Program-made: the position numbers and the translations under genes
Shown here: positions 1-64,000 of the stretch, in pieces
Layout of the letters: each line of letters starts with the position of its first letter
Numbering within the stretch: position 1 is the stretch's first letter
Notes under the pieces: generated by a model
The model's input: the letters and a program-made list of their open reading frames with translations, nothing else
Database searches by the model: none
What the model was told of the DNA's origin: nothing
From: Candidatus Omnitrophota bacterium
GTDB lineage: Bacteria; Omnitrophota; Gorgyraeia; JAFGHF01
Direction of reading: 5' to 3'
Assembly: GCA_020341815.1 (NCBI GenBank)
Contig: CP070837.1
Location: forward strand, 1,236,575 to 1,300,574
DNA length: 64,000 nucleotides

Positions 1-3000
1 TTAATACGCCCCAGTACGGGCACATTGCTTGGCGGCACAGGGACAAGATGGCAGAATGATTTAAAATCAGATGAACCGGATAAAGTCAAATTCAAAGATA
101 AATTAATAAATAACCTCCGTCCAGAATTAAGGGAATACATACATTATTTTAAGGCTGCAGTGTCTGTTGGAAAAACAGGCAAGACTGTTTTAAGCGTAGC
201 TCATATAGATAAAGAAAGCTTAATGCAGTCAGGAATGTTTATAATGACTAATGAGACGAATCGAGAGGTGGCTGAGGAGTTTATAAAGGCAGTTATAGAA
301 GAAGAGCTTGGTGAGCGTGATGCTGAAACGGCAATAGCGAAAACTATGATGGTGGTGCAGCGGATAACGCCACGCCGCGTGCCAACCGAAGAAATGGCGA
401 GGAAATATTTTGAAAGAGAGCCCGATAAAATCCCCAGAAAAAAGAACGGAAAAATTATACATAGACAGGTTAAGAAAATCTATAAATATTGCAGAGAGCA
501 CGCGGGCGAGATAGCTATTGATATGAAGACATTGCTGCCAAAAAATAAATTTGGCAGTTTGTTAACGAAATTAGCCGTATTTTTTAAAGCTTTTTTACCT
601 GCTGGATTGCGAAGAAGACTATTTTGTAACAGCGTCGTATTTGGTCCTGAGAATCATTGGGATTTCATAAAGTATTTTGTGGCAAAAGCCTTCTTCCTTA
701 AGGTGTTAAAGAATGTAATGAGGGATGGCCAGATTCACGACCATTTCAAGCGCCTTGGAAACCAGGATGAGTTAGGCGGCGCCTTGGGAGAAGGAAGGCC
801 TGGGGAATTATCCTGGAAGTGGCTGTTGCATTCAGCCCAATCAAAAGGAGGATTATATGAGTTGATAGATGATACTGAGAAGATGCCTCTTGCAAAATGG
901 GAAGATTATTGGAAGAGCTCTGATTTTAGAAAGCGAATCTTGGGAATTGCCGGTGCAGTAATTGAAGGGGGAAGCACACCGGGTTATACCACTGGCGGTG
1001 GGATAGGTATCTTGGTAAGAAATATAGCTGGTGAAATAATCAGAACTATAGGTGTTTCAGAGCGAGGAAATTCAGCGTTGGGCGAGGATAAGATACAGAC
1101 CAGTATTACCAACTCTAATACAATTACTTACAGTGTGTTGGCAATAGCCTTATCCTGTGGTTTGAGGCCCAGTGATATACAGAAAATGATAAAAGAAATG
1201 GATGGCAATAATGGCCAGCTGCCTCTTGAACAAGAGAGCAGATTAAGCGAAAGGGTAAGATTTTTAGAGCAGCAATTTGTCCCTGTGCGTTATCAGGTGA
1301 AGTTAAGGCCGGGTAATCGTCCGGTAGTGGGCCAGGAGCGCGATATACATGGTTTATTAGGCAGAGGAATGGGCGACTTGCTTGTAATTGGCGAAACTAA
1401 AGATACTTATAAGCAGAAGATACAGCAATTAGATGAATTGTTATTAAAAGAAGAAATTACTTCTGGCGAACACCAGATTAAAGAAGAAAGGATAGCAAAA
1501 GATTTCACATTTTTACCCGGCAAACAATTTGACCATCTGAAGAATAGACAAAGGGCGGAAAAAGCGTTGATAAGGGTTTTGAAATTAGAAAATTCAAGCT
1601 CTCCTATTAATCCTGTAGCAGAAATAGACAGCAGAGATAAGACTGTTGATTCATTTAAGATCCCTGAAGAAATGAAGAAAGGCAAAGAAGGCCTGATTGT
1701 CTATGAAGTTGTTAATATTGGAAAGGTCCGAAAAAGAGGAGAGCCTTGTGTTTGGATTTGGTTTAGGGAAGAAGGTATTGCTGCTTGGGGCAGGGGAGTA
1801 GTTTGTACAAAAGAAATTATATATCCAACTTACACTATGTCCTGGGGCAAATATAGGTTAGAAATTTCCCATGACAGATTTAAGAAAAAAATAGTATTTA
1901 AGATTATTTGTCAGTCTTTTAAAGAAGAAGGGCAAGATAAGTCATTTGAGGCGGTAGTTGTGCCACGGAAATCTTTCTTAAACTCTCTTTGTCCTATTAT
2001 GACAAAGGAAACCTCCAGCCCGGCCATTTCAAAGACACAGACCTTCGGCGTGGTGAAGATTGGTTCTTTCTCCTCCCCAACAGAACAAAAGCCGACTAGG
2101 AAGCAGTTAGTGCTCAAGGCCTATAGCGGAGATAAAAGGCCTTCATTTAGTGAGTTATACGAGATTTTAATAACGGCTAACCCTGCCATAGCCTGTACAC
2201 TGTCCAAAGAAGATTTTCTGAAATGGCTAAAGGAAAGTGGATTGTGTAAAAAGATATGGTCTATGGTGATAAAGCAGATATATAGAGAAGTATTTTGCAC
2301 GGTCGATGTTATCTTGGCGTATCCGCCTAAGATTAAAACGGAAGAAGAATTATATAAAGAATTTAAGGAGAAATATGGCTTTGAAGGACTTAAAGAAGAC
2401 AGTTTTTATAATTTTTTGAACTTTGAATTGGCTTCCAAAAATACGACCTGGCAGAAAGAACGCTATAGAGAAACAAGAAGAAGAAAACGGCTAATATTAC
2501 AAGCTATGTTTCTGGAACGTGACATCAACTCAATAGGTGACTTGCGGGAAGTATTGGAAGAAAAAATAAAAGACTATACATTTACAACTTCTGTTGTTAA
2601 AAAGCTGATGCACTGCACGGGATATACTTTTAAAGCTCTGCGGGAGGAGTTTTCTCCTCTGAAGAAACAGTCACAAGAAAGAAACCGGCGCATATTAGAA
2701 GCTGTGTTTCAAGAACATAAAGTCAGTTCAATAGATGAGCTAAGGGAACTATTGGAAAAAAAGTTAAACTGCAGACTCACAGTTAAGACCGTTGAGGGCA
2801 TGCTAAACAGCGCGAGGTATACTTTGGAAGGCCTGCAGAAGAAGTTTTCTTCCGGGCAGGATAAAGCAGGCAGTCCCGTTAAGTCTATAGAAATATCTGA
2901 TATAGGAAGAACTACGGATACAGTGGACGTTTCCGATGCAATGATGGAAGGAAAAGAAGGCATAATTGTCTATAGACTATTTGATTGCGGTAGTATTAGG

Positions 3001-6000
3001 CAAGAGGCTCGCATTTGGATTTTCTTTAGAAAAGGCCACATTATTGTTTCTGCTACGGGAGACTTAAAGCCTATATCAGAAGGCTGTTGGCACTATTGTC
3101 CATGGTGGAATAGTTATGACTTGGAAATCAGATATCTTTCAGGAGATAAAAAAATACGCTTCCAGGTTCCCCGCGATGAGACTTCTTATAGATCTAAATC
3201 TACTGTACAGGAAAAAAAGTTAAGGTTTAAGATAGAAGTTGTATCTCGGGAAGATGGCGTAAACTCTCTTTGGCCTGTTAAGGGAAAAGAAACCTCCAGC
3301 CCGGCCAATTCAAAGACACAGACCTTCGGCGCAGTGGTGAAGGTCGATTCTTTCTCCTCTATTTCATCCCCTATTTCAATAGCTAAGTTGATAGAAAAAT
3401 GGTATATAAGGCAATTAAAGTCTCCATTTAGTATTTTTGGAGGAGGTTTGCATGCGGAAATTGAGATTAGTATGCGAGCTGTTGGTAAACTAGAAAATAT
3501 AGGTAGTGAGCAAGCTATAAAAGCATTGGCTGAAACATTACAGAATATGAATGCCGATAAGAGTGTTCTTAGTAAAGTGGCGGATGCCTTAGGCAACAAT
3601 ATCTCTTTAGTAAAAAATGACGCTGTTATTAAGGAAAAGATAATTCCTGCGCTAATCAAAGCTTTATTTGAAAAACGTGGTTTAGATAATAGAAGGGATA
3701 TTATTACAAAACATGCAGCTTTATCATTAAATAAAGCCATTGATTATATAGAAGATAATCCTATTATAGAAGAAATAGCAACTAATTTGATTAAGGCTTT
3801 TAGACTTAACCGGGAGGAGGAGATTATCAATGCTTTATTAAAAATCAGAAATTTTGCTATTCCTCTTCTAATTAAAGACTTAAAAAGCCCAGATGGCAAT
3901 GTCCGCCGCTCCGCCGCCAAGGCCTTAAGCTACTTTGGTCCTGAGCCCATTCCTCTTCTAATTAAAGACTTAAAAAGCCCAGATAATGATGTACGTCGGA
4001 AGGTCGTTGAAGCCTTAAGCTACTTTGGTCCTGAGGCCAAAGAAGCTGTTCCTGTATTAGTTAGAACTTTAGCTGATAAAGATAAATTTATTTTTGGCGC
4101 GGCAGTTTATGCCTTATATTGCATAACAGGAATTCCTTCAAACGAGATACTGCATAATTATTTGCAGAAAGGTGCTATTTCTAACGAAATTGCAGAACAA
4201 GCATCAATTAATATCGGTCCTGAAGCGGCAAAAACATTAATAGAGGTAGTTGGAATTAGTAAAAAATATGAACCAGAAGTAGTAAAAATATTGAAAGGTA
4301 ATGGACTAATAGCAAGATTTTTACTTATGGCAAGATTGAATGATAGATTATCTGGGATTGCCGATAATTTGTTGGCACGGCAAGGAGATTATTGTAAGCA
4401 AATATTGAATGACGACACAAGGCAATTATTTAATATCTTTTCTGAAGACATGTCTATAACTTCTCAAGAGGAATGGACAAAAAGATTTATGGATATTAAG
4501 GATGATAAACTATTTACTTATTGCATTATCCGCGCCAGGTATTTTATTAATAATTTTTCTGAGAAATCAAAATGGGATAATTTTATAAATTATTTGGATA
4601 GCAATAAAATCCATAATATCCAGGCGGTAAGCGATTTTCATTGTTATACAGGAGAATGTGTGAAATGTTGTGAAAAATGGCCCGTATCAATGACGATGCT
4701 CGATTTATACCGTATACGGTTTATTTTGCAGCAGCGAAAAGTTAGAAAGAGCCTAAAGGACTTATTTATAGAGAATGTTGATGCAACACATTTCTATATC
4801 TCTATTGTTGATAATGGATTTGTTGAAGTTATTCCTCGATTCAATCAACCATGCCCATTTATAGATTATGAGAATATGAATTGCAGTATCTATGATGTCA
4901 GGCCGTTAATATGCCGTATTTTCCCGGGATATACTATAAATAGTATAGCTAAAGAAAAGACACTGTCTTATAAAAAAGAAGGTCTTAAGTGCATTAAAGA
5001 AGGCATAAATATCTCTGAGGCAAGAAGCACATATCTTTATAAACTCCAAATAGCTAAATGGGAAGAAGAAATGTTTACAATTGACGAAATGGATTTGCAT
5101 ATAGAGGATGAAGGTATTATGAATGATACGCCAAGTTCTTATTGGGATATTGCAGTACAGAAAGATACATATAAAAAAATCATAACAAAGTTGATACAAC
5201 TTGATAATTCGGACAATTTAAATGAATTTCTTAAAAAAGCATTAATATATATTCAGCGGTTTAAGTTATTAGAGTATGGAGAGAATCTATTTGATGAGGA
5301 AATTCAATCCTCTCCTGTAGTCGGCGCAGTGGTGAGGATTGGGTATATAAATAATATAAATAGGGACAGCGACCATTTTAACGACTACCCAACGCAAGAA
5401 CCGAAGCAGGCAAGTACGCCGGATGAAAAGGTGGGCAGTTCGCCCGTGAAAAGTAATATAGTTTATCTGGAGACTTCCAATATCTTAGATGGAAATTGGA
5501 GAGAGAGATTAAACTCTTTGAGGATGTTAAGGCCTAAGAGACCACTAACATTGCTTTGTGGAGGCATATCAAGACAAATTACATCAACATTGTGCAATGT
5601 TACTTCCCATATTTGGACGACAGATACCTTGACTATGCTTACATACTCAGTTCCGCTGGCAGTAATTATCTCAATCTTTCTACGGGATTTGGTCGGATCG
5701 CAGCCTATGCTTAACGCTGCATCGCTGGGAATGCTGGTAATGCTAGCTCCTGTATCCAGAGCCATCGTTAGAAAGACAGGTTTACCTTTATTACCTTTTA
5801 AGGATATATTGATAGGTATTAGATGTAATTTTGGATTGAGGAAATATTTAGCCATAAATATTGAAGGCTGCAGCATATCCTTTAGGCAGGTCATCTTGAG
5901 AATAGGTAACAAAAATAGGATATTTAGAGTTATACTTGGCTATTTCTTTATATATAGTTGTTCTGTCAGGGCTGTGATCAAGAAGCTGTCCAGTGATGGG

Positions 6001-9000
6001 TTTAGCGTTTTTCACTTGCTTTACTTTTATCAAGAGCCATTCGTTTTTGAAAGCTTTTTTGATGTTGTCTATTTTCTGGATATTCTTCATCATTCTGCAC
6101 CTCCTGCCATTGGAGCGTTCCATAAGCGCCTTTATCTTTATAACATAGGCCATTTTGAAAGTCAAGGTAAAAAGGTAGGCCAGGAGTCGGGAATCCTGCT
6201 ATCCTCTTCGCCGGTTAAAGAAACCTCCAGCCCCGCCAATTCAAAGACACAGACCTTCGGCGCAGTGGTGAAGGTCGATTCTTTCTCCTCCCCAGCAGAA
6301 CAAAAGCCGATTGGACAGGGTAAGGGCAGCAGCCCCGTCAGGGCAAAGAAAAAGCCTGCTAAAACTGAATTTCAGAGATTGGAAAAAGAGGTCGGGAGAG
6401 TTTTGGAAATAGGCAGTGTGAGCGATTTAGATGAAATGTTCAATACATTAGAGAGCTTTATGGAGGGCAGTAGGAACGATAAAGAAATTGAAGAAGCTCG
6501 CAAGTTGCAGATAAAAGTTTTAAATAGAATTAACTATTTTGAAAATATGCAAAAACAGTGCATCTTTTTACAAAGGAAAGTTAATAGAGCCAAGGAATTA
6601 TATGATGCAGGAAATTTTACTGAGGCGCAAGATTGTCTTAATGAAATATCGCTGCCAGATATCCAAGATGGCTTTGAAACACAAATCGGCCATATCAATC
6701 GTCAGATAGAGGAATTAAGAGGCTTGTTGCAGCAGGAATTATCGGCATTAGATTTGTATAGAGAGGCCGAAAATGTATTGGAAGACAAAGATGCGCCTGT
6801 AGAAATACTGCAGGAAATACATGCGCGGATGTTAAATATAAATCCTGTAGAAGAGAATAAATCATTCCAGAAGTTGAAAAATATGCTAAACTCCCGCATT
6901 ATTTTAGAACGGAAGAGAATTGCAGAAAATAATCTAAAGAGACAGAAGGCGTTGGAAAAAACGTTGGAAGAGATGGACTCTATGCCGACTCATAAGATGG
7001 ATAATCTTATTCAATCCGGGAAGTTTAATCCGGAAGAAGTAAAGACTTTAGAGAGAAGACGCAATAAAATCGAGAGAAAAAGGGAGGAAGAGGAATTAAA
7101 CATAATATTTAATAAAGCTATAAAACTTGTGCAGTCTGGCAAAGCAAAGAAGGCTTTGCAAATGATTGATAGAGAAATTAAAATTTGTAATGCCACTTCT
7201 GAAAATACTTTAAGAGACCATAGAAGAAAAATAAGATTATTAATTCAGATATTAAAGGAAGAGCTTAAAAGGATATTTCTAAAATTTGGTTTTGTTGAAG
7301 AAGGGGATATAGCAGTGGCGAGAGATGTATTTAAGAATGTTGATATTCTATCGAATAGAGAAAGAATAAGAATGGGTATAAAAACATTGGAATTACTTGC
7401 ATTTGGTCCGGAACAGAGCTTATTAGAAATAGATCAGGGTTTATCTAGGGATTCTTTGTCTCTTGAATCTCTTTCTTTGTTTGCTATTGTTTGTGGAGCA
7501 AATGTTACATGTTGTGTTTCAAATGAATATAATAAAGAAGTCTTACAATTGAATATAAATAATCGTCTCAAGGAGATTGGTCATTTAATGATTAACGGGT
7601 TAAAATTAGGCAGAGTTTCTTGGGTAATAGGGTCTATTCATCGGGAAGATATAGTCAGACAATTGCAGAAAAGAGGCCCATTTACCCGTATTATTCATTC
7701 GCAAGCTATAAACCCATCTAAAAATAATGCGGAATATATTAAAAAAACTTACAATTCATTAGTCGGCCTATTAGAACCAAAATCAAAATCAGTCCTTTGT
7801 GTAAGCTGGAAAGAAAGAGATGGCTGTGGCATGTGTAGGTTAATAACTGAGTTGGTAACAGGCTCTTGCAATGCATGTGATTGCGATAGAGGGATGCTTG
7901 AAGAAGAGCTGAAAAATGTATTTGAAACAAATGGTTTATCAGTTAAGAAAAAGGCTATTGTAAAGGAGCCTTTAATTCCCGCAGAAGGAACTAATAGATA
8001 TATCTATATATTAGAAGGCAACCAGTCCTCTCCTGTAGTCGGCGCAGTGGTGCAAATTAATTCTTTCTCCTCAAATGCCCACTCCAGCCCTGCTGAGGCA
8101 AGGGAATTGGAGCGGGGAATGAAGGATGCTTTTGCTGCAAATCCAGATGAATGGCTTGAAGATTGTAGCGCGGAAACCAAATTATTCAGGCCGGGTGATG
8201 GCGTAAGGCCCCTGCAAAGGTATGCTCCGTATTTTATAGAAATCGTGGCCAGGGCTATTGTTTATGGGCTTGGCTGGCTGCCGAAGGAAAATATCCAAAG
8301 CGGCCTTCCCGCTGCGGAGTTAAATAAGGCTATCACCTGGCATCTGGTGCAGGGGTTAGAGAATTTAGGATTACAGAAAGGGGTTTCTTTTGAGGTATGG
8401 ATTAGGGAGACTCAAAGGAAGATGATTTCCGGCACTAATAAGGTAGGAGACATAATCGGCGATGAATCTGCAAAGAGATTTTTAATTTATTATGACCCTG
8501 TGGAGAACTCCGCTGGTGTCTCAGGCAAGAATGCGCAGGAGGTAATGACGGTTCTGGTATGCATTGATGGAGACAAAGAGCGCTTGTCTGCTATTCCTGA
8601 TGGCCTCTATATAGACCAGTTCATTTTGGGGGATGGGTTTAGAAAGGTGGACTTGGATTTTGGCAATATCGTGGGCACTTTAGAAAGCGCAGCCGGCGCA
8701 AGGCTAGGACAGATGAAAATAGTTATGTTAGGCCGAGAGGCAAACAGAGATATTATAGAGGAGTTGGTAAAATCAAAGAGAATACCTGTAAGAACTAAGA
8801 ATTTAGACCAAATGCAGGAGGCTTGGGAGAAAAGCGAAAGCGGAATCTGGCACAACGGGAATCTGATATTCTTCAAACAGGGCATTGCCGCAGCCGGCCC
8901 TTGGCTTGCTTCGGGGAAGGCCGATGTTGTATTGGGCCGCGCTCAACAAGAAGCCTTAATAGTGGCCCTGATGGCGCTATGCGCAGGCAAGGGGTGTCAG

Positions 9001-12000
9001 TTTGGATTAGAGCTATGTAATAAAGATAGAGAAAGAGGAAACTTCTCTGATGAGGACCTGGCGATTATGGATCAGGCTGATATCGGCCCTCCCGGGGCAA
9101 AAGGGCATCGGTTTAAATGGGATCAGCCGATTACAAATGAGACCATTGGAAAACCCAGGGATATTTCTGTTACTTGCGGCTATATTAAAGACAGCTCAAT
9201 AATTGGCTTGAAAGGCGTGCACGCAGAAGGCGATTTAGCTTTTGGAGATGTCATAACCTTAGGGTTGGGCGGAAGAAAGTGGGCCGGCAGATTAAAATAT
9301 AGGATAAAAGAGACAACATCTCCAGAAAAAGAAACTTCGGAAAACTGGGCAAGGCATTTTTATAATAGCGCAAAGCCAGATTATGTCTTTGGCCAGCATG
9401 AGCAGGCAGAGCAGCATGTTAACCATGCACTGCAGTTAGAATGCGATAATCCAGCATATTTAGCGGCAAAATTTTATCTTGAGGGAATAAGATTATTGCT
9501 GGAGTCACCTTCCCCGGAGGTTCTTGAGAAGGCCTGGAATAAGTTCTGGCAGGCGTTTAAGATATCTGCCGGCCATTTGAGCGAGGTCTTTGATGCTGGA
9601 AAAATACTGAAGAAGATGGTTTTTTATATGACAAACGTGAGCCACAGCACAAGGCTATATTGCAAGACATCGGCAGAGCTCTTTATGGGTATTGAGCTTG
9701 CCTACCTGAGGCAGATTCGCTATTTGCGCGAGAAAGAAACAGCCGTATTAAGATTTGTCTATAGCAAATATTCTCCCGAGCCTGGCTCCCGCGATGATTA
9801 TGGAAAGAGGTTAATATTGGCCCATTTAAAATACTACGGCTTAATAGAGCGGCTTGCCGCAGGCGATAGCAGCCTTGACCAAACTGTGGTGAACGGCGAG
9901 CTAATTCCAATATTTAAAGAGATGCAAGCAGCATTTGCCGGATTGAAGTACAATTGGGATGCCTGGGAGCTTCTATTGCTTGCTCTTAGCTGTTACGGGG
10001 ACACTCCTGTAACTGACTGGGGCGGCCTGGCTATGGGTAATGGTATCTGGCTGGCGGCCCAGGAGGCCCTGAAGGTAGGTTTTAAGCAAAAGGCGATAGA
10101 AGAGTTGGAGAAACTGCTGTTTTTTAATAGATTTAAAGCCATATTTATAGGTAATGCATTGCAGATAACATTGAGACAGCTTGAGGAAGGCAAAACACTA
10201 ACCGCCGATAAGCAGATGGGGATTAGAGAAGCAGAAGAAGCCGCTAGGATGTATTATACAGGGGGCGCAAATTGGCATTTGCTTAAGAAGGCTTTCTTTA
10301 GCTATATCGGCTTAATAATGAAATATGAGGGAAAAAGCGCAAAAGAGATAGCCCAGGTAAAGGAAAGCATTGAGAAGTGGCTCCAGGAGAACAATGTTAA
10401 CCATCTAAGATTAGAGAAAAGAGACGGAGAGGTCTTTGTCTATTTTGAAGACTGGAAATGGAGTTTTGAAAGATTGCCCTTATCAGAATTTATAGAAAAT
10501 AATATAAAGAAGGTATCCCAAAGAAAAGTAAAAACTAAAGTCACCTTTTGGCCAAAAGGGATTTACAGTGATAAAATGGAGTATCGTGCTAAAAGAGTTT
10601 TTACGGTAATTTGTAACGTTACAGGAATTGGCTTAATTTTTGTGAACTTTGGATGGAAATGGGCAACTGTATTCGCTATCTTTTTTGCAGCTTTGACCTG
10701 GATTGCGATAAAGGCCTGGCAGAAGATAAAACTCTTTATAAAATCCAAAAAAGGTGAAGATGCATATTATGATGATTCACAGACAACGGATAATCAAGAT
10801 TCTGGCGATGTATCAAGCAGCCCGATAAATATCTTTGAAAAGGATACCGCGCAGAATATTAGAGAAAAGAATAGAATTAAGCAGCAGCCCTCCAGCTCAC
10901 CGGCTGATAATGCTGAAAATAAGCTTGCTACCTTGACTCTTGAGGTAAGAAAAATACAATATTTATGGAATTTGTATGAATATCATTTTACGCTACCGCC
11001 TTCAGGATTAAAGACTAATATGCTCGGGCATATTGAAGACCCTGAATTTTTTCATGTTTATTTTGAAAATTCATTACACATAAAAGATTTTTTCGCTACT
11101 TTAGCCGCAACAGCAGATGAATCCACCGAAGAGATATTAGAAATATTAAAGAGAAGAAATATTCTATATTTTGCCGCTTTCGCTATCAATGGCTCAAATA
11201 AAGTTCCTATAGGATTCGGTTTATATTATATAGATAAGAATCATCTAGGGCATCATGTAGCAAAATGGATATTCCTCACACTTTCCGGAAACGATGTTTC
11301 AGGATTTATGAAAAATTATTTGCATGTTTTAAAGAAAAATATCGGAATGAAGAGCGAATATTTAGTTTGTAAACTTCCGAAAAGCTTTAAGTGCAGCACC
11401 CTTTCTTTAAATGAAGAGTCTGCAAAGTCGGATCATGTAAATCCATTGAATAGTGGATTTCCTTCTTTAAGCAATCTTCTCAATCCCGATACTTCTAAAT
11501 ATGATGTTTATCTTGCTGGAGAATTAACTGAAGAATTAAAAGAAGTATTTCCTGCCCAGCCTTTCTGGAAATTTTTACAATGTCCGGTTAAAGTTATAAA
11601 AGGGCATCTGAAACTTCTTATTTCTTCCAGTCCTGCGCAGGGAAAACCATTAAATATTCTTTTAGTAAAGCCAAGGCCTAAAAATCAGGAGATAAGCTCA
11701 CTTTGGTATCCGCTTGGTTTGATGAGCGTAGCATCTTTCTTGATAGATTCGGGACATAAGATAAAAATCTTAGATTTACAGATTATGTCAAAAAATTTCA
11801 ATTTCACAGAGTATATTGGGCAATTCCCTCCGGATATCATAGGGATAGGTGCTTTAACAGTTGAAATTGATGAGGCAGAGAAGTTATGCAGGGATGCTAA
11901 GCGTCTATTTCCCGATATGTTGGCAGTGTTAGGGGGAAATCATATTTCTGCTTTACCGGAAGAGGTTATGCAGGATACAGTTTTTGATGTGGGGGTTATT

Positions 12001-15000
12001 GGTGAAGGGGAAGAAACCTTCGCCGAACTTGTTAGGCACATATCGTTAGGCCTAATGGATTTATCACTCATAAAGGGAATCATTTATAAGACAAAAGAGG
12101 GAAAAATTAAAAAGACTGCACCGCGGGAGCTTATGAAAATTGAAAAATATCCTATGGCTTCTGAAAGTATAGATTTATTGGAAGTTAAAAAATATCCATT
12201 ACATAGAGGAGCAATTTTTACATCAAGAAAATGTCCGGGAAGATGTATTTTTTGTGCCTCACAGAAAATATTTGGAGACAGGAAATTAAATGATATCAAA
12301 AGTGCAGAAAGCATCTTTGGGGAGATTATGTATCTATACAATCGCAATATAAGAACAATAGATATATTAGACGATACTTTTACAATAAATAAGCAAAGAG
12401 TATTGAAATTAGCCGATTTAATAGAACAATCAAGAATAAAAATAAAATTCTTTATTTCAACACGGGCGGATTTTATAGATAAGAAGATAGCAGATGCCTT
12501 GAAGCGAATGGGTTGCGTAACTGTCAGGATAGGGGTGGAATCCGGCGACCAAGAATTGTTGGATAAGGTGATTGATAAAGGCATAAAATTACAACAGGTT
12601 ATTGATGCTACAAGGCTGTTACAGGAAATTAAAATATATATGGTGCACTATTTTATATTTGGTCTGCCGGACCAGAATTGGGATAGCGTTAGAAAATCGG
12701 CTCGATTTATGTTAAAAAATCCTCCAAATAGAGTAAATGTTTTTATGGCAGTGCCTATTCCCGGTTCCAGTTTGTATAGCGACCCAAGAATATCTGTAGT
12801 TGACCGAGAGAATTATTCTCTATATTACTCTATGCCATTAAGCACAGAAGCATTTTCTCGCCTTCCTTGCTTTACAAAAACCAATGTGATGAATAGCGGA
12901 AATATAAGTTTGGCCCGTTGGGCATCAATGGAAATCTTTAGAAATAGAAAAAATCCGAGAATTGTTAAGAAATGGATGAAAAAAATAGGGGTTTCCTCCC
13001 CGGTTTCATTTCTGGACAGGGCAGAAAATAAACTCAAGAGTATGGGGTATTTGGTGGAAAATAATCTTTTTTATTTTATATATGAACAAATCCTGCGCCA
13101 TATAAATTTGGACATGAAAAAGGCAGACTTTATGGATACGCGGGATGTTAGGTTAAAGGCAAGAAGGATAATAAATTTAATTTCTGCTATGAAAAATTTG
13201 GGCTATTTAGATAAAAAAGCCGATATAGTGAAATTTCTTGCTTACGGGTTAAAGCCAGAATTTTCTGATGACCTTGAGAATATGAATTACCGAGATCTTA
13301 CCGATGCGGCAATTTGCCAGTTAATTTATATTATATTAGATGGCTTATTGTGTGAAACCGGAGGGGAAATAGCAGTCTTTAACAGCGCTTCCAAACCCGT
13401 GATACTAGTTTTCCCTGATGGAAATATAGATATGCCTGATAGGCTGTGCTTGCTTATAGATATCGATTTTGATAGAGCAGGGCAGGAAATCCTGTATAAA
13501 CAATTTAGGGTGGGCTCCTTCTATCAGCCCCATTTTTATAGCAATAAATATGTAATATTCTTTTTGAAAAAAGGCATAGATATTACAGATTCTACCGGAA
13601 AATATTTGACAGAAAATTGCCCTTACCTTTATTCTGCGCTTCCTTTACGTAAAAATATGGGATTTTTGAATATGATTTGCACAAAACGCGCACAGGCTTA
13701 TGAAGATTTATTGAAAGATGTCCCCGCCGCTATTGCAGAATGTGAGAGGATGATTACAATTAGAGATAAAAAAGATGATAGCGATAGAAGATTTGATAAT
13801 TTGATTTATGGTAAATTCTTTAATCTTTGTAGCCAAAACGGCTGTTATGAGAAAATTAATCCCGAATTGCTTAGAGTTATCCGTGTTTATGCCGGAATTC
13901 TTAGTGAGATTTTTGACGATAATCCCGGCAATATAGATGAAATCGATTTAGTTGTTTTAAAAAAGACATTCAGAAAAAGCGAGGAATTTAAGTTATATGA
14001 GAATTGCGCAAAGCTGGACTGGAATACATTTTGCCGTGGATTAGAAAAAAGTTCTTTAAAGACATATTTCGAAAGGCTTATTAACAAAAAAACTGTATTT
14101 CTTGAAAGAGGAGACAGCTTTGATCCTGAAGTTGAGCGCCAGGTAAATGAATTAACTCGGCTCTTGGGCAATGCAATTATGTGGGTTAGATTAATGGCGT
14201 TCTTTGAGGATGATATTTCTGCAGAGACATTAGGGGTGTCTATAATGCCGAATATGTTTGACACAGTAATTACAAGCTATGCCGGCAGGCGCTCATCCAG
14301 GTCTTCGCCTATAAGGCCTACGGAAGAGCCGCTTTCTCCGATAGCCGCTTGCGCCTTGAAGAATCTTAGACAGACAATTTTACTTATCGATGTATTAGTA
14401 AGAGATAATTATGATAAAAAGGATATGGATATCCCCGATCTAATTTTTAGTAACCTGCAAGCTTTAGAAAAAGATTGTCAAGTAATTGAGAGCGAAGTAA
14501 TTAAAATATTCAAGGCATTATGCATAAAAGATAATTATGATAACATTCTGACATATATGAAAAATTTTCATTCAGAGATTGGGGTAATTTTGTATAGATT
14601 ATTTTTGGTGACTGCAAGAATTGATATCGCTAAAAATATTTACAAAAAACTGGGTGAAGCGATAAGCACCTTATATCTTGTTATTGAAATGACAATTAAT
14701 TTCATTCAATTCCAGACCATAGGCTTTCTGAATTTAACAGAATATTATGAAGTCACAGAGAATCGCAATGAGGAGACGAAGGAAAGTTCATATATTCTTT
14801 ACATTGGAAAAATGCTGCTGGGTATGTTCTGCCACTGGAAAAGACGCTTACGTAAATTAGAGGAAAGAGGCGGGATGAATTTGGCGTTAAGCGACCTAAA
14901 TGTCTTTGGTGAAGCCGGTTCCGGATTATGGGAATTGATAAAGATTTCTTATAATTTGAAAAAGGTGTTTGCAATAGCAGATCATTATTTTCCTCTGCTT

Positions 15001-18000
15001 CTGGATCCGGAAGATAAGAAAACGCCTTCCGATACGGAGGAAGAGAACGATACGGAAGTTGCTCATGTAGCGAAAGGGTTAATCGAAGTACTTCTGCTTG
15101 CTCAGGTAACCGGAGGTATATTCCCTTGGGGTATCAGAGGCCCAGGAGCGCATTCTTCTCCGGTGATCCAGATTGAACAGATACAAAACTGGCTTAAAGA
15201 GCGCATTAACAGCCCGCCTGACGAAGCCTTTGTGAATTTCTCCCCATCAGCCCAATCCAGCCCAATCCGCAATGAAAAATACCCCCAGACCCCCTCCCAA
15301 AAAATCAAACCCCTTAGCAGCCCAGCAATAAGTAAGAGCAGAGAAAAGATAGCGCAATTAAAGGAATTGCTTGAAGAGCCAAAAAATGCGGCCTGGCTGG
15401 CCTATCTTCCGATTAAGGGGCAGATGAAAGGCAGTAATAAAGATGAATTAATAAAGTCAGTTATGGCCTGGATTAGGAAAATAAAATCCTTTAAAGATAC
15501 TTACATGCAAGAATTGAAAGATATAGAAGATGAGATAAGCAATGTTTTTAAGCCGATTCTTATTGAGTTTAGCGATATTCTGGGCCAGGCTGCAGATATT
15601 GGGGAATATTTCGTGAAAAAATTAGAGAAGACTACTTCGAGAGACTTAAATATCTTTCTGCAACAAGGACAAGAGGTGCTTAGAGTCAGAAATTACATTG
15701 AAAAACTACTTAAAAATTTAGAAGAGGCAAGTAAAACGCGCAAGGGCACTTCCGGAGCCGAAGAATTTATGTTACTTTTCGGGTGTGAAAACTGCCTGGA
15801 AACCCTCAATAATGTTAAACAGATGAAAGGGCCGAGCCTGTTACAAGTCTTTACCGTATTGCACTTTAGCATTCAATGTTTATTGGCGGCATTAAGCTTT
15901 CTTGGCCAGGATGAGTGGTTCCTCCTTAAAGAAAGAAAACAGATATATGAGGAATCGCTAGGACGTATAAAAAAATTATTGAAGAAACTATATCAACTGC
16001 AAAATGAAGCTAAAGCTAAAGGTGTTAATAATAAGATAGTAGAAAGGCCAAAGACAGGAAAAAGGGCCCTGTATAGGTATTTTAAAACGGATATACAATA
16101 TTTGGTTGTTAAAATTGATTATTTAGATGCAAGATGGACTACATATGGGGAAGAAACAATGACAACCATAAGAGAGGAATTAGAAACGAACTGGGAAGAG
16201 AGGATTTCATGGTATGAGAAAGTATTGAAAGAATTAACATCGTCTTCGCCCCTGGAGAGCCCAATCATCCTATCTTTATCCCCGCCATCCAGTTCACCTG
16301 CCATTAAACAGACAGAAGATTCAAACGGAAAAATAAAAAATCAGTCGGCGTCTATACATATTGATTTTGACAAACTAGAAAGAGCAAAGCTGCTTTCCTG
16401 TTTAATCGAATTATCTTGCCTTGAAGGAAATAGAACCAAAGAGGAAGTCCTGAATATTATTATTTTATCTGAACAGGGATATACAGAAAAAGAAATCGCT
16501 AAAAAAATAGGAGGGTCTCAACAAAATATAAGCCAATTTTTTCAGTTTTTACGCAGGCGCCTGGAATTGCTTATAATGAATAGTCATATAATAAGATTAG
16601 GCATAGAAAAATTGCCGGAAGAAGCAGAAAATTATTCTTATCCTGTGAAAACATTAATGGTGCGGCTGTTTCTATTAAGAGAAGCAATGTTGAAACTCGC
16701 ATTGCAGGAGTGTAAAGAAGGAACAGAAGAATGCAAGAAAATAATAAAAAAATTAAAAACCCTAGACACAAAAAGTAAAAATTTAAATAGAGATATATCA
16801 ATCTTTATAGAATTCCTTATAACATTAAAAAAATCAATGCTTATTAAAAAATTTAGTATTTCTGAAGATGTAATATGGCGTGTTTTAAATAAATATGCAC
16901 CATTGCTTGAGGATATTCTTAAAAAAGATTACAAAATAAAAATAAATATAGGCAAAGACCCATCCTCAAGCTTCAGTTCACCCGCGTTTAATCGTGAGGA
17001 TAGGATGATTGAGGAGGCTTTACGGAGGACAGAAGTTATGCTGTATGGTATAGGTTATTCTCTGAGAGGTGACTTTGCTGAGATGTATAAAGATATCCTT
17101 GATAATATAGAATTTGGCGGCAGAAAGATAGATTTTATAGAAAAAACGCCGGAATGGCAAAAGGCGCATAAGATAATAGATTTTATTTCTGCTGTAAAAA
17201 GATATGGCTATTTGGATAAGAATAGCCCTATAGTGCGGTTTCTTGCTTATGACTTGTCCTGGAATCAGGAATTTCGCACTTCCTTTGAGAATTATGCAGA
17301 TCTTTTATATGCGGCGGCTTGTCAATTGATTTATATTTTATTAGATGCATTTTTATATAATAGTAATGAGAAAGATGATAAAGTTTCAGTCTTCAACAGC
17401 GCTTCAAAGCCCGTAATTGTAGTTTTTCTTGATAACAATAGAGATATGTCCGATAGACAATGTATGCTTATAGATATGGATTTTGGCATAAAAAAGGATA
17501 AAGAAAAAGACGAATTTTCATTTACATATACAAAGTTTAGGTTAGGGGACTTTTATTATCATCATTTTTTTGGTAGAAAATATCTGGTATGTCTTTTAAG
17601 GGAAATAGAAGATAATAGACAAAATAGGCCCATTAAAGATTACTTAAGCAAAGAATATGCTTATATTTATTCTGCATTACCTTTAGAGAGAAATACCGGA
17701 TTTCTAAGCCTGGTTTGCGGAAAGCGTGCACGAGCTTTGCATGATTTCCACAGTAAAACCGAAGCCGCCGTTCGAGAATGCCAAAACGTGCTTAAAATTA
17801 GACAGGGGGCTTTCGGTAATTTGATTTACGGAGAGCTATTTCATATCTGTATGCAAAATGAAGAGAATAGATATACGGCCTATAATTTGGTGGGGAATGT
17901 TTTTACTTACGCCCGTATTTTTTACGATATTTTTAAGAATAATATAGAAAAGGTTGATTTATCTATTTTGAAAGGTGCCATCAAAAACAGCGATGAGTTT

Positions 18001-21000
18001 AAAGGTATCTACAGACATTGCGTAAGATTATACTGGGATGAGTTTTGCGAGCAAATTCAGGGTAAAAATTTAGAGACTCATTTTTCAAGAATTATTAATA
18101 AAAATGATATATTTACAGAATTGAAATCCGATAATTTAGATTTATTATTCAAGAATATAATTATGTGGATTAGGCTAATGGCATATTTCGATGAGCACAT
18201 TACCCCGCAGACATTCGGCGGTAATATGCAGCAGCTTCTGAATACGATAATCCATAGGGCTTATGAATTGAATAATAAATTGTCCAGCTCTCCGACTTTC
18301 TTTGTAAAAGAACGGCCATATATGAGTGCAGAAGCGGAAGAGACGCTTAAATTTAAAGAGGAAACATTAGTAATTAAGTCTCTCACAAAAGAAGAAAGGG
18401 GCTTATTGGCTAAATATAGAGAAGAATGCAATGCCTTAAAGCAGAATCCAGTGCAGTATCTTAAGGCAGCCTTAGGGTTGATAAAGTATGAAATCTCCTT
18501 AGGGCGCATCCGTTCCGCCGCAAAGCTCCTTATGCGCGTGGAGGAAAAATTGACAGCCATTGCTGAAAAGAATACCGGGGACCTGCGGGAACTATTGGAA
18601 AGGGATAGTTGCATAGAAGATATCGCGGTTTATCCGCAGAAAAGAAAGGCACTATTGAAAACCATGAGGTTGCAGCCTTTTGCTTCTCAGGCCAAGAAAG
18701 AAATACTCGAATTGATAAAAAGGATAAAGCAACAAAGGGTAATCGTCAAGGTCGCTTTAGCACGCAGTCGATTATATATCGAGCTATCTCCTGATAAATT
18801 GGGTGTGGCCCGGGCTCATTTAACTATAGCTCGCCTCTGCGAAAATGCTCTTGAAGAAAATACAAAAGCAATATGGGCTTGCCTGTCTGCTTTGAACAAT
18901 TATAGAGTTGTCTTTCTGGAGACTCAAAATGAAGAAACGAAGGAAAGGGCTCGCCAAGACGCCAAAGTGGCGCAGATGTACTACAAGCGCCTATTGCGGA
19001 AATTCCCCAAAGCTCGCGAGGAATATCTAAGACAATTAAGTGAGTTTAGAGAAAAAAGAATATTTTTCAATAATAACAATGGAGCTTTCCGCTTCGATAT
19101 AGATACCCTATTGAATAATTTACCTCATTTACTAAGCCAAAGAGAAATCATCTATCTTTTAAATAAAAGAAAGCTTGACGAACATTTCTATAAGCGGCTC
19201 TTGAATAATAGAAACAAAGCACTTAGAAACCACAGAATACCGAATTTTAATGCAAAAATAATTAGAATTAGAAGTGGACAACGGCCAAAATTTAGCGGCT
19301 CTCGGCATAATTATTTCGATGAGATACTCTCTATTATAGCCGATACAGACGGGCAAGGAGAATTTACGGCTGACTCTATATGGATAAAGCTGAACATCGA
19401 TGTGCCGGGAGTAATAGAGCCAATATTTATTGCATTCAGAATTACAAAGATTGGTGCAAAATCAAGCGAAAGAGCTCTTACTAGCAGAGAGTTATGGCCG
19501 AATTACCGCATAGAAATTTATTGCGGAGCGGAGAATTATAACAAGGTGAGAGAAACTATTTCCTCGCCCATCGGGAAAAAGGCAGTTAAGCCGATTACGA
19601 ATCTTAATTTTAGCAGAATAAACACGCTAAAGATACTTTCCTGGATAATGAGATTATCTTCATCCAGCTCGCCGGTTATTATAAAAATTACTCTCCATGC
19701 GTTAAACGAGAAATCGAGTTCTTTGCTAAAGAATAAAAAGATCTTAAGAGGAAATCTCCTTAAATCCATATCCATAGAAGGAAGTTTCGATGAGATTGAA
19801 AGGCGGGCCGAGGAGCGCATTCCCGATGAGATTAACAGGAGAATATTTATTCTAAAAGTTTTGGGATTTAAAGGTCCAGAGATTGCCAAGATTCTTTATG
19901 AGGAATATTTGACAGAAAAAATTTTGCATAGGGCAAGTATAAGCCTTAGATATTTAGAGGCAAAAATGCAGTTTCTCGGAATTGCAGAAGAAAAGAAACC
20001 CAGAAAGATTAAAGAGAGAAAATGGACCTGGGACTTGCTTGTTGACCAGTGGTGCAACAAAGAGCTTGTGTTTCTTGCAAAAGTCAGTGCTAACGGCATC
20101 TGGATTGGCAACAGCCCGGATGGCAAGCAACTTGTGCTTAATAAAAGCCGCAAGAAGATATATCGGCAGATAGAACAAGTAGTCGTAAGAATATTAGCCA
20201 GAAATGGTTTTAAAATTGCCTATGTTTATTCATTAAACGGAGAAGAAATAGACGCAAAGCGTCTTTGGCTTAAAGAGAATAAGCTTTGCCAGGAGAGTTT
20301 TGCTGTTAATGTTCTTTCAGATGATTTCGAAATAGAAATGCTAAACGAAAATGGCCTAAATTGTTTTGCCCGGAAAATAGCCAGAGAGATGGGCAGGGCA
20401 TTGGAAATTATTGAAGAAGCCACGAAGAAAAGAGATTACAGAAAGGCTATGCAAGGCATCAAATCGCTTATCGAAAAGATATCTGAAGAGAAAAATAACT
20501 TATTGAAAAGTAAACAGGGGAAATCTCTTGAGCTATTGAGAAAATGGAAAGCTGTAATTTATGGAGTATTCTATATCTATGATGAAGAAATGAGTTTGAC
20601 TGATTGCCTGATAGGCCTAATGCGTAATTTCAGATTTTTAGATGAGGGAATATATCCAGCAGAAGCAAAAGAAAGTAACCGGAAAATAATATGCATCTTA
20701 AAAAAGATTAAAGGAAAATTACAATCAAAGTTTTTCAATGAGCTTGTTTTCAAAGATACCACTATAACTACAAAGCTTATTTTGGATAAGGTTGCTAAAG
20801 TTGAGTCTGTTGCCGATTTGGCCAATAATTTAGTCCTGGAGTTAAAGGGCTTAATAGATGATTTGCAAATAGAATTAAAACCAGGAGAGGATTATTCAAA
20901 TCTAAAGAAAAAAATAGATACATTTATTAATGATAATATTCCCCCTTCTGTTCAGTCCCTGGAAGCGCCTTCTCTTAAACGGTTTTTGGAAAATAAGAGC

Positions 21001-24000
21001 AAGAAGACCTCTCCCGATTTAAGTGAGGAAGGAATTGAATTAGAGAAGCAGATGGCTCTGCTTCAGTCATTTAGAGATAACGCAATCAATCCTTTATCAG
21101 GAATTCTATTAAATTTCCAGCTTATAAATCAAGAAGATTTCTTGGATAAGGTTTCTGAAATAAATAGGATGCGAATGGAGGCTTTAGTTAAATTAAGGAA
21201 TATTGTAATTCTTTTAGAGGAGCTAACTTATCCGCTGAGGCATTATTCAGGCAGGAACTTATATCCGATAATAGTTAAATATAAAGAAGATACTCTATTG
21301 CCATATATAGGCTTGCCTGAACATAACATGGGAGATGTTCAGAGGTACTCAAGCCCGGTAGTGTATTTCTTGGATGAGATAGACGTTTCTAAAGAGGTAT
21401 TGGAAGAAGAAATTGATACATGGAATCCTCTTGAGGATAATCCACGTGAAAAAGAAGAATATATTAACTGGAAATGTGGATGGGGATGGGCCTGGACCAA
21501 GGATCCCCTGGAGCGTTACATTGTTTTAGAACTGATACTTATGCGATGCCGCAAGGATAATATCATAGATGTAACTTCAGATGAGAAGGGCAGGACTAAG
21601 CTCATTTTCACTCTGCCGCCACCCAATAGGATAAAAGAAGCCGTTGTAGAAAGCCGTCTTATCCGGCCGGAACTTATTGCTTATGATGAAGCTTTTGCAT
21701 CTATAGTCAATCCCGAGTTTCAGCCATTAAAGGTTGTTGCCTATCTGGCAGCGGGAGCGAATATTTCCCATCTTTACTTTTTAACCCATTTTGCAGGGGA
21801 AGATACAGAAAGAGTCGAAATTGTCTTTGTTAAGACAAAATTACCAGAGATAGATACAGAGCTTCAAGAAGAACTTGAAGGAAAAGTCCAAATCTGCTGC
21901 CAGAGAGCAGCCTCTGTTCTTCCCAGTGATTATGGAAAGTTCTTGCCTGGCGTCTCTAAATGGCTGGGGCCGCAAGGATATCTGCTGTTGAATCCTTATA
22001 TTGAATCCAGGAAGCTCTTCAATCCTATGGATTCTTTGCAGAATAAGAATTTTACCCTTATATCTGAAAACGAGCAAATAGAAAGATATTTACAAGAAGT
22101 AAGGCGTGTCTCTATTGAGATGAAAGTTCAGCCTTACGGCTGGTATATGAATTTGCTCCAGAAAAGCAGCTCACCAGTAAATATAGAAATCTCTAATTAT
22201 GAGATAGGTTCGGAATTGCTTATTAATCCTTATGGCGAAGGCCTAATGCCGTTGCATAACTTAGCTTCTGGGCTGGGGCCTCTTGACTGCGCAAAAGAAG
22301 GGAATCATGATATTGCGCTCTCAAATGGAATTGCTGCATTGGCAAAAGTTATAGCAGCTAAAGTGAGCCAGAGGCCGCAGCAGCATATGATTATAGTGCT
22401 CTTTGGAGGAGTTGCGCAGGCTGGGGGAGATGCCTATCGGAGAGAATTGGAGCTATCAATTAACGAATGCTTGAAAAAATTCAAGGTCAACAAGGAAGTA
22501 ACAGTTAAGCTTTCTTCTATGGGTAATGAGAATGTTATCATTGGCGCGATAGATTATGCCATATCAAAAATGTCTGCTTCTAAATACGATAAATATGAAT
22601 GGTTCTGCGGTGTGGATTTGGGAGGTAGTGGAGTGCGGCTAGTTTTGGTAAATCCGAAAACGGGAGAGAAGAAAACTATACACCAGTTCGATTTCTCTAA
22701 GCTGGAAGAGACTATTGAGGGAAAGCCTATACTAGCGTATTGGGGAGATTTAAGAAAGGAGTTTCGCAAGGGAGCTCAAAAATTAAATATAGACTTAAAT
22801 AATAGTGTGCCCGATAATCTGACAGGCAGAATTTTTAATAAAAAACAAAAGGGTATTCACAACAAGATTTCCGATATTTTCTTGAAGCATATAACGGCAT
22901 TAATAAGAGAAGTAGTGGGGGATAAAAAGTGCCCTGTATGTATTGGCGCGCCGGGAATATTTGGTGACGAAGGCCGGGTGAGGCTTATGTATAATTTACC
23001 TTTTACGGGCATTAATGTAAAAGAGGCCTTAGAAGAAGCGCTGGGTTTACCGGTATATATGGGTAACGATATGTACTGTGCGGGAAGAGGGGAGGCATTA
23101 GAAGGCTGGGGTAAGAACAGGTCCTGGAGAGAATTTCTTATCGTGGGAATAGGAAGCGGGATTAATATGTGTTTGGTAAAGAGGCGATATCGGGTTTTAA
23201 CCGATGTTCGGCTAAGGGCCTATTTATTTGCTTCGGCATGGAATATTGCAAATGAGGCCGTTAATAGAGGAATAAAGATAGTATTTATCAATGGTAAAAG
23301 CGCAGTACAGACAATGCTGTTATTTGAAGAATGCCGAAAAAGACTATATCCGGAAAGCGATAGGCCGATATATATATGGTTACAAGGCGCTAATAGAGCA
23401 GGCACAGGCGGGTATTATGCAGAAAGGGTTATTAATATAATTAGATACATTGAAGAGTGCCTTAATGAGCCTGTTCTTATTATTGATGACTCTGTAAGCG
23501 GTACTTTAGCGAAGACAAAAGAAATATTAAAAAATGAGTTCGGCAAGAAAGATGAGGTGTATACCGCAGCTTTAATATTGCAGCCTTGTTGCCGGAGCTT
23601 AGATATTGAGCTGACAATTATGCCAAAAGAAATAATGCTTGAGGAGTTATGGTATAGAACCTGGAATTGGTATTTGGCAAGAATTAACAATAACTCTGCC
23701 CCGGATAAATTATTAGGCCTTCTTAACCAAGACTTGCCCTGTGATTTTGAGCTTTTGGTTGAGGAGGGGGCAAAGTCAGATGCCTGGGAGAAAATTAGAT
23801 TTAGAAATCAGGTCGATTCATTGCTACAAGAATATCCTTATCTAAAATTATCATATAGTTTTCTTAGAGAAAACCCGGAGGTTTGCAGGAATTTAGGTAT
23901 AGATTTGCAAATTCCCTTCGCAACAGTAAATATGCAATTTAGCCGCATGGTGCAAGAGGTCTTTGGTATGAAGTGGAAAGAATTAAAAAGAAAATATCAG

Positions 24001-27000
24001 GCCACGGATGGGCCATTTTTCACGGCATTGAGAAAACAGATAAAGCCGATATTAAAAGAATATCCTCGCATTCCCGAGAAAAGATTGTATTACATCATCA
24101 AAAATGATAAGCCGGCCTCAAGAATGCATAGCTTGGAAATTTTTTATCTCAGGCTAAAACAGATGGGCGGATTAAAAGGATTGCGTCGAGAGGTAACTGG
24201 GAAACAGGGTGCAAAGATACTTTCCTCGCCTGCTACACAGGAAAGTTCCATAGAGAAGAAATACGATTTGACTTGTCTAGGTTTGCTTAAATTTGCAACG
24301 GAGGTAAAAGGAAATCACGAATTTACCAAATTACTTGTAACTTTGATACAGGAAATAAGAAGGATCTTGTTGTACTATTCTGATAAAACGCCATTGACTC
24401 TTTCCAAAAAGGAAATTTTTGAAATTATTCAAAATAAAAAGGACGCAAAAGAGCTTTATGGATTCCTCCGGGAAGATCAAAAGTTACACGAAAAACATCC
24501 CTCCTATCCTCCCAAATATAATCTGGTAATTCAATTGATGGAGAGATTTCTATCCCAAATCAAAAAGAATCCTTATATAAAATGCTGTAAACGAAAATAT
24601 TTTGATAGTTGTATTCATTGCTTACTTGCTTTTGATAATGAAGAAGTAATAAAAGCGATTCTTGATGTTTTATCTCATTCAGAAGAAGAAATCAAACAGT
24701 TCGCAAATAAGCTGATTAAGGAATATTTACAGAATGATAATATCCTTTCAATAAGAGAATTGATGGATGCATCTTTAGCGAAAAAAAATAATCTTTGTCA
24801 TTTCTTGGATAGCCTCTCCGTTAATAACAGCACTGTCAAAAATATTTTAATTGTCTTGCTGGGCATTCTATTTGCCTCTTCTGAAGATGAAAGATTTGAA
24901 TTGGCTAAGAAAGAAAGAAGGGATATTGTTCTCAATGCATTTGAGAATAAGGCCTTAAATAAACTTATTGAGTTTTTGAAGAAAAAGGAAAGTTCTATAT
25001 TAAGGGCCTTAAAGAAGAAGCGTTGGAAGAAGTTAGAAGCGGAGAAGAAATCATTAGATGAGCGCCTGAAGACATTACGTTCTGATTATGGAAATAATGC
25101 TATTGGCATTATTTCGCATACGATTAGCGATGGGGCCGTTATAATTCCTTCCGAAACTTCAGAAGTTAAAGGTTGCAATCTGGCTGAGTTTGATTTGGAA
25201 GATGGTGTTCTTTGTAGAATAACTTTCCTGCTAGATAGCGAAAGAGATTCTTCGGAGAAAATCCATGGGAATGAAGCGCAACAGATAAAAAAGAGATTTG
25301 ACAGGACATTAGGGTTACTTGAGTATATTTTCAATATGGTCAGGGAACAAAGACCTGTGCCGTTTGCCAGCGTAAAGATTAGAGATAATGATTACAAGAT
25401 TTTTGTGGATGCGGGAAAGATCTATCCAGAACTCATCAAGGTTTATCAAGTTTCCAGCTCGCCTATTAAGATATCTGAACATAATATAGAAGCCATAAAG
25501 CAAGTCGGTGAGCTTATTAAAAAAGATTTCTATATTCATGTAAGTACAGCAATGGAGAAATCAGAATATACAGACACCAGGGAACATTTTTCAAGAGATA
25601 TCAAGACTATTTTAAGGAAGAAATGGCATGTCTTAAGGGCTGAATCCAAGAAGAAAAATAAAGAAAAGTTTAAAAAAGAAATAGATGCGTTGTTTAGCAA
25701 TGATCCATGGATGGAGGTGGATGAGATATCGAAAAGCCTTGAGTATGATTTCAGGTCCAGAACAGAGTTAAGGGAAGCAGTAAAATATGCTTTTGGGAAA
25801 AATTTAGGACCATTGAGAAAAGAATATCAAGAAAAATATTTGGCGCAGGTTGAAATGCTGGCGCAGTTATTATTAGATAAAGACATTTTTATAAACTTTA
25901 AAAAAGCAAAAGATGAAATAGCCAAAATGATTCCCAGTATAGCTGACATATCCAATGCTACATTTCACAGAAGGCTTCCCTCCGGGGGATGGTATATGAT
26001 GCAGGTCCGCAAAACAGACAGACTTCTAAGGGCATATTATAGAAGATTCTTTAAAGAGGAAAAGAAAGAATTTAACTTGGCTAATCTTTATCCAGTCTTT
26101 AAGAATGAAGGATATTCTATATCATTATCAGAATTCCGCAAAAAGATGCGTTTTGTTTTAGTGCAGCTTGCTTTAGAGAAATTAGAGAAAGACAAATCTA
26201 TTTTAAAGAGCATTTTAGCCTTTAAAAAGAAAGGATATCCTATATTAGTGCTGTCATTTCACAAAAAGATGTATTCTAATTTAGTGGAATCTGCTTTAAA
26301 GGCAATAAAAGAAGATGAAGAAAAGAACACGGCTCAGAGCTCGCCTGTAGTGTCATCTGTGGAAGACAGGATAAAAAGGGTTTGCGAAAGAGCAGCTGTG
26401 CTTTTTAAATCAAGGTTGCCTAGTAAGGCCATAGAGACATATGAGCAGGCTATTGAATTAGCCCTTAAGCATAATTATGGCACTATCGGGCAACTTTATC
26501 TTACTGTAGCCAGGACTTGTTATTATTCCCAGCAGTATAAAAAAGCCATTAGATATTATGAATTAGCCCTTAAGCACGGTATGAATAACAGGTCTCTGTA
26601 TTATTATATAGCAGTTTCATGTTATAAATCTAAAAGGTATAATCGGACAATAAAAAATTGCAGAAAAACAATTAAACAATGCTATAGACAAAAGGATTCA
26701 TATCATTATTTAGCCATGTCATATATGATATTAGCAAAAAAAATAATGGGCCGATATATAAGAAAAGATACAGGCAGGAAAAGCAATAAAATTATCAGGG
26801 CAGCAAAATCAAATAACATATGGGTAACTCTTTTTAAGAAAGCTGTTGCTTATTTTGAAAAAGCTGATCCTAGGCATGAACATTTACAGATTGCGGCAAA
26901 ATGCTGCTATTTTTTAGGATTTATTGATCAGGATTTCTTTATTCGGGCAGTTGAAAAATTAGAAAAAGATATCAATGATTATGGAGATGATCCCTGGTCA

Positions 27001-30000
27001 TATTTATTTTTGGCGAATACCTTGAACCAGTTAGAAAGATACGAGGAAGCTATTTATAATTATTTGCAGGCGTTTAAATGCGGCCATGACGAAATAAAGG
27101 TGTATTTTAATTTGGCAGAGGCCTATATACGTAACGGGGAATGTCCCAAGGCTGTGGAGATACTTGAGCCGTTCTTGAAGTCGTACAGTAAGAATTTCCG
27201 CTTGCAGCTTACTCTGGCAAAAGCATATTTCATAAACCAGGAATATTACAAGGCCCAGCAATGCTACAACGAAGCTGGTACATTAAAACCTGAAAATACA
27301 TCCGTGCTTTTGGGATTGGCTGGGGTTTGGAGGATAAAAGAGAATTATGATATGGCTGAAAGATATCTCACAAAAGCTATAAAATACGATCCCGAGGATT
27401 GGCTTTTGTATAAGGAGCGGGGATATGTTTATTTATTAAAAGGTGATTTTAATAAGGCTATTGAAGATTATAAGAAGGCGATATCCCTTAATCCCGGCAA
27501 CGAAAGATTATATATATTCTTAGCAGAAGTATATAGTGCAATGAGTGACCTCTCTTCCGCCAGAGAAATGGTTAACAAGGCAAAACAAATTGACCCTAAC
27601 ACGCATATTCCTAATAAGTTAGGCATAAGCTCACCTGTAGAAGAAAAGGGAATGCTGAAAAGTCTTGATATGGAAGATTATGTTTCAATAGGATTTAAGC
27701 TTCCAACAGGGGACAATATTATCCAAATTCACAAAGAATTATTTAATGTTATTATTCTTGAATGGTCTAAGCAGAAGGGTTTGGATGTTTCTCCTGAGGC
27801 GATTCTTTATGTACTTTCAGGATTTTTGGAAAAAGAATATGCTTTTTTAAAGGAAAAAATTAAGGATGAGGATATATTTAATTTTTATATAAGTAAAAAG
27901 GTAATACCTGACTTGTTAGATATAGCAAGAGAAATGCCTCCCGATAAAATTCCCGATAAAGATATATGCTGGACGAAAAAAGAAGAAGTATCTAATATTG
28001 AGGATATTTTCCCGAATATAGCAATCTATCTTTTTAGGCTTTGGAGGCTTATCCAATGTAAACAAAAAGAATCATGGAATGATTTTTTTAAGCGTCATCC
28101 CGTGCCGGTTGTAAATTATGGCAATAAGAAGCATTTAATCTTTGGATATGGAAGTCATCGTTTTCTTCTAAGTTGCCTGTTGGGACATACAAAAATTCCC
28201 GTAGTGGTTTACAGAGCCAAAGATAATAATGACTCAAAACATATATCTTTACCGATAGCTACGGGATATCTTTATAGAAAATATATGTGCGGACACAGGT
28301 ATCTTCAGGATACCGAACAGACTATCGTAGGAACTATATTTGCCCGCTTGGGAGAAATTGCCGATAATTTTGGAGCATTTTCAAAAATAAATCGCGATAA
28401 GGATGGAAACACAGTAATCCGGTTCGATGTGCCTTCCTTTCCCGACAATTTTTCAGAGAGAGAAAAAAATAAAATAACAGCCGAATATGAGGGAGCATTA
28501 TTTGAAGTAAGTTCGGGCTTTCGCTCTTCGCCTATAAATAGCTCTGTTAAGGATATGGAGATTTTGGTAGTTACTTCCAGTTCACCTGTAAAAATTGGGT
28601 TTGAGCCGCCTGAGGCTAAAATGTATGAAGAATATAAAAAATTAGGGATAGAAGTGCCGCAGAAGGTCTCTCCTGAATCAATAGAAAAAGTCCATTTAAT
28701 AAACAAGCGGAAGGCACCTATCCAAGAGGAGATTATTAAATGGTTGAATAAGAATAACGCAAACTTCAATGACTCAGGATTGAGCGATGAGCAGCGGGCT
28801 GATGCGTTGTTATCAGCGCAGAAGAATCCGGAAATATACGACTTAACCACTACTTGGTGCCGGAAAAAGGTAAAGGAACTTAATAAGCTTAAAGGCTCGG
28901 CCGATGAAATTTTAATTGAGACGCTTGCTTTTATTCGCGAAGTATGCTGGTTGACTATCGGAAAGTGGCCTCGGGATGTGCAGGTATTGGGCGGTGTAGT
29001 CCTGCATGAAGGCGGCTGGGCAATCGAGATGGGTTCCGGAGAAGGCAAGACCCTGACTGGTCTTTTTCCCGTAGCCTATAATGCCATTCGCGGAAAACGG
29101 GTTTGGGCTGTAACGATTAATGATTATCTTGCCTGCAGGGATCTCCAGTTTTTGGGTCCAGTGTATGAACGCATGGATTTTCCTGCGGGAGTGACGGCAT
29201 GGGAAGGTAAAAGCTTTAAGTATACTCCCGATGCTGAACCCAGTCGTCGCATATGGCCTAACCTCCAAGCTCTTCATTATATGTATGGCTCTCCTGAGGC
29301 ACGAAAAAAAATTCATGAAATGCCTATTGTTTATGGTTCAGAACATGCATTTGTCGGAGATTATTTACATGACGGCATGATCTACACTTTAAAAGACCAG
29401 ATGTTCGGTAGATTGCCGGATTTTGTTCTTTTTGATGAAGTTGACTTTGTACTTATCAGTAAGGCGGATGATCCGCTAGTTATTAGTATGCCAAGAAGGG
29501 GTAGCAGAAGTAATATTATACACTATCCCTGGCTTTGTCGCCTTGCCTTAAAACATTTAAATGAAGGGGATGATTATGTCGTCAATAGAAGATCTAAAAA
29601 GGCTTTTCTTACCGATCGAGGAAAAGAAAAAATAATAGAAATTTCAGAGGAATATGATGAATTGAAAAGGTTAAAAGATAAGAAGCCTATAACATTAATT
29701 TTGCTTTTTGAGGCGGCTTTGACTGCAGCTCATCCTGAGCTTTATCGCAAGGATAAAGAGTATGTTATTAGAGGAGACAAGGGAATAATTCTCATTGACC
29801 CAGAGACCGGTGCCAGGAGGCCAGGGGAAGCCTTAGGCAACTATTTGCATGGGCCTGTGGAACATTTCGCAAAAATTCCTATTAGTATGGATTTCAATCC
29901 GCAGGCAAGAATGACTCGATGTGATTTTGCAAAGACATTGTCCGATGCAGGAGTAGAAGTAGCCGCTATGAGCGCTACTATAGGTCCAGATGCAGAGCTT

Positions 30001-33000
30001 TTAAAGACGTATGGACTTAAGGTGCGATATCTGCCTCGGCATTTTCAAAATATATGTAACCATTATCCTCTTATCCTCTGCATAAGCAGGAAGGGGAAGG
30101 AAAAAGCTATTCTTAAAGAGGTGCGTACGATGGGAAAAGAAGGCAGGCCAATAGTAATACTTGCTCCATTTGTTGATGAAGTTCACAATCTTTCCGATCT
30201 GCTTAAGCATGAAGGCATTAAGCATCAGGTTATCGATGGCAGCAAGCCCGAAAAAGAGCCTTATTTAATATCCCAAGCAGGCCAGAAGGGACAAGTAACC
30301 ATAGGTATAATTAAGTTGGGATGGGGCACAGACTTTACTTTGTCGGAAGAAACAAGAGCATTAGGAGGTTTCCATATAATTATCCCGCCTTTGAGCTCTT
30401 GGCGAGCATATCAACAAGCCAGGGGGCGTGCGGGCCGACAGGACGATCCGGGAAGTACGCGGATAATTGCATCTATATGGGATGAACTTATCCAGATACT
30501 TGGAGGAGAAAATTTAAAGAAAATTCTTGAGAAGGTTAAAGACTTGCCTGAGGATGAGCCTATTGAAGATGAAGAAATAAGGGCTTTGTTTGAAAAAATC
30601 CTTCTTGAAATTGAGAAATATAACAAAGAGCACCGTGCTGAAATGTTAGAACAGGAGAAGCATTTTAAGCAACAAAGAGAATCGCTTTGCTCCTTAAGAA
30701 AGTTTATTCTTCACAATCCAAGGCTTAAGGCCAAGGAAAGAGAAGGCATATTGAAAGTATTGGATAGCAATTGGAGGAAATATTTAATCCGCCTGGAAGA
30801 ATTGAAGAGGGAACGATTGCTGGAAGATTTTGATTTGAGCAAATGTTTGGAGGATACACAATTTGCGGAAGTGATGGCCAGCGCCTTACTTAGTCAAATC
30901 GAATTTATCTATATTTTAAGGAAAAAATTCAATAAAAAATGGAAAGGAACCTTGACTTTCCCCTTTGAAGGAAAATTTTTAAGCGTTTTAATAGATATTA
31001 TTCAAAAAAGATACCATCATACTATAGAACATGAGGAATTACTTCAGGAGATAACAAAATCGAGGAGACCTCAAGAATTATCCGCACTTGATGATTTGAA
31101 AAGGCTATGGGATAGAGAAACAATAGAACCATATTCTTCAGAAGAAAGAAATTTAAGTTTGGACGATCGCAAAAATGAAATTTCAATTAGCATAATAAGA
31201 ATTAATTTTCCGGTTGGCGAAAGAGTTCTTTCTGCCATGGCAGTAAAGATTTATAAAGATGATAAGAAGACGAGAAAACTTTTGGGATATCTTATTAAGA
31301 TTCCCTATGGCATAAATACTTTTACAAAATATTGGCGCAAGCCAGAGGAGGGAGAATTATCTCATGTGGAATTTTATCCCCAAATAATAAAGGAAATATA
31401 CCGGATAAAAGAGAAAATGCCCCTTATAAAAAAGGCTATAGAAGATGTGGAAAAAGCAGAGTCGCCTATGAAAATCGACCCTATATTTAACCATATTAAA
31501 TATGCTGCAGAAATTATTGTAAAATCCCATATAGAACCAGATAGTAACGATGGAAAATTCATCAAATTCCTTTACGATTTATTGCTGAATGCCGAAAATA
31601 TTCCTTCATCAACGCAAGACCCTTTGATTCGATTGAAGAAAAAAAAGAGAATGGAACCATTGAAAGAACTTTTAAAGGATAGAAGCTTGGAAGATGTCGT
31701 GGCGGAAATGAGACGTAACAACTTGCTAAGATTAACTACCGATACCGAGAAGATTTTTTTAGCGCTTTATTATAGAAAATCAATAAGCGAAGCAATGCGA
31801 GATTATAATCGTTCCAGGGCGGCAATAAATAACATTTTCAGGAATTGGGAGAAGGCAATATCATCTTTTTTAATAAACATGGATCGTTTTTCCAATCTTC
31901 CGAAGATAAAAAGGAATTGTTTAAATGAAATTATTTCCAAAGGGATTATTTGCGTAAACGAACCGGATGATTTTTTGGATATTCATCACGATTTACTTAA
32001 AAATGTATGCAAAGTTTTAGATAAAATAGAAAAATATTTAGATATTTCAATCTTTAAAGGCGCAGAATTAAAGTTTGAGTATGGTTATTTGTCGATATTA
32101 ATAGACAATATAATTTTCACTCTTGATGCCCCCGGGTCTATCGATTCTATAGGTAAGCATTTTGTAAAATTATTTATCGATAAGAAGATTCCAGGGACAT
32201 CGCTAAAGCAATGGAAGGAGTTTATACAAAAAGCGGGATTTGAATATATAAGGGATGGCAAGCCGATTAAACCTACGGCTATAAGAGAAAAAACAATATA
32301 TAAAACTGAAGGATGGACAAATCTGGACTCGGGCCCTTGTAAAAAATTGAGAGATTTATTAAAAGAAATTCAAGATCCGTACAATTATTTAGTGGAAGCG
32401 TTATGGCTATTATTAAATAATCCGGATTTGGTAAATGAGAAAGATCCTATTTCTGTATTTATTCAAGAGGCTTTAGGGTTTGGCGCTGCTTCTATAGAAA
32501 GCTCATCGCCTATAGATAATGTATCTATAACAATAGAGATGAAGGATAGATTCACAAATGCAAAGCCAAAAAGAATAATTAATAAAAAATTTGCAAAAGA
32601 AATAATTGTTTTATTAATAGATGATCCTTGGATGAGATCAAGGGAAATAATGGAAAATTTGGTAAATGAATATTTTAGATTTCCGAAACAATTGTCCAGA
32701 AGAATAAAAACTACTTTTGGAAAGGATTTAGAAGTATTGAAGCGGGAATATCAGGTCAAATGGCTTGAGCATATGGATAAAGAAGCATTGACAATCTTAA
32801 ATGATTGCCCTTGCATGAGAGGTATGGAAGAGCTTAAGGAAAAGTTGGCAAAGCATATTCCTATCCTGGATAAGATGCCCATAAATACTTTTAGAGGAAG
32901 ATTGCGGTCAATTCCGAAATTACACGAAAAAGTATTATCATTGCTGAAGTCCGCTAGAAAACTCCGCAGCCTCTCCAGCCCGGCAAATATTTTTTATCAA

Positions 33001-36000
33001 AAACTTTTTTCTTTTTTAAGTAAAAAGAAAGACCTTTGGGTTGAAATAAAGCGGATATCCCGGACAAATAAACTTCCTAAGAATGGGATATATGGCTCTT
33101 CCAGGATAATTCAGTTAGGGACAGAAAGCCTAAATTCGGTTATAAAGCATTTTATGCTCTATCAGGGGTATGTAGTTCGAGGAAACATCAAGTATATTAA
33201 CGATGAGGCTTGTTTAAAGGGAATAAGCATTACAGACATACTTGATTATTTAAGCAAGATCGGCATTAAGGAAGTTCTGTTGCTTGTTAAAAATTGTGAG
33301 GGTGAAAAAGGAATTTTAATTCCGGAAGGCATGAAAGTTATTATCCCTTTAACTAATATTTCTGAAGTTTATTGTTCTATGGATAACATAGACTATCGGT
33401 TTATAGATGGTCATGATATAGAAGAGAGAAGCAAAAATTTGGAAAAAGCACTTAAAGAGAAGACAGAAATAAAGACTTGGATCAGCGAGCGCTATCTTGC
33501 CGGAGGTTGGAAGGTCATTGATAAGCGAGACAAAAAAGATAAAGCCTATTTATATACATGGGAAGATGTCCTCCCCAGGATAATAAAGCGGGCTCTTAGA
33601 AAAAAGATCGAATCTGAGCACGAGGAATCTTTTCAGAAGGCAACTCAAATAATAGTAGAATTTCATTTCGCAGGCTATTCTTCTCAATTGGGTAATATCT
33701 ATAGAAGAGATGCATATGATGAGAAGCTTATTCCGGAAGATAGGAAAATTAGATTAAAAAATAAAAGTAAAGATAAGGTTATAAAATATTTAGTTGAGAA
33801 AACCGGCAAATCTAAAAAATATTTTGAAAGGATGAAAGAAAAAGAGCTTCGTGAGCTTTCTATAATGATATGCGGTAAGAGTCATTTCAAGGAAAGACTT
33901 ATATTTGAGCTCTTAGCAGACAAGGCTAAGCTTAAGCTTAACTGTAAGGTGAGAATTATTACACAGTATCATGCTGAAGATTTTGAAATAGAAATTGATA
34001 AAAATGAATTATTTTCCTCCAGCCCGGCAGTAATAGAATTAGGGAAAACACAAAAGATAATGCAGAAATATCTTAGTAGGAAATTGGGGGCAGCAGTTTC
34101 CTCGCCAATGGAAAGGGATAAGTGCGTTCATTCAAGAGATAAAGCCTCACCGGCTACAAAAATACCTTCTCTAGCAGCTAATATCATACGCTTTATGCCG
34201 CGAAAGGATAAGGTGAGGGTAAGGCCTCCGGGGTCAATGACAAAGGCAATGGCATGGATAAAGGATAGCAATAAGCTTATCTATGACAGAATGTTAGAGA
34301 CCTTTATGTCGGAGATTCCCAGGAAATTATTGGGTGAATTTTTAGAGAAGTATTTAATCTCAGAACATCCCCTGCTTACTCCTTTGCAGAAGCAGGCGAT
34401 GAAGGGTTATTTGATTAAGGTAGTAGAGGCTCTTGGTGATAACATGCAGCTTGCCCAGCGGTTTGTTGTTTTGCGGAAAATAGATAACCCTGTGCTTAAT
34501 GTTAAAGATTTAGCAGATGAATTAGGGCAGACATCGCGCTGGGTGGAGAGCTTATTATATGGCGAAAGATATCCAGATTATTATTATCAGGGTTCATATG
34601 AGAAAATTATAAATTATATCCAGAGAAACGATGAGGGTATGTATCAGCTTATATTAAAATGTATGATCGATGATTTTATGAATAATATGTTTGTATTTCT
34701 ATTAAATGGCGGAAGTAAGGTAAAGAAAGAAGATATATCCAGAGATTTTAGAAAATATTTACATAAGGCTTTATCTAAAGCCGGTCTCGATAAGTCTCAA
34801 AAGAAATATTATGAATATTTGTTGAATAATCCATCCAGCAGTGAAAAAGATATTGCAAATGAATTAAATGTTTCTGAATCAACCGTAAATAATAATTTAA
34901 AAGGAAAAGACCATTATTATAAGGCAAGTGGATATAACTATCAGGCAACAAGCGCTGAGAAAGAATTAATAGATTTTATCGATAAGCAGTTGACGCCAAG
35001 ACAGGATACGGCATATCTTGAAAAATTAAAAAGGAAATTACACCAGAAAAGGGTGGCAAAAATAGCCGATAATATTCAAGGAATCGCAATTTATAGAGAA
35101 ACAATAAGTTATATATGTAGTTTTGCGAAAAAAGCAGACCTTGAAGATATATGGATGCTGGGTTATTCTTTGGCGAAAAAAGCCGTGAAGGATAAATGGA
35201 GCCTTAAGAAAATGATGTTTATGGTTTTTCTTATTGAGGAATTGTTGAATAATATGTTCGAAGAAGGCAATCGTCCTGAGGCAGCCGAAATTATTTGTAA
35301 ACAGGCAGGAAATAAAAGATTGTTTGATTTAACTAAGGAAGAAATGCACAGCTTAAATCGAAAATTAAAGGCATCTGGTGCGCATGTTATTAGACAGAAG
35401 AAAGCTTTTTTCTTTATCATGCCCGATTCGAGTGCAATAGAAATGTTAGTTAATATAATATTGAAGAATAAAAAGAGAGCTAAACAGGAAGCCAAGGAGC
35501 TATTGCAAGGATTAAGGAATAGAAGGAGATTAAAAAAATTCATTAGCAATCAAATGAATAATAAAGTGCGTTCTATTGGACTGCCGCAAGAGCCTGCCCT
35601 GCCCCGGAAAAGAGGAGATGAAGTTATCCTCAATCAGAAAAATGAAAGCGGGCAGCGCATAAAGATACAATATAACACAGAAGGCTCTTTGCGGATCTTT
35701 TATAAAAAAGGTGGCGAACAAAAAACGGGAATTATCAGCTTTATGAAGGAAGAAGAGAATAGCATAACTATAATGGTGGATTGTGATTTTTTCTTGGAGT
35801 CGGATATAATGACGGAACTTGTACTCTGGTTTTCCCGGTTGTTGTTGTCGAAACAGGAAAAGGGAAAATACATCGCTATGCTCTTTTCATTCACTGATCC
35901 CCCTGTAAATATCTTGTTATCTATACTTGAGAGATACGGGAGTGTCATAGGCTATTGGGACGGCAAGCGGTATCGCGGGAAAAGGGTTTGGAGGAGGATT

Positions 36001-39000
36001 GGAGATAGGACTCTTTCAATAAATTATCTTGGTTTGCGCGTCAAACCCACAAGAGAAAAAGTTTATGGCCCTAATATAAGAAAAACCAGGACACTTTCCT
36101 CTCCCGCAAAAGATGGTTCTAAGGATAAAAAAGTAAAATTTCTAAACTGTCCCGATACAATAAAACCGATTTCCGGTATTTTCTTAAGTGGGATAGAGCC
36201 GTCTGAGCAGAAAATGCAACAGCTTCTCCCTGCATCCGGCAATAGGGCAGAAAAAAGAATAAGGGGCGTGGCGGAAGTTGTTGGGGTGTTCTTAAGCAAG
36301 AATGAGGATACTTCTGATTCCGCCGCCTCGCCAATAGACTCAAGTAAAGAAAATAAATTAGATCTCGGAAAAATAGAGCCCTATATTGATTGTTTGGAAA
36401 ATATCATAAGATTAGCAGCAATGCTCCCTGATAGTAGAGAAGAAGGCTTTTATTCAATTATATTTTCTCTGAATTGCAATCTCAAAACATTAAAAGATAA
36501 TTTTGATGAAAATAGTATTCAAGATATAGAAAATTTATTTAAAAAATTATGGCAAAGTACAGTGCAGATATTGAAGGATAGAGCAAGAGAAGTTCACAAA
36601 AATTTAAATCCTAAAGAAATATATAAATTTGGCTGTATGATTAAAGAATTTGGGGTGCTTAAAGAAAGTTTATTTTTGGGCCAAGAGCCTATAAAATCGG
36701 TTTTAGAAATAGAACAAGAAATAGTAGAAAATATTTTAAAAAGATTGAAATACTATCTGAAGACAAAATTGATAGACTTAGATTTTAGAGATTCCAATCT
36801 TGATGAATGGAATAAATTTATAATGCAAAGAGCAACTTCTATAGAACTTCTGCAGGAAGATAAATGGAGAAAAGCATGGTCATCCGTTGATGGAAATAGG
36901 AACCGAGATTCCATCTCCTCGCCGATAAATCCGGGTTTGCCGCAGAGCGAGAAAGACATTCTTGAAATCATTTCCCACTTTATAATTACTGATAAAGAAA
37001 GCTTATCTGAATTGACAAAGGGTGTTAGCCAATTAATTTCTTCAAGACAAAAAGATTTTCTTGCTATTGAAAATAAGTTAAATATGGATAGCTCGGAAGA
37101 AATGATATCGGGCCTGCAAGATTTGCGTCTATTAATATTAGGAGATGTAATAAATACCAATAATATCAATTTTCTTGTTGAGTATGACAGAATAGATAAA
37201 AATCTTATAGGATATGTTGCGTTACCTGTATTTACATATATCTTTTTGCGTCTTTTATTAAAGCAAAAAAATGTATGGTGCTTTTGTGCACCGGAACATA
37301 TAGTTAATTTGATTTCTATTAATGAGTCAGAAGGCTTATTTGTAGATAGCTTTTTAGCAGAGTTTTTTGAGATAGACTTGCGTGAATATTATAGATGTCA
37401 GAATAAGCAGTTATCTTTAAAAATTGAATATATGCCTGAGAGCCAAAGGGCCTTAGGATTGCAAGATAAACTTAATCTGTTTTACAATCCTTTGAGATGG
37501 CAGATAGATATTCCCGCTTTAGTAGAAAAAATAAAGCATAATACCTTACGTATTAAGAGAGATAGCTTTTCTGTTTTCTATGTTCCTATTTTGGGAAAAA
37601 ATGGAAGAAAGGAAAAAATATTCGAAATATATCAGATAAGGTCCTCTGATGGGTTAGGAATAAAGTTGACAGAAAAGAAGATGGTAACAGAACTGTTATT
37701 GAAAGAGAAATTTTGCAAAGATGCAAAGTTGATTACTTTTCCCGTGGGGAGGGATGAGCAACTGCTTAATCGCAGAGAAGAGCTTTTTGAAGAGTCATGG
37801 GACAAACTGATGCACAGGTTTCCGATAAAAAGAGATAAGCCATTGCTTCCATGGGGCTTTTTAAGCAATATAAGAGGCATAAAAGAAGATGCTTCTAATT
37901 TTTATCTCAGTTCTCCGGCTACGGATGCCGTATTTAAAGCATTAATCAAAAATCCTTTTATTTCCAAAACAAAATTTAATTTTGCGGTCAGCTTGTCTGT
38001 TTTTAATCAGATGTGTGCGAAGGCTTTAGTAGAAAGAATAAAAATAATTTTAAGGGATGAACTGTTAGAAAATTTGCCTAATTTTACTCTGGATAATTTA
38101 TATGAGAAATTGCAAGAAATATACAGCTTAATCACAGATAAAAACTGTTTAGAAAATAATAAAAAGAAAAATAAATCTTTTATTGCACATATAGAGAAGA
38201 TGCTGAAATTAGCTAATACTTCCTGGATAAAAATAAAAAAAGAAATTATGCTAGAAAAAGCAAGACAATTATATCCTTTTGTTCAGCAAAAAGAGGAAAT
38301 CGCCAAAGAATTAAAGGACTTATATATAAAAGATAAAAATAAAGGGGTAGATTTTAGGAAAGCACTAAAAAGAAGGGTGAAGGGATTATTAAAAAATAAT
38401 CTCTGTATGCCCGAAAATAAAATAAGAGCTCAAATAGTGAAAGATTTAGGTGTGAGAAGAATTTATCGGCAGAGACTTTATGAATGGCTAGAGCCGTTGG
38501 GAGGTCTTAAGCATTTACGTGCTGAGGCGCTATATGAAATATTGGAAGAAATAACTGCAAAAAGACAACAAGAGCAAAAAGTCTTTACCCTGGATACATT
38601 TTTTTATATGTTTATTGTATTAGGATGGCTTGGCTTAGGTTCCGGCATAAGTAAAAACTTTTTCCGCAGAGAGATAAATGAGTTATTAGCCAGATTGGAT
38701 ACGTCTTTTGAAGAAACAGAGGCTGTTGCCTTTCTGAAGACGAAAGGAGTAGATTTAGAAAGTAGTATATTTAGGAGGCGGTCTAATGATGATCCCAGGC
38801 CAAGATGCACTTATCAAAGAGCATATAGAAGGTTGAAGCTGATTGAGAAAACATGGAATGAAGCGGATTGGCAGGGAGTAGAGCATGAGCCTTTTTCTGT
38901 AAAGGAGATAAACTTAAAATGGCTGGCACAATGTTCTCCCGAAAGACTTAAGCAGAAAGTATTAGAACGAATTCAGCAAAGAATAGAAGAAGCAAAGGCA

Positions 39001-42000
39001 GATGAGTATATTTTAGAGACTTTAATCAGCCACGGCGGCCATCAAGGGCAGGCAGCGTATGCATTGGGCCTGACCAGGTACCAGCTAAGCTGGCGATTAA
39101 AGCAAAACCCGTTTTTAAGAGGACTGATCGACCCCAAGAAAGTTATTGCAGAGAGCAATAGGCGGAAATGGAAAGAAAAGAAAATACACAAGGCATTAAC
39201 AGAGCTTATCTTAGGTATTGCCGCAGAGACAGAAGAAACATTTAAGGGTCAAAGCCCGGATGTGCTTATTTTGAAAGCAACAGATTTGGTATTGGATAGA
39301 TATAATAATATAAGAAAAGACAATCTTCAGTTTGCCTTAATGAAGACAAAAATAATTCTGGGCACGCTTAAATATGAAAAAGATCCTATTTTAAGAAAAA
39401 TAGTCCTTTTATTGGAAGACTTTATATGGCTTTGCCATCAGATTATAGCATTAAAAACTTTTACAAAAGCAGAAAACTCATTATTGCTGAAGAATTATAA
39501 GAAAGCAAAAGAATTATTTTCTGAAATTAGCGCGATTGCGCCTGAAGGAAGCGACTTTGCCGCGCGGGCGGTTGTGTCTATAAAACGATGTGATGACCTG
39601 ATATTGGCAGTATCGGAATTTACTGCGGCAAAAAGAATGATGAGGTGGCAACGATTGGAAGATTATCAATGTGCACTGGGAAACTTTATAAGAGGTATAA
39701 ACAGGATTGAGAGATATAAGGATGAGCCTTTGGAAGGGAGTATTATTTCCGAGGTATGGCAATATATAGATGAAATTATAGATGAGTCATCATCAATATA
39801 CTATAGGCTGGGTAAAAAGCTGATTTTAAATGAAGAGTTTGAAAGAGCAGAAGAAGTTTTCGAAGAAGCAATACTTCTATTTGCGCCGATTGTCAATATG
39901 CCGCAGGATACGACAATCATTGATAAAACAGAAGGACATAAAGATGCTTTTGCTGATTTGAAGAAAATAGCATCTATGCTTGCAGTCTCTAAGCAATTAA
40001 GGATAAATGGATGTTATGAAAGGGAAAGACTTTTATTGCAAAAAATTATTGATTATATAAGGAATGTAAGCGGAATGATTCTTACGGGTTTTTGTGCGGA
40101 TGTTGCCCAGCACCATATGAAAAAATGCGCAAAATCCATTTGGGCTAATTCCAATTGCAATAAAATAGATAGTAATAATTTTATTTCCAAAGAATCCTTT
40201 AAAGAAGAATTTTCTTTAGAAAAACTTAGAATTTATCGTATATTGCAGAAATTTTCTATAGAGAATAAAGTTATTTTAGAAAAGCTAAAAATAGATATCC
40301 TTGCTTTAATAAATATTATAATAAATCTTGAGCCGAAAATTAATGCGTGTCTGGAAGGTTTAGAGGACAGGAAAGACCTATATGCTTATATCAGAAAGGA
40401 ATTGAATTGGGCAAGGGAACGCGGATACCCTTTAGGGGCAATTATTGCTATTATTGATAACATTTTATTGGAGAGAAAAAAATGCTTTTTAGAAAAATTC
40501 GGGGGTGTCTCTGTTATCTCTTCTTTCGAAGGACGGCATATTTATGGCAGGGGAGGGTATCTTCATAAAATAGAGGCAGAAGAGGGAGGAGCAGTAATAT
40601 TTGACGAAAGAGGTTTTTTAACAGAGATTATTTTGACAGACGATAGATATAGGCCGATAGGGGTTATAAGAATTAAACGTCTGAATAATAATAATAACAC
40701 TAAAATTACTGCTGATTTTAGTGAATATGGGGATATGACTAAGACTAAGACTAAGGATAAGGTGTCGAGATATAAACTAAATTACTTAGTAGCCGCCTCG
40801 CCGGCTCACCGGCAGGAGGAAAATAGTGACACAGACCGCATATTTATAGGAAAAGCATTCTTGCGATGTTTTGATATTGGACTTGCGGGCCTTGTGAGTC
40901 TTATTTCTATCATTGGTTATACATATTTTTATACTAAATTTTATGCTCCCCAGGTAGATTTTTATAGCCATCTGAATGAAAATATATTCGGTTGGTTTCT
41001 TGTTATATTTATTTGTGTAGGATTGCATGAATTGGTGCATCGTTCAGCGATTAGATATTATAAATATAAGAAGAAACATCAGTTGGAATATAAATTTAAC
41101 TGGTTTAGTTTTAAAAAGGGCACATACTTTACTATAACTACTAAAAATAGAAAAATTATTAAAAAAATAGAAAAAAGAGGCAAGTATACTAGCCGGATAT
41201 TATTTGCATTTTTTGTTATTTCAGGAATTATATTACCGGGTTTCAATTTTGAGATAAAAATAACGGGTTTTATAATAACAATATTTAGAAAAATTCATTT
41301 ATCTTTGATGGGGTTAATAAAGTTGTTTTTTAGTTTTTCTTCAAAAGATATAGAAGAAATAAAAGAAGTAACTTATGAAGAATCACAGCAGATTATTATG
41401 CGAATGATTAGGCAATGTCAAGCGGCTTTAGAGAGGCTCATCGTAAAAAAACCTACAATGATTATGTGGGGCGGGAAAGGGCCTTGTGTAGGTAAAGGAT
41501 GGACAGCTCGTAATTTTAGTAATTATTACAATAAGCATAAAAAAGGTAAGAAAGGTCAATCTTATGTTATCAGAGGAGATAATAGTATATATCATTATAA
41601 AGACCGGCCACCCCCATCTAAGGTAGGTTATCCTGAGAATACCTTTGATATTGAAAGATTAGAAATAGTAGTAAAAAGCGCTGCTTCTTTAAAAGAAGTG
41701 CTTATGACTATTTATGACGATACATTTAGGATGCCTTTAGGGGTTTCGGAAGAAATGCTTGCAGAAGCTTTGAAGAATTGCCCTGTTATGCAAAAAGGAG
41801 GTTATGAATTATTGCTTCTGCCGGATGCTGTAAAAGATGTAGAATTGAAATATTTTTTACCCGAAGATTTCATTGATGAAATGATTGAAAAAGTTAAAAA
41901 TAATGGCGATGATGAGAAAATAATCGAGAAACAGATTAAAACTATAATTAATAGAAGCAATCAGCCTTTAAATAGTAGAAAATATTTAATTAGTCCGGCA

Positions 42001-45000
42001 GTTAAAATATATATTGATACGAGAACGGGATATTTAATACAAGGATTTAATTTTGCCAAGGAAGATACCGTAATAATTGAATTTGAACAAGCTTTGACTT
42101 TTGAGGATATAAGAAAATATGCGGATATTTGTGTGTTTGTATATGCAGAGCAACAAATTCAAAAAGATTTATTTATGGGAAGAAGAGAAAACGGGGAAAG
42201 ATACCCAGACCTTACTGAGGAACAAGCAAGAGAAAAATTTAAAGAATTATGTGCAAGGGTAAATGCCAATCCTCTATGTAGAGAAGGGGAACAACACGCA
42301 AATATTATTATTGTTAATACAGCTTATCTTGCCCGTAGTTTGCAGCATGAATTTGGTATCATGAATCCACATACATCTTCCCCGATAGTGAAAAAAGGGA
42401 ACGGTTCTAATTCTTTATCCGCCTCGCCGGTGGAAGGGGAAACATCCCATTCTCAAGATATTAAATTGAGCCAAAGAGAAATCGATTCTTTGATTCAAAA
42501 TTTAAGAACAGATAGTTATTATGAAGTATTTAAATATTATTGGAATAAATTTGCTATATACGGAGAAAAATGCCCTAAAGAACTTATCATAGTGAATAAG
42601 TTGAAGTATAGAATTTTATTGATATCTAATACCGTAGGTCTTCCGGAGTCACCGGAGGATACCTATGGGCGAATTTTAAAGTTTATTGAGTGTAAGATTA
42701 AAAAAGACCTTAATTCTTTAAAAGAAATTAGAGAAACATCGTTATCTTATGATGAATGGCCTCTCGAGCTTAAAAAAATAGTAAAACAAGTACAAAATTT
42801 TTTGTGCAAAATTTTTTGGGAAAGATACAAATTAAACGTTACAATAGATTTAGCACAAAAAATGCTGATAGATAATCAGTTTGGATCATATAATTACGAC
42901 ACTTCCCGTTTAATTGACAAATTTTTTGTGAGTTATGAAAAAGATATCGGCAATTTCATTGTTAAGATTATCCATGAGGCTTTACATGTTTATTTACCCT
43001 TTGGTTTTTTCGATATTTTTGATTTATTATTTTTAGAAGAAGGTTTTGTTTCTGAGGAGACAATTGCATTAGGTCAATTTTTTCAGCAACAAACCGATAT
43101 TCAAATAAAAGAGGATTCTCATCTTTTGAATAGAGAGGTTTATAATAAGATTGAGCGAAAGGTTGGACGAGATGCGGTTATGGAATTTATCCTTAGAGGG
43201 TCAAGAGATTTATTTCTTGATAGATTTGGAGAAAACAGCCATATTGTATTCGCTATCTTAAATTATCTACAGCATTTAGATAACATAAAATGGCCTGAAC
43301 GTATGGAGATAGCAAAGAATATTATAGACAATAGTTGTAATTTGCATGTGTTGAAGAATTTTATTATAAAGGAGAAGGAACAATATCTGTTAGATAAGAG
43401 ATTTGTTTGTAATGTCTGGAATGTCGTTAATAAAAGAGGGACTATTTTCAATCCAAATTTATTGTTATCCAATCCCATAAACGCCGCCGCTTCGCCGGTG
43501 GAAAAAAAAGTAACGGAGACAATCGCAGACTGTCTACAGAAAGGACATTTTGTAAGATTTGATACCATTGCAAAAATGACAGATGTCAAAGTCAATGAGG
43601 TTATGATTATTGCGTCAAAGAGATATCCCAGGCAAAATATAAAGGAAGATGGGATTTGCAGTAAGTCCTATCCGGGCGATAGAAGGGTATCTTCATATGA
43701 AAAATGGTATATAAATTATATTATAAAAAAAGAAGGAGGATGTCCACTAGAGATAGATAAATTTGTGAATCTGACAGAGGAAGGCTTTTATTTCGGGTTA
43801 AAAGAAAAAAATAAGGAACCTCATCAGGGCATCGAAGGTTTTTATGTAGATGGCAAATATCTAAAAGCCAAGAAGGTTTATTATATATCTTCCCCAGTGA
43901 ATAACGCTTTTGTGAAAAAAGGAAATGGTTCTACTTATTTATCCGCCTCGCCGGTGGATAAGTTGAGACCCCGCGCGTCAATCTCCCGATATATTTTAGA
44001 AGGAGAGGTAAACATAAGCCTTTTAAATTATAACTTTCTTATAACTCTTGCACCAGTCCTACCATTGCCATGTTTTGAACTTTACACATTACGCTTTGTG
44101 GATAGAGATGACAAATTCCAAAAGACAGCAGCCGAGATTGAAATATATATTCCTTTTGAAAGACAAGAAGAAATAGGACAAAAGAAAGAAATAGAGATTA
44201 GAGGGTTTGAGATAATGGCCCCTTATTTGCGGAAATCATTAGCTAAATATTTTCTCGTTGTATTTTTAGAAATTTTAGATAAGTATTCTCTTTTTAATAA
44301 TTGTAATTTTAAGAGAGTTAATATAGTGGGCCATCCTTTATTGGCCAAGGAATTACTGGAATTCGGCTTTGAACCTATTGATAAAGAAACACCAATATAT
44401 CTTGATATGGGAAAAACAGGAGAGCATATTTTCGTTTATATACCCAATGATAGTATAAAGGAGAGGCTTGTTTTACCTCCAAATAGTTGTATTAAGTTCC
44501 TTGAAGAAGAGCCCGGCGATAATTATATAAAATTATTTGTCGATACGCCTTATTATTTATCTAACAGCACCAAGATGGACGAGAGATATGAAACGCTTAT
44601 TAAAGAAATTAAGCTTTCTTCTATAGAAGAAGGTAAGGAATGCTTATCTTTTAAACTAAACTCTAAAAGGGAGCCTTATTTTGCAATACTTACTGTTTTA
44701 AGATGTTGGTTAGAAGAAATGGATATTTGTAACAGAAAACATTCTGAGGGGCTGCAACGTTATGCAGCACTAATTGCACAAGAGATGAGATTGAAACCTG
44801 AGGAATGTAAAGCAATGGTGATAGGGGCATTATTGCACGATATAGGTAAAAGAAATATCCCAGAAGAAATCCTTTTAAAGCCCGGAGAGCTCAATAAAGA
44901 AGAAGAAACTATAGTGCATGAGCATTGCGTGGAAGGCTTGGCAATGATTTTGGGAGAAAAAAACTTTGAGTGTATAATTCCCTTTATGACTACAAAATAT

Positions 45001-48000
45001 AAAATTAGAAAGCGCATATTTATATATAACCTTCTGCAAATAATTCATGATTGCATTTTGCATCATCATGAACGTTATGCAGGAGAAGGTTATCCTGCAG
45101 GAGGAAAAAGAGGTAAGGGCATTCCTTTGGCAGCACGAATTATAGCAGTTATAGATCACTTTCATACCTTAATTTCATTAAGGCCATTTAAGCAAGCATT
45201 ATCTTTGGAAGAAGCATTAGAAAAATTAAGGGAGGAAAAAGGTAAGAAGCTGGATCCGGATATAGTAGACCGTTTTATAGAAATTATTAAACAGACTGGA
45301 ATAATTGATTGCTGGGATACGGATATGTGGTGGAGGCCTCGCAGAAATACTAAAAGACATTCTTTAACAAAACTTTTCCATCCTGCGCATTTCCTAATGG
45401 ATGGCACTTCTGCTTCTCTTGTTTCCGCCTCGCCGGTATCTCATGATGTATATGCTGCGGCGGTACATATCCTTGGTTTAAACATAGGGGAGTTAACCAA
45501 AGAGACAGCATGCGAATTTCTTCTCAAATTTTTCCAAACAGAAGATGGAAACATTAGAGAAATAAGAGGTATTCTAAGTTTTAGGGATAAGGATAGCAAA
45601 GAAATAGAAATTACAGATCTAATAAAAGCTATAGAACAGACAGGCCTTGATTCTTTCTATCGTCTTCTGGTTAGGGATCTTGCTGCCATTACCGTGATTA
45701 ACAGTAGTGATAAACAAATAGAATTTTACAGGAAGTATGTCGTTCTGCTGAAATATTGGGAGACATCCTCAAAGGAGGATATAAAGAATGAATGTAAACA
45801 ATGTATGGATGAGATATGTAGGTATTATTTATCTAAAGAGGTACAAAGGCGAAGTGAGAAATTTAAATATGAACATTTTTCCTATCGTGTTCCAATTAAG
45901 GATGACTTGATAACACAGCTTTATGAGTCTTACGATGTTTTAGACGATTTAGTGAAGATGTTGTTTTTAGAGTATATTAAACGCACAAAGGAGTTTCCTC
46001 ATTTTGAGACACTTAGTGAAGAAGATATTAAAAACAAAACTTTAGTTATACTATTTTATCCTTGCGAAGAGAGAGAGCTAAATAGAGGAATTTTACCTCC
46101 CAATATTTTTTCTCTCGCTAACAGTATGGTGGCAGAAGATATCAATGTAGTTTTAGCGCCTATGCCGACCAGACTTGCAGAGAAAAACTTTGCCTATAGG
46201 TATTTAAATACAATAAATGCCTATTTAGATCTAAGAGATGTATATAGTGGCCATCCGGTTATGTATGCATGGATGAATATGCTTGTCGGCAGGTATATGC
46301 GAATTTTTAAACAGTTAGGTATGGAAGAAAAAGAAATCCGTATAAAGTTTAATTTTGGTGTATCAATGTTAGATTCTACTTATCCCGATGGCCTGGCTCT
46401 TAATGAGATGTTAAAGCAAAAATTCCCTGAGTCTAAGGTTTATGTAGGTGGGCCTACTGTATCAGCCGAGCCAGAATTGGCGTTTAAAGAAATGTTTGAA
46501 AAAGTTCCCCATAACCCAAATTTTTTGATAAATGGAGAAGCAGAGATTGTATTCCCCTATGTAGTGAAAACGTTAAATAATTGCAATGGGGCAGAAAAAT
46601 TGGAAGATTCTATTATTCAGAAATTATCCGGATGCCATGGTCTTGCGCTTAAGTTTGGCGGAAAGATATCTACTTTTAGATTTAAAGAAAAAAATATGAT
46701 CAATGAAGAAACGATGAATGGATTACCTTTCTTTCCGGAAATTATCGCTGATGATTCCGCAATTTATTATGTTCCTGAAAGGGGATGCCGACACAATTGT
46801 TTCTTTTGTGCGCGGATCACATCGCATAAAGTGCGTATGTCCAGCGCCGATAAAATATTAAGTGATTTAAGGATGATGGATAGAGCTATAGGAGAGTTTA
46901 GACAGACGCTTTTAAAGCGTATAAAAGATAAAGATATGCTGTGGCTATTTGAATTTCCTTTTAATGTTGAAGATAGAGTTTCGATTTTTGAAATTTCTCT
47001 AGTTTTGTTAAATATATTTGAGAATTTAGGAGAAAAAGGAGAAAACATAATCCCGAATAAGTATACCGAACTAATACAAAAATGGGACAGAGACGGAAAT
47101 ATTGAGAGAATAAAGCTATCTTACAAAAGAGCCGGTGATGATATATTTGAAAAATTACAAATTATTATAAATGAAACAGCCGTAAACTTTAGTATGCATG
47201 AGAAGGTGCATATTGATATTGATGATAATAGTTTTTTGCATGATAAGTTTATAGCGATAAAGGTGCTTAAGGATTTAATAGATAAACCTTTACAGCATAT
47301 CCGGGTTAAAAGATTCCAGGCTCATGTAAAAGATTTTAATACACCAACGGGAGAGCCCGATGAAGAAATTGCTGATGTTATAAGAGAAGTTCTTAATGAA
47401 GAGGATGAAGGAGTAATTTTGGGTCTAGAAAGTGGAAGCAACAGGGCTTTAGCCGATTGGTGCAAAGATTTTGATTGGGAATACGCCCGGCAGCGTATTT
47501 CCTGGCTCGATAAGAAAGTCAAGGTTTTTATAAATCTGATTATTTCAAGACTTGAAAGCAATCCTCAGGAAATTATTGAATCTCTAGGCAACATTGCATT
47601 ATTACTTTTAGATACAGAAAATGTAAAGATAACATATGTATCTTTTCTTATGCCTCTTCGTGGCTCATCAGCAGGTAAAAGATTTAACGAAAATAAGCAT
47701 AAAGGAATTAAACCTTTTAGATTTATGGATCGTTATTTAGAGAAACAAATATATTTCTATGAGTTTCCCGATGATGAGGTAGTGAGAAATGTTCTTCCAA
47801 GCAATTATGAAGATTTAGCTAATTGCATGTATTATATAAAAAGCAAGAAAGAAATCATAGCGACCTTTAAGAAAGTTATGACACTTTTAATGGAGGAAGC
47901 TAAGTTAACTCATCACAAGGATCTACGAAAGATAGAGAAGATATATTTTAAGAAGATACAGAGGCTTGAGCAATATTTAGCTAGCAGCCCTGTAGAGATT

Positions 48001-51000
48001 ATAGAGGAATGTCTTGTTAGTTCTGAAAACAGTTCGCCGGTGGATTCAAATAAAGAAAGTAAATTAGGCCTCGAAGTGCCTATTTTTGTGTATGGTATCT
48101 TGGATGGTGCTTTATCTATTGGAAACGTAGAACGATATTGTGATAAGTTGAAAATATTGTTAAAAGAAGATGAACGTATTGTTGAGGTGAAATTTGGCTA
48201 TGATGTGAATGACTACAAGTTTTCAAATTTTATAAAATTTTTCAAGGAGGCACAATCTCTTTCTCCGGAAGGCGCAATAATTTCTATTATGGGTAGGTGG
48301 TATGAACATTGCGTAAAAACTGCCTGTCAAAATGCAGCGGAATTGGCAGAGGATTCAAATTTCCCTATATTTATCATTCTTATTGAAACATATATAGAGA
48401 CTATGTTATCTCGATATTCATTGGCACAAAATAGAATAAAAAAGGGTTTAATTGAGATTGATAAAACTAAAGGAATAAATTTTATTGTTTTTGTTAATGA
48501 CGAAGTAAAAGAATGCAATCCACATATATATAAAGATAAAAACCCCATAATTATAGATATTTATTCAAACGAAAAACAATTTTCTTTGCATGATTTCCTT
48601 ATGAGAATTAAGGCATGGCGCGAGAAAGATCTTTATTGGCTAAGGCAAGAAAAAAAGCCTGAGTTTTTATCCGATGAGACGACCAAAGAATCTATTGAAA
48701 GTGCTGAATTTAATGCATTAGTTAAAGACCCTTTTATTTCCAAAACAAAATCAAACTTTAAAGGTAACTTATCTGTTTTTAAGCAGATGTGCGCGAAGGC
48801 TTTAGTAGAAAGGATAAAAATAGTTTTAAGGGGTGTGCCTTTAGAAAAACTGCCTAATTTTACTCTGGATGATTTATACGAGGAATTAAAAGAAATATAT
48901 AACTCAAATACAGATAAAGCAAATAATCGAAAGAAAAAAAATTCTTTCATTATACGCATAGAGAACATGCTGAAATTAGCCGATCCACCCGATACTTCCT
49001 GGATAAAAATAAAAAAAGAAATTATGCTAGAAAAAGCAAGACAATTATATCCTCCTGTTCGACAAAACAGGGAAATTATCAAACAATTAAATGACTTATT
49101 GCCTTATATAAAATATAAGAATGAAGGAGCAACTTTTAGGAAGATACTAAAAATAAGAGTAAAGGAATTGTTAAAAAATAACCCCTATATGCTCGAAAAT
49201 AAAATAAGAGCTCAAATAACAGAAGATTTATCTCTTCCGGAAAGGATTAGCCAGCAGAGATTTTATGAATGGTTAATACCGTTGGGCGGTCTTAAGCAAT
49301 TGCGCGCTGAGGCATTATATGAAATATTGGAAGAAATAACTGCAAAAAGACAAGAACAAGAAGCCTTTAGTCTGGATAGATTTTTTTATATATTTGCTGG
49401 ATTGGGATTGTTTGGCGAATATCATATAACTAAAAAAAATTTTCTTAAAAAGATAAATAATTTATTAATCAGATTAAATACATCTTTTGAAGAAACAGTA
49501 GGAAAAAATAATGTTTCCAACTCACCGATTGGAAAAGAGGTAGGGCCCGGGATTTCTTCACCGGTCAATAGAGCTGAAATTAAAAAGTTCCGGATAAGAA
49601 AAAGGCAGAGAAGAGCATTCCTGCATAACTTAGTTAAGAAGTTTCCTTGTCTTAAAGTTATATATTTGCTTGAAGATGAGAGGAAAGCCTTAGAGGTAAC
49701 AATAGATAGTTTCTTGAAGAAAATAGATATCTATCTATCAAAGCTCGAAAGCAATTTTAATAATTATAAAGTTGGGAAGGGAGAAGACAAGGAAAACAGT
49801 AAAGAATTAGTTAGGAATAACATTAAATCAATACTTGATAGTATAGACGATCATTTTGCCGATTGCCGGATTATAGAAGGTGTAGTTTTTACAACATTAG
49901 GCCATTTTTTAGCAAATAGTTTAATTGCTTTATCCGGAGCTTTGCATCTTAATGAAGAAGAAAAACAATTTTATCAGGATTTTACACAGATAATCTCACA
50001 ATTAAAATTATTAAAATCTGCTTCAGTAATTCTTGTAAAAGAATTTGGAACTATAAGACATATTGAATTAGATGCTACTGTTTCAGTTGATTCCTGCGGG
50101 AAAAGGATAGAAATACCGGGTGCCTATTCCAGCTTCACCACATATATCAGGCAACTTCCTTCTAAGTTTCTTCTGCGTAATATTTCTCCTAATCTTACTG
50201 TTAGAGCACTGGGGCAGTTGGGAAATATCTATTTAAATCCGCTGGAAAAGGATAAATTAACTCAATTTGCAGAAGATATGCGAGCTATTATAATTTGTAT
50301 TTATGAAAACTTAGCTTTAATCCATGCTCCCCCCGTGAAGAAGTCTAATGCCGAAACCTTCCCTATAATTTTCTGCAACCCAAGAAAATCCCCATCTTAC
50401 AATAAGAACCTTTCACTAAAATCAGCCAAGCAAGACCTGCCGTTGCTAAAAGCCGCCTTCTATCTACTTTCTCACAGAGATAAGTCTTATTTGAATTTTG
50501 GTTTGAAGACCATACTTGAGGCTCTGGAAGCTTACCGCTCAGAATCAACACAAGAAGACAGAATGCGCAGGCTGGTTAAGGTGCTTAAGGCCCGCACGGG
50601 TGGCAATATTCAAGCCGCCGCCTCGCCGGTTAATTTTGACTGCCAAAGTAGCAAAAATAGAACCGTCCCCTTTTCCTTGCAAGGGACTTGTGGTGAGCGA
50701 GCGAAAGTGAGTCGAACCACCGCCTCGCCGGTTTCTCCATTGACATTTAGTTCTAAAAAACAACTATTAACTACATACATGATGCTTTTATCTAGGCAAA
50801 TGGCTTTTAATCATTCCAAATCAGAATTATCACAACTAAAAGAGATTTGGAAAAAGTTCTTTAATAACTTAATAGTCAATATAAATAAACAAATTTTCAA
50901 TAAAGCATTTATACCTACTAAGCAATTTCTTGATAAATGCATCAAAATAGAATCCATCGATAGTTTAATAACTATGTTCTGTAATCGCCAATTAGTGCCT

Positions 51001-54000
51001 TTTCATGGTAAATACGCTTCCCATTATAGCTATGTAGATAATATTTTAGAGAAAATAAAAACAGCAAATAATTTTTCCGATACCTGTAAGATTATGTTTA
51101 TGTTTTCAGATAACCCAGAACATATCAGTTGCGTCTATATCGATTTTATCGAAATTAATTATTACTTTATGGAAATATTGACTGATGATGAATGGGCTGC
51201 GATTTGCACCCATGAATTAGCACATAAAAAGAAAAATCATTTTGAACAATTGTTAAAACTTAAATGTACACATAAAGGCGCTCTTACTAGAAATAGTGAA
51301 ACATGGAAGAATTTTATAAGAAAGATACAGATTGAAGCCGATAAATTTGGTTTGGAGTATGCAATAAAAGCAGGATATAGGCCTGAAGGAGCAGTTACTC
51401 TGTTAAAGAGAGACCTCGAATATTATCTAAGAAAAGAGGAATATCCCCAGTGGTTAATGAAAGATAGCATAGAGATAGAGTCTATACGTGTATTAAAAGA
51501 TAGAATCGAAGCTCTAAAGAAGCACCCTTCGTTATCTCATCTTGCCGCCTCGCCCGCCACAAAGCTTGGCGAGACTTCGTTGCTTCGCTCCAGCTTGCCG
51601 GTGGATTTAGTTAGCCGGTTCCCTTTGATGTTAATGAGACTGGAAGGATATGACTTCTTTTTGTTCATCAAAGGTAATTTTGAAGCGCGGAAAGATATCC
51701 ATCCTGCCCAAAAGGAGAGGTACTTCTTCTATAAGTGCCCAGGCAATGCGTATTTTAAGCCTGTATTTGCCAATAGTCAGATAAGCGGTTTTGAGGATGT
51801 AAGCAACCCCTCCTCCGGAAACACCTCTAATTTCATAAATTTTGTCAGAAGGAGTTTGCTTAAACCCCAGAGCCCTGCCCAGATTAAGGGGCAGCATAGT
51901 GATGTCTGCTCCAGAGTCAATATACATAGGAGTTTCTATTTTCTTTTGATTAACTTCAAGAATTACTGTGGCAATTGGGCGGAGGATTTTGCCCCAGTGC
52001 AAGGATGGCTGGCGTTCGTATTTAAAACGGATCATCTTTCGGTTATTAGAACGAGTAATCGTTGGTCAGGGACCTTGGCTACAAAGGGAATCTTATGGGG
52101 GTATTTTCTTCTTGCCGCCTTAAGCATTTCTTCAATATTGGTCCCCGTAGCCACAGGATTGCCCTCAATTATAACTACATATTGGTTAATAAGCTTATCT
52201 TTATTTAGCTTAATATATGCTTGTAAATTCTTATCCATTCTCTCTTTCTCCAAGAGCAAATATAACACACCGCCGACATTAAGTCAACAGAGAATTTTTT
52301 CAACTTTGTTAAGACCGGCAGGCAGGCATCGTTCATCGGTTGAAGATAAAATACTATCGACCAACGACCAACGACCATCGACTATCGAATCTGCCGTTTA
52401 CGCTGAGCAAGGCCGAAGTGCCTCGCCGGTGAAGGATGACCGGAACAAGATCGGCTATAGCCTTTATGATCGGGAGCTGCGCAGGTTGTATTTAAACCGC
52501 GGTTGCAGTTATATTAGTCCTAAGGACATTAGAGAGGAAAAGAATTTTTATGAAAAATGGAGAGAAAGCCAAAAAGTACCACGGATTGAAGACAATCAAA
52601 AACTCAGCTTAGTAAAGAGTACCTTGCTTCCAAGAGAATTAGGGGAATGGACTTTAGAGTTTCCCATTGGAACTCTTGACAGTTTTTCTGTAATTATTAG
52701 AGCATTTGGAGGAAATGTTGTAGCTGTTGTGGAAGATGAAAAAAGAAGAAAAACTTTAATAAAATACAATGAGAAATACGATAAGTCGATTGCGAAGTTA
52801 AAAGGAGGAGTTTTATACGATGTCCTTATAGGCCGAATTGATTCAGCGGAAATTGAACAAACTTTAAAAAAGATTATTCAAAAACAAGGTAAGTTCAAAA
52901 ATATAATTAATTTTGGGAGAAATTCAATAAATAGAGCTTTTGCTAATTGCGCAGATTTTAAATCATCTGGAGGATTCTATTGGTTTGATGTGCAATTTAA
53001 TCTGAAAAATTTTGAACTGGATTGCAGTAATAAATGGATAAGATTTATATTGAGATGGATATTCTGGAGGCATGGTTTCGGAGTTAAAGAACTTATTAAT
53101 TTGCCCAGTCCCAACATGCCTGATTTTCTGTATAAAGCCTGTCTTATTAGATTGAAGGATGATAAACCTAGTAAGACTGCAATAATTTCTTCTCCTGCAA
53201 GCAACCGAAAAGAAATTGATCCTTTGATTCAAGATTTAAGAGGTGACAGAAAAAATGATGGTTCTATTGCTCTCGCCTCGCCGGTGAGGATGAAAAATGA
53301 CTCTGGCCCCATTTTTACTACTTCCTCGCCTGTGAAACTAAGAAATCTTATTATAGGGATAATTGAGGCATCAAAAAAAAATAACAACGAAGACATATCG
53401 CATTATCGCAAGCTTATTTTAAAAGAAGCAAAAAGCAGACCTGCTGAGGTTTGCAATTTATTACGTACGGGCTTAGGGAGGCCAGAGATCGATAAAATCT
53501 ATTTAACAATAGCTGAATATTTTCGGCGTGATTATGAAGTCATCGGCTCTTTAGTAAAAACATTCGAAGGGGATAATAAAGATTCAATAGCATTCCTCTC
53601 CGCTCAAAAAATCCTTTTAGAAATAGCAGATTTTTCTATTAAAGGTTCTTTTGGCAGGGTTTTTATCGCAATTAGAAAAAGCTTACTTAAAAAATCATCA
53701 TCTCAGCTGGCTAGAGAATTTGTTTATGCGATGATAGAAAGAAAACATGGCAAATTAGTAAGAAGAATGATACCCATTTTTGGCGGTTCAGCTAAAACCA
53801 GAATTATTTTTGAAGATATCTTTTGGGAAAAATTCGAATTATGCGTTTTTCCTTTAGCATCTGCCTTGGGCGATAAAGTTAAAGATACCAGAAGATGCGT
53901 TAAAAATTTCTTTTTAAAGAAAGGAAAAGAATCAAGAGAATCGTATAAACTAATTAAATCGGAGCTGAATAAGGTTCAAAGGAGGTTTGGAAGATTTCCC

Positions 54001-56190: not shown

Positions 56191-56278
56191 GCATCAAAAC
56201 GTCCTTTACGACTTCCGGGTAGACTTCCGGGGACAGGTCACTTAATTCTGAATCGCAAGGACGGTTCTAATTCTTCCC

Positions 56279-56292
56279 CCGCCTCGCCGGTT
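56279..56292 (+). repeat. Linker-repeat copy located 3' of the giant-gene stop (non-coding context)
   Basis: cgcaaggacggttctaattcttcccccgcctcgccggtt compares with the in-frame copy at 42395-42432 (aaaaaagggaacggttctaattctttatccgcctcgccggtg) and with 43921-43956. Confidence 0.75.
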
Positions 56293-56408
56293 ACAGGAGA
56301 TACAGAAAAACGGTCGCTGTCCCTATTTTCTATAAAGGTATTCTTATTTCAGAAAGTCCCTATAAATAGGGATTAAGTGAAATGAGGTCTTTGGCTTCTT
56401 GCTACCTG

Positions 56409-56437
56409 CTTGACAAATAAAAGGTATTATGATAATC
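56409..56437 (+). promoter_or_regulatory. Sigma-70-like promoter for the downstream ABC transporter operon
   Basis: TTGACA (56409-56414), a 17-nt spacer, then TAATCT (-10-like). It sits ~50 nt upstream of the RBS AAAGGAGAAA and the GTG start at 56485. Confidence 0.45.
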
Positions 56438-56484
56438 TATATTACTATAATTAAGGCTTATTTAACTTCTTAAGAAAGGAGAAA

Positions 56485-57780
56485 GTGTTGGTGAAGAGGA
56501 CAGGCATATTCAGTATGTTATTAATCAGCTTAATAGTCTCCTTGGCGGGCTGCGGGCGTACGGAAACGAAAAAAGCGGATGTGGTTATCTGGCACTGGAT
56601 GACCGACCGAAAGAAGGCCTTTAACGAACTGGCGAAGAGGTATCAGGCGGAAAGCGGAAGACAGGTTGAGTTTAAGTTGTTCGCTCCTTCCGAAATATAT
56701 AGCCAGAAGGTGCGCGCGGCAACTCAGGCCGGGACATTGCCGGATATATACGGTATTTTGGGTGAAAAAAAGGATTTTGCTATCTTTGTTAAGGCCGGGC
56801 ACGTGCTTAATCTGAATACAGAGATGTCGGACAATATTCATGAGTGGAGAAATAAGTTCTTTTCCAAGGCCCTTATCGTTAATGAATTTGAGCCGAACAA
56901 TGAATTTGGCGCCCCGGCGGGAATTTACGGTGTGCCCATTGATGTCACCAATATCCAGATGCTTTATAATAAGGACCTGTTTAAGAAGGCAGGGCTGGAT
57001 CCCGAAAGCCCGCCGCAGACTTTTAGTGAGTTTATCACCGCCGGAAAGAAGCTGAAAAAAGCAGGCACACAGGGACTGGTTTCCGGATGGGCAGAGACCT
57101 GGATGATTGACTGCCTGGCCTCCAATTTTGCCTTTAATATAATGGGTGAGAAAAAGGTAATGCGCACCTATGCCGGAGAGGTCCCTTACACCGACCCGGA
57201 CTGGATTCGTGTATTTAGCCTTTTTAAGGAAATGGCCGACAGTGGTGTTTTAGCTAGCGGTATCGTTTCAATGAACAACAAGGATGCCGAGCAGAACTTT
57301 GCCAATGGACGTGCTGCCTTTGCCTTTAACGGTTCCTGGTGCGTGAACGTGTACAAGGGAATGAATCCCGATTTAAATTATGCGGCGATGTTTGTGCCGC
57401 GGGTTTCCGATGAATATCCGATGCTTATCTGGGGCGGGGCAGGCTCTTCCTTTATGGTCAATGCCCGTTCCGAAAATAAAGAAAAGGCCGTAGAATTTCT
57501 CAAATGGCTCACCGACGAAAAACAGCAGGCCTATTTAGCCCAGGATACCAATAACTTACCTGCCAATAAATATAGTTTAACTAATATTAGTCCGCTTCTT
57601 TCCCAGTTTGCTCAAACTATGGAGAACACCACTCATCCGAATATCTGGCCCCGGCATGAAAAAAGCGTAGTAATTGAGGCCTTTGATATCGGCATTCAGT
57701 CGATTATTCTGGGCACCAAAACACCTGAAGAAGTTGCCCGGGAGGTGCAGGAGGTCAAAGAAAGAGAAATGGCTAAGTGA
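56485..57780 (+). CDS. ABC transporter extracellular solute-binding lipoprotein (carbohydrate, family 1)
   Basis: Lipoprotein signal MLVKRTGIFSMLLISLIVSLAGC (lipobox LAGC). The length and the WHWMTD...LPDIY...GVPIDV...LYNKDLFKKAG pattern are typical of sugar SBPs. A good RBS is present; the start codon is GTG. Confidence 0.8.
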   Translation: MLVKRTGIFSMLLISLIVSLAGCGRTETKKADVVIWHWMTDRKKAFNELAKRYQAESGRQVEFKLFAPSEIYSQKVRAATQAGTLPDIYGILGEKKDFAIFVKAGHVLNLNTEMSDNIHEWRNKFFSKALIVNEFEPNNEFGAPAGIYGVPIDVTNIQMLYNKDLFKKAGLDPESPPQTFSEFITAGKKLKKAGTQGLVSGWAETWMIDCLASNFAFNIMGEKKVMRTYAGEVPYTDPDWIRVFSLFKEMADSGVLASGIVSMNNKDAEQNFANGRAAFAFNGSWCVNVYKGMNPDLNYAAMFVPRVSDEYPMLIWGGAGSSFMVNARSENKEKAVEFLKWLTDEKQQAYLAQDTNNLPANKYSLTNISPLLSQFAQTMENTTHPNIWPRHEKSVVIEAFDIGIQSIILGTKTPEEVAREVQEVKEREMAK

Positions 57781-58658
57781 GGCTTAAAAGATCTACAGCA
57801 GAAAATTACCTGTTTATACTTCCGGCGGTAATAATTTTTGCCATCTTTTATATATATCCTTTTTATGCCACTTTCAATCTGGGCCTGCGCGCCTGGGACG
57901 GGGTTTCGCCGGTAAGCCAGCTCGTGGGTTTGAGGAATTTTAAAGAGGTGTTGTTTCAGGACCGCCTCTGGTGGCCGTCAATGTGGCATGCCACTTATAT
58001 TACTTTAATTGCCTTAACCCTTCAGAATGCCCTGGCACTGGCCTTGGCTTTGGCTTGTGACCGGCAGATAAAATTAGGCAACTTTTACCGGCTGATTTTC
58101 TTCATCCCGCCGGTATTATCGGAAGTGGTGGTTGGTTTAGTCTGGAAATGGATTTATAACGGTGATTACGGCTTGCTTAATTACTGGCTGACGAATATAG
58201 GTCTGGGGCACCTTGCGCGTTCCTGGCTGTCTAACCCCCAGACTGCCTTAACGTGTGTGGCCGTTATCCATTCCTGGAAAGGATTCGGCTGGGGCTTTAT
58301 AATTCTTTTGGCGGGCCTGCAGACTATTCCCCGGCAATTGTATGAAGCCGCCCGGGTTGACGGAGCCAATTCCTGGCAGCGGTTCTGGCATGTTACTATA
58401 CCTCTGATGGTGCCTGTTTTTGTATTGGTGTCTATTCTTACCATTCTCGGTTCAATGCAGGCCTTTGTTTTGATTTTGACGATGACGGGGGGCAGTCCCG
58501 CTTTAGGATGTTCTGTGCCGGTAACCAGGATTCTGGGCTCTATGCGAGCGTCTTTACGTTTTGGGTATGCCTGCGCCCAGGGTATTATTTTCGGTCTTAT
58601 CCTTCTGGCGCTTTCTTTTATGCAGATTCGTATTTCCAAAAAGATGAAACAGGCTTAA
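57777..58658 (+). CDS. Carbohydrate ABC transporter permease (MalF/UgpA-type)
   Basis: Six predicted TM helices. EAA loop LYEAARVDGANSWQRFWHVTIPLMVP. 4-nt start/stop overlap with the SBP gene. Confidence 0.8.
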   Translation: MRLKRSTAENYLFILPAVIIFAIFYIYPFYATFNLGLRAWDGVSPVSQLVGLRNFKEVLFQDRLWWPSMWHATYITLIALTLQNALALALALACDRQIKLGNFYRLIFFIPPVLSEVVVGLVWKWIYNGDYGLLNYWLTNIGLGHLARSWLSNPQTALTCVAVIHSWKGFGWGFIILLAGLQTIPRQLYEAARVDGANSWQRFWHVTIPLMVPVFVLVSILTILGSMQAFVLILTMTGGSPALGCSVPVTRILGSMRASLRFGYACAQGIIFGLILLALSFMQIRISKKMKQA

Positions 58659-58665
58659 GACAAAT

Positions 58666-59523
58666 ATGAATCACAAAAGAAACGATATAAAATATAAGGT
58701 GAGAAGATTTAGCTCCGGGGCTATGGTCAATCTGTTTTTGCTTCTTATAGCCATAAGCTGTCTGTTTCCTCTTTTGTGGATGTTCGGCTCAAGCCTGAAG
58801 ACGCAGGCCACGGTCTTTTCCGATATGTCCATAATCCCCAAGGTCCTGCACTGGGGAAATTACTATCGGGCCTGGACAGAAGGCAACTTCGGGGTTTATT
58901 TCTTAAACAGTGTATTGTATACGGTGAGCGTGGTGATAGGTATAGTTTTAGTTTCATCATTGGCCGCCTATGCCTTCTCGCGCCTGCAATTTCCCGGAAA
59001 GAACTTTTTCTTCTATATGTTTCTGGCGGCAATGATGATTCCCCTTCCGGGAAGCTTTGTGCCATTATATGTTTTGATGGACAAGCTTCACCTGCGCAAT
59101 ACCCCCCACGGGTATATTCTCTGCTTGATTAACGTGGGACTTTCCTTAAGCATCTTTCTTTTAAAGACCTTTTTTGATAAAATGCCCACGGACTTAGAAG
59201 ACGCCGCGCGCATCGACGGATGCAGTAAGCTGGGTATCTGGTGGAACGTGGCGCTTCCTTTGGCGAAGCCGGCGCTGGCGGTAATCGTAATCTTCAACTC
59301 CTTGAATGTGTGGAACGAATATATCCTTGCCCTTATCCTTTTTGATGACGCAAAATTTATGCCTTTACAGGTGGGGCTGGCTACCTTTCACGGAGAATTT
59401 GTCACCCAATACCATCTTTTGATGGCCGGAGTAACTATTACGGTAATTCCGATACTGCTAATTTATATATTTATGCAGAAGCACATTGTCAAGGGCTTGA
59501 CTGCCGGAGCGATTGTGGGGTAG
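58666..59523 (+). CDS. Carbohydrate ABC transporter permease (MalG/UgpE-type)
   Basis: EAA loop DLEDAARIDGCSKLGIWWNVALPLAKPALAV; TM-rich. Confidence 0.8.
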   Translation: MNHKRNDIKYKVRRFSSGAMVNLFLLLIAISCLFPLLWMFGSSLKTQATVFSDMSIIPKVLHWGNYYRAWTEGNFGVYFLNSVLYTVSVVIGIVLVSSLAAYAFSRLQFPGKNFFFYMFLAAMMIPLPGSFVPLYVLMDKLHLRNTPHGYILCLINVGLSLSIFLLKTFFDKMPTDLEDAARIDGCSKLGIWWNVALPLAKPALAVIVIFNSLNVWNEYILALILFDDAKFMPLQVGLATFHGEFVTQYHLLMAGVTITVIPILLIYIFMQKHIVKGLTAGAIVG

Positions 59524-59524
59524 G

Positions 59525-60025
59525 ATGTTTTACGAGAGCATTTTTAGGCAGTTAAATAAATATCGGGTTGAGTATCTGGTTGCCGGTGGGGTAGCTGTAG
59601 TTTTACACGGAATAGTGAGATTTACGGCTGATTTGGATATTTTTGCGAAGTTAAGCTTTGAGAATTGGGATAAGTTTATTCGGGCAATGAAAGAATTGGG
59701 TTATAAAGCAAAGCTACCAGTGAAGCTGGAAGACTTTGCCGAAGAAAGCAAGCGAAAAGAATGGATAGCAAAAAAGAATATGAAAGTCTTTTCTTTTTAC
59801 CATCCTAAAAAACATTTAGAATTAATTGACATCTTTGTTAAGGAATATATCGATTTTGATGCAGCATATAAACGTAGAAAGATGGTAAGGGCAAAAGATA
59901 TCAATATCCCTGTTGTTTGCATCAAAGACCTTAAAAAACTAAAAAAGATTGCCGGACGGCCTCAGGATTTAGCCGACATTGGTTCGCTTGAAGAATTAGA
60001 GAGAATAGAAAAAGGTAAAAAATGA
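59525..60025 (+). CDS. Small nucleotidyltransferase-fold-like protein (minimal NTase / DUF-type). The ORF track starts it at TTG 59513; ATG 59525 is preferred.
   Basis: YLVAGGVAVVLHGIVRFTADLDIF resembles a GG...HG..R.T.D.D NTase-like motif. ~167 aa. Confidence 0.4.
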   Translation: MFYESIFRQLNKYRVEYLVAGGVAVVLHGIVRFTADLDIFAKLSFENWDKFIRAMKELGYKAKLPVKLEDFAEESKRKEWIAKKNMKVFSFYHPKKHLELIDIFVKEYIDFDAAYKRRKMVRAKDINIPVVCIKDLKKLKKIAGRPQDLADIGSLEELERIEKGKK

Positions 60026-60200
60026 GTAAAGGTAAAGTTAGAGGTTTTGGTTTTCAGCTTGACCGCGAGAAGATCTTATTATATAAAGACAGTCCTGCAT
60101 GGGAAAAATTGCAATGGCTGGAAGAAGCTAATCGCTTCTGTCAAAAATTTGTTACCGGCAGGCGCCGCAAAATATGGGAGAGTATCCGCCGAGGATAATT

Positions 60201-62504
60201 ATGAAAAAAAATTGTCTGCTTATTTTGGCTATACTGTTAATTCTCTTGCAGGCAGGTCTTGTCTGCGCCGAATATGATTTCGGGGATGAGTCTTCCAGTT
60301 ATCTGGCTATGAAGGCCTGGGAGGCCCTGGGAAAGAAGGATTACGAAGCTGTCTGGGCCTATACGCAGAAGTGTATAGACCTTTATCAGAAGGAAGCACG
60401 CAGGCAGCAGAGTTCCTTAAGCGCTTTCCCCGCCCGGGAAAAACAAATGATTTTCAATGTCTTGAATAATGTAGCCACCTGTTATTTTATTCGGGCAGAA
60501 GTGCTGATGCGCCAGAATAAATTGGAAGAGGCGCGTGAGACTTTTCAGATAATTATAGAGGATTATAGCTTTGCCCAGTACTGGGATCCCCGCGGCTGGT
60601 TCTGGAAGGTAGCGGAAAAAAGCCAGGAGAGCATTGAGAAGATTGACCAGCAGATTAAAGGGGGAGCAGAACCCGGAAAGGAAATTAAACCCAAGGCGCA
60701 GGCATCTAAGTTAGTGCTTTTTGACCCCGGAAGCGAGAAGCTTGTCGATTATTCTAAATATGGTAAATTTGAAAATGCGGGCACAAAAGATTACCGCTAC
60801 GAAATTACCGACCCTGTTGGTCTGGCCAGGGCTTGCGGCGAAGGAGTCTACCCAAACAGCACATCCGTGCGCCGCTCCCCGGGTTATATTGCGCTAAAGG
60901 GAAGCCAGCGGCTTAAGGGAAACCACTGGGATTTTCTTTACACAGATGATATGCAGGCCAATTTCTACAAATGGAATACCGCTCCCGAGCCCCCGGGTGT
61001 AAAGCAATTTTATATCGCTTTTATTCTTGAGCGCGCCGGACTGATGGAGCAGGCCGTCAAGGCCTATTATTCAATAGTGGTGCATTTTCCTGAAGCTGTC
61101 GGCTGGACTTATTGGCATACGCCATGGTATATTGGCCCTGTGGCGATAAGCAAAATCAATTACATTTTAAGGCATCATCCTGAGCTGGGAATGAAGCTGG
61201 AGGAGGCCAGGATTAAGATTGAGAATTCCTTCGATAACGATGTGCGCAATGATGTGGTCATTTGTAATCCCGGGCGTCTGATTAAATGTCCGCCTGATGA
61301 GGTTGTTTCAGGGCGACAGAAGGATGTAGATGGGCTAAAGATTATTAAGCGCATCGGCAGTAAGCATACTCAGCTGGTTCAGTATACAAACGGACACTGG
61401 CAGTTATTGGTCGATGGGAAACCCTTTCCCGTGCGCGCGGTGACATATTCGCCGACGAAGATTGGCCAGAGCCCCGACGAAGGCACGCTGGGCAACTGGA
61501 TGGAAGAAGATTTTAATCGGAACGGAAAAATTGACGGGCCGTATGATGCCTGGGTGGATAAAAACGGAAATAATATCCAGGATAGAGGCGAGCGCAGCGT
61601 AGGCGACTTCCAGTTAATGAAAGAGATGGGCGTTAATTGCATCCGTGTTTATCATCATCCCCAGAAGGTAAGTAAAAAATTACTTGGCGATTTATATAAG
61701 AAGTATGGTATTATGACTATTATGGGAGATTTTCTGGGTGCCTATACTCTTGGCAGCGGGGCAACCTGGTATGAAGGCACCGATTATGCAAACCCCGAGC
61801 ATCAAAAAAATATGCTGGACAGCGTAGAGAAGATGGTGAATGAATTTAAGAATGAACCCTGGGTTTTGTTTTGGCTGTTAGGAAATGAAAATAATTACGG
61901 CGTTGCCAATAATGCCAAAAAGAATCCCCGCGCTTATTATCAATTTGTAAATCGGGCGGCAAAGCTCGTGCATGAGCTCGACCCTACGCGAGCGGTGGCT
62001 GTCTGCAATGGCGATGTGCTCTTTTTGGATATCTTTGCTCAGGAGACGCCGGAGGTAGATATCTTCGGGGCCAATGCCTATCGGGGTAAAGAGGGCTTTG
62101 GTAACTTCTGGCAGGATGTTAAAGAAGTCACCGGCAAGGCTGCGGTGATTACCGAATACGGTTGCGGGGCATATATTCAAGGTAAAGATTCCCAGGCGCG
62201 CGCCGAAGAGGCGCAGGCCGAATATCACGAAGGCAACTGGGAGGACATAGAGTATAATATGGCCGGCAGCGGTGCGGGATGCGCCCTGGGAGGCATAATC
62301 TTCGAATGGCTGGATGAGTGGTGGAAGGCCTATGAGCCGGCGCGCCATGATGGGAAGGGTCAGTTCTACGGTCCTTTTCCCGATGGGTTTATGCATGAGG
62401 AATGGCTGGGTATATGCGGCCAGGGTAACGGAAGCCAAAGCCCATTTTTGCGCAATTTACGCAAGAGTTATTATACTTATAAAGAATTATGGAGCAGAGA
62501 GTAA
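60201..62504 (+). CDS. Secreted glycoside hydrolase, GH2-like TIM-barrel catalytic region with an N-terminal helical (TPR-like) region. The ORF track starts it at 60174; a signal peptide follows Met-10 at 60201.
   Basis: Signal peptide MKKNCLLILAILLILLQAGLVCA. VNCIRVYHHPQ...EPWVLFWLLGNENNYG...AVITEYGCGAY parallels the GH2 barrel blocks (N.VR.SHYP ... WS.GNE ... TEYG). Confidence 0.5.
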   Translation: MKKNCLLILAILLILLQAGLVCAEYDFGDESSSYLAMKAWEALGKKDYEAVWAYTQKCIDLYQKEARRQQSSLSAFPAREKQMIFNVLNNVATCYFIRAEVLMRQNKLEEARETFQIIIEDYSFAQYWDPRGWFWKVAEKSQESIEKIDQQIKGGAEPGKEIKPKAQASKLVLFDPGSEKLVDYSKYGKFENAGTKDYRYEITDPVGLARACGEGVYPNSTSVRRSPGYIALKGSQRLKGNHWDFLYTDDMQANFYKWNTAPEPPGVKQFYIAFILERAGLMEQAVKAYYSIVVHFPEAVGWTYWHTPWYIGPVAISKINYILRHHPELGMKLEEARIKIENSFDNDVRNDVVICNPGRLIKCPPDEVVSGRQKDVDGLKIIKRIGSKHTQLVQYTNGHWQLLVDGKPFPVRAVTYSPTKIGQSPDEGTLGNWMEEDFNRNGKIDGPYDAWVDKNGNNIQDRGERSVGDFQLMKEMGVNCIRVYHHPQKVSKKLLGDLYKKYGIMTIMGDFLGAYTLGSGATWYEGTDYANPEHQKNMLDSVEKMVNEFKNEPWVLFWLLGNENNYGVANNAKKNPRAYYQFVNRAAKLVHELDPTRAVAVCNGDVLFLDIFAQETPEVDIFGANAYRGKEGFGNFWQDVKEVTGKAAVITEYGCGAYIQGKDSQARAEEAQAEYHEGNWEDIEYNMAGSGAGCALGGIIFEWLDEWWKAYEPARHDGKGQFYGPFPDGFMHEEWLGICGQGNGSQSPFLRNLRKSYYTYKELWSRE

Positions 62505-62616
62505 CCTCTCCAGATCGGTAGGAGGTGATGCATAGCGACGACAACTCGGGGGCGGCAACATTTAACTTAGTATTAAGTCATAAGTTGTAAGTTTTAGAAG
62601 AAGGAGGAAAAAACAA

Positions 62617-63933
62617 ATGAAGAAGAACTTGCCTTATTTTTTGGTGATTGCTGCGCTAATATTCTTGATTATCGGTGTGCTTAGCTCGGGGAAAGAAAGA
62701 ACTCCCTCGATTACGCCCGTTGTGGAGCAGAGCTTGTTGGAGAGTAAAGAGATTGCCAAAGAGGTTCAGATCGAAGAACCTGAGGCGCCATTCTCTTTTA
62801 GTACGGAAAGCACCCCTGTCGAAGCTGCCCAGGAGCAAAGGCCTGTTTTTAAATCTTTAGATAAGATCTTCAACGTTTATACGGATAAACGTGCCCCCGA
62901 TAACCATTTTGCCCCTTCGGGCTGGATGGGCGACTTCGGAGACGTAAGTTTAAATGACCAATATATGAAGGAACCTCACTCAGGAAGTACCTCTATCCAG
63001 ATATCTTATTCGGCTGAAAGGAGTCAGGGAGCTGGCTGGGCAGGTATGTTCTGGCAGAATCCGCCGAACAACTGGGGCGAGAAAATGGGCGGTTTTGATC
63101 TTACCGGATACAACAAACTCACCTTCTGGGCCCGCGGGGAAAATGGCGGAGAAGCCATTGAAAAAGTTAAGGTAGGCGGCATCAAGGGCACTTATCCCGA
63201 TTCTCTGGAAGTAGGAATAGGTCCGCTGGTTTTGAGCAACGAGTGGAAGGAATACAGCATTAATCTGGTTGATCAGGACTTGTCCTATGTAAGCGGTGGA
63301 TTTTGTTGGATTAGCGCCAGCCGCCTTAATCCCAATGGCGCAACTTTCTATTTTGACGATATCAGGTTTGAGTATGATCCCTATCTTCAGCCTCAGGTAG
63401 AGAATACACCTGAAGAGATGCCTTTTAATGTTTACACGGAAAGAAGCTCTGTGTTCAATCACTTTATTCCTTCGGGCTGGATGGGCGACTATAGTGATTT
63501 AAAGATTGATGAGGCCTGGACTGCGGATCCTCATTCCGGAGTCACCTGTTTGAGAGTTGTCTATTCGGGAAAAGTTTCGCAAGGTGCCCGCTGGGCAGGT
63601 ATGTTCTGGCAGAATCCGCCGAACAACTGGGGTCAGGTTAAAGATGCAGGTTTTGACTTATCCCAAGCCAGAAAGCTCACCTTCTGGGCCCGCGGGGAAA
63701 ATGGCGGAGAAAGAATTGAGGAATTTAAGATGGGGGGCATCAGCGGCGATTATGGTGATTCCGATACCGCCGGAATCGGTCCGGTTATGCTTACGCCCGA
63801 ATGGAAACAATATACCATCGACTTAAGCGGTAAAGACCTCTCTTATATTATCGGCGGGTTTTGCTTCTCCACCAATGTGGATGTCAATCCTGAGGGTTGC
63901 ATATTTTACCTGGATGATATAAAATACGAATAG
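62617..63933 (+). CDS. Signal-anchored secreted protein with two tandem ~170-aa repeats (putative carbohydrate-binding beta-sandwich modules)
   Basis: RBS GAAGGAGG. The N-terminal hydrophobic helix is LPYFLVIAALIFLIIGVL. Internal duplication: FNVYTDKRAPDNHFAPSGWMGDFGD...GWAGMFWQNPPNNWG...LTFWARGENGGE...YFDDIRFEYD and FNVYTERSSVFNHFIPSGWMGDYSD...RWAGMFWQNPPNNWG...LTFWARGENGGE...YLDDIKYE. Confidence 0.6.
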   Translation: MKKNLPYFLVIAALIFLIIGVLSSGKERTPSITPVVEQSLLESKEIAKEVQIEEPEAPFSFSTESTPVEAAQEQRPVFKSLDKIFNVYTDKRAPDNHFAPSGWMGDFGDVSLNDQYMKEPHSGSTSIQISYSAERSQGAGWAGMFWQNPPNNWGEKMGGFDLTGYNKLTFWARGENGGEAIEKVKVGGIKGTYPDSLEVGIGPLVLSNEWKEYSINLVDQDLSYVSGGFCWISASRLNPNGATFYFDDIRFEYDPYLQPQVENTPEEMPFNVYTERSSVFNHFIPSGWMGDYSDLKIDEAWTADPHSGVTCLRVVYSGKVSQGARWAGMFWQNPPNNWGQVKDAGFDLSQARKLTFWARGENGGERIEEFKMGGISGDYGDSDTAGIGPVMLTPEWKQYTIDLSGKDLSYIIGGFCFSTNVDVNPEGCIFYLDDIKYE

Positions 63934-64000
63934 TATAATGAGAAAAGCAAAACTTATTTTGACTGCAACGATAGCACTGCTTTGTCTGATTCTGGGGTTA

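Follow-up and report, generated by a model that had tools for sequence, protein, structure and literature searches.

A giant open reading frame from a Candidatus Omnitrophota bacterium and the tetrapeptide that recurs between its modules

Proteins of at least 10 kAA have been reported by the thousands in Omnitrophota, where they reach up to 147,155 aa and include a 'multi-enzyme' class as well as a SecA_DEAD architecture cluster, and GH2 and sugar-import flanks have been described for such giants (West-Roberts et al. 2023, 10.1101/2023.11.21.568195; Nielsen & Lui 2026, 10.64898/2026.06.07.730766). The cleavage points of the giants are stated to be unknown in West-Roberts et al. 2023 (10.1101/2023.11.21.568195), and post-translational cleavage has also been proposed for the Archaeovorin/Dockerin-type giants (West-Roberts et al. 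2023, and Kizina 2022 cited therein). An earlier note on the DNA analyzed here had called genes of this size extremely rare and their products essentially uncharacterized, which holds for prokaryotes generally but not for Omnitrophota. The giant ORF alone is one more example of a phenomenon catalogued in this phylum, and its value lies in the punctuation motif that it carries.

Extent of the giant gene and its neighborhood

In the window (the whole stretch of 64,000 nucleotides that was analyzed, numbered from its first letter), a giant ORF occupies positions 1..56190 of the + strand, with 18,729 codons and a TAA at 56188-56190. Frame +1 contains no stops across nt 1-56187, and all 85 frame +1 stops of the window lie beyond; the remaining five frames have 655-2000 stops each, and stop codons amount to 8-9% of codons in the other + frames. 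The base composition of the ORF itself predicts stops at 7.8% of codons, which puts the probability of an uninterrupted run of 18,729 codons at ~1e-665. We found a coding signature in all 900-nt blocks of the ORF, with purine at codon position 1 at 0.57-0.71 and GC1 above GC2, and within these blocks both alternative + frames are broken by 15-43 stops per 300 codons. These results bear out the stop-free ORF of at least 56 kb described in the earlier note, although its GC content, put there at "roughly 34%", was measured at 36.3%, as compared with 46.0% in the flanking DNA.

The window already lies inside the open frame at nt 1 and contains no stop ahead of it; the gene is thus truncated at the window's 5' edge, as had been claimed. 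The gene had also been expected to be longer than the window, and its 5' end does lie outside, but probably not far away. A homologue, P0121, which is 64% identical to the first module (M00), is preceded by an in-frame stop and starts only ~278 codons upstream of the position that matches window nt 1. By this homology, the gene probably has ~280 more codons upstream of the window, ~19,000 in total, and would not be much longer than shown.

An independent Logan assembly (SRR14739666) matches the final 1.66 kb of the giant ORF and the transporter junction at 99.9% identity; independent assembly support for the ORF covers only these 3' 1.7 kb. In a repeat search of the window, the longest near-identical repeat measured 74 nt (99% identity), so that nothing there would invite misassembly. 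Syntenic giants are present in independent assemblies, with 24,023 aa at locus L010, at least 8,002 aa at L013, and truncated tails at L015-L018. Together, these results confirm one real giant gene with its 5' end beyond the window edge. By analogy with related organisms, as cited in 10.1101/2023.11.21.568195, a single transcript and a single protein may be expected from it.

Downstream, also on the + strand, Pfam searches identified a sugar ABC importer at 56491..59523, with its solute-binding protein at 56491-57780 and its two permeases at 57777-58658 and 58666-59523; proteins in the permease's 90% cluster bear the name carbohydrate ABC transporter permease and come from Candidatus Omnitrophota / Omnitrophica. 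It is followed by a GH2-type glycoside hydrolase of 767 aa at 60201..62504 (+; PF02836, 2.4e-15), which is syntenic in L010, L011, L013-L016, L019, and L022. Importer and GH2 are syntenic in at least seven other loci. The protein encoded at 62617..63933 (+), 438 aa long and internally repeated two-fold (repeat families D7, D13, and D17), is identical to UCB56793.1 (JSV30_06270), annotated as a MAG hypothetical protein of a Candidatus Omnitrophota bacterium, and this match assigns the window to that host phylum; a homologue of M00 in Ca. Omnitrophica CG02 agrees with it. Neither T2SS nor pilus genes were seen in the downstream flank of 7.8 kb.

Module and domain content

The motif described below divides the protein into 43 modules with a median of 355 aa. 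When the protein was searched in 24 segments against Pfam and NCBIfam at E<=0.01, ~12 families were recognized (HEAT, CxxCxxCC, B12-binding/radical SAM twice, ROK, TPR, SecA-like, three HTH, HD-GYP, a KdtA-like GT, and a weak M48 HExxH) over 13.8% of residues, and ~86% of the protein had no match. With only ~14% of residues matching known families, the "dozens" of bona fide domains in the earlier note are overstated. Its description of a single giant gene that is not an adhesin-type repeat protein stands, as the gene encodes unlike enzyme, regulator, and ATPase modules and TRF reported only two trivial arrays, one of two HEAT copies and another of 33 nt. Paralogy within the protein does not go beyond five dispersed module pairs.

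The following modules all lie on the + strand. M00 (1..1596, aa 1-532), with GGxGxR at aa 11-16 and no assigned function, is the sole module for which homologues could be detected in further long ORFs from Omnitrophota: besides P0121, these are in L004 (Ca. Omnitrophica CG02, 36% identity) and in L006 and L008 (34-36%). It had no Pfam, NCBIfam, or PDB match, and its AF2 model (pLDDT 44) was unusable. HEAT repeats at 3859..4116 (aa 1287-1372; PF13646, E=4.9e-17; TRF period 90 nt, 2 copies) are followed by a putative Zn/Fe-chelating CxxCxxCC domain at 4642..4941 (aa 1548-1647; PF03692, E=7e-10). A B12-binding and radical-SAM enzyme module at 11656..12819 (aa 3886-4273; PF02310, 1.3e-21; PF04055, 1.1e-22) aligns with positions 2-400 of 497 of the TIGR02026 profile, and the family profile begins 10 aa past the motif copy at aa 3876. 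In the ROK-family sugar-kinase-like module at 22318..23232 (aa 7440-7744; PF00480, 3.4e-10) the halves are swapped, the C-terminal type preceding the N-terminal type, with aa 7440-7525 matching NF007251 over profile positions 219-301 and aa 7622-7721 matching TIGR00744 over positions 42-135. A TPR scaffold module at 26389..27600 (aa 8797-9200; TPR_1, 2.4e-31, and related families) is bounded by motif copies at aa 8780 and 9210. Further on lie a winged-helix/HTH segment at 34771..34917 (aa 11591-11639; PF13412, 1.6e-5), a Fis-type HTH_8 segment at 39004..39105 (aa 13002-13035; PF02954, 4.7e-5), an HD-GYP-type (HD_5) phosphohydrolase module at 44737..45297 (aa 14913-15099; PF13487, 2e-30; NF053512, 1.1e-27), a second, divergent B12/radical-SAM-like module at 46399..46884 (aa 15467-15628; TIGR04014, 2.5e-8; PF04055, 1.8e-3), and the C-terminal domain of a KdtA-like (GT-B type) glycosyltransferase at 54952..55425 (aa 18318-18475; NF004389, 2.1e-9).

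A Pfam/NCBIfam search and motif scan of the part of the protein in the window found no clear protease domain. Four HExxH motifs start at aa 13676, 14325, 15733, and 17071; one carries a weak M48-like match over a 27-aa stretch only (51166..51246, +, aa 17056-17082; PF01435, 5e-6), and one (HELVH, first His at aa 13676) is embedded in three hydrophobic, TM-like segments at 40858..41244 (+). This cluster, found by hydropathy peaks and motif scan, has no family match and is a candidate membrane metalloprotease-like module. A Kyte-Doolittle scan of the protein gave ~14 peaks >=1.7, some doubtful; those paired or clustered at aa 3533-3572, 13620-13748, and 17369-17408 are convincing. At aa ~1850-2060 and ~17190-17470 the composition is unusual and the coding signal is at its weakest.

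The divergent SecA-like ATPase module (DEAD, PPXD, P-loop) at 28840..31158 (+, aa 9614-10386; PF07517, 6.5e-45; PF21090, 2.1e-26; PF01043, 9e-11) aligns with positions 51-764 of 789 of the NF006630 profile, the SecA DEAD and preprotein-binding Pfam matches covering aa 9614-10117. Its identity is ~32% to canonical SecA and 36% to a free-standing homologue of 1423 aa (P0001). SecA_SW (PF07516) was unreported in the giant at E<=0.01, although the NCBIfam PRK09200 alignment reaches model position 764/789; P0001 carries PF07516. Most modules of the giant are orphans; those that can be recognized are enzymes, regulators, and scaffolds of a cytoplasmic type.

The tetrapeptide motif and its linkers

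An unbiased k-mer scan returned SSP as the top tripeptide (51 observed vs 2.7 expected) and SSPV as the top tetrapeptide (18 vs 0.13). The punctuation motif, [S/A/G]-S-P-[V/A/I/T], is present in 63 in-frame copies over 1597..55593 (+); the strict form has 61 copies where ~1 is expected, and allowing Gly gives 63. The first residues of the copies, convertible to window positions by nt = 3*(aa-1)+1, are aa 533, 672, 691, 957, 1099, 1122, 1770, 1813, 2069, 2076, 2096, 2110, 2676, 2695, 3606, 3632, 3876, 4332, 4768, 5052, 5086, 5106, 5431, 5659, 6096, 6521, 6556, 7117, 7390, 8075, 8486, 8780, 9210, 9509, 9527, 10835, 10992, 11340, 11382, 12033, 12109, 12306, 12637, 13599, 14126, 14141, 14497, 14630, 14649, 15143, 15995, 16011, 16519, 16874, 16908, 17183, 17474, 17730, 17759, 17775, 18033, 18519, and 18528. 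None of the 63 falls within a recognized domain envelope, where 8.7 would be expected (P ~9e-5), and some junctions are doubled so that short spacer peptides remain, as at aa 2069-2113, where four copies lie inside 45 aa. M17 and M23, a pair of paralogous modules with 40% identity, each keep the motif at both ends. The strict motif has no copies in ordinary flanking genes (2.4-3.7 kAA), and P0001 has none in its 1,423 aa: next to the conserved KIGFEP, the giant reads SSSPV and P0001 ESDNL.

Codon usage at the motif is diverse. The invariant Ser is encoded by TCN in 59 cases and AGY in 16, all four Pro codons occur, and 12 codons are used at position 4; because Ser spans both codon families and Pro all four codons, constraint acts on the peptide. 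There is also a synonymous bias. TCG, the rarest Ser codon of the ORF (6-8%; 10% in flanking genes), makes up 41-47% (35/75 sites) at the invariant, second Ser vs 6-10% in the background, CCG at the motif Pro reaches 44% vs 21-30%, third-position C is favored in the two codons preceding the invariant Ser, and the DNA consensus TCC-AGC-TCG-CCK-GTN is common to this gene, L010, and L015. Given this bias, part of the motif signal may be a nucleotide-level effect or reflect shared descent of the linkers.

Some linkers do recur at the DNA level. A 74-nt element encoding KETSSPANSKTQTFGAVVKVDSFSS at 3286..3359 (+; repeat family D2) has further copies at 6217-6290 (99% identical) and 2005-2078 (78%), with unrelated flanks. 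A 47-nt element encoding VKKGNGSNSLSASPV at 42388..42434 (+; repeat family D10) is found again at 43912-43958 (91% identical) and, past the stop codon, at 56248-56294 (70%). The 12-mer GCCTCGCCGGTG occurs 11 times on the + strand with <=1 mismatch, vs 0.02 expected, and its exact form is repeated in the gene's 3' third between unrelated flanks. Beyond the TAA, frame +1 meets no further stop for 61 codons (56191..56373, +), encoding a linker '...KDGSNSSPASPVTG...' and containing the 12-mer GCCTCGCCGGTT at 56281-56292, which suggests that the ORF formerly ran past the present TAA to the next stop.

Elsewhere, the syntenic 24,023-aa giant of L010, from another assembly, has a tail without BLASTP similarity to the present protein that carries 10 motif copies vs 0.32 expected, none of them inside its M23, Ig-like, and methyltransferase domains but each lying between these; in L015 and L016 there are 2 copies vs 0.03 expected. 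The motif is not enriched in the distant M00-bearing ORFs of L006 and L008 (2.8-3.7 kAA) or in the HEAT-solenoid tail of L013, and it is not universal across the phylum. Punctuation by [S/A]-S-P-[V/A/I], as seen here and in L010 and L015, appears undescribed in 10.1101/2023.11.21.568195 and 10.64898/2026.06.07.730766: neither contains 'linker' or 'polyprotein', the latter also lacks 'motif' and 'cleav', and the former uses 'motif' once. We infer that the tetrapeptide may serve as an inter-module processing or hinge signal. Because it is strictly inter-domain, recurs in the sequence-unrelated giant at L010, and is missing from P0001, it would offer a rule for splitting giants into modules for structure prediction, a concrete proteomics target (neo-termini or modifications at SSP), and a hint at how a gene might grow without ever gaining a stop codon.

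Alternative readings and comparison with known systems

As a whole, the locus is best explained as a real, translated Ca. Omnitrophota multi-enzyme giant of ~43 modules whose motif-bearing linkers act as an inter-module signal, and we hold this explanation with good confidence. One promoter and one ribosome-binding site would then yield a fixed 1:1 set of activities, and the product would be a membrane-tethered polyprotein on the cytoplasmic face, a topology suggested by the domain types and a crude hydropathy scan. The tetrapeptide would most likely be a recognition site for a processing protease, making this a bacterial polyprotein, or alternatively a conserved hinge or modification site, and modules would be added or shuffled linker-to-linker so that the frame stays open. 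More tentatively, and with considerable doubt, we propose that [S/A]-S-P-[V/A/I] is the missing processing signal in an Omnitrophota lineage, whose giants would be true polyproteins, comprising dozens of enzymes and regulators of ordinary size that are released or functionally separated at the motif, and would have grown by in-frame, linker-to-linker capture of whole genes. A Pro adjoining the scissile bond is disfavored by most endopeptidases, which counts against cleavage at the motif. If the polyprotein reading is true, the giant gene would be a stop-codon-free replacement for operons in an ultra-small cell.

The motif might instead matter mainly as DNA, being a recombination junction or scar, or a small in-frame mobile linker element whose encoded peptide is tolerated; we take this to be a genuine possibility that falls short of likely. 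It would fit the 74-nt linker repeated at 99% identity at 3286 and 6217 amid unrelated flanks, the 47-nt family copy past the stop codon, the recurrence of exact GCCTCGCCGGTG, and the excess synonymous information (TCG at 35/75, the preceding third-position C, and the consensus shared with L010 and L015). However, Ser codons from TCN (59) and AGY (16), four Pro codons, and 12 position-4 codons show a peptide conserved across linker families, 63/63 copies are in frame +1, copies from the DNA search lie almost exclusively on the + strand, and the motif is retained at both ends of paralogues diverged to 40% identity. Such a DNA-level role is compatible with the inter-module signal, and the two need not exclude each other. 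The same codon bias, with TCG rare overall yet frequent at the invariant Ser, CCG raised at Pro, and sites falling exactly between modules, could also point to a translational pause or co-translational folding signal, in which rare TCG-CCG and proline slow the ribosome at module boundaries and no cleavage occurs. We consider this unlikely: half of the sites lack TCG or CCG and still keep the peptide, and pausing requires neither a specific four-residue peptide nor its absence from a free-standing homologue.

If the protein were instead an extracellular effector that adheres to prey and degrades cell walls, the role proposed for Archaeovorin/Dockerin-type giants, the linkers would be glycosylated Ser/Pro-type spacers separating exported domains, and low-complexity linkers rich in Ser/Ala/Pro are typical O-glycosylation targets in some bacteria. 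The SecA-like module and the flanking importer and GH2, which match the neighborhood reported for such giants, favor this role too, but it appears quite unlikely for a protein whose 18.7 kAA hold no dockerin, TSP3, CBM, lectin, or glycoside hydrolase match, whose hydrophobic segments are few (~14 peaks, some doubtful), and whose radical-SAM/Fe-S, ATP-dependent ROK kinase, SecA ATPase, HD-GYP, and DNA-binding HTH modules require the cytoplasm. Most improbable is an artefact, whether a chimeric assembly or read-through of a decayed pseudogene, or an operon with modules translated from internal start codons. Independent assembly confirmation is limited to the 3' end and leaves out the 5' 54 kb, relatives' short-read assemblies break right at the giants, and composition is odd where the coding signal is weakest (aa ~1850-2060 and ~17190-17470). 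Yet 18,729 stop-free codons are beyond chance or decay, the coding signature extends through all blocks, no long repeats are present to mislead an assembler, and syntenic giants occur in independent assemblies. As for internal starts, a Shine-Dalgarno sequence and start codon follow the motif at 9/63 sites vs 7.2 +/- 2.5 at random, and Met is likewise not enriched.

Adhesin-type giants (RTX, Bap, LapA-like; Chlorobium chlorochromatii) are also very long single bacterial ORFs, but in them a single repeat recurs tens to hundreds of times, whereas here TRF found no more than the two small arrays named above. An NRPS/PKS megasynthase is not supported, with no condensation, adenylation, KS, AT, or carrier-protein match in Pfam or NCBIfam. 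In viral polyproteins and MARTX toxins, one polypeptide carries several effectors, which are set free at short consensus sites at the module junctions. The present gene likewise joins unlike, protein-sized modules in one ORF with a short recurrent consensus, sometimes doubled, at their junctions, but at a ~10x larger scale and with metabolic or regulatory modules rather than replicative or toxic ones; the resemblance is one of possible working and not of family membership.

The Archaeovorin/Dockerin-type giants (Velamenicoccus archaeovorus and relatives) share with the present gene an Omnitrophota giant ORF and a SecA-like module near putative TM segments. The recognizable content here differs in being cytoplasmic-type, not extracellular: in the 24 segments, no Dockerin (PF00404), TSP3 (PF18884), glycosyl hydrolase/transferase arrays, C39, or S8 peptidase was found at E<=0.01, the sole glycosyltransferase-related match being the one KdtA-like GT domain. 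By its predicted domain content, the gene belongs to the described multi-enzyme Omnitrophota class with a divergent SecA-like module. At ~19 kAA it is modest against the class maximum of 147 kAA, and its [S/A]-S-P-[V/A/I] punctuation appears undescribed there. With the multi-enzyme and SecA_DEAD giants it shares an Omnitrophota host, one ORF of >10 kAA with many unlike Pfam families and none dominant, the radical SAM, ROK, HD-domain, and HEAT and TPR scaffold families listed in the preprint, a divergent SecA DEAD/PPXD module, putative TM segments (by crude hydropathy), a mostly unannotated sequence, and adjoining GH2 and carbohydrate-uptake genes.

One coding frame open over 56 kb

Frame +1 of the window is open from nt 1 to 56187 and closes with a TAA at 56188-56190, and the other five frames have 655-2000 stops each. 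Given the ORF's own base composition, in which stops would make up 7.8% of codons, the chance that 18,729 codons in a row would be free of stops is ~1e-665; after the giant ORF, the same frame carries 85 stops in the remaining 7.8 kb of the window. We found a coding signature in every 900-nt block of the ORF, with a purine fraction of 0.57-0.71 at codon position 1 and GC1 > GC2, and in each of these blocks the two other forward frames hold 15-43 stops per 300 codons. The earlier note had read this stretch as one giant gene running off the 5' end of the window, and both parts of that reading stand: the coding signature and the open frame extend over the whole ORF, and there is no in-window stop upstream of nt 1.

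TRF detected two arrays in the ORF, a HEAT array with two copies of 90 nt and a second, 33-nt array; the longest near-exact repeat is 74 nt. Because there is almost no repetitive DNA, nothing in the ORF invites repeat-driven misassembly. Moreover, a contig of 6,383 bp from the Logan assembly of run SRR14739666 (L001) matched window 54528-60910 at 99.875%, all eight differences lying within the downstream binding-protein gene. Therefore, an independent assembly reproduces the last 1.66 kb of the ORF together with the stop codon and the join to the neighbouring genes. For the missing start, the relevant protein is P0121 (GCA_041643175.1), which is 64% identical to the first module of the giant (M00, aa 1-532) and begins ~278 residues before the position aligned to window residue 1. 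P0121 has N-terminal hydrophobic segments, an in-frame stop ahead of it and a separate gene upstream. If the giant gene starts where P0121 does, it would comprise ~19,000 codons in total.

The giant ORFs compared here are ~10 points poorer in GC than their own neighbours. The value is 36.3% versus 46.0% in the window (1-56187 versus 56191-64000), slightly above the ~34% that the earlier note had given for the ORF; at the syntenic locus L010 it is 37.7% for the giant (1-7347) versus 48.8% for the rest, and the giant tail at L015 (1-1871) has 37.3%. The deficit could stem from relaxed selection, from a foreign origin or from selection acting on a very long transcript. This difference is not discussed in 10.1101/2023.11.21.568195, where GC appears only in genome-diagram legends, or in 10.64898/2026.06.07.730766. 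A search of the whole window against Rfam at gathering thresholds gave no match.

A conserved, context-dependent motif between modules

In an unbiased k-mer scan of the protein, SSP was the top tripeptide (51 observed versus 2.7 expected), and the top tetrapeptides were SSPV (18 versus 0.13) and SSPA (17 versus 0.14), followed by SSSP, ASPV and SSPI. The strict form of the resulting motif, [S/A]-S-P-[V/A/I/T], occurs 61 times where ~1 copy is expected, or 63 times with Gly permitted at position 1, and the positions flanking it show only weak bias. No copy falls within a domain envelope (8.7 expected, P ~9e-5). The motif divides the giant into 43 pieces that are 100 aa or longer, the median of 355 aa being the size of ordinary bacterial proteins, and clustered copies leave short spacers in between. 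For modules with a family profile, the start lies just after the motif; for instance, position 2 of the BchE-type radical-SAM profile falls ten residues past the SSPA at aa 3876. Two paralogous modules, M17 and M23, share 40% identity and retain the motif at both ends.

The motif depends on context. P0001, a free-standing protein of 1,423 aa, is 36% identical to the SecA module of the giant and aligns through the N-terminus of that module, with KIGFEP conserved, and yet it reads ESDNL at the giant's SSSPV and has zero motif copies over its whole length. This closest relative of the SecA module is encoded at L002 10001-14272 (ENA ERZ24794656 NODE_11304), where it is a SecA-like protein fused to Fis-type HTH domains and adjoins an rve_3 integrase/transposase gene. 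Ordinary flanking genes from three genomes (2.4-3.7 kAA) contain no strict motif, the only similar sequence being a conserved GSPA in a permease.

We found the motif in other giants as well. The L010 giant (ENA ERZ23498930 scaffold_22) is 24,023 aa long, and its last 2,448 aa, which have no BLASTP similarity to the window's protein, carry 10 copies versus 0.32 expected, with all Pfam domains of this tail (M23 peptidase, Ig_N_CWD1 and two methyltransferases) located between copies. In the truncated tails at L015 and L016 (533-622 aa), we counted 2 copies versus 0.03 expected. There are zero copies in the HEAT-solenoid tail of L013, and the motif is not enriched in L006 and L008, two more distant M00-bearing ORFs of 2.8-3.7 kAA. 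Since the motif is present in the former loci and absent or unenriched in the latter, it belongs to the multi-enzyme giants of a sub-lineage and not to the whole phylum. The junction homologous to M00's motif reads ESPV in L004 (Ca. Omnitrophica CG02) and has no counterpart in L008. A 30-column HMMER profile, built on 61 linkers, was searched against 1.84 billion representative proteins and returned no giants, the per-copy signal being too weak to judge generality; its three weak, irrelevant matches were an RCC1-like repeat protein, a plant-like kinase and a low-complexity protein.

To separate peptide from nucleotide signal, we tallied codons at 75 motif sites from the window, L010 and L015. 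The invariant Ser is encoded by TCN at 59 sites and by AGY at 16; all four Pro codons occur, and position 4 draws on twelve codons. Because the codons vary, the peptide is what all copies have in common. Some codons are nevertheless enriched: TCG encodes the invariant Ser at 35 of the 75 sites versus a 6-10% background, CCG is enriched, and third-position C is favoured in the two codons before the motif. Plain host-preferred codons account for AGC, TCC and GCC but not for the TCG excess. Internal translation starts after the motif were also rejected, neither a Shine-Dalgarno sequence with start codon nor Met being enriched, and RNA folding of eight linkers gave z-scores of -3.4 to +1.7 with no consistent structure.

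The linkers themselves recur. A 12-mer, GCCTCGCCGGTG, has 11 copies with at most one mismatch on the + strand in the 3' third of the gene versus 0.02 expected. A 74-nt linker at window 3286-3359 and 6217-6290 is identical at 73 of 74 positions (99%) between unrelated flanking modules, has related copies at 2005-2078, 5305-5334 and 8023-8052, and holds a perfect 7-bp inverted repeat, GACCTTC...GAAGGTC; judged by its sequence, it resembles a small mobile or gene-converted element that stays in frame. A 47-nt family has a copy beyond the stop, at 56248-56294, with a 70% match to copies at 42388 and 43912. There, frame +1 stays open for 61 codons past the TAA (56191-56373), reading ...KDGSNSSPASPVTG... 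with the linker KDGSNSSPASPV, and the same TAA is found in the independent contig L001. The ORF probably once ended at 56371-56373, the present stop being a recent nonsense change. From these resemblances, we read the linkers as a few families related by descent, whose members may have moved as whole units through copying or recombination. With all linkers in one frame, modules could be added or swapped without a frame break.

Module content and downstream neighbourhood

For domain searches against Pfam and NCBIfam, the protein was split into 24 segments. Recognisable domains are HEAT (aa 1287-1372), CxxCxxCC (aa 1548-1647), B12-binding plus radical SAM (aa 3886-4273), ROK (aa 7440-7744, window 22318-23232), TPR (aa 8797-9200), SecA DEAD/PPXD/P-loop (aa 9614-10386), HTH (aa 11591-11639), HTH_8 (aa 13002-13035), an HD-GYP-type HD_5 (aa 14913-15099), a second, divergent B12/radical SAM (aa 15467-15628), a weak M48-like HExxH (aa 17056-17082) and a KdtA-like glycosyltransferase (aa 18318-18475). 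The earlier note had named dozens of enzyme, regulator and motor domains, which overstates their number: domain envelopes cover 13.8% of residues, and the remainder is dark matter. None of the 24 segments matched a dockerin, a CBM, a TSP3 repeat or an NRPS/PKS domain. In the ROK module, the C-terminal-type half precedes the N-terminal-type half (allose-kinase profile positions 219-301 before glucokinase profile positions 42-135), an order that suggests a circular permutation or a tandem-duplication remnant.

Searches with individual modules were negative. The orphan M17/M23 family found no homologue in a word-indexed search of 5.8 billion proteins, and PDB sequence searches with M00 and with a 911-aa module (aa 2695-3605) gave no match. 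An AlphaFold2 model of M00 from a 3-sequence alignment had a mean pLDDT of 43.9 and was unusable. The 911-aa module, which has no match in Pfam or NCBIfam either, reaches 45-48% GC (window 8083-10000, aa 2695-3330), clearly above the remaining ORF, and was perhaps captured as a gene more recently. Two motif-flanked stretches of atypical composition, at window ~5550-6180 (aa ~1850-2060) and ~51570-52410 (aa ~17190-17470), are lower in Lys and Glu, higher in Ser, Phe, Arg and Cys, and have the weakest purine-at-position-1 signal; GC skew drops to ~0 at 50-52 kb. Both are stop-free with hydrophobic segments; they could anchor the protein in the membrane or be non-native sequence that was captured.

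The giant is followed by a sugar ABC importer (SBP_bac_1/8 and two BPD_transp_1 permeases), a DUF6036-like nucleotidyltransferase, a GH2-type hydrolase and a 438-aa protein with an internal duplication (62617-63933), identical to UCB56793.1 (JSV30_06270, Candidatus Omnitrophota bacterium). The 438-aa protein is a two-fold repeat of ~185 aa with the common segment WAGMFWQNPPNNWG, is syntenic in several loci and has no Pfam match; it may be a novel carbohydrate-binding module pair. Ahead of the binding-protein gene, window 56411-56491 contains TTGACA, ~17 nt, TAATCT and an AAGGAGA ribosome-binding site, a putative promoter that was read by eye and is absent from the list of a simple promoter scan. 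Because these elements precede it, the transporter looks like a transcription unit apart from the giant.

The permease at 58666-59523 belongs to a 90%-identity cluster that includes members named Ca. Omnitrophota or Omnitrophica. In independent assemblies of related genomes, very long ORFs sit at the same syntenic place, ahead of genes for PilZ, a solute-binding protein, two permeases and GH2: besides the L010 giant, one of at least 8,002 aa truncated by its contig (L013, GCA_016783405.1) and, on four more ENA contigs, truncated tails. The contigs of the other permease-cluster members stop short of the giant, and the relatives' short-read contigs typically end right at the giant gene. The relatives (L010-L022) have 1-3 small PilZ-domain genes between giant and importer, and in several a PilZ-HTH-ROK fusion lies further downstream. 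In the window, giant and importer are separated by the 295-nt post-stop spacer alone, with no PilZ gene between them.

Candidate roles of the motif and known Omnitrophota giants

The giant gene could yield a polyprotein, providing a fixed set of activities from one promoter, with the motif acting as an inter-module signal. Among its possible roles, we prefer a protease recognition site, then a conserved hinge or modification site, and lastly a translational pause. A recognition site would suit the four-residue specificity of the motif, its doubling in places to leave short spacers, and its absence where the module is a separate gene. Against it, no convincing protease domain was found in the giant, only four HExxH motifs, and the motif would place Pro beside the scissile bond, a position disfavoured by most proteases. 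On balance, we hold cleavage of a polyprotein at the motif to be rather doubtful, even as the first choice among the three.

The recognisable modules are ones typical of the cytoplasm (Fe-S/SAM chemistry, ATP-dependent kinase and ATPase, c-di-GMP-type phosphodiesterase, DNA-binding HTHs), and a hydropathy scan of the giant gave only ~14 hydrophobic peaks. For these reasons, we favour a membrane-tethered, cytoplasmic-face placement over an extracellular effector model.

Processing of such products has already been suspected: West-Roberts et al. 2023 raise the question of product cleavage and state that the cleavage points are unknown (10.1101/2023.11.21.568195). The apparently undescribed punctuation motif is the most useful aspect of this giant, as it makes the question of whether and where giant proteins are cut directly testable.

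We are largely confident that this Omnitrophota gene is a genuine multi-enzyme giant whose modules are delimited by the motif, and the giant ORF as such is an already-known kind of gene in this phylum. The Omnitrophota ORFs described by West-Roberts et al. 2023 reach 85,804 aa; divergent SecA DEAD and preprotein-binding domains plus TM regions are found in most of them, and many lie near carbohydrate import and secretion genes (10.1101/2023.11.21.568195). Nielsen & Lui 2026 reported thousands of Omnitrophota proteins of at least 10 kAA, with a maximum of 147,155 aa (10.64898/2026.06.07.730766), so that, for this phylum, the extreme rarity claimed in the earlier note was overstated. Their classification includes a 'multi-enzyme metabolic cluster' class and a SecA_DEAD architecture cluster; radical SAM, ROK, HD-domain, HEAT and TPR are among the recurrent Pfams that they name, and they also find GH2 flanks and read a TM-only class as 'membrane-tethered, cytoplasmic-face' (10.64898/2026.06.07.730766). 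The window's giant fits these described multi-enzyme and SecA_DEAD giants feature by feature.

Follow-up and report, generated by a model that had tools for sequence, protein, structure and literature searches.

A recurrent S/A-S-P-V/A/I motif at the module boundaries of a giant open reading frame in Candidatus Omnitrophota

The window, the whole 64,000-nucleotide stretch of DNA analysed here, contains most of a giant gene. A single plus-strand ORF is open from base 1 to a TAA at 56188-56190 and encodes at least 18,729 aa at ~35% GC; the window edge cuts it at base 1, so its 5' end and N-terminus lie outside. Its nearest relatives are Candidatus Omnitrophota throughout, and the >56 kb ORF encodes an Omnitrophota-type multi-enzyme giant protein. 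Forty-two motif junctions mark off 41 modules (median 355 aa), joined by very short, mildly polar linkers. Many modules are equivalents of free-standing enzymes: module types include B12-radical SAM, ROK kinase, TPR, SecA-like ATPase, HD-GYP, and M48 and M50 proteases, with membrane proteases interleaved with cytoplasmic-type enzymes and HTH DNA-binding domains along one chain. The features are as follows.

1..56190, +, giant ORF
1597..1608, +, junction 1, SSPI; P0272-P0275 similarity stops here
2014..2082, +, junction 2, SSPA/SSPT doublet in D3 linker repeat copy 1
2869..2880, +, junction 3, degenerate GSPV; N-terminal edge of paralogue of module 533-672
3295..3375, +, junction 4, SSPA/SSPI doublet; D3 copy 2
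5308..5448, +, junction 5, SSPV/SSPV doublet; D4 linker family
6205..6339, +, junction 6, SSPV/SSPA/SSPA/SSPV quadruplet; D3 copy 3, mosaic of copies 1 and 2
8026..8094, +, junction 7, SSPV/SSPA doublet; D4 family
10816..10905, +, junction 8, SSPI/SSPA doublet
11626..11637, +, junction 9, SSPA; B12-binding domain starts 22 aa later
12994..13005, +, junction 10, SSPV; B12-rSAM module ends, paralogous module A starts
14302..14313, +, junction 11, SSPI; module A ends
15154..15327, +, junction 12, SSPV/SSPI/SSPA triplet
16243..16302, +, junction 13, SSPL/SSPA doublet
16975..16986, +, junction 14, SSPA; paralogous module A' starts
18286..18297, +, junction 15, SSPT; module A' ends
19561..19677, +, junction 16, SSPI/SSPV doublet
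21349..21360, +, junction 17, SSPV
22168..22179, +, junction 18, SSPV; ROK-containing module starts
24223..24234, +, junction 19, SSPA; ROK-containing module ends
25456..25467, +, junction 20, SSPI
26338..26349, +, junction 21, SSPV; TPR array 17 aa downstream
27628..27639, +, junction 22, SSPV; TPR array ended 10 aa upstream
28525..28590, +, junction 23, SSPI/SSPV doublet; SecA-like module and similarity to free-standing P0001 start
32503..32514, +, junction 24, SSPI; 1,308-aa SecA-like module ends
32974..32985, +, junction 25, SSPA
34018..34155, +, junction 26, SSPA/ASPA doublet
36097..36336, +, junction 27, SSPA ... ASPI; last module's paralogue starts at ASPI
36916..36927, +, junction 28, SSPI; linker homologous to post-stop relic
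37909..37920, +, junction 29, SSPA; directly 5' of 800-nt internal duplicate 37926-38720
40795..40806, +, junction 30, ASPA; left breakpoint of module common to CP070797.1 (SSSA there)
42376..42432, +, junction 31, SSPI/ASPV doublet; D11 copy 1; right breakpoint, CSPI in CP070797.1
43489..43500, +, junction 32, ASPV
43888..43956, +, junction 33, SSPV/ASPV doublet; D11 copy 2; HD-GYP-type module starts
45427..45438, +, junction 34, ASPV, DNA GCCTCGCCGGTA; HD module ends
47983..48042, +, junction 35, SSPV/SSPV doublet
49555..49566, +, junction 36, SSPV, NSPI before it; internal duplicate 48702-49498 ends
50620..50733, +, junction 37, ASPV/ASPV doublet; M48 module starts
51547..51558, +, junction 38, ASPA; M48 domain match ended 5 aa upstream
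52420..52431, +, junction 39, ASPV
53188..53334, +, junction 40, SSPA/ASPV/SSPV triplet
54097..54108, +, junction 41, degenerate GSPV
55555..55593, +, junction 42, ASPV/SSPA doublet; last module starts
56191..56373, +, post-stop in-frame stretch, 61 sense codons; relic linker ...NRKDGSNSSPASPVTGDTEKR...
2005..2078, +, D3 linker DNA repeat copy 1; 78% identical to copy 2
3286..3359, +, D3 copy 2
6217..6290, +, D3 copy 3; right flank matches copy 1
11626..13005, +, B12-binding radical-SAM module, 460 aa (whole-enzyme equivalent)
28579..32514, +, SecA-like module; SecA_DEAD, PP_bind, P-loop_SecA
40795..42432, +, M50-like membrane-protease module with both bounding motifs
12994..14313, +, paralogous module A (aa 4332-4771)
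16975..18297, +, paralogous module A' (aa 5659-6099); 41-44% identical to A

The sequence-only reading had described a short motif recurring about 60 times at domain boundaries, and this was borne out. The giant ORF contained 59 in-frame copies of [SA]-S-P-[VAI] where ~2 were expected, 64 when G, T and L variants were included, and 61 once the post-stop stretch was added in the same frame. SSPV alone occurred 18 times (0.13 expected) and SSP 51 times (2.7 expected; P=3e-46). The excess is real and well above chance. The motif was confined to one frame and one orientation, with 0-4 copies in each of the other five reading frames and none in six downstream neighbour genes. Spacing was bimodal (7-76 aa or 133-1308 aa), and the motif was often doubled, two copies lying 7-45 aa apart with a small spacer between. 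Motif variants were clustered along the gene. At the DNA level, seven exact copies of the 12-mer GCCTCGCCGGTK were seen compared with 0.01 expected, in line with the core copies listed earlier, except that the copy at 45427 has GTA as its last codon in place of GTG or GTT, and that positions 50629, 50721 and 52421 are corrected to 50620, 50722 and 52420. Near-variants were found at 36325, 51547 and 55555.

None of the 64 motifs fell inside Pfam, external-homology or internal-paralogy blocks (15.8 expected; P=1e-8). Homology breakpoints, drawn from internal paralogy and from other genomes, lay within 20 aa of a motif in 16 of 22 cases (12% expected; P≈8e-11). Several internal paralogues extend from motif to motif, and even paralogous modules now only 26-44% identical have kept the motif at both ends. 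The 460-aa B12-rSAM module was collinear with free-standing chains of 450-457 aa; the SecA-like module, in which a SecA_SW domain was not detected, starts at a motif and has a free-standing gene, P0001, as its closest relative. In a modelled segment, all five motifs lay in long coil gaps, at low model confidence.

A second Omnitrophota genome provided a further boundary comparison. The module at aa 13599-14141 shared 64% identity with P0121 (aa 1141-1666), a giant gene of CP070797.1; the similarity begins and ends exactly at motifs and the flanks are unrelated. Identical residues of this M50-like module used the same codon at 290 of 351 positions. Together with the motif-to-motif paralogues, this module upholds the earlier proposal of shuffled modules, and indicates that motif-bounded modules are units of duplication within the gene and of exchange between giant genes. 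CP070797.1 carries a relaxed form of the signature: P0121 contained nine [SAGC]SP[VIL] sites (0.4 expected; P=1e-9), spaced 418-862 aa apart and outside Pfam domains. The motif was borderline in P0272 (3 vs 0.5 expected), absent from six other long Omnitrophota proteins (P0001, P0122, P0123 and P0273-P0275), five of which come from large multidomain genes, and not enriched in ~268 other SecA-type relatives (248,539 aa).

The DNA had been thought to be conserved far beyond what the peptide requires. This was true of a minority of copies; most share the peptide only. All six Ser codons occur within the motif, from the AGY as well as the TCN class, and a single synonymous change cannot convert one class into the other. 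Residues flanking the core were barely conserved, flanking DNA was no more alike between copies than at random in-frame sites (10.43 vs 10.04 of 36), and only 4 of 1,711 copy pairs had related flanking DNA. Judged by the unrelated flanks and the use of every class of Ser codon, conservation is mainly at the peptide level, with the peptide under selection. Mean pairwise identity of copies was 6.88 of 12 compared with 6.50, and identical 12-mer pairs numbered 11 compared with 1.2±1.1 under synonymous resampling. Recent DNA copying or gene conversion accounts for a minority of linkers. A purely peptide-level role leaves unexplained a position-specific bias at the second Ser, which was TCG in 25 of 59 copies (6% background); the first Ser was never TCG. 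The second-Ser codon and the amino acid at position 4 were associated (P=0.006), which, like the clustering of motif variants, speaks for descent of the copies from shared linkers.

The longer linker form, earlier put at ~85 nt, exists as a 74-nt repeat (D3) at 2005, 3286 and 6217. The 3286 and 6217 copies differed by one synonymous mismatch in 74 nt, with similarity breaking off sharply at either edge, and that at 6217 was a mosaic of the other two; this pattern clearly points to DNA exchange among some linkers. Of the hairpins previously reported, GACCTTC-N11-GAAGGTC was intact at 3286 and 6217 and degenerate at 2005, and AATCCTC...GAGGATT was present at ~5309 and absent at ~8027. Folding z-scores of the long copies were +2.2, -0.3, +0.3, -2.7 and -1.7. 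The linker hairpins are not conserved.

The copy 3' of the stop (DNA core 56281-56292, within D11 copy 3 at 56248-56294) has the GGTTCTAATTCTT prefix in common with the 42.4-kb copy, as had been noted; the 43.9-kb prefix, GGTTCTACTTATT, differs from it by two mismatches. It had been taken for a DNA repeat in non-coding DNA. The copy is in the giant ORF's frame amid 61 further open codons, and its linker is homologous to that of junction 28, which comes after the paralogue of the last module; the copy is therefore a relic of translated sequence. An element acting as a DNA repeat in place of a protein linker is not supported, given the varied codons and unrelated flanks of most copies; its restriction to one frame and orientation, the unconserved hairpins, the in-frame relic and a window in which no recombinase or mobile-element gene was found also speak against it.

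We consider it highly probable that the gene is a chain of ~41 modules with [S/A]-S-P-[V/A/I] at every boundary, the peptide being selected, the linkers spread from founders and the motifs bounding the units of duplication and exchange. A few GC-rich founder linkers would have been copied while the gene took on new modules or duplicated existing ones. Gene conversion among linkers still goes on and accounts for the DNA-identical subsets of copies.

A processing or modification site, offered earlier as an alternative, fits peptide-level selection better than a DNA repeat does. Our favoured, tentative reading is that the motif acts as a recognition site between modules, specific to this lineage and most likely used in proteolytic maturation, although we put this function at distinctly less than an even chance. 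A lineage-specific processing protease would recognise the motif, and the giant ORF would amount to a bacterial polyprotein, with short spacer peptides set free from doublets. Release of modules is plausible for a chain that mixes cytoplasmic-type enzymes, HTH domains and membrane proteases. However, no S8, S1 or C39 protease domain was found in the visible 18.7 kaa or neighbouring genes, the short, mildly polar linkers may limit protease access, and the motif has been lost at some junctions with the ORF intact (SSPA vs ESAE, ASPA vs SSSA). Because the six other long Omnitrophota proteins lack the motif and SecA-type relatives show no enrichment of it, motif-dependent maturation cannot be general to giant proteins. 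Taken as a whole, this is the best explanation overall, and falls somewhat short of an even chance.

Two papers on Omnitrophota giant proteins both raise post-translational cleavage; one of them states that the cleavage points are unknown, and neither mentions such a motif. The motif offers a first concrete candidate site for the cutting, modification or recombination of these proteins. Cleavage had been proposed at SSP|V; if the site is cut, a cut immediately following the aliphatic residue (P4-P1 = S-S-P-V) fits at least as well, and would be expected from a sharp motif of four residues (small, small, Pro, aliphatic) that shows no preference downstream. Classic substrates of subtilase and elastase-type enzymes are Ala-Ala-Pro-Val, -Ala and -Phe, and the small-small-Pro-aliphatic motif of the giant ORF resembles a pattern read by such serine proteases.

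The giant reading frame is free of stop codons from base 1 of the window to the TAA at 56188 (window 1..56190, + strand), and the visible part of its product, rich in L, K, I and E, is at least 18,729 aa long. As a single ORF it exceeds the 10,000 aa that mark an Omnitrophota giant protein of the Archaeovorin type. Pfam matches comprised HEAT, CxxCxxCC, B12-binding with radical SAM, ROK, a long TPR array, SecA_DEAD with SecA_PP_bind and P-loop_SecA, HTH, HD/HD-GYP and M48 peptidase, together with a second radical-SAM trace; an M50-like membrane protease module was recognised through homology. The SecA-like module carries PF07517, PF01043 and PF21090, as Archaeovorin-type proteins do, and PF07516 (SecA scaffold/wing) was not detected in it at E<=0.01. 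It scored higher against a free-standing SecA-type relative (P0001) and the long Omnitrophota protein P0123 than against canonical SecA. Nine TM-like segments are interleaved with the HEAT/TPR, radical SAM and other enzyme domains, again as in Archaeovorin-type proteins, and all specific relatives retrieved were annotated as Candidatus Omnitrophota or Omnitrophica. In the visible 18.7 kaa, the N-terminus lying outside the window, we detected no domain of a glycosyltransferase, glycoside hydrolase, methyltransferase, C39/S8 peptidase or protein kinase; GH2 is a separate gene 3' of the giant ORF.

The giant gene has about 35% GC, compared with 44-48% in the six ordinary downstream genes (1-56190 vs 56485-63933), whose products include an ABC sugar-uptake system and a GH2-like protein. 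The same contrast was seen for the giant gene of a second Omnitrophota genome, CP070797.1 (encoding P0121; L003 10001-21801), with 35% GC against 40% in its flanks. A 438-aa ORF at 62617-63933, 3' of the GH2-like gene, had no Pfam match, and a tandem 90-nt repeat at 3859-4038 (82% identity) encodes two HEAT repeats. The whole window showed no match to an Rfam family.

The sequence-only reading had proposed that a short motif, given here as [SA]-S-P-[VAI], recurs at domain junctions of this protein. The motif is real: 59 copies were counted in the coding frame where composition predicts about 2, whereas the other five frames held 0-4 copies, the chance level, and the six neighbouring genes held none. 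SSPV alone occurs 18 times (0.13 expected) and SSP 51 times (2.7 expected; P=3e-46), and the DNA core GCCTCGCCGGTK occurs 7 times (0.01 expected). With the variants GSPV, SSPT and SSPL included, there are 64 copies in 42 junctions. The copies listed by that reading exist, although a few of its coordinates are off by 1-9 nt and the copy at 45427 ends in GTA; the long linker repeat that it described is also present, as 74 nt at 2005, 3286 and 6217.

The motif marks the edges of modules, as had been claimed for it. Spacing between copies is bimodal, 7-76 aa within junctions and at least 133 aa between them, and the 42 junctions bound 41 modules of 133-1,308 aa (median 355 aa). No motif lies inside a block defined by Pfam, external homology or internal paralogy, compared with 15.8 expected (P=1e-8), and 16 of 22 homology breakpoints fall within 20 aa of a motif (12% expected; P=8e-11). 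A recurrent consensus thus stands at every unit boundary, the pattern expected of a polyprotein. Four modules illustrate the bracketing:

Motifs at aa 3876 and 4332, + strand: B12-binding and radical SAM module, domains at aa 3898-4236
Motifs at aa 8780 and 9210, + strand: TPR module, array at aa 8797-9200
Motifs at aa 14649 and 15143, + strand: HD module
Motifs at aa 16908 and 17183, + strand: M48 module

The 460-aa B12-radical SAM module is collinear with free-standing enzymes of 450-457 aa. The SecA-like module likewise starts at a motif, and its best relative, P0001, is the product of a free-standing gene with ordinary neighbours and no motif. P0001 (L001 10001-15371; 1,423 aa) has a hydrophobic segment at its N-terminus and HTH_8 (Fis-type) repeats in a long array, and its gene directly adjoins an rve_3 integrase gene. 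In a single-sequence AlphaFold model of aa 8454-9550, used for its coil and helix pattern only at a mean pLDDT of 40.7, the five motifs all appear to fall in long coil gaps, in weak agreement with a position between domains.

Modules bounded by the motif have been duplicated within the gene and transferred between giant genes, as comparison of the sequences showed; this bears out the modular shuffling suggested earlier. Internal paralogues run from motif to motif, at aa 4332-4768 and 5659-6096 (modules A and A', 41-44% identity), at aa 12109-12306 and 18519 to the C-terminus, and at aa 533-672 and 957-1099, where the N-terminal motif is the degenerate GSPV. Identity between paralogous enzyme modules is 26-44% overall. 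Between genomes, aa 13598-14143 and aa 1141-1666 of P0121 (complete genome CP070797.1) share 64% identity, and the codon is the same for 290 of 351 identical residues. Similarity begins at the first codon of one motif (ASPA vs SSSA, TCG CCG vs TCG TCG) and ends after the last codon of another (SSPI vs CSPI, with synonymous differences); beyond these points the two sequences are unrelated. In four other long Omnitrophota proteins the similarity covers the first module of the window alone, and it too stops at the first motif.

Nucleotide similarity is still recognisable inside modules A and A', where 13155-13471 and 17160-17485 show 74-80% DNA paralogy. An internal duplicate of about 800 nt, at 37926-38720 and 48702-49498, has 78-89% nucleotide and 68% amino acid identity. 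Its two copies have different modules around them, and each has lost the motif at one edge (SSPA vs ESAE), where it merges with a neighbouring domain. The M50-like module has an intact HExxH (GLHELVH) at about 41020 (aa ~13675). Its 64%-identical counterpart in P0121 reads GLHEGVY at about aa 1215 in place of HExxH and, judged from this substitution, has probably lost metal binding and activity.

The distribution of the motif is narrow. About 268 SecA-type relatives (248,539 aa) held 8 relaxed-motif sites where 19.4 were expected, and are thus not enriched. When the SecA-like module served as a query for giant proteins, the matches were mostly of 700-2,000 aa with one above 4,000 aa, and none was enriched. 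No enrichment was found in P0001 or in the long Omnitrophota proteins P0122, P0123 (4,930 aa) and P0273-P0275, and the count in another, P0272, was borderline (3 vs 0.5 expected). P0121, in contrast, has nine [SAGC]-S-P-[VIL] sites where 0.4 are expected (P=1e-9), spaced 418-862 aa apart outside Pfam domains, with the same preference for TCG and AGC; in one of them the core GCCTCGCCGGTT is identical. Since the other giants lack enrichment and P0121 has a relaxed form, the signature belongs to a sub-lineage of giant genes, and by these counts the motif is not a general property of giant proteins. A scan of the genome collection for close orthologues returned only CP070797.1 and JAMWCT010000067.1; two metagenome scans and an exact look-up of one downstream protein gave no matches. 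Six short ORFs of 63-404 aa without a Pfam match lie directly 3' of P0121 (L003 21902-24860) and may be pieces of a giant ORF that once extended further.

The sequence-only reading had held that the DNA is conserved beyond the needs of the peptide, and that the element behaves as a DNA repeat and not only as a protein linker. Part of the first claim stands: 11 pairs of motif copies share an identical 12-mer, compared with 1.2±1.1 expected when codons are resampled synonymously from the gene's own usage. Mean pairwise identity, however, was 6.88/12 against 6.50 after resampling, and most copies share no more than 8 nt. All six Ser codons are used within the motif, and each of its two Ser positions has AGC in some copies and TCN in others; no single synonymous change links the TCN and AGY classes. 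The residues flanking the four-residue core are barely conserved. Flanks of 18+18 nt had 10.43/36 identity, close to the 10.04/36 of random in-frame sites, and only 4 of 1,711 copy pairs had related flanks. Variable codons and unrelated flanks speak against the second claim. That some 60 copies keep four residues while their surroundings have been randomised requires purifying selection on the peptide, and conservation of the motif is mostly at the peptide level.

A subset of linkers nevertheless exchanges DNA. The 74-nt linkers at 3286 and 6217 are one synonymous base apart, with abrupt edges of similarity on both sides, and the copy at 6217 is a mosaic whose right flank continues like the copy at 2005. 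From the sequences this is the signature of gene conversion or of a very recent linker duplication.

These near-identical, mosaic linkers are among the grounds on which the motif could be regarded as primarily a DNA recombination joint (KCC TCG CCG GTN), at which microhomology or homologous recombination would insert, delete or swap cassettes in frame, with the peptide as a by-product. Breakpoints of the module shared between genomes lie exactly on 12-nt motifs, identical 12-mer pairs exceed expectation, and GCCTCGCCGGTT recurs in the giant gene of CP070797.1. Such a joint would not readily account for the exchange of Ser codon classes, nor for a mean DNA identity hardly above the level that the peptide imposes, and the copies lie in one frame and one orientation with no conserved secondary structure. 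Neither the conserved DNA core nor the enzyme of a site-specific recombination system (integron attC-like or another recombinase target) was found, the window containing no recombinase, integrase or transposase gene. Breakpoints would in any case be seen in linkers, because only such recombinants survive selection. We therefore regard a primary role in recombination as decidedly unlikely.

Codon usage within the motif is strongly biased. The second Ser is TCG, the rarest Ser codon of the gene, in 25 of 59 copies (6% in the gene background), whereas the first Ser never uses it; CCG encodes Pro in 44% of copies, against a background of 21%, and GC3 is 0.54-0.58 compared with 0.34. The TCG excess persists (18/42) when recognisable repeat families are left out, which would fit GC-biased conversion at recombination hot spots. 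A position-specific bias of this kind could also reflect a translational pause, in which rare GC-rich codons (TCG, CCG, GCC, GTG) at module ends would slow ribosomes and let each module fold co-translationally in a chain exceeding 18,000 codons. No fixed peptide is needed for a pause, however; over half of the copies use common codons, and founder descent or gene conversion explains the bias equally, which leaves this explanation very improbable. The codon of the second Ser varies with the position-4 residue, AGC going with Ala and TCG with Val or Ile (P=0.006). Variants are also grouped by region (34144-55555 set against 2014-34018): Ala-first (ASPx) copies occur only 3' of 34 kb, and copies with AGC at the second Ser are found mainly 5' of 34 kb, with a tendency towards Ala as the last residue. 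On our reading, a small number of GC-rich founder linkers gave rise to the copies, whose synonymous sites are decaying under peptide constraint, with some conversion continuing. Descent and conversion together do not fully explain the codon bias.

Common descent of the copies is evident from codon-residue linkage and from regional clustering, and the motif could on that ground be a passive linker signature, an extended or helix-capping Ser-Pro turn that came with a founder linker at each addition of a module and has no specific partner. The loose [ST]-P-V-R of relatives at a homologous junction and the tolerance of some junctions for loss of the motif agree with this. A generic linker would not be expected to hold four residues near-invariant in about 60 copies whose flanks have diverged to randomness, a constraint exceeding that on the enzyme modules themselves, and other Omnitrophota giants build similar chains without the motif. 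A passive origin thus seems quite unlikely.

Hairpins had also been proposed for the long linker form. Some copies have the stems; others have lost them but keep the encoded peptide GAVV.[VI].SF. In silico folding of five linker copies gave z = +2.2, -0.3, +0.3, -1.7 and -2.7 relative to shuffled sequence, so that one of the five was more stable than its shuffled counterparts. A conserved RNA or DNA hairpin was rejected, since the stems are not conserved and most copies gain no stability over shuffling.

One motif copy lies 3' of the stop codon, as had been noted, and had been taken as evidence for a free DNA element. Beyond the TAA, however, the frame of the giant ORF stays open for 61 further codons, to 56374; at the off-frame stop density of 9-10% per codon, this would occur by chance with a probability of about 0.003. 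The last module is the paralogue of aa 12109-12306, and the linker after aa 12109-12306, NRNRDSISSPINPGLPQSEKD, can be aligned with the post-stop peptide NRKDGSNSSPASPVTGDTEKR. Being in frame and homologous to the linker of a paralogue, the copy is a relic of a translated linker, which contradicts the earlier interpretation and removes one ground for a recombination joint. The 3' end of the gene looks as if a longer ORF had been truncated there; the open codons may instead be a readthrough extension. Around the relic, neither a terminator nor a promoter could be recognised with conviction.

A linear motif this short and sharp suggests that a protein reads it. We tentatively favour a dedicated processing protease, which would recognise [S/A]-S-P-[V/A/I] and release the modules. 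The units are functionally unrelated and of whole-protein size, one chain joins cytoplasmic enzymes and DNA-binding domains to membrane proteases, and doublets around short spacers resemble polyprotein processing, all of which favour a protease. So does the order small-small-Pro-aliphatic with no downstream preference, which resembles P4-P1 of subtilase/elastase-type serine proteases, whose classic substrates are Ala-Ala-Pro-Val, -Ala and -Phe; by this likeness, cleavage would be predicted just after the aliphatic residue at position 4. The short linkers and the lack of the motif in most other giants argue against processing, as does the protease content: the visible giant ORF, its 5' part lying outside the window, has no S8, S1 or C39 domain, and its only proteases are the M48 and M50-like membrane metalloprotease modules.

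Selection on the peptide and the location in linkers would fit equally well with a chain that stays intact, the motif being either a modification sequon (Ser-before-Pro O-glycosylation or phosphorylation, or prolyl isomerisation) or a docking peptide for TPR or HEAT repeats. The protein carries both of these peptide-binding repeats, glycosyltransferases are published as common in Omnitrophota giants, and Ser/Pro linkers in modular enzymes are typical O-glycosylation targets. The visible 18.7 kaa, however, lacks a detectable domain for either modification; many modules are of cytoplasmic type, where O-glycosylation is unusual, and neither the strict aliphatic residue at position 4 nor the doublet with spacer is specifically predicted. 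Modification or docking is in our judgement unlikely.

Three further candidates were considered. A helix N-cap capping box (S-x-x-E) was rejected, the residue after the motif not being dominated by Glu. A signal-peptidase-type A-x-A site is unlikely, with Pro at or beside the would-be scissile bond. Restriction or methylation at CCGG looks like a by-product of adjacent Pro and Val/Ala codons, 23 of 148 CCGG sites lying in motifs.

If processing is combined with module exchange, the giant ORF would encode a genuine bacterial polyprotein. Some 40 enzymes, regulators and membrane proteases, each of ordinary size, would be made as a single chain from which the protease then frees them, and the same 12-nt in-frame joint would serve as the seam for duplication, deletion and exchange of modules between the giant genes of different genomes. 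This combined scheme is possible but doubtful. Were it true, a cellular organism would pair a virus-like expression strategy with evolution resembling exon shuffling. If the chain is not cleaved, the motif would still be a strong and unusual example of a bacterial short linear motif that is lineage-specific and kept by purifying selection.

Giant Omnitrophota proteins range from 10,000 to more than 100,000 aa, and whether they act as one polypeptide or are cut is a stated open question. Cleavage has been suspected independently in the literature, and S8 and C39 domains are reported for some giants; one of the two dedicated papers (West-Roberts et al. 2023, bioRxiv 10.1101/2023.11.21.568195; 2026 complete-genome catalogue, with 916 long Omnitrophota proteins, bioRxiv 10.64898/2026.06.07.730766) states that the cleavage points are unknown, which has blocked structure-prediction strategies. 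A tetrapeptide at each boundary makes the question testable, providing exact predicted termini for proteomics, a principled in silico split into about 41 foldable units and a sequence handle for finding the enzyme that reads it. Modules bounded by the motif are the currency of giant-gene evolution, through duplication within genes and transfer between genomes, and their exchange helps to explain why giants are nearly all unique in sequence and yet alike in architecture.

The window resembles the Archaeovorin-type giants of these papers in its single ORF of tens of kilobases, its divergent SecA_DEAD with preprotein-binding domain and no detected scaffold/wing domain, its HEAT/TPR, radical SAM, ROK, HD and peptidase modules and its scattered TM segments; it differs in having no visible glycosyltransferase, dockerin, C39 or S8 domain. 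The gene class is therefore known. The junction motif appears to be new: neither paper reports one, and we could not find a description of an Omnitrophota polyprotein or junction motif elsewhere in a non-exhaustive search of the literature.

Among better-known systems, a translated in-frame repeat with a long form of 74-85 nt and an imperfect hairpin recalls the Rickettsia palindromic elements. These are selfish DNA repeats that lie in frame within protein-coding genes. Unlike such elements, the motif copies are alike at the DNA level in few cases, by core and flanks alike, and their stems differ between copies with no significant folding. None is in the opposite orientation or truly intergenic, the copy after the stop codon being an in-frame relic.

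The Ser/Thr/Pro-rich linkers of cellulases and cellulosomes also stand between independent modules, contain Ser and Pro and mark points of domain shuffling. They are long, variable and of low complexity, whereas here an exact tetrapeptide is set in an otherwise unremarkable short linker.

Viral polyproteins have a recurrent protease site at each protein boundary (picornavirus 3C, potyvirus NIa, coronavirus Mpro). As in these, unrelated protein-sized units share one ORF, a sharp short consensus has unconserved flanks, and some junctions are doubled around short spacer peptides. The present host is cellular, cleavage of its chain is a prediction, and the chain is, to our knowledge, some 5-10 times longer than any viral polyprotein.

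Known shuffling systems include phase-compatible exon shuffling and the swapping of PKS/NRPS megasynthase modules at conserved linkers. The giant gene differs from them in having no introns and no carrier, condensation or ketosynthase logic, its modules being unrelated enzymes and not an assembly line. It resembles them in that units with a conserved in-frame joint are duplicated and exchanged among large genes.

Follow-up and report, generated by a model that had tools for sequence, protein, structure and literature searches.

Antisense nested genes of bacteria resemble the locus reported here, in which a predicted two-gene cassette (a small-protein gene followed by a retropepsin-like protease gene) lies on the opposite strand inside a giant open reading frame (ORF). 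In both, opposite-strand frames share a stretch of DNA hundreds of bases long, and the relation between the frames (codons in register or third positions coinciding) allows stop codons to be avoided by codon choice. To our knowledge, the antisense overlaps described in bacteria consist of a short, young ORF inside an older gene. Here, in contrast, the embedded unit is an old and widespread operon of two genes that has a promoter of its own, it is the enclosing frame that is unconstrained and selected only for the absence of stops, and the pattern recurs over many genomes and several cassette families.

The cassette also shares features with type II toxin-antitoxin systems and with the PADLOC candidate defence systems PDC-M08 and PDC-M52, including a pair of short neighbouring genes that overlap and have a promoter of their own, a patchy spread, occasional tandem copies, HicB, AbiEii, and PIN neighbours, and proteases that match the B components. 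Unlike in those systems, the predicted effector is an aspartic protease and not a nuclease, and the A components are unmatched. The fold and the catalytic D-T-G-A motif are those of bacterial retropepsins (Rickettsia APRc, PDB 5c9f; Pseudomonas RimB; the Rlo enzymes), whereas the protease of cassette 1 is ∼23% identical to APRc, is 130 aa long, and belongs to a family with a DUF5678-type partner in nearly all loci. Viral polyproteins that carry their own retropepsin are likewise very long multidomain ORFs with a recurring proline-containing linker and a retropepsin-type gene at the locus. In our case, however, the protease is on the other strand under its own putative promoter, no sense copy was found, the cassette occurs with unrelated linkers, and cleavage of the linkers is hypothetical. 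Toxin-antitoxin cassettes in integron arrays offer another parallel, with varied modules, repeated separators, and addiction cassettes having their own promoters; unlike those arrays, this locus is a single translated ORF, its repeats are kept as peptide with varied codons, and the host reading frame must cross the cassettes.

The enclosing gene, with more than 18,000 codons and a series of enzyme domains unrelated to one another (among them radical SAM and SecA-like domains), is similar to the "multi-enzyme metabolic cluster" giant genes of Omnitrophota (bioRxiv 10.64898/2026.06.07.730766; West-Roberts et al. 2023, bioRxiv 10.1101/2023.11.21.568195). Whether the giant proteins are cleaved or persist as single chains is described there as an open question. 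A term search of the two papers returned no instance of "antisense," "nested," "opposite strand," or "linker," and section 8 of the former mentions neither embedded antisense genes nor linkers. Embedded antisense operons and linker-delimited modules therefore appear to be undescribed, as far as this search of the two papers extends.

The giant gene and its antisense cassettes

The window (the whole stretch of 64,000 nucleotides analysed here) carries one plus-strand ORF of at least 18,729 codons that runs off the left edge; bases 1-24 are also free of stops in this frame. Approximately 59 [SA]SP[VAI] linker motifs, conserved as peptide and varied in their codons, separate its modules, and in-frame Pfam domains include CxxCxxCC, B12-binding with Radical_SAM, SecA_DEAD, SecA_PP_bind, and P-loop_SecA. 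One linker-delimited module corresponds to an entire stand-alone gene: the B12/radical-SAM gene at locus L131 aligns, from its first residues, with residues 3884-4259 of the giant protein. Judged from this architecture, the giant gene resembles an operon whose genes have fused, with whole enzymes joined via short [SA]SP[VAI] linkers. Two cassettes of the same type lie antisense within it, the second (51631-52287) being divergent and ∼46 kb from the first. The features are as follows.

1-56190, plus strand: giant ORF with modules and linkers (ORF and in-frame Pfam domains)
5437-5448, plus strand: left host linker G-SSPV-K, border of the cassette 1 module (motif)
5449-6204, plus strand: giant-frame filler, 252 codons without a stop, antisense to cassette 1 (no family match, dN/dS)
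5463-5855, minus strand: retropepsin-like (clan AA) aspartic protease, 130 aa, ATG 5855, stop 5465-5463 (Pfam, relatives, AF2)
5848-6093, minus strand: small partner gene, 81 aa, divergent DUF5678-like (ORF, position upstream of the protease)
6100-6105, minus strand: Shine-Dalgarno AGGAGG, 6 nt 5′ of ATG 6093 (sequence)
6137-6165, minus strand: sigma-70-type promoter-like site TTGACT-N17-TATAAA (sequence)
6205-6290, plus strand: right host linker SSSPV (6205-6216), then one 74-nt linker repeat copy, KETSSPANSKTQTFGAVVKVDSFSSP (motif, repeat family D3)
51547-52431, plus strand: giant-frame filler module 2, 295 codons from ASPA to ASPV (antisense to cassette 2)
51631-52035, minus strand: cassette 2 protease, 134 aa, DSGA-type, ATG 52035 (Asp_protease_2, 3.1e-6, above gathering)
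52032-52238, minus strand: cassette 2 small gene, 68 aa, bona fide DUF5678 (PF18929, 8.2e-12, score 45.2 versus cut-off 23.2)
52259-52287, minus strand: cassette 2 promoter-like site TTGACT-N17-TATATT with an upstream TG (sequence)

The minus-strand ORFs at 5463-5912 and 5848-6165 proposed in a sequence-only reading of this DNA exist, with likely starts that make both genes shorter. Relatives of the cassette 1 protease (n = 43) are mostly 128-130 aa long, so its true start is most likely ATG 5855 (130 aa) and not TTG 5912, and the small gene likely starts at ATG 6093. The proposed retropepsin-like protease was borne out by matches above gathering to gag-asp_proteas (PF13975, 5.8e-15) and Asp_protease_2 (PF13650, 4.9e-14). 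Of the profiles suggested for its identification, Asp_protease_2 thus matched, and the two NCBI profiles stayed below their cut-offs (TIGR02281, 45.3 < 57.95; TIGR03698, 21.4 < 57.35). The catalytic DTGA occupies residues 34-37, and D34, T35, G36, A37, and the LLGLN motif are invariant among the relatives. The Pfam match (residues 48-132) nearly fills the 130-aa protein, in which no extra domain was detected. The AF2 model (pLDDT 92.9) finds Rickettsia APRc (5c9f_A, TM 0.72) as its best fold match, followed by HIV-1 protease and DDI1. By profile and motif, the protein is a clan AA retropepsin-like protease outside the TIGR02281 and TIGR03698 families. PADLOC matched it to PDC-M08B (6.6e-12) and the cassette 2 protease, which has more than 400 relatives, to PDC-M52B (1.1e-7).

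The small protein of cassette 1 has no direct Pfam match and shares 24% identity with its cassette 2 counterpart, a bona fide DUF5678 protein; substitutions in its gene cluster at third codon positions (17, 13, and 46 at the three positions in one pair). The end of this gene, with the TAA stop at 5850-5848, and the start of the protease gene have 8 nt in common (ATGGCTAA, 5855-5848), and in cassette 2 the protease ATG overlaps the small-gene stop (ATGA). GGAGG or AGGAG at -10 to -15 is present in 5 of the 9 other embedded relatives examined; three more embedded relatives have a 4-nt GAGG only, and L087 and L098 have no Shine-Dalgarno sequence. Of 28 cassettes whose antisense frame is open, 23 have a TTGAC-N17-20-TAnnnT pattern 5′ of the small gene (0.39 expected from shuffles). 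An automated promoter scan missed the cassette 1 site, since it requires a T at the end of the second hexamer and this site has TATAAA. With a promoter-like site, a ribosome-binding site, and translationally coupled genes, cassette 1 is, by its predicted signals, a self-contained two-gene operon. On the minus strand, the GC-rich left linker folds into a weak hairpin resembling a terminator (5445-5433), 18 nt past the protease stop; such sites were not enriched over shuffles.

SSPV copies bracket the cassette as had been described, at 5437-5448 and 6205-6216, with an SSPA at 6226, and the unit between the linker copies behaves like an inserted module. The 74-nt D3 linker repeat has copies at 2005, 3286, and 6217 and a partial copy at 8039. 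No recombinase or terminal repeats belonging to the cassette were found.

Coding and filler on opposite strands

Over the cassette 1 genes, the giant frame contains no stop, while the other two antisense frames contain 17 and 16. The open stretch of about 250 codons and the non-domain-like translation noted by the sequence-only reading were both recovered, and bases 5443-6204 translated in the giant frame gave no Pfam or NCBIfam match. Parts of the filler are hydrophobic, and its amino-acid composition resembles that of an antisense translation. Both frames are in a shared codon register over the small ORF, which makes the pN/pS comparison informative there. In this part, the giant frame shows pN of 0.32-0.37 versus pS of 0.29-0.32 (dN/dS about 1.1-1.25), and the antisense gene shows pN of 0.17-0.22 versus pS of 0.85-0.90; for the antisense genes together, pN is 0.13-0.22 and pS is 0.75-0.90. 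Identity to orthologues is 0.29-0.65 in the giant frame (0.51-0.65 over the protease, 0.29-0.46 over the small ORF) versus 0.57-0.78 in the antisense genes. Different lineages use two relative frames and never the third. Together with the giant-frame pN/pS, this shows that the giant frame is constrained only to be stop-free. These substitution patterns show the antisense genes to be intact, conserved, and under purifying selection. On the same comparisons, the giant-frame peptide over the cassette is filler without amino-acid constraint and not a second functional protein. The earlier proposal that dual constraint implies selection therefore holds for the openness of the frame and fails for the peptide. 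The second cassette, the promoter-like site of the cassette, and the crossing of classic toxin-antitoxin genes by related giant frames go beyond what that reading had noted.

Related cassettes and the depletion of stops

The partner gene lies immediately 5′ of the protease in nearly all of the ∼110 related cassettes. The family is patchily spread over bacteria and archaea, its closest relatives are in Omnitrophota genome bins, and some loci hold tandem copies. About 15 related cassettes sit in otherwise unrelated giant frames: those of L085, L084, L092, L086, and L091 have only the cassette in common with the giant protein of the window. Embedded cassettes are each bracketed by the linker of their own host. 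The placement of the cassettes is thus, as far as sequence comparison goes, independent and not inherited along with the host gene.

Stop depletion was assessed for each cassette gene conditioned on its protein sequence. With local codon usage, a giant frame free of stops has a probability of 0.19-0.33 over the cassette 1 protease and of 0.03-0.20 over its small gene; a null from relatives having antisense stops predicts 3.7 stops (joint P = 0.005). Cassette 1 alone therefore offers moderate evidence of depletion (P about 0.005-0.05). In cassette 2, where 7-8 stops are expected and none is observed, the protease has a probability of 5e-5 to 0.012 and the small gene one of 0.007-0.017 (joint, <1/1500).

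A fully stop-free antisense frame is present in 31 of 110 related cassettes. Among the 30 of these that passed filters for resampling, ∼5.2 stops were expected each and none was observed in 30/30, and control cassettes fit the null (5.4 observed versus 6.1 expected). Because the open cassettes group together in the phylogeny, the 30 cases do not count as independent; synonymous sites that are saturated between relatives with no stop having arisen, the two different frames, and the unrelated hosts compensate for this. We regard this comparative sequence evidence for selected openness of the antisense frame as decisive. In free-standing cassette 2 relatives (L128-L131), even the best antisense frame contains 5-9 stops, and cassettes from other phyla have 1-10, which shows, across the sequences compared, that openness depends on context.

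The giant frames of relatives also cross antisense genes for PIN (four genes), CopG, DUF433, and DUF5615 (two) proteins. In these eight genes, no host-frame stop is observed versus 1.3-7.1 expected, and L098 has at least five antisense genes within 20 kb. Stop clearing is thus shown by stop counts to be recurrent and to extend to other toxin-antitoxin genes. Its recurrence in many Omnitrophota genomes suggests selection for uninterrupted translation of giant genes.

Explanations for the open antisense frame

The explanation that we favour, with a probability of roughly 0.62, is that a toxin-antitoxin or defence-type cassette was trapped in the giant gene and its antisense stretch was "paved over" for uninterrupted host translation. 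The cassette, a DUF5678-family protein with a clan AA protease, lies reversed within an Omnitrophota "multi-enzyme" giant gene, where it fills a single module slot flanked by copies of the host linker. Such cassettes are normally located between co-directional host genes of the other strand, which may have been tightly coupled before they fused. The cassette genes would then have acquired synonymous and conservative substitutions that cleared the antisense stop codons, so that a ribosome on the host message could cross ∼750 bases without terminating. Being flanked by linkers, the filler would be tolerable as a spacer, or removable if the linkers are processing sites. That ribosomes read the giant frame through the cassette is inferred from the depletion of stops; the cause of openness would be the need for uninterrupted host translation (to make a full-length polyprotein, to avoid polarity, or both). 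The cassette probably serves in addiction or defence, the protease being its effector and the DUF5678 protein the partner; the PDC-M08B and PDC-M52B matches, the HicB, AbiEii, and PIN_3 genes adjoining free-standing relatives, the tandem copies, and the patchy spread all point to a toxin-antitoxin or defence character. The small proteins did not match PADLOC A components, and we found no literature on the function of a DUF5678/retropepsin pair.

The sequence-only reading had set a decaying relic against a dual-coding region. A relic of this kind, eroding within a giant frame that is stop-free by luck, would be compatible with the cassette 1 protease taken singly; it is refuted by profile matches, by intact genes under purifying selection in every embedded relative (at least 12 distinct ones have both antisense genes full-length and the host frame open), by the conserved promoter, and by the stop statistics of the resampled cassettes, of cassette 2, and of saturated synonymous sites. 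True dual coding, with the filler as a functional domain such as a hydrophobic membrane segment, would account for the frame being open in many relatives, for the hydrophobic stretches, and for the fairly high giant-frame identity over the protease part. However, shared third codon positions account for that identity, and the dN/dS and low identity over the small ORF, the lack of a family match, and the antisense-like composition all argue against a functional peptide. Since lineages use different relative frames, the encoded peptides are also unrelated across lineages, and we consider dual coding very improbable.

The antisense retropepsins might otherwise be domesticated maturation proteases that cleave the giant polyprotein at the [SA]SP[VAI] linkers, cutting before proline as at some retroviral sites, with the antisense position coupling or timing protease expression relative to the substrate. 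Retropepsins can cut before proline, the modelled fold is a true retropepsin fold near that of HIV protease, one giant gene holds two protease cassettes, the ∼59 linkers are kept as peptide while their codons vary, and linkers flank both fillers so that excision is possible. We nevertheless disfavour this account as rather unlikely. The same cassette (proteases 48-78% identical) occurs in giant genes with unrelated linkers (SARTSP repeats, SGERAFSGKDVFENEPGD, and QPSAE[DE]TSSLLIVP), and the free-standing pair is common in genomes and phyla without such giant genes, archaea included. Antisense genes of other families inside giant frames belong to ordinary toxin-antitoxin systems and do not encode proteases, and no sense-frame copy of the protease was found in any giant gene examined. 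Toxin-antitoxin cassettes are thought to stabilise chromosomal integron arrays against recombinational loss, and antisense addiction cassettes could similarly anchor a repeat-rich giant gene against deletion. Several toxin-antitoxin-type cassettes do lie along giant frames (L098; two in the window), and the repeated linkers between modules could recombine, but cassettes are also present in ordinary gene neighbourhoods. Such anchoring is unlikely, and would be a benefit added to the trapping of a cassette and not a replacement for it.

For the favoured explanation of a trapped cassette cleared of antisense stops, the initial tolerance of about five such stops would be explained solely by passage through operonic intermediates. 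Arrangements that fit such intermediates exist among the sequences: antisense ORFs of cassette size (220-334 codons) occur in tight co-directional ORF arrays, in which single stops or 4-nt overlaps separate the ORFs around them.

A giant reading frame and its antisense cassettes

The giant ORF on the plus strand is open from base 1 of the window to a stop codon at 56188-56190, spans at least 18,729 codons, and continues past the left edge. A scan of part of the ORF identified in-frame Pfam domains that include CxxCxxCC just upstream of the first cassette, B12-binding with Radical_SAM, and three SecA domains; given these domains, the giant frame is genuinely coding. With more than 10,000 codons tiled, in the part scanned, with many unrelated enzyme domains, it is a multi-enzyme giant gene and fits the "multi-enzyme metabolic cluster" class outlined for giant proteins of Omnitrophota in a June 2026 preprint (bioRxiv 10.64898/2026.06.07.730766). 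A total of 59 [SA]-S-P-[VAI] linker motifs lie along the ORF (25-56190; e.g., at 1597, 5437, 6205, 12994, and 52420), at spacings of 7 to 1,308 residues and with variable flanking residues. All synonymous families are in use for their serine, proline, and valine/alanine/isoleucine codons, and this free variation indicates that the motif is kept as a peptide and not as DNA. It may serve for cleavage, for modification, or as a spacer. Residues 3884-4259 of the giant protein align from the first residues with the stand-alone B12/radical-SAM gene of L131 (L-numbers denote related loci returned by our genome scans), which suggests that at least one linker-delimited module is a complete stand-alone gene elsewhere.

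A 74-nt linker repeat (KETSSPANSKTQTFGAVVKVDSFSSP) occurs at 2005-2078, 3286-3359, and 6217-6290, with a partial copy at 8039-8072; the copies are 78-99% identical, and the repeat holds an inverted repeat (GACCTTC-N11-GAAGGTC) with the potential to fold into a hairpin in RNA or DNA. Paralogous modules of the giant ORF (37926-38720 versus 48702-49500 and 13155-13485 versus 17160-17485) share 74-89% DNA identity, which points to internal module duplication. Past the stop codon, the same frame runs on (56191-56480) with a linker-like GSNSSPASPV at 56265-56291 (repeat families D2 and D12), and the next gene (56485-57780), also in the frame of the giant ORF, starts with a hydrophobic ...SLAGCG stretch. 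The present stop of the giant ORF may be recent.

Two cassettes, each consisting of a small gene and a retropepsin-like protease gene, are embedded antisense to the giant ORF.

Features of cassettes 1 and 2 (window positions)
6165-6137, minus strand: promoter-like site TTGACT-N17-TATAAA of cassette 1
6105-6100, minus strand: AGGAGG, ribosome-binding site of cassette 1
ATG 6093 to TAA 5850-5848, minus strand: small gene of cassette 1, 81 aa
ATG 5855 to stop 5465-5463, minus strand: protease gene of cassette 1, 130 aa
52287-52259, minus strand: promoter-like site of cassette 2
52238-52032, minus strand: small gene of cassette 2, 68 aa, bona fide DUF5678 (PF18929; 8.2e-12, 45.2 bits versus a cut-off of 23.2)
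52035-51631, minus strand: protease of cassette 2, 134 aa, DSGA type (Asp_protease_2, PF13650; 3.1e-6, 28.2 bits versus 24.3)

The small-gene stop of cassette 1 is overlapped by the protease start (ATGGCTAA), and the two genes of cassette 2 overlap by ATGA. The sequence-only reading had described the cassette 1 protease as a 149-aa ORF; the gene is real, but the TTG start is probably too far upstream, since the relatives are 128-130 aa long. Its product matched Asp_protease_2 (PF13650) above the gathering cut-off (4.9e-14, 53.2 bits versus 24.3), as had been anticipated from the sequence, and gag-asp_proteas (PF13975) likewise (5.8e-15, 56.1 bits versus 28.2). Membership in TIGR02281 (clan_AA_DTGA) and TIGR03698 (clan_AA_DTGF), the other families put forward, was rejected, as scores of 45.3 and 21.4 fell under the NCBIfam cut-offs of 57.95 and 57.35; the protein is related to both and a member of neither. 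The catalytic residues D34, T35, G36, and A37 are invariant across 19 relatives. A sequence search of the PDB found no match, and Foldseek with a confident AF2 model (pLDDT, 92.9) placed APRc of Rickettsia (5c9f_A; TM, 0.72) best, followed by HIV-1 protease and DDI1 RVP. By profile, motif, and modeled retropepsin fold (a half-barrel of the type that dimerizes), the protein is a clan AA retropepsin-like aspartic protease.

Almost all of the ∼110 related cassettes carry the small gene upstream of the protease as its conserved partner. The small protein of cassette 1 had no direct match in a Pfam search and is 24% identical to the DUF5678 protein of cassette 2, with which it shares position, length, and protease coupling. 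A home-made profile joins the two small proteins, but both were in its training set, and the AF2 model of the small protein (pLDDT, 58) was built on too shallow an alignment and is too poor for comparison. Cassettes 1 and 2 are no more than distant relatives; the family of cassette 2 comprises more than 400 relatives. The window has 12 further minus-strand ORFs with a length of 100 aa or more, and when 10 of them were searched against protein families (all except 43263-43595 and 48633-49082), only cassette 2 matched.

Direct pattern searches with shuffle controls identified TTGAC-N17-20-TAnnnT in 23 of 28 "open" cassettes, those with a stop-free antisense frame (0.39 expected from shuffles); the site lies 35-80 nt upstream of the small gene, often with TG preceding the -10 element. 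Among the 48 "closed" cassettes, whose antisense frames carry stops, just 8 have the pattern, and those 8 are mostly of other phyla. GGAGG-type ribosome-binding sites are common among cassettes. An automated scan, which demands a T at position 6, therefore missed the cassette 1 site and reported no minus-strand promoter upstream of its small gene. With these promoter-like and ribosome-binding sites, the cassettes retain expression signals of their own within the host ORF. A candidate terminator-like hairpin in the left linker of cassette 1 was too weak to rely on.

Selection on the two strands

The sequence-only reading had noted that the giant frame stays open across cassette 1 between SSPV repeats, and this holds: 252 codons without a stop lie between SSPV motifs at 5437-5448 and 6205-6216, while the other two antisense frames over the genes carry 17 and 16 stops. 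This stop-free stretch (the filler) had no match in Pfam or NCBIfam, in agreement with its earlier description as non-domain-like. When the entire giant protein was scanned for amino acid composition, four segments were flagged as antisense-like, the two strongest being the cassette 1 filler and ∼51.6-52.5 kb; by eye, one hydrophobic and one linker-rich stretch account for the remaining two (41041-41340 and 50611-51030). A sliding codon-usage score over six frames, as had been suggested for this region, did not separate the strands and was replaced by the composition scan and the substitution analysis.

Antisense-stop depletion is much stronger in cassette 2 than in cassette 1. Under synonymous resampling with local codon usage, the probability of no giant-frame stop in cassette 1 is 0.19-0.33 over the protease gene and 0.03-0.20 over the small gene; the corresponding values in cassette 2 are 5e-5 to 0.012 and 0.007-0.017. 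A second null, GC3 matched and built from related cassettes that carry antisense stops, expects 3.7 stops for cassette 1 (P0 = 0.005) and 8.0 for cassette 2 (P0 < 1/1500); control cassettes showed 5.4 stops versus 6.1 expected, indicating that this null is calibrated.

Scans with the protease alignment returned 124 loci, and 110 complete cassettes were analyzed for antisense stops. One antisense frame is stop-free over all ∼205 codons in 31 of the 110, and the best frame of each of the others contains 1-10 stops. Resampling filters retained 30 open cassettes, which are not phylogenetically independent; these had 5.2 stops expected each and 0 observed. Approximately 15 open cassettes lie inside very long open frames of up to 6,794 codons, often running off both contig ends (L084-L088, L090-L093, L098, L026, L018, L014, and L025). 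Open cassettes cluster in the Omnitrophota-like part of the protease tree, interspersed with closed relatives and in two relative frames. The host frame (the giant frame around an embedded gene) always takes one of two registers, with codons in register or third positions coinciding, and these are the two in which codon choice can avoid stops; this holds for embedded cassettes and for embedded toxin-antitoxin genes. The third register, which carries 8-26 stops in open cassettes, is never used.

Substitutions among five embedded orthologues (the window, L084, L085, L086, and L087) pile up at minus-strand third codon positions (e.g., 17, 13, and 46 across the three positions of the small gene). 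Identity is 0.57-0.78 for the antisense genes versus 0.29-0.65 for the giant frame. By the Nei-Gojobori method, the antisense genes have a pN of 0.13-0.22 and a pS of 0.75-0.90 (0.17-0.22 versus 0.85-0.90 for the small gene alone). Two overlapping coding constraints had been proposed from the sequence; both frames are indeed stop-free beyond chance, but purifying selection on the giant-frame peptide is not seen over the small gene, where codons are in register and the test is informative (pN, 0.32-0.37; pS, 0.29-0.32). Together with the third-position substitutions, this contrast indicates that the antisense genes are the constrained ones, while the host frame is only kept stop-free. Synonymous sites are saturated between lineages, yet the host frame stays free of stops.

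The stop-free antisense frame depends on cassette context. Four free-standing relatives of cassette 2 (L128-L131) have 5-9 stops in the best antisense frame and lie between ordinary genes, nearly all oppositely oriented, next to HicB, AbiEii, and PIN_3 genes. Across all loci, the neighbors of closed cassettes are on either strand approximately equally, whereas those of open cassettes are on the opposite strand only.

Placement of the cassettes in unrelated hosts

The bins that contain the closest relatives of the cassette, at 64-78% identity, are labeled Omnitrophota or, for one of them, Planctomycetales. The giant frames of L084, L085, L086, L091, and L092 have no detectable similarity to the giant protein of the window except at the cassette, which indicates that placement is independent of the host giant gene. 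By BLAST, the related loci share only the cassette, so that orthologous giant genes lacking it were not findable, and the giant-gene module that precedes cassette 1, used as the query in a genome scan, returned no relatives. Each cassette is bracketed by the linker of its own host, one copy per side; cassette 2 lies between ASPA (51547) and ASPV (52420).

Linkers bracketing the cassettes, by host
SSP[VAI]: window, L084, L085, and L092
SARTSP tandem repeats: L086, giant-frame aa ∼1000-1050 and 1290-1340
SGERAFSGKDVFENEPGD: L091, giant-frame aa ∼1350-1400 and 1690-1720
QPSAE[DE]TSSLLIVP, then a hydrophobic stretch: L098, giant-frame aa ∼3277-3310 and 3920-3960

At approximately 15 loci, the antisense ORF is just 220-334 codons long and barely covers the cassette. 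In the 12 loci examined closely, such cassette-sized ORFs belong to tight co-directional arrays on the opposite strand, with single-stop gaps or 4-nt overlaps. In L003/L089 (299-1033 and 1030-6285), for instance, the antisense ATG overlaps the stop (ATGA) of an upstream gene for a 1,751-aa repeat protein; similar arrays occur in L015, L023, L048, L052, L097, and L104. These ORFs possibly represent the unfused, operonic version or recently split giant genes.

Other genes are embedded in related giant frames as well: PIN or PIN_3 (three in L098 and one in L092), a CopG antitoxin (L098), a DUF433 and DUF5615 pair (L091), and DUF5615 (L090).

Embedded toxin-antitoxin genes
L098, 592-1083, 6331-6657, 7508-7951, and 10972-11412: antisense to the giant frame
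L092, 4532-5065; L091, 10801-11455; L090, 4159-4512: antisense to the giant frame

The host frame has 0 stops across each of these eight genes, versus 1.3-7.1 expected. From these counts, host-frame stop clearing appears to be a general pattern and is not confined to the protease cassettes.

Cassette identity and competing explanations

The cassettes have the architecture of type II toxin-antitoxin modules, with two small, adjacent, co-oriented genes, a promoter-like site of their own, and translational coupling through an overlapping start and stop. Their distribution is patchy (Omnitrophota, Elusimicrobiota, and several archaeal phyla), and defense-type genes (HicB, AbiEii, and PIN_3) occur among their neighbors. 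In PADLOC, the proteases match B components (PDC-M08B, 6.6e-12; PDC-M52B, 1.1e-7), and neither small protein matches any model at an E value of ≤0.01; a full PDC-M08 or PDC-M52 system was accordingly rejected. Among possible mobility vectors, phage records and IMG/VR gave no match, and three plasmids carried distant matches at 35% identity. A literature search found no work on the function of DUF5678, of its pairing with the protease, or of the candidate PDC systems. Tandem DUF5678/protease cassettes are present on single contigs (three each in L074 and L120, two each in L006/L007 and L057), as expected of mobile addiction or defense modules.

The best-supported reading of these comparisons is that the cassette is a putative autonomous module of toxin-antitoxin-like or candidate defense type. 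It would have sat opposite to the prevailing gene direction while the neighboring operon genes were coupled and later fused into the giant ORF, enclosing it. If the host message had to be translated without interruption, selection would then have removed every antisense stop and left an unconstrained filler peptide between linkers; the target of such selection may be the full-length polyprotein, the avoidance of transcriptional polarity, or both.

Chance or decay as the source of the open frames is refuted. True dual coding, in which both strands encode selected proteins, is contradicted by the giant-frame dN/dS near 1 and by the different relative frames across lineages. Alternatively, the SSP[VAI] linkers could be sites at which the retropepsin-like enzyme matures the giant polyprotein; this explanation is weakened because the same cassette is also found with unrelated linkers, because it occurs where giant genes are absent from the genome or phylum, and because ordinary toxin-antitoxin genes are treated alike in giant frames. 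A self-processing polyprotein with an in-frame retropepsin was rejected, as the genes are on the opposite strand and no sense-direction protease or DUF5678 copy was detected in any giant frame examined. Stop clearing across antisense cassettes may be a general rule of Omnitrophota giant genes. The combined reading, in which the cassettes were in addition recruited by their hosts, whether as maturation proteases at [SA]SP[VAI] linkers or as anti-deletion anchors, we consider improbable. If the maturation role were true, linker cutting would release the enzymes and discard the filler, and with either recruitment the arrangement would be the bacterial equivalent of polyprotein expression in retroviruses, except that the protease gene lies opposite its own substrate gene. 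If stop clearing were general, it would be evolutionary evidence that ribosomes must traverse whole fused-operon ORFs.

Whether bacterial genes of 10,000-150,000 codons are translated as single units is treated as open in the 2026 preprint and in West-Roberts et al. 2023 (bioRxiv 10.1101/2023.11.21.568195). For Omnitrophota, the 2026 preprint counts 5,761 proteins of at least 10 kAA in its in-house and NCBI sets combined. Selection against stops alone, on DNA that is constrained at the amino acid level on the other strand, is hard to explain unless ribosomes need passage. The enclosed cassettes thus offer sequence-based evidence for uninterrupted translation of giant ORFs and give exact places for it, the junction and filler peptides. 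Giant genes appear to arise when co-directional genes of an operon fuse via short linkers, engulfing the intervening DNA, and may be an undescribed habitat for toxin-antitoxin and defense cassettes, including the uncharacterized DUF5678/retropepsin pair with its hundreds of relatives. Antisense nested genes, toxin-antitoxin cassettes, and Omnitrophota giant genes are already known separately. A term search of both preprints did not find embedded antisense genes, section 8 of the 2026 preprint does not mention embedded genes, and a broader literature search found nothing comparable. For annotation, gene callers either overlook the embedded genes or split the giant ORF. In L001/L002, the public gene calls on a continuous 15.9-kb open-frame contig are many short ORFs on the other strand, which shows that pipelines can overlook a giant ORF or cut it into pieces around the genes it encloses.

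Follow-up and report, generated by a model that had tools for sequence, protein, structure and literature searches.

Bacterial genes that run to tens of thousands of codons were discovered only recently, and the way in which they are built up is an open question. The closest described systems are the giant genes of Omnitrophota. Archaeovorin-type genes are described as open reading frames (ORFs) of more than 90,000 bp, which consistently encode glycosyltransferases, methyltransferases, glycoside hydrolases, peptidases, and NUDIX domains, along with SecA DEAD and preprotein-binding domains from which the scaffold/wing domain is absent; the points at which such giant proteins are cleaved are given as unknown (West-Roberts et al. 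2023, bioRxiv 10.1101/2023.11.21.568195). A ‘multi-enzyme’ Omnitrophota class is characterized by proteins of at least 10,000 aa tiled by many distinct Pfam families, none of them dominant by copy number, and the internal domain repeats of Omnitrophota giant genes are described there as ancient and diverged, with their nucleotide similarity dissolved (bioRxiv 10.64898/2026.06.07.730766).

The window (the whole 64-kb stretch of DNA analysed) contains the 3' part, at least 56 kb long, of a giant multi-domain gene from an uncultured member of the Omnitrophota:

1–56190, forward strand: giant ORF with a single stop in frame 1 (TAA, 56188–56190), open at the 5' end of the window

The ORF covers 56,190 bp within the window, with the frame already open at position 1, and encodes at least 18,729 aa. 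Judging by its neighbours, the gene belongs to Candidatus Omnitrophota: the solute-binding protein encoded downstream is 71–83% identical to its counterparts in eight loci of Candidatus Omnitrophota MAGs that share the operon. Two downstream proteins gave no record in exact look-ups. In the syntenic loci of related Omnitrophota MAGs a huge open frame is found upstream of the sugar ABC transporter, with a C-terminal sequence that is non-homologous to that of our gene. As no orthologous giant gene was recovered via this synteny, none of the duplicated pairs described below is rooted and no duplication is dated relative to speciation.

About ten unrelated Pfam families are found in the giant ORF, each of them once except for the TPR and HEAT repeats: HEAT_2, CxxCxxCC, B12-binding with Radical_SAM, ROK, TPR, SecA_DEAD/PP_bind/P-loop, HD_5, and a weak M48 match. 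The gene thus resembles the described Omnitrophota giant genes in its host, in being a single ORF of tens of kilobases, in having most of its sequence without annotation, in its diverged internal repeats, and in its mosaic of enzyme and scaffold domains (radical SAM, HEAT, TPR, ROK, HD), and it agrees with the multi-enzyme class in both size (at least 18,729 aa) and number of unrelated families (~10). As in the Archaeovorins, SecA DEAD and preprotein-binding domains are present without the scaffold/wing domain. In the SecA-like region (aa ~9614–10117) PF07517, PF01043, and PF21090 are matched and PF07516 (SecA_SW, scaffold/wing) is absent; nearly all of the canonical SecA matches contain PF07516, the few exceptions being for the most part short and truncated. 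Used as a query, this region returned solely canonical SecA proteins at ~33% identity, and no giant relatives. Unlike the Archaeovorins, the visible 18.7k aa (the N-terminal part lies outside the window) contain no glycosyltransferase, glycoside hydrolase, methyltransferase, or NUDIX domain at a Pfam E-value of 0.01 or lower, and the only protease-like domain in the window is the weak M48 match. A further difference from the described giant genes concerns the duplicated units, which here belong to no Pfam family and are dispersed rather than tandem.

Three pairs of collinear modules occur in the ORF. The initial annotation had proposed all three, with coordinates that lie within ~110 nt of the refined extents:

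13012–14310, forward strand: module P1, copy a (aa 4338–4770, 433 aa), with SSPV 3 aa upstream and SSPI at its end
17020–18294, forward strand: module P1, copy b (aa 5674–6098, 425 aa), with SSPA 12 aa upstream and SSPT at its end
36325–36864, forward strand: module P2, copy a (aa 12109–12288, 180 aa), with ASPI at its start and SSPI 18 aa downstream
55555–56163, forward strand: module P2, copy b (aa 18519–18721, 203 aa), with ASPV at its start, forming the C-terminus
37926–38719, forward strand: module P3, copy a (aa ~12643–12906, ~264 aa), with SSPA 5–8 aa upstream and no motif after it
48702–49498, forward strand: module P3, copy b (aa ~16234–16499), with no motif before it and SSPV 20 aa downstream

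The similarity within each pair is far beyond chance. BLASTP on the coordinates first proposed gave 41% identity for P1 (E = 4e-93), 27% for P2 (E = 3e-22), and 69% for P3 (E = 5e-106), and Smith-Waterman scores against 300 shuffles correspond to z values of 117, 27, and 99, respectively. Over the refined extents the copies share 38–43% of amino acids and 60.5% of nucleotides in P1, 64–71% and 78–81% in P3, and 24–29% of amino acids in P2; the nucleotide identity across the pairs ranges from 51 to 81%. Overall, P1 stands at ~41%. An amino acid identity of 40–70%, estimated earlier by eye, is too high for P2. The second copy of P2 had also been taken to form the C-terminus of the protein, and indeed P2b ends 8 codons ahead of the stop at 56188–56190. 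In self-comparison all three pairs are seen at the protein level; at the DNA level only P3 (81%) and parts of P1 are visible as direct repeats and P2 is not. These are the three largest pairs in the gene and not the sole ones, since smaller pairs were detected by chunked self-BLAST. Module profiles revealed no third copies, save a weak P3-like stretch at aa 7972–8064. The pairs are true paralogues of whole, domain-sized modules within one ORF. As internal duplications in a giant gene they are real but ordinary, and the phenomenon is a known one.

The window evidently derives from a metagenome, and both P2 and P3 are helical with many charged residues, so the pairs might be an artefact, either of mis-assembly (chimeric strain variants) or of the compositional likeness of lysine/glutamate-rich helices. 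This is very improbable: the 56-kb reading frame is unbroken, a nucleotide identity of 51–81% is far under strain-level variation, the dN/dS ratios are below 1, and the shuffle z values are 27–117. Mis-assembly was rejected, as the last 1.66 kb of the giant ORF are the same in an independent Logan assembly, which reproduces the 3' end of the ORF, P2b included, exactly; a 553-aa C-terminal fragment containing P2b, encoded on a Logan contig, is 100% identical to the C-terminus of the giant gene. Reads of this strain, at 99.9% identity, are also present in SRR14739666.

The Nei-Gojobori dS values, obtained with a simple Jukes-Cantor correction, are 0.43 for P3, 1.22 for P1, and 1.89 for P2, the last being near saturation (at least ~1.9). 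They point to three separate events at clearly different times, with P3 the youngest, P1 the next, and P2 the oldest. The dN/dS ratios (0.38 for P1, 0.35 for P2, and 0.41 for P3) show that both copies of each module are under purifying selection and, therefore, that both are used; orphan modules kept in this way in both copies are functional parts of the protein. The mutation spectrum of P3 is ordinary, with 101 transitions vs 42 transversions. A diversity-generating retroelement was also considered and rejected, as the mismatches in P3 are symmetric and transition-dominated and the ORF encodes no reverse transcriptase domain.

The copies are widely separated, with start-to-start offsets of ~4,010 nt (P1), ~10,780 nt (P3), and ~19,230 nt (P2). 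The flanks show no similarity in any of the pairs (z between -1.1 and 1.1), and the DNA homology of P3 begins and stops sharply. No tandem array was reported at the module sites by Tandem Repeats Finder, which found only a 90-nt pair in a HEAT region. Tandem repeat expansion by unequal crossing-over was thus rejected (copies not head to tail, unrelated flanks, no array). In NRPS/PKS megasynthases, giant adhesins, and titin the repeats are known catalytic or Ig-like domains, usually adjacent, and often of high nucleotide identity owing to unequal crossing-over or gene conversion. The present modules are similar to them in that a linker-bounded, domain-sized unit was duplicated and its copies are in frame and under selection; they differ in having two copies per family, 4–19 kb apart, amid unrelated sequence.

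These paralogues probably arose within the gene by three separate, non-tandem copyings of domain cassettes, which were kept in use and account for a minor part of its length. In each event one discrete, domain-sized cassette would have been copied, with or beside a short [SA]SP[VAI] linker, and inserted into the same frame at a distance of kilobases. This non-tandem ‘copy and insert’ could proceed by illegitimate or microhomology-mediated recombination, by template switching, or by exchange with a paralogous giant gene. Of the resulting insertions, selection would keep only those that are in frame and fall in inter-domain linkers, and because of this the boundaries would fall at linkers without the linkers serving as the recombination substrate. 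For the older pairs (dS at least 1.2), an alternative is that a larger block was duplicated in tandem and that the parts copied along with the module later decayed or were deleted.

The initial annotation had instead seen the duplications as fitting repeat-mediated recombination at the linkers. Unequal homologous recombination between them would have produced in-frame tandem block duplications, of which later linker deletions and divergence left dispersed pairs. The linker motif, [SA]SP[VAI], occurs in 59 copies in the giant ORF, about every 320 aa (SSP is observed 51 times vs 2.7 expected, ~19-fold over). The boundaries of the duplications do coincide with it, as had been suspected: 8 of the 11 module boundaries (9 counting SSPT) lie within 20 aa of the motif, compared with 12% expected (p ~4e-6). 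However, none of the 59 copies lies within the recognized domains and modules (3,574 residues; P ~4e-6). The motif punctuates every recognizable domain, and because of this the coincidence does not show linker recombination: with a motif that borders every domain and is inside none, any surviving domain-wise duplication would end at a linker, and a match at the boundaries is expected under any model.

In favour of exchange between linkers, the gene also contains long linker cassettes that resemble one another closely:

3286–3359, forward strand: 74-nt linker cassette encoding KETSSPANSKTQTFGAVVKVDSFSS, identical at 73 of 74 positions to 6217–6290
6217–6290, forward strand: partner of the linker cassette at 3286–3359, with one mismatch over the 74 nt
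42388–42434, forward strand: 47-nt linker cassette encoding VKKGNGSNSLSASPV, 91% identical to 43912–43958 (repeat family D16)

The copies of the 74-nt cassette have unrelated flanks and a spacing (2,931 nt) that preserves the reading frame; a third copy, 78% identical, is located at 2005–2078, and another linker repeat has 35 nt at 97% identity. Such cassettes would suit RecA-type exchange and suggest ongoing exchange or gene conversion. Being long and near-identical, they make linker recombination or gene conversion plausible in the giant gene, as distinct from the three pairs. A perfect tract of 62 nt inside P3 (38216–38277 = 48992–49053), compared with ~21 nt expected, also speaks for the linker model.

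The pairs themselves were probably not made by crossing-over between short linker repeats, and recombination between linkers is an unlikely origin for them. The two copies of a module lie 4.0, 10.8, or 19.2 kb from each other, dispersed rather than in tandem. P3, the youngest pair, speaks against simple unequal crossing-over, as its flanks are unrelated, though co-duplicated flanks at a dS of 0.43 would remain ~80% identical; with unrelated flanks even for a pair at 81% nucleotide identity, each pair would require two or more precise events. In P3 each breakpoint adjoins the motif in just one of the two copies, and no motif is found within 220 aa of the 3' end of P3a or the 5' end of P3b. In addition, the motifs flanking the modules differ in their codons, both AGY and TCN serine codons being used, so that at present they provide no DNA homology that recombination could use. 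Just upstream of P3b, FLSDETT bears a weak resemblance to YLSSPAT and could be a decayed linker; if so, both 5' ends of P3 would lie at a linker, as the model of the initial annotation expects.

Searches beyond the gene bear on where the modules came from. A P1 profile searched against 1.84 billion representative proteins gave one true match (P0001, E = 6e-21), a partial protein annotated as Candidatus Omnitrophota; P0002 was discarded as a false positive, being a repetitive adhesin. No homologue was found in a protein search with P1a alone, nor with a concatenated profile of P2 and P3, although these negative protein searches are weak, as the known 553-aa C-terminal fragment, which contains P2b and lies on the Logan contig, was not returned by the latter. 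Contig scans gave no match for P3 in GTDB genomes, nor for P1 or for P2 and P3 in JGI metagenomes, and for all six module copies nothing credible was found in Pfam, NCBIfam, PADLOC, or PDB sequence searches. P1 (~430 aa, mixed alpha/beta) gave an unusable AlphaFold2 model (pLDDT 41). The model of P3 (~264 aa; pLDDT 61) is all-helical and has no Foldseek match in the PDB at an E-value of 0.001 or lower; P2 comprises ~190 aa. The three modules thus appear to be lineage-specific orphans, P1 with one remote Omnitrophota homologue and P2 and P3 with none in the collections searched.

The match to P0001 places the P1 module in another Omnitrophota giant-gene fragment, and the giant frames of relatives at the same position, with their non-homologous C-termini, show that the locus turns over fast; genomes with several giant genes are reported in the literature, as are mobile-cargo loci. 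Each module copy could then have been gained independently, either by recombination with other giant genes in this genome or through horizontal transfer into what would be a hypervariable locus. We consider this improbable, since P1a is closer to P1b (43% identity) than to its only outside homologue (28%), P2 and P3 have no outside relatives in any collection searched, and the composition profile suggests uniform composition and codon usage throughout the gene. Under the preferred reading, the donor may still have been either the copy in this gene or one in a further giant gene of the genome, of which 64 kb is seen here.

The smaller paralogues found by chunked self-BLAST include two dispersed pairs:

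1588–2151, forward strand: paralogue X1, copy a (aa 530–717), ending in a linker cassette; 36% identity to copy b, z = 42
2860–3432, forward strand: paralogue X1, copy b (aa 954–1144)
25597–26079, forward strand: paralogue X2, copy a (aa 8533–8693); 30% identity to copy b, z = 21
32518–33036, forward strand: paralogue X2, copy b (aa 10840–11012)

The same search gave a tandem pair at aa 823–885 and 889–950, plus short linker cassettes, and the 90-nt units reported by Tandem Repeats Finder form a HEAT tandem at nt 3859–4039. In total, detectable internal paralogy covers 2,650 of the 18,729 residues (14%), from which it follows that duplication added ~7% of the length. The earlier statement that the gene has grown by segmental duplication is thus not borne out: internal duplication in this gene is real, is of several ages, and acts on linker-delimited modules, but it is a minor contributor to length. 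The remainder is a mosaic of unrelated domains, and most of the growth must come from their accretion.

The linker motif is a more interesting lead than the duplications. It is strict over four residues, with unconserved flanking positions, and is preferentially encoded by codons that are GC-rich and rare in the giant gene; TCG-CCG is frequent in the linkers. In P0001 it is kept on either side of the P1 module, in spite of an identity of 28%, and among five syntenic giant ORFs of relatives one is enriched in it (6 observed vs 0.27 expected). Viral polyproteins carry short conserved processing sites at their domain borders, and the motif is similar to these in being strict, set in variable surroundings, and confined to the regions between domains; it differs in being a candidate site from sequence alone, in a window with the weak M48 match as the sole protease-like domain. 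On a bolder and less probable reading, module and linker together would form the duplicated cassette, and the tetrapeptide would be a functional punctuation of one subfamily of Omnitrophota giant proteins, either a processing site (cleavage or modification) or a programmed inter-domain translational pause. It could equally well be a modification, docking, or translational pause site as a cleavage site. The motif nevertheless provides concrete candidate positions for the processing of a giant protein, of which published work says none are available. A term search of the two sources (bioRxiv 10.1101/2023.11.21.568195 and 10.64898/2026.06.07.730766) found no such strict [SA]SP[VAI] punctuation.

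One linker cassette lies beyond the end of the gene:

56261–56291, forward strand: vestige of a linker cassette (RKDGSNSSPASPV), in the frame of the giant ORF and 24 codons beyond its stop

It is identical at 28 of 31 nt to 42401–42431.

Reading from window position 1, frame +1 meets its first stop codon, TAA, at 56188-56190. The giant protein comprises at least 18,729 codons, its 5' end being cut off by the window edge (residues are numbered from window position 1). According to Pfam, the gene is a mosaic of unrelated domains:

aa 1287-1372, + strand: HEAT_2
aa 1548-1647, + strand: CxxCxxCC
aa 3898-4236, + strand: B12-binding and Radical_SAM
about aa 7619-7721, + strand: ROK
about aa 8797-9200, + strand: TPR block
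about aa 9614-10117, + strand: SecA DEAD, preprotein-binding and P-loop, without the scaffold/wing domain
aa 14913-15088, + strand: HD_5
aa 17056-17178, + strand: M48 peptidase, weak match

The G+C content is ~35% in the giant gene (1-56190) versus 44-48% in the downstream operon (56191-64000). Local peaks of 46% and 41% occur at 8-10 kb and, over the SecA-like region, at 28-30 kb, and the GC-skew falls to ~zero at 50-52 kb of the window. On the 3' side lie genes for the binding protein and two permeases of a sugar ABC transporter, for a DUF6036 protein and for a GH2-like/TPR protein. The transporter's binding protein shares 71-83% identity with those of 8 'Candidatus Omnitrophota' MAG loci, all sharing the operon, and an independent Logan assembly (contig L001, SRR14739666) covers window positions 54528-60910 at 99.9%, with an identical 3' end of the giant gene. 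By these relatives, the Logan match and the published descriptions, the gene is one of the recently described Omnitrophota giant genes. It fits their multi-enzyme class and shares a SecA-like signature with the Archaeovorins, but its visible part lacks, by Pfam, the GT/GH/MT/NUDIX set that defines them.

A chunked self-comparison of the giant protein, the check proposed in the initial annotation, gives ~ten off-diagonal signals rather than none, short cassettes among them. The larger pairs are as follows (P1-P3 from the refined alignment; a and b denote first and second copy):

aa 4338-4770 / 5674-6098, + strand: P1
aa 12109-12288 / 18519-18721, + strand: P2
aa about 12643-12906 / 16234-16499, + strand: P3
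aa 530-717 / 954-1144, + strand: further paralogous pair
aa 8533-8693 / 10840-11012, + strand: further paralogous pair, X2
aa 823-950, + strand: tandem pair

The three collinear pairs first proposed are real: over their original extents BLASTP gives 41% identity for P1 (E=4e-93), 27% for P2 (E=3e-22) and 69% for P3 (E=5e-106), with z values against 300 shuffles of 117, 27 and 99, respectively. The identity of 40-70% estimated by eye is too high for P2 (24-29%). In the case of P3 the DNA homology, from 37926/48702 to 38719/49498, is abrupt at both ends. Internal paralogy totals 2,650 residues, 14% of the visible protein; growth by duplication of whole modules is thus real, but it is a minor contributor to the length of the gene. 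Residues 7972-8064 (window about 23914-24192), the X2 pair (FGK.L..L+.EYQ motif) and P3 in its C-terminal half (…LGGLK.LR.E) weakly resemble one another, a hint that the gene has more than two diverged copies of a small helical domain, possibly DNA-binding-like.

The codon-based comparison of each pair gives clearly different values:

P3: nucleotide identity 80.8%, dS 0.43, dN/dS 0.41
P1: nucleotide identity 60.5%, dS 1.22, dN/dS 0.38
P2: nucleotide identity 51.3%, dS 1.89 (near saturation), dN/dS 0.35

Judged by these divergences, the pairs are three duplication events of different age, and the ratios indicate that purifying selection acts on both copies in every pair. The mismatch spectrum of P3 is symmetric and transition-dominated, which excludes adenine-directed diversification. 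The copies are separated by 4.0, 10.8 and 19.2 kb, and they follow one another as P1a, P1b, P2a, P3a, P3b, P2b; P2 and P3 were thus duplicated separately rather than as a single block. Apart from a 90-nt HEAT pair and a trivial 16-nt repeat, Tandem Repeats Finder detects nothing in the way of arrays, including at the module pairs, and module profiles find no third copy of any module except the weak P3-like stretch.

The tetrapeptide [SA]SP[VAI] occurs 59 times in window 1-56190, one per ~320 aa, for example at:

12994, + strand, motif scan
14302, + strand, motif scan
26338, + strand, motif scan
27628, + strand, motif scan
36325, + strand, motif scan
55555, + strand, motif scan

SSP is observed 51 times (2.7 expected) and SSPV 18 times (0.13 expected). 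Conservation is confined to the four residues, the neighboring positions being nearly information-free. No copy lies inside a Pfam domain or a duplicated module, versus 11 expected (P about 4e-6). Copies bracket the TPR block closely, another precedes the B12/radical SAM unit, and one follows the weak M48 match by 5 aa; the HD domain has its nearest copies 264 aa away on the upstream side and 55 aa away on the downstream side. The module boundaries coincide with the motif as well, which the initial annotation had asked to be checked: 8/11 lie within 20 aa of a copy (9/11 counting SSPT; 12% expected, p about 4e-6). The C-terminal SSP is aligned between the P1 copies, the N-terminal ASP between the P2 copies, and in P0001, the database relative of P1, the module has an SSP on each side. 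From its distribution, the motif is best described as general inter-domain punctuation, carried along with the modules. The coincidence at boundaries is therefore uninformative about mechanism.

The motif favors the rare GC-rich codons of the gene, TCG encoding 25/59 second-position serines versus 7.7% of all serines in the gene. The 11-mer GCCTCGCCGGT has 8 exact copies, all on the + strand and in frame, and 13 with at most one mismatch versus 0.26 expected (window 42421-56291). This bias points to a recent common origin of the linkers or to nucleotide-level selection. The punctuation is a more novel lead than the duplications; it is a candidate signal for processing, modification or pausing in giant proteins, whose cleavage points are stated to be unknown (West-Roberts et al. 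2023, bioRxiv 10.1101/2023.11.21.568195).

Near-identical cassettes are also present in the linkers. A 74-nt cassette (KETSSPANSKTQTFGAVVKVDSFSS) at 3286-3359 recurs at 6217-6290 (73/74 identical), with a third site at 2005-2078; the first two copies have completely unrelated flanks and lie 2,931 nt apart, in frame. It is likely a gene-conversion tract, and between the two sites 977 codons could potentially be deleted or duplicated in frame. Further cassettes span 47 nt (91% identical) and 35 nt (97%), the latter within a short pair (52412-52491 / 54089-54186) that follows an ASPV/GSPV motif (…SPVKD[DG]R…SLYD[RQ]ELRRLY). P3 holds a perfectly identical 62-nt tract (38216-38277 and 48992-49053), where ~21 nt is expected and the rest is 78-81% identical; it possibly stems from gene conversion, or else encodes a helix under strong constraint (TSWIKIKKEIMLEKARQLYP). 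With these cassettes and the P3 tract, it is plausible that short cassettes undergo gene conversion or exchange, and the recombination between linker repeats proposed in the initial annotation is feasible in principle.

As the origin of P1-P3, linker-mediated crossing-over is not supported by the present sequence. The flanks before and after each copy show no similarity to the corresponding flanks of the partner (z -1.1 to 1.1), which is decisive for P3, since at 81% nucleotide identity a co-duplicated flank would still stand out. The boundaries without the motif, the P3a end and the P3b start, both belong to this youngest pair, where breakpoints are best preserved. The module-flanking motifs use differing codons, with both AGY and TCN serine, and so give no DNA homology today.

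The six module copies match nothing in Pfam, NCBIfam, PADLOC or PDB sequences. An exhaustive search of 1.84 billion representative proteins with the P1 profile yielded P0001 (E=6e-21) as the single true relative, a partial protein of 'Candidatus Omnitrophota' that ends in membrane helices and a segment that looks LysM-like by eye; a second match, to a repetitive adhesin, was rejected as spurious. P1a is 43% identical to P1b and 28% to P0001, so the P1 duplication is younger than the split from the P0001 lineage. No relatives of P2 and P3 were found in the protein database, GTDB genomes or JGI metagenomes; the protein-database negatives are weak, because that search missed a 553-aa C-terminal fragment with P2b present on the Logan contig. 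AlphaFold2 models from two-sequence alignments are unusable for P1 (pLDDT 41) and all-helical but mediocre for P3 (pLDDT 61), the latter without a fold match. We infer that the modules are lineage-specific accessory domains. Internal domain repeats are already reported as the norm for Omnitrophota long proteins, 65% of which carry a repeated Pfam family, read as ancient duplication and divergence (bioRxiv 10.64898/2026.06.07.730766), and 'elongation by duplication' was raised as an open topic by West-Roberts et al. (bioRxiv 10.1101/2023.11.21.568195); P1-P3 are a new, quantified example.

In four related MAG loci (L005, L006, L008, L010), the matching transporter operon has upstream of it a very long open frame that extends past the end of the locus. 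The C-terminal 1,400-3,000 aa of these frames are not homologous to the giant gene and so offer no orthologue for dating the duplications; the locus appears hypervariable, with fast turnover. The motif is enriched only in L010 (6 observed versus 0.27 expected), whose frame ends in a LysM-like segment.

A linker cassette (RKDGSNSSPASPV) is found at 56261-56291, 24 codons past the stop and in the same frame; it matches the in-gene cassette 42401-42431 at 28/31 nt, and the independent assembly has the identical stop. This suggests either an ORF that once ran beyond the present C-terminal P2b or a cassette that is an element of the DNA itself. The window and L001 differ at 8 positions, all transitions, within 102 nt of the solute-binding-protein gene (window 56758-56859, L001 2231-2332), possibly a short recombination patch between strains, and the remaining 6.3 kb of the overlap are identical.

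Follow-up and report, generated by a model that had tools for sequence, protein, structure and literature searches.

A recurrent small-Ser-Pro-aliphatic motif at module junctions of a giant multi-enzyme gene in Candidatus Omnitrophota

Giant genes of Omnitrophota with a divergent SecA-like motor (the "multi-enzyme" class) have already been described, and post-translational cleavage of the giant proteins into several products has been proposed, cleavage points lacking. S8 and C39 peptidases have been reported at the N-terminus of such genes, and the gene order at the locus of giant gene and ABC importer is known to be conserved (West-Roberts et al.). Here we analysed a 64-kb stretch of DNA (the window), which contains the C-terminal part of a "multi-enzyme" giant gene of Candidatus Omnitrophota with a SecA-like motor, upstream of a sugar ABC importer. 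A preliminary description of this DNA had put forward, as a hypothesis, a new mode of bacterial gene organisation; giant genes, the multi-enzyme class and the cleavage idea are all already in the literature.

Frame 1 shows no stop codon from base 1 to the TAA at 56188-56190, which gives at least 18,729 amino acids in the 64-kb window. Since the open frame runs off the left edge, the gene start lies beyond the window; the N-terminus is outside it and all counts cover the window part only. The single ORF previously placed at 28890-51420 is real, but its extent had been understated. Its stop codon recurs in Logan contig L003, which stems from a separate assembly and is 99.9% identical to window positions 54528-60910, and the frame remains open for 61 codons beyond the stop. 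The GC content of the ORF is about 0.36, versus 0.44-0.48 in the genes downstream, where the order of the ABC importer genes is kept in Omnitrophota loci. Judging by its flanking genes, the giant gene belongs to Candidatus Omnitrophota.

1..56190, + strand: 3' part of the giant ORF, at least 18,729 codons, uninterrupted in frame 1
56248..56294, + strand: junction-like relic past the stop codon, in the same frame (…KDGSNSSPASPV…), DNA repeat family D9, identical in L003
56485..59523, + strand: binding-protein-dependent (sugar-type) ABC importer, lipoprotein SBP and two permeases
60201..62504, + strand: secreted GH2-like TIM-barrel glycosidase with TPR, start in agreement with the L003 gene call

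The chain is punctuated by the motif [S/A/G]-S-P-[V/A/I/L], found at 62 sites where about one is expected. The form [SA]SP[VAI] has 59 sites (shuffle mean 0.9, maximum 4), compared with 0-4 per frame in the five remaining frames, and SSP occurs 51 times versus 2.7 expected, so that the uniform SSP[VA] junctions of the preliminary description were borne out. Motif density is 3.3 per 1000 aa in the giant gene and 0.12 per 1000 in ordinary ORFs. Conservation at junctions spans only about 15 nt (4 aa) and stops there; their surroundings are polar, of lower hydrophobicity than the chain elsewhere, and GC and GC3 are raised locally above the gene level. Some junctions are double or lie within repeats, and the D2 cassettes at 3286 and 6217 share 99% identity, against only about 41% for the protein that flanks them.

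3286..3359, + strand: junction cassette 'KETSSPANSKTQTFGAVVKVDSFSS', DNA repeat D2, copies at 2005-2078 and 6217-6290
28525..28590, + strand: double junction SSPI-x14-SSPV, directly after which homology to P0001 begins (SSPV/KIGFEPPE)
42376..42432, + strand: double junction SSPI-VKKGNGSNSL-SASPV, DNA repeat family D9, copies at 43912-43958 and 56248-56294

None of 39 Pfam domains is interrupted by a junction, versus 12.1 expected (P < 5e-5), and junctions are absent between B12-binding and radical SAM domains, between SecA subdomains and between sigma r2 and r4. Domains that make up whole proteins (HAD, diphthamide-synthase-like, receiver, MraZ, ThiG and sigma factor) are tightly bracketed by junctions. 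The motif marks protein boundaries, not domain boundaries. Forty-two junctions split the window part of the chain into at least 43 modules with a median of 348 aa, many of which can be recognised as enzymes or regulators and keep their catalytic motifs intact.

11638..12993, + strand: B12-binding and radical SAM module, 452 aa, lying between SSPA (aa 3876) and SSPV (aa 4332)
13006..14301, + strand: Pfam-dark module, 432 aa, with a paralogue at aa 5702-6125
22180..24222, + strand: module with partial ROK-family kinase similarity, 681 aa (ROK 8.7e-8, aa 7619-7721)
26350..27627, + strand: TPR module, 426 aa, with junctions at aa 8780 and 9210 closely enclosing its TPR families (aa 8797-9200)
28591..32502, + strand: SecA-like module, 1,304 aa, ATPase motor and preprotein-binding domain at nt 28837-30351
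34789..34902, + strand: weak winged-helix / sigma-r4-like HTH (HTH_24 5e-6, Sigma70_r4_2 0.009)
37926..38719, + strand: internal duplication, copy 1, starting 6 aa past the junction at aa 12637
43957..45426, + strand: module ending in an HD-GYP phosphodiesterase domain, 490 aa, domain at nt 44737-45264 (aa 14913-15088)
45439..47982, + strand: module with a degenerate second B12-radical-SAM enzyme, 848 aa, enzyme at nt 46357-46884 (aa 15453-15628)

Both B12-radical-SAM enzymes announced in the preliminary description were found. The first matches B12-binding (2.6e-21) and Radical_SAM (1.4e-22) at aa 3898-4236 and shows a CPGRCIFC motif, but at nt 11692-12708 it lies outside the ORF limits given there; the second keeps an intact CxxxCxxC (CRHNCFFC) and matches TIGR04014 (3.6e-8). 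The HD-GYP domain was recovered with HD_5 (8.5e-27), PDB entries 4mcw and 4r8z and the HD...HHE...GYP residues, and the sigma-r4/Fis HTH modules through HTH_24/sigma-r4 and HTH_8 matches, the latter weak as well. Of the ROK kinase with a PRTase, only the partial ROK similarity, likewise outside those limits, was seen (ROK_glcA_fam 2.7e-10, far under the family cut-off); Pfam, NCBIfam and PDB searches of the giant ORF detected neither the PRTase nor the GT30 glycosyltransferase claimed earlier.

In an internal comparison, aa 4367-4795 and 5702-6125 share 39% identity over 447 aa. The first copy occupies its whole junction-bounded module, for which a homologue was absent from the word-indexed protein database. 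The second is the first part of the module at aa 5663-6520 (nt 16987-19560); its limits are a junction on one side (aa 5659) and, on the other, an SSPT (aa 6096) not covered by the motif as defined. Copy 2 of the other duplication, at 48702-49498, shows about 82% nucleotide identity and 68% amino acid identity over 270 aa. The starts or ends of internal paralogues lie only a few residues away from a junction or an SSP site, and modules, as judged from such alignments, behave as units of duplication and homology.

The SecA motor was confirmed as SecA-like: SecA_DEAD, PP_bind and the P-loop are matched at aa 9613-10117 (E = 4e-45), and residues 26-663 of T. maritima SecA can be aligned to the module, in which Walker A, Walker B and Arg-finger are intact. 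The wing/scaffold gives a sub-threshold match, to the first 56 of 200 profile positions only, which ends at nt 30723 and is followed by about 500 further residues. Identity to housekeeping SecA is about 32%, the NCBIfam SecA score is 353 bits versus a cut-off of 862, and P0001, in which SecA and HTH_8 make up a free-standing gene, is the nearest relative.

Four HExxH motifs are present in the giant ORF versus 0.4 expected; the fourth (nt 47197, in module 45439..47982) is probably a chance match, and the others correspond to the three metalloprotease-like modules expected at nt 41026, 42973 and 51211.

40807..42375, + strand: membrane-embedded HExxH module (zincin / site-2-protease-like), 523 aa, HELVH at nt 41026-41040
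42433..43488, + strand: conserved HEALH-x17-E module (gluzincin-like signature), 352 aa, HExxH at nt 42973-42987
50734..51546, + strand: M48-like metallopeptidase module (Peptidase_M48), 271 aa, HELAH at nt 51211-51225

HELVH sits within a hydrophobic helix (Peptidase_M50 E = 0.03, sub-threshold), followed by a region that matches the P-loop kinase-like part of relatives, whose G-x4-GK P-loop was absent by pattern search; the family counts 13 relatives, several of them free-standing. Pfam and PDB searches gave no match for the HEALH module and its AF2 model was unusable. Peptidase_M48 matches aa 17056-17178 above its cut-off (2.1e-6, 28.1 versus 20.3 bits) and ends 5 aa ahead of the junction at aa 17183; HtpX is matched at E = 0.005 only, AF2 pLDDT is 46 and the PDB sequence search gave no match.

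Ten other Omnitrophota giant-gene tails carry the motif at 2.3-10.9 per 1000 aa, versus 0.12 in ordinary ORFs, and BLAST similarity between these sampled tails and our gene is absent at E <= 1e-6. The motif flavour differs per lineage (G-SSPA, ASPL, GA-xSP-), as would be expected if it co-evolved with something that reads it, for instance a protease. The relatives' modules include usually free, complex-forming proteins, such as a sigma-70 factor, MraZ, receivers and ThiG. Free-standing relatives exist for two modules; the motif is absent from the free-standing homologues P0001, P0125, P0128, P0129 and P0131 and occurs once each in P0126 and P0127. Homology to P0121 and P0130 reaches limits 1-12 residues from junctions of the giant gene. 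P0121 covers the membrane-embedded HExxH module junction to junction (aa 13598-14143); this one module is common at 64% identity and the neighbouring modules differ. In P0130 the alignment to the HEALH module covers residues 87-454, a stretch enclosed by its own AASPV and ASSPI motifs, with limits 4-5 residues from its own junctions; for P0121 only the end is near one (17 aa). Furthermore, multi-module giant ORFs with no punctuation at all are present in related genomes.

The residue after the motif is also constrained: L, F, W or Y follows in 1 of 62 cases in this gene and 4 of 94 in relatives, versus 12-14% at flanking positions (p = 0.003 and 0.002), while I and V are tolerated. This fits avoidance of the bacterial Leu/N-degron at a new N-terminus. 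Small-small-Pro-aliphatic sequences resemble classical serine-protease substrates, e.g. AAPV, AAPA and AAPL.

The domain-sparing junctions, homology limits, free-standing relatives, recurrence and L/F/W/Y avoidance together make cleavage a reasonable reading. We tentatively favour, at somewhat below an even chance, a bacterial polyprotein: the giant chain would be made as one polypeptide and later cut at the junctions, with an endopeptidase recognising small-Ser-Pro-aliphatic at P4-P1, a scissile bond directly after the aliphatic residue, and modules freed as separate proteins. Multi-effector toxins are processed after delivery and the chain may act likewise. From the polyprotein proposed in the preliminary description, the protein-by-protein modules and the uniform junction motif stand, but self-processing by HExxH modules found no specific support, as nothing ties them to junctions, nor did the novelty of the mode hold. 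The M48-like module and the remaining HExxH modules count as candidate junction proteases; the three were not seen in the sampled tails of relatives' giant genes, and the family of the membrane-embedded one, judging from its homologues, also occurs as ordinary free-standing proteins. Against the polyprotein, co-expression in bacteria is already served by operons, which makes it unnecessary; unpunctuated giants indicate that fusion without the motif is viable; and a conformational preference could cause the L/F/W/Y avoidance instead.

A strong rival, quite possible if less probable, is an uncut, membrane-tethered multi-enzyme megaprotein whose junctions are functional linkers. In one version two slow codons and a proline impose a translational pause, so that a module folds before the next emerges; the second junction Ser is indeed TCG in 87 of 156 junctions (TCG is 5-13% of Ser codons overall) and CCG is enriched for the Pro, giving a usual coding of ..C-TCG-CCG-... 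Proteolysis would not require this signature, which suggests a further or a different mechanism. However, TCG occurs in 0 of 88 first-position Ser, so that the preference is sequence-specific and not a generic rare-codon effect, and a folding pause should also fall between intra-module domains, where none is found. In another version Ser-Pro is a handle for a chaperone or a parvulin-type peptidyl-prolyl isomerase conserved beside Omnitrophota giant genes; the locus that comes before giant genes does hold a conserved Rotamase_2 isomerase (West-Roberts et al.). The polar, less hydrophobic junction context also suits a linker. Candidate hydrophobic segments number 14, of which six lie within about 70 aa of another; with so few segments and six of them paired, both sides of a hairpin could stay cytoplasmic and a tethered cytoplasmic megaprotein is topologically possible. 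A recent preprint likewise interprets giant Omnitrophota proteins as membrane-anchored. The uncut chain leaves the L/F/W/Y avoidance unexplained, it is difficult to see how modules of the sigma-factor, MraZ and SecA types could function within such a chain, and unpunctuated giants apparently fold without the motif.

It is unlikely that the junction is primarily a DNA-level signal, an in-frame core of about 15 nt (C-GCC-TCG-CCG-STG) serving as a recombination or microhomology site that would let modules duplicate, delete or swap between giant genes with the frame kept, the peptide being a tolerated by-product. Synonymous positions kept across lineages, modules duplicated inside the gene, the mosaic shown by P0121, cassettes with 91-99% identical DNA and far more diverged flanks, the relic past the stop codon and the locally raised GC and GC3 would all suit it. 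However, AGY codons encode 34 of 156 second-position and 38 of 88 first-position Ser; junction Ser from both TCN and AGY indicates that the amino acid itself is under selection, and Ser-Pro-aliphatic kept while nucleotides vary indicates that selection acts on the peptide. Furthermore, so short a core would give homologous recombination very little sequence to work with, the window shows no evident recombinase, and the motif is strictly frame- and strand-specific.

An operon without stops, with modules translated from internal starts after junctions or the mRNA cut there, is disfavoured and very improbable: some junctions have GTG or ATA/ATT as fourth codon, but a Shine-Dalgarno with an in-frame start follows 4 of 59 (3.3 at random), RNA structure excess is absent after GC correction, the Rfam search gave no match, and 56 kb without stops would be pointless under separate translation. 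No catalytic RNA domains turned up in the work of Seymour et al., who suggested single mRNAs. Selfish in-frame repeats, comparable to Rickettsia palindromic elements, or functionless low-complexity Ser/Pro linkers are just as hard to credit, since, despite a few junctions with longer common DNA repeats (D2, D9) and the GC-richer neighbourhoods, most junctions lack extended similarity beyond the 4 aa and the strict motif lies exactly at module edges, is far rarer in ordinary genes and is kept across lineages with lineage flavours.

What is new here, beyond the cleavage already proposed, is a common punctuation across giant genes that lack BLAST similarity in their sampled parts, together with a position-specific TCG-CCG codon signature and the avoidance of L, F, W and Y at the next residue.

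The giant gene lies on the + strand and is read in frame 1 up to a TAA codon at 56188-56190. The ORF caller placed a single + strand ORF at 25..56190; in translation the frame is already open at base 1, therefore the gene starts beyond the left edge of the window, within which it covers at least 56,187 nt or at least 18,729 codons. The interval 28890-51420, which a preliminary description of this DNA had treated as the ORF, is part of a real ORF but an arbitrary slice of one far larger. The gene is AT-rich (GC ~0.36), with a strong purine skew, and the six downstream genes show a GC content of 0.44-0.48; window 8001-10000 is locally GC-rich (0.46 vs ~0.36), inside a 907-aa module without Pfam match (aa 2699-3605). 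No match to Rfam was found. A 6.4-kb contig of the Logan assembly (L003, run SRR14739666) shows 99.9% identity over window 54528-60910 and an identical TAA, and the presence of the same stop in this independent assembly rules out a sequencing error. All eight differences between L003 and the window are synonymous and clustered in 100 nt (56758-56859) of the solute-binding-protein gene, which looks like a small patch of between-strain recombination.

The preliminary description had reported uniform junctions between domains, and this was borne out: SSP occurs 51 times in the giant protein (2.7 expected) and [SA]SP[VAI] 59 times (mean of 0.9 and maximum of 4 in shuffled sequences). The broader tetrapeptide [SAG]SP[VAIL], used hereafter as the junction motif, is found 62 times. 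The other five reading frames contain zero to four copies each, and none is present in 2,399 aa of ordinary downstream proteins; shuffles and frame controls thus exclude chance or low complexity as its origin. Information content is limited to the four motif residues, and the sequence around them has a more polar, less hydrophobic composition than the remaining chain. The 62 sites group into 42 junctions, several of them double or multiple, with 20 inter-motif spacers of just 7-43 aa. Between them lie 43 modules with lengths usual for proteins, from 76 to 1308 aa (median 348, mean 425).

Domain content was analyzed with Pfam on 1000-aa pieces and then module by module, together with NCBIfam, PDB sequence searches and inspection of catalytic motifs. 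The main features, all within the giant gene, are:

aa 3898-4236, + strand, first B12-binding/radical SAM (rSAM) domain pair, strong match
aa 7619-7721, + strand, ROK kinase, partial match
aa 8797-9200, + strand, TPR block
aa 9613-10117, + strand, SecA_DEAD, preprotein-binding (PP_bind) and P-loop domains, E = 4e-45
nt 41026, + strand, HExxH in a hydrophobic helix
nt 42973, + strand, HEALH-x17-E
aa 14913-15088, + strand, HD-GYP domain with HD...HHE...GYP
aa 15453-15628, + strand, second B12-rSAM, degenerate, with CRHNCFFC intact
nt 47197, + strand, fourth HExxH, in the second rSAM module
nt 51211, + strand, HELAH (aa 17071) in an M48-like module

The SecA motor, the second B12-rSAM enzyme and the HD-GYP domain (which also matches PDB 4mcw and 4r8z) named in the preliminary description were recovered. 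The first B12-rSAM enzyme and the ROK kinase are also matched but lie beyond the range given for them, and the HTH modules correspond to weak HTH_24/sigma-r4-like and Fis HTH_8 matches. A GT30 glycosyltransferase and a PRTase, also claimed, gave no match anywhere in the protein in Pfam, NCBIfam or PDB searches. Pfam further detected HEAT blocks. In the ROK-like module (22180-24222), a part matching the C-terminus of allose kinase (module aa 47-132) precedes a part matching the N-terminus of ROK (229-328), and the module may be permuted, or duplicated and degenerate.

The SecA-like module aligns to residues 26-663 of T. maritima SecA with GSGEGKT, DEVD and RGRAGRQ intact; the SecA_SW wing/scaffold profile gives a sub-threshold, partial match (E = 0.0023) that covers 56 of its 200 positions. 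NCBIfam SecA models score 303-353 bits, below the cut-offs of 800-862 that define the housekeeping equivalog, and the module is predicted to be a SecA-type ATPase distinct from the housekeeping SecA. No close relative of it was found in a scan of GTDB representatives. Dark modules totalling 1,765 aa yielded no homologue in a word-indexed search, and a 1,052-aa stretch over three modules matched 14 of 1.84 billion representative proteins; judged by these searches, the giant gene itself appears almost without homologues.

Junctions coincide with protein boundaries. Across the giant gene and the 3' ends ("tails") of eight related giant genes, none of 39 Pfam domains is cut by a junction, in relation to 12.1 expected under random placement (P < 5e-5), and the motif is present at every boundary called. 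Domains belonging to one protein (B12-binding/rSAM, the SecA subdomains, sigma r2/r4) are not separated by junctions. The TPR block is bracketed by junctions at aa 8780 and 9210, and the M48 domain ends at aa 17178 with a junction at 17183. In the relatives, tight bracketing is seen for a HAD domain (589-775, junctions 577/790), a diphthamide-synthase-like domain (41-252, junctions 32/275) and a receiver domain (1098-1185, junctions 1087/1228), and MraZ, ThiG and a whole sigma factor are also closely bracketed.

Internal paralogues and homologous proteins follow the same limits. In the pair aa 4367-4795 and 5702-6125, the first copy fills the module 4336-4767 and the second has as its limits the junction at 5659 and SSPT at 6096, the latter outside the motif definition; both copies of the pair aa 12105-12288 and 18515-18721 begin at a junction, and aa 12643-12906 and 16235-16499 form a third internal pair. 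At nucleotide level this third pair, window 37926-38719 and 48702-49498, represents a recent duplication of ~800 nt (~82% nucleotide and 68% amino acid identity) in modules ~10.8 kb apart. The preliminary description had called for a search for the domains as separate genes, and free-standing homologues were found for the SecA-like and the zincin/kinase modules. Homology of another protein, P0121, spans aa 13598-14143 of the giant protein, which has junctions at 13599 and 14141; the remainder of P0121 is unrelated, save one weak match (24% identity) to the C-terminal region of the SecA module. Residues 87-454 of P0130, the sole homologue of the HEALH module, match a single module, and P0130 has junction motifs of its own at 91 and 459. 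The alignment of P0001, a free-standing SecA with an HTH, begins directly after SSPV. Among free-standing homologues, P0001, P0125, P0128, P0129 and P0131 have no motif, and P0126 and P0127 have one each. At its own locus (L001, 14232-15371), P0001 overlaps an opposite-strand rve_3 integrase gene by 40 nt, so that an insertion element may have shortened P0001 at the 3' end.

A second layer of conservation is visible in the codons. The second Ser of the motif is encoded by TCG at 27 of 62 sites in the giant gene, compared with 5.7% of its other Ser codons (p = 9e-18), and eight of nine relatives show the same preference, at 29-83% of their junctions (in seven of them with p values from 0.004 to 3e-14). 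Overall, TCG encodes 87 of 156 second-position serines and none of the 88 first-position ones. The Pro codon CCG is also enriched, the base before the motif is C at 69% of sites, and TCGCCG encodes 14 of 62 junction Ser-Pro pairs of the giant gene vs none of the 37 other pairs. This nucleotide signal covers ~15 nt (..C GCC KCC TCG CCG STG), with nothing further out. AGY codons are used for 34 of 156 second-position and 38 of 88 first-position serines, and their frequency clearly shows selection on the peptide as such. The preference for particular codons is an added constraint, sequence-specific and not a generic preference for rare codons. Internal initiation is disfavoured, since Shine-Dalgarno sequences with start codons are not in excess after junctions, and RNA structure shows no excess at junctions after GC correction. 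The TCG-CCG signature suggests a translational or recombinational layer undescribed for any polyprotein or megaprotein.

A few junctions carry longer DNA repeats. Copies of the D2 repeat family are 99% identical over 74 nt, compared with ~41% identity in the flanking protein, and these repeats suggest gene conversion or copying of junction sequences. Repeated cassettes are located at 2005-2078, 3286-3359 and 6217-6290, and also at 5308-5331 and 8026-8049, between modules that are much more diverged; two copies of the cassette KETSSPANSKTQTFGAVVKVDSFSS show 99% identity, and the repeated SSPVVGAV is encoded by identical codons. The third copy of another family, D9, lies at 56248-56294, in frame and 20 codons past the stop, and is a DNA-level copy of an internal junction repeat. 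It has the appearance of a relic, left by a former junction or a lost continuation of the gene, which suggests that the gene was once longer. Past the TAA the same frame runs on for 61 codons without a stop (56188-56374) and encodes the junction-like peptide KDGSNSSPASPV, which is overlapped by a weak hairpin and T-rich, terminator-like site at 56250-56267.

Downstream of the giant gene, 56485-59523 encodes an SBP_bac_1/8 solute-binding protein and two BPD_transp_1 permeases. The adjacent ABC permease matches 80 loci (65-90% identity), almost every one of them annotated as a Candidatus Omnitrophota or Omnitrophica MAG, and these flanking-gene matches place the giant gene in the same phylum as the known Omnitrophota giant genes. 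In ~30 of these loci, the same transporter operon directly follows a long same-strand frame that extends past the upstream edge, and the arrangement of a giant gene ahead of a sugar transporter has already been published (West-Roberts 2023, bioRxiv 10.1101/2023.11.21.568195). Further downstream, a 438-aa protein (62617-63933) without Pfam match contains a ~180-nt tandem duplication (63025-63203 and 63580-63761, 76-92% identity).

No similarity was detectable between the giant gene and the 31 tails found ahead of the transporter, save one weak match in an unpunctuated tail (L047), and the last 4,000 aa of the giant protein show no homology to the sequences that precede the transporter in the closest loci. 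Ten tails nevertheless carry the motif at 2.3-10.9 per 1000 aa, vs 0.12 per 1000 in the ordinary ORFs of these loci (336,000 aa). They do so in lineage-specific flavours: G-SSPA at seven of seven sites in L077, ASPL in L071, GA-[AG]SP[VAL] in L045, and ASPLA, GSPIS and SSPIS in L064. The L064 tail shows at aa 900-1320 tandem junction blocks, ASPLAFGSPISQFASSPISQFASS… three times, and has the top density seen (10.9 per 1000 aa). Other tails hold enzyme modules (PRK, protein kinase, GT2) without any punctuation, and no alternative punctuation was found in motif-negative tails, where no sequence is enriched more than 2.5-fold. A lineage-restricted motif was also rejected, since tails with and without punctuation are intermingled in the permease tree. 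For a full-length punctuated relative, the L077 tail, no entry was found in the protein database, from which giant proteins seem to be absent.

If the chain were cut after the aliphatic residue of the motif, the next residue would become an N-terminus and should avoid L, F, W and Y, the Leu/N-degron residues of the bacterial N-end rule. These four residues follow the motif at one of 62 sites in the giant gene and four of 94 in its relatives (p = 0.003 and 0.002), compared with 12-14% at flanking linker positions and 20.6% overall, and I and V are well tolerated there. This avoidance is suggestive of a neo-N-terminus after the motif; it could also arise from the P1' specificity of a protease or from a local conformational preference. 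The order small-small-Pro-aliphatic resembles substrates of elastase, alpha-lytic protease and subtilisin (AAPV, AAPA, AAPL). Such a resemblance would be in keeping with S8 peptidase domains, which have been reported close to the N-terminus in giant proteins of this kind (West-Roberts 2023, bioRxiv 10.1101/2023.11.21.568195).

The preliminary description had hypothesised a self-processing polyprotein that carries three HExxH metalloprotease modules. HExxH occurs four times in the giant protein (0.4 expected), and the three modules are indeed located at nt 41026, 42973 and 51211; the fourth copy is probably a chance match. Nothing specific ties any of them to the junction motif, and self-processing by these candidate modules finds no specific support. 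The first shows only a sub-threshold M50 hint. Exhaustive HMMER searches place its module in a small family, found within large proteins and as free-standing proteins of 580-1129 aa, which conserves HExxH followed by a P-loop kinase-like region; the P-loop pattern was not found in the giant gene's own copy, and JGI metagenomes scanned with the family alignment gave no match. In the second, HEALH-x17-E is kept in P0130. The third lies in a Peptidase_M48 match that passes at module level (28.1 bits vs a Pfam cut-off of 20.3) and is otherwise weak (NCBIfam HtpX, E = 0.005); no Glu downstream was assigned as its third zinc ligand. PDB sequence searches with the M48-like and HEALH modules gave no match, and AF2 single-sequence models were unusable (pLDDT 46 and 39, respectively). 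Neither a chymotrypsin-like nor a papain-like cognate protease was recognised within the window. Several of the module homologues P0123, P0124, P0125-P0127 and P0001 begin with a similar signal-peptide-like N-terminus (…NNIAFA / NNIAYG), and a conserved N-terminal domain lies ahead of the membrane-embedded HExxH and kinase module; Ser-Pro punctuation is nearly absent from P0123 and P0124, which have several modules and a length of 4.6-6 kaa.

The architecture is of the kind expected of a polyprotein, and to this extent the earlier interpretation is partly supported; that the giant gene encodes a polyprotein with candidate cuts at its junctions we consider possible, at slightly less than an even chance. 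A serious rival is an uncut megaprotein in which the junctions serve as pause or isomerase sites, and cleavage is favoured by the conservation of the motif across lineages in lineage flavours and by the N-degron avoidance. A role of the nucleotide core in in-frame recombination we consider unlikely; the repeated cassettes speak for it, and the peptide-level selection evident from the AGY codons speaks against it. A joint reading of both layers, which we regard as rather unlikely, would combine a peptide site for a dedicated protease with a codon signal. In it, [S/A/G]-S-P-[V/A/I/L] would be cut after the aliphatic residue by a protease co-evolving with the lineage, and the ..C-TCG-CCG.. signal would time or couple the cleavage event in translation, or preserve the reading frame when modules are exchanged. 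Omnitrophota 'multi-enzyme' giant genes would thereby be true bacterial polyproteins, each ORF releasing dozens of unrelated proteins, perhaps once delivered to prey.

Omnitrophota commonly encode giant ORFs (Seymour 2023, PMC10066038). These have been described with a divergent SecA lacking the wing/scaffold, a C39 or S8 peptidase near the N-terminus and sugar transporters downstream, and they follow a type II/IV secretion-like locus that includes a conserved parvulin isomerase (bioRxiv 10.1101/2023.11.21.568195); the corresponding 5' part and upstream region of the gene analyzed here fall beyond the left edge of the window. Like those genes, it is an ORF of more than 20 kb with divergent SecA_DEAD and preprotein-binding domains, a partial sub-threshold wing/scaffold match, and radical SAM, ROK, TPR and HEAT domains in a mostly unannotated and poorly conserved chain. 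A binding-protein-dependent sugar transporter and a glycosidase lie downstream. Sparse transmembrane helices are a further trait described for the class, and here a Kyte-Doolittle scan gives 14 candidate segments in 18.7 kaa. The Omnitrophota giants include Archaeovorin-type and 'multi-enzyme metabolic' long proteins (Kizina 2022, as cited). The latter architectural class, with radical SAM, ROK and receiver domains, is that of a 2026 preprint (bioRxiv 10.64898/2026.06.07.730766). The giant gene is a member of the known Omnitrophota giant-gene class, and the polyprotein idea is already published: cleavage into several products was explicitly suggested, with the cleavage points stated to be unknown (West-Roberts 2023, bioRxiv 10.1101/2023.11.21.568195). 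The preliminary claim of a new mode of gene organisation is therefore not sustained. No junction or linker motif is mentioned in Seymour 2023, West-Roberts 2023 or the 2026 preprint; the punctuation, its TCG-CCG signature, its recurrence in giant genes without detectable similarity to this one and the division into types with and without punctuation appear to be new.

By analogy, the closest mechanistic precedents would be MARTX toxins and viral polyproteins. MARTX toxins are very large polypeptides with an array of unrelated effectors, cut in unstructured linkers at a short and simple site (between X-Leu and a small residue), with fewer than ~10 effectors in 3.5-5.3 kaa. Sharing a huge chain and an array of unrelated domains, they are the best bacterial precedent for a working punctuated giant; in contrast, the giant gene has at least 43 modules and a Ser-Pro motif, its delivery to prey is speculative, and neither GD-rich RTX repeats nor the InsP6-activated cysteine protease domain was matched by Pfam across the 18.7 kaa. 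In viral polyproteins (picornavirus 3C, nidovirus 3CL, potyvirus NIa), the flavour of the site co-varies with the protease of the lineage. They resemble the giant gene in their protein-sized modules, short conserved site and neighbouring sites with short spacer peptides, whereas the latter is a cellular gene, 3-10 times longer, with a codon-level signature at the site. PKS/NRPS megasynthases and AROM-type fusions are uncleaved, with modules functionally coupled and homologous in series. They also have many catalytic units per chain, recognisable linkers and modular evolution, but the giant gene joins unrelated housekeeping-type modules (SecA-like, HD-GYP, rSAM, regulators) without assembly-line logic and with a strict tetrapeptide at the boundaries.

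Whether Omnitrophota giants act as a single chain or as many products is an open question in the literature, blocked by the missing cleavage points. A strict motif that recurs across giant genes without detectable sequence similarity, lies between modules and is followed by an N-terminus-like residue would make this question directly testable: neo-N-termini following [SAG]SP[VAIL] can be sought in existing and future proteomes, and giant proteins can be split in silico for structure prediction and annotation. The joint reading of peptide and codon layers, if true, would provide the first residue-level cleavage map for these proteins. If cleavage is refuted, the motif would still be a modular grammar for building and shuffling these genes; if it is confirmed, no known polyprotein system would be larger, and viral polyproteins would have a cellular counterpart.
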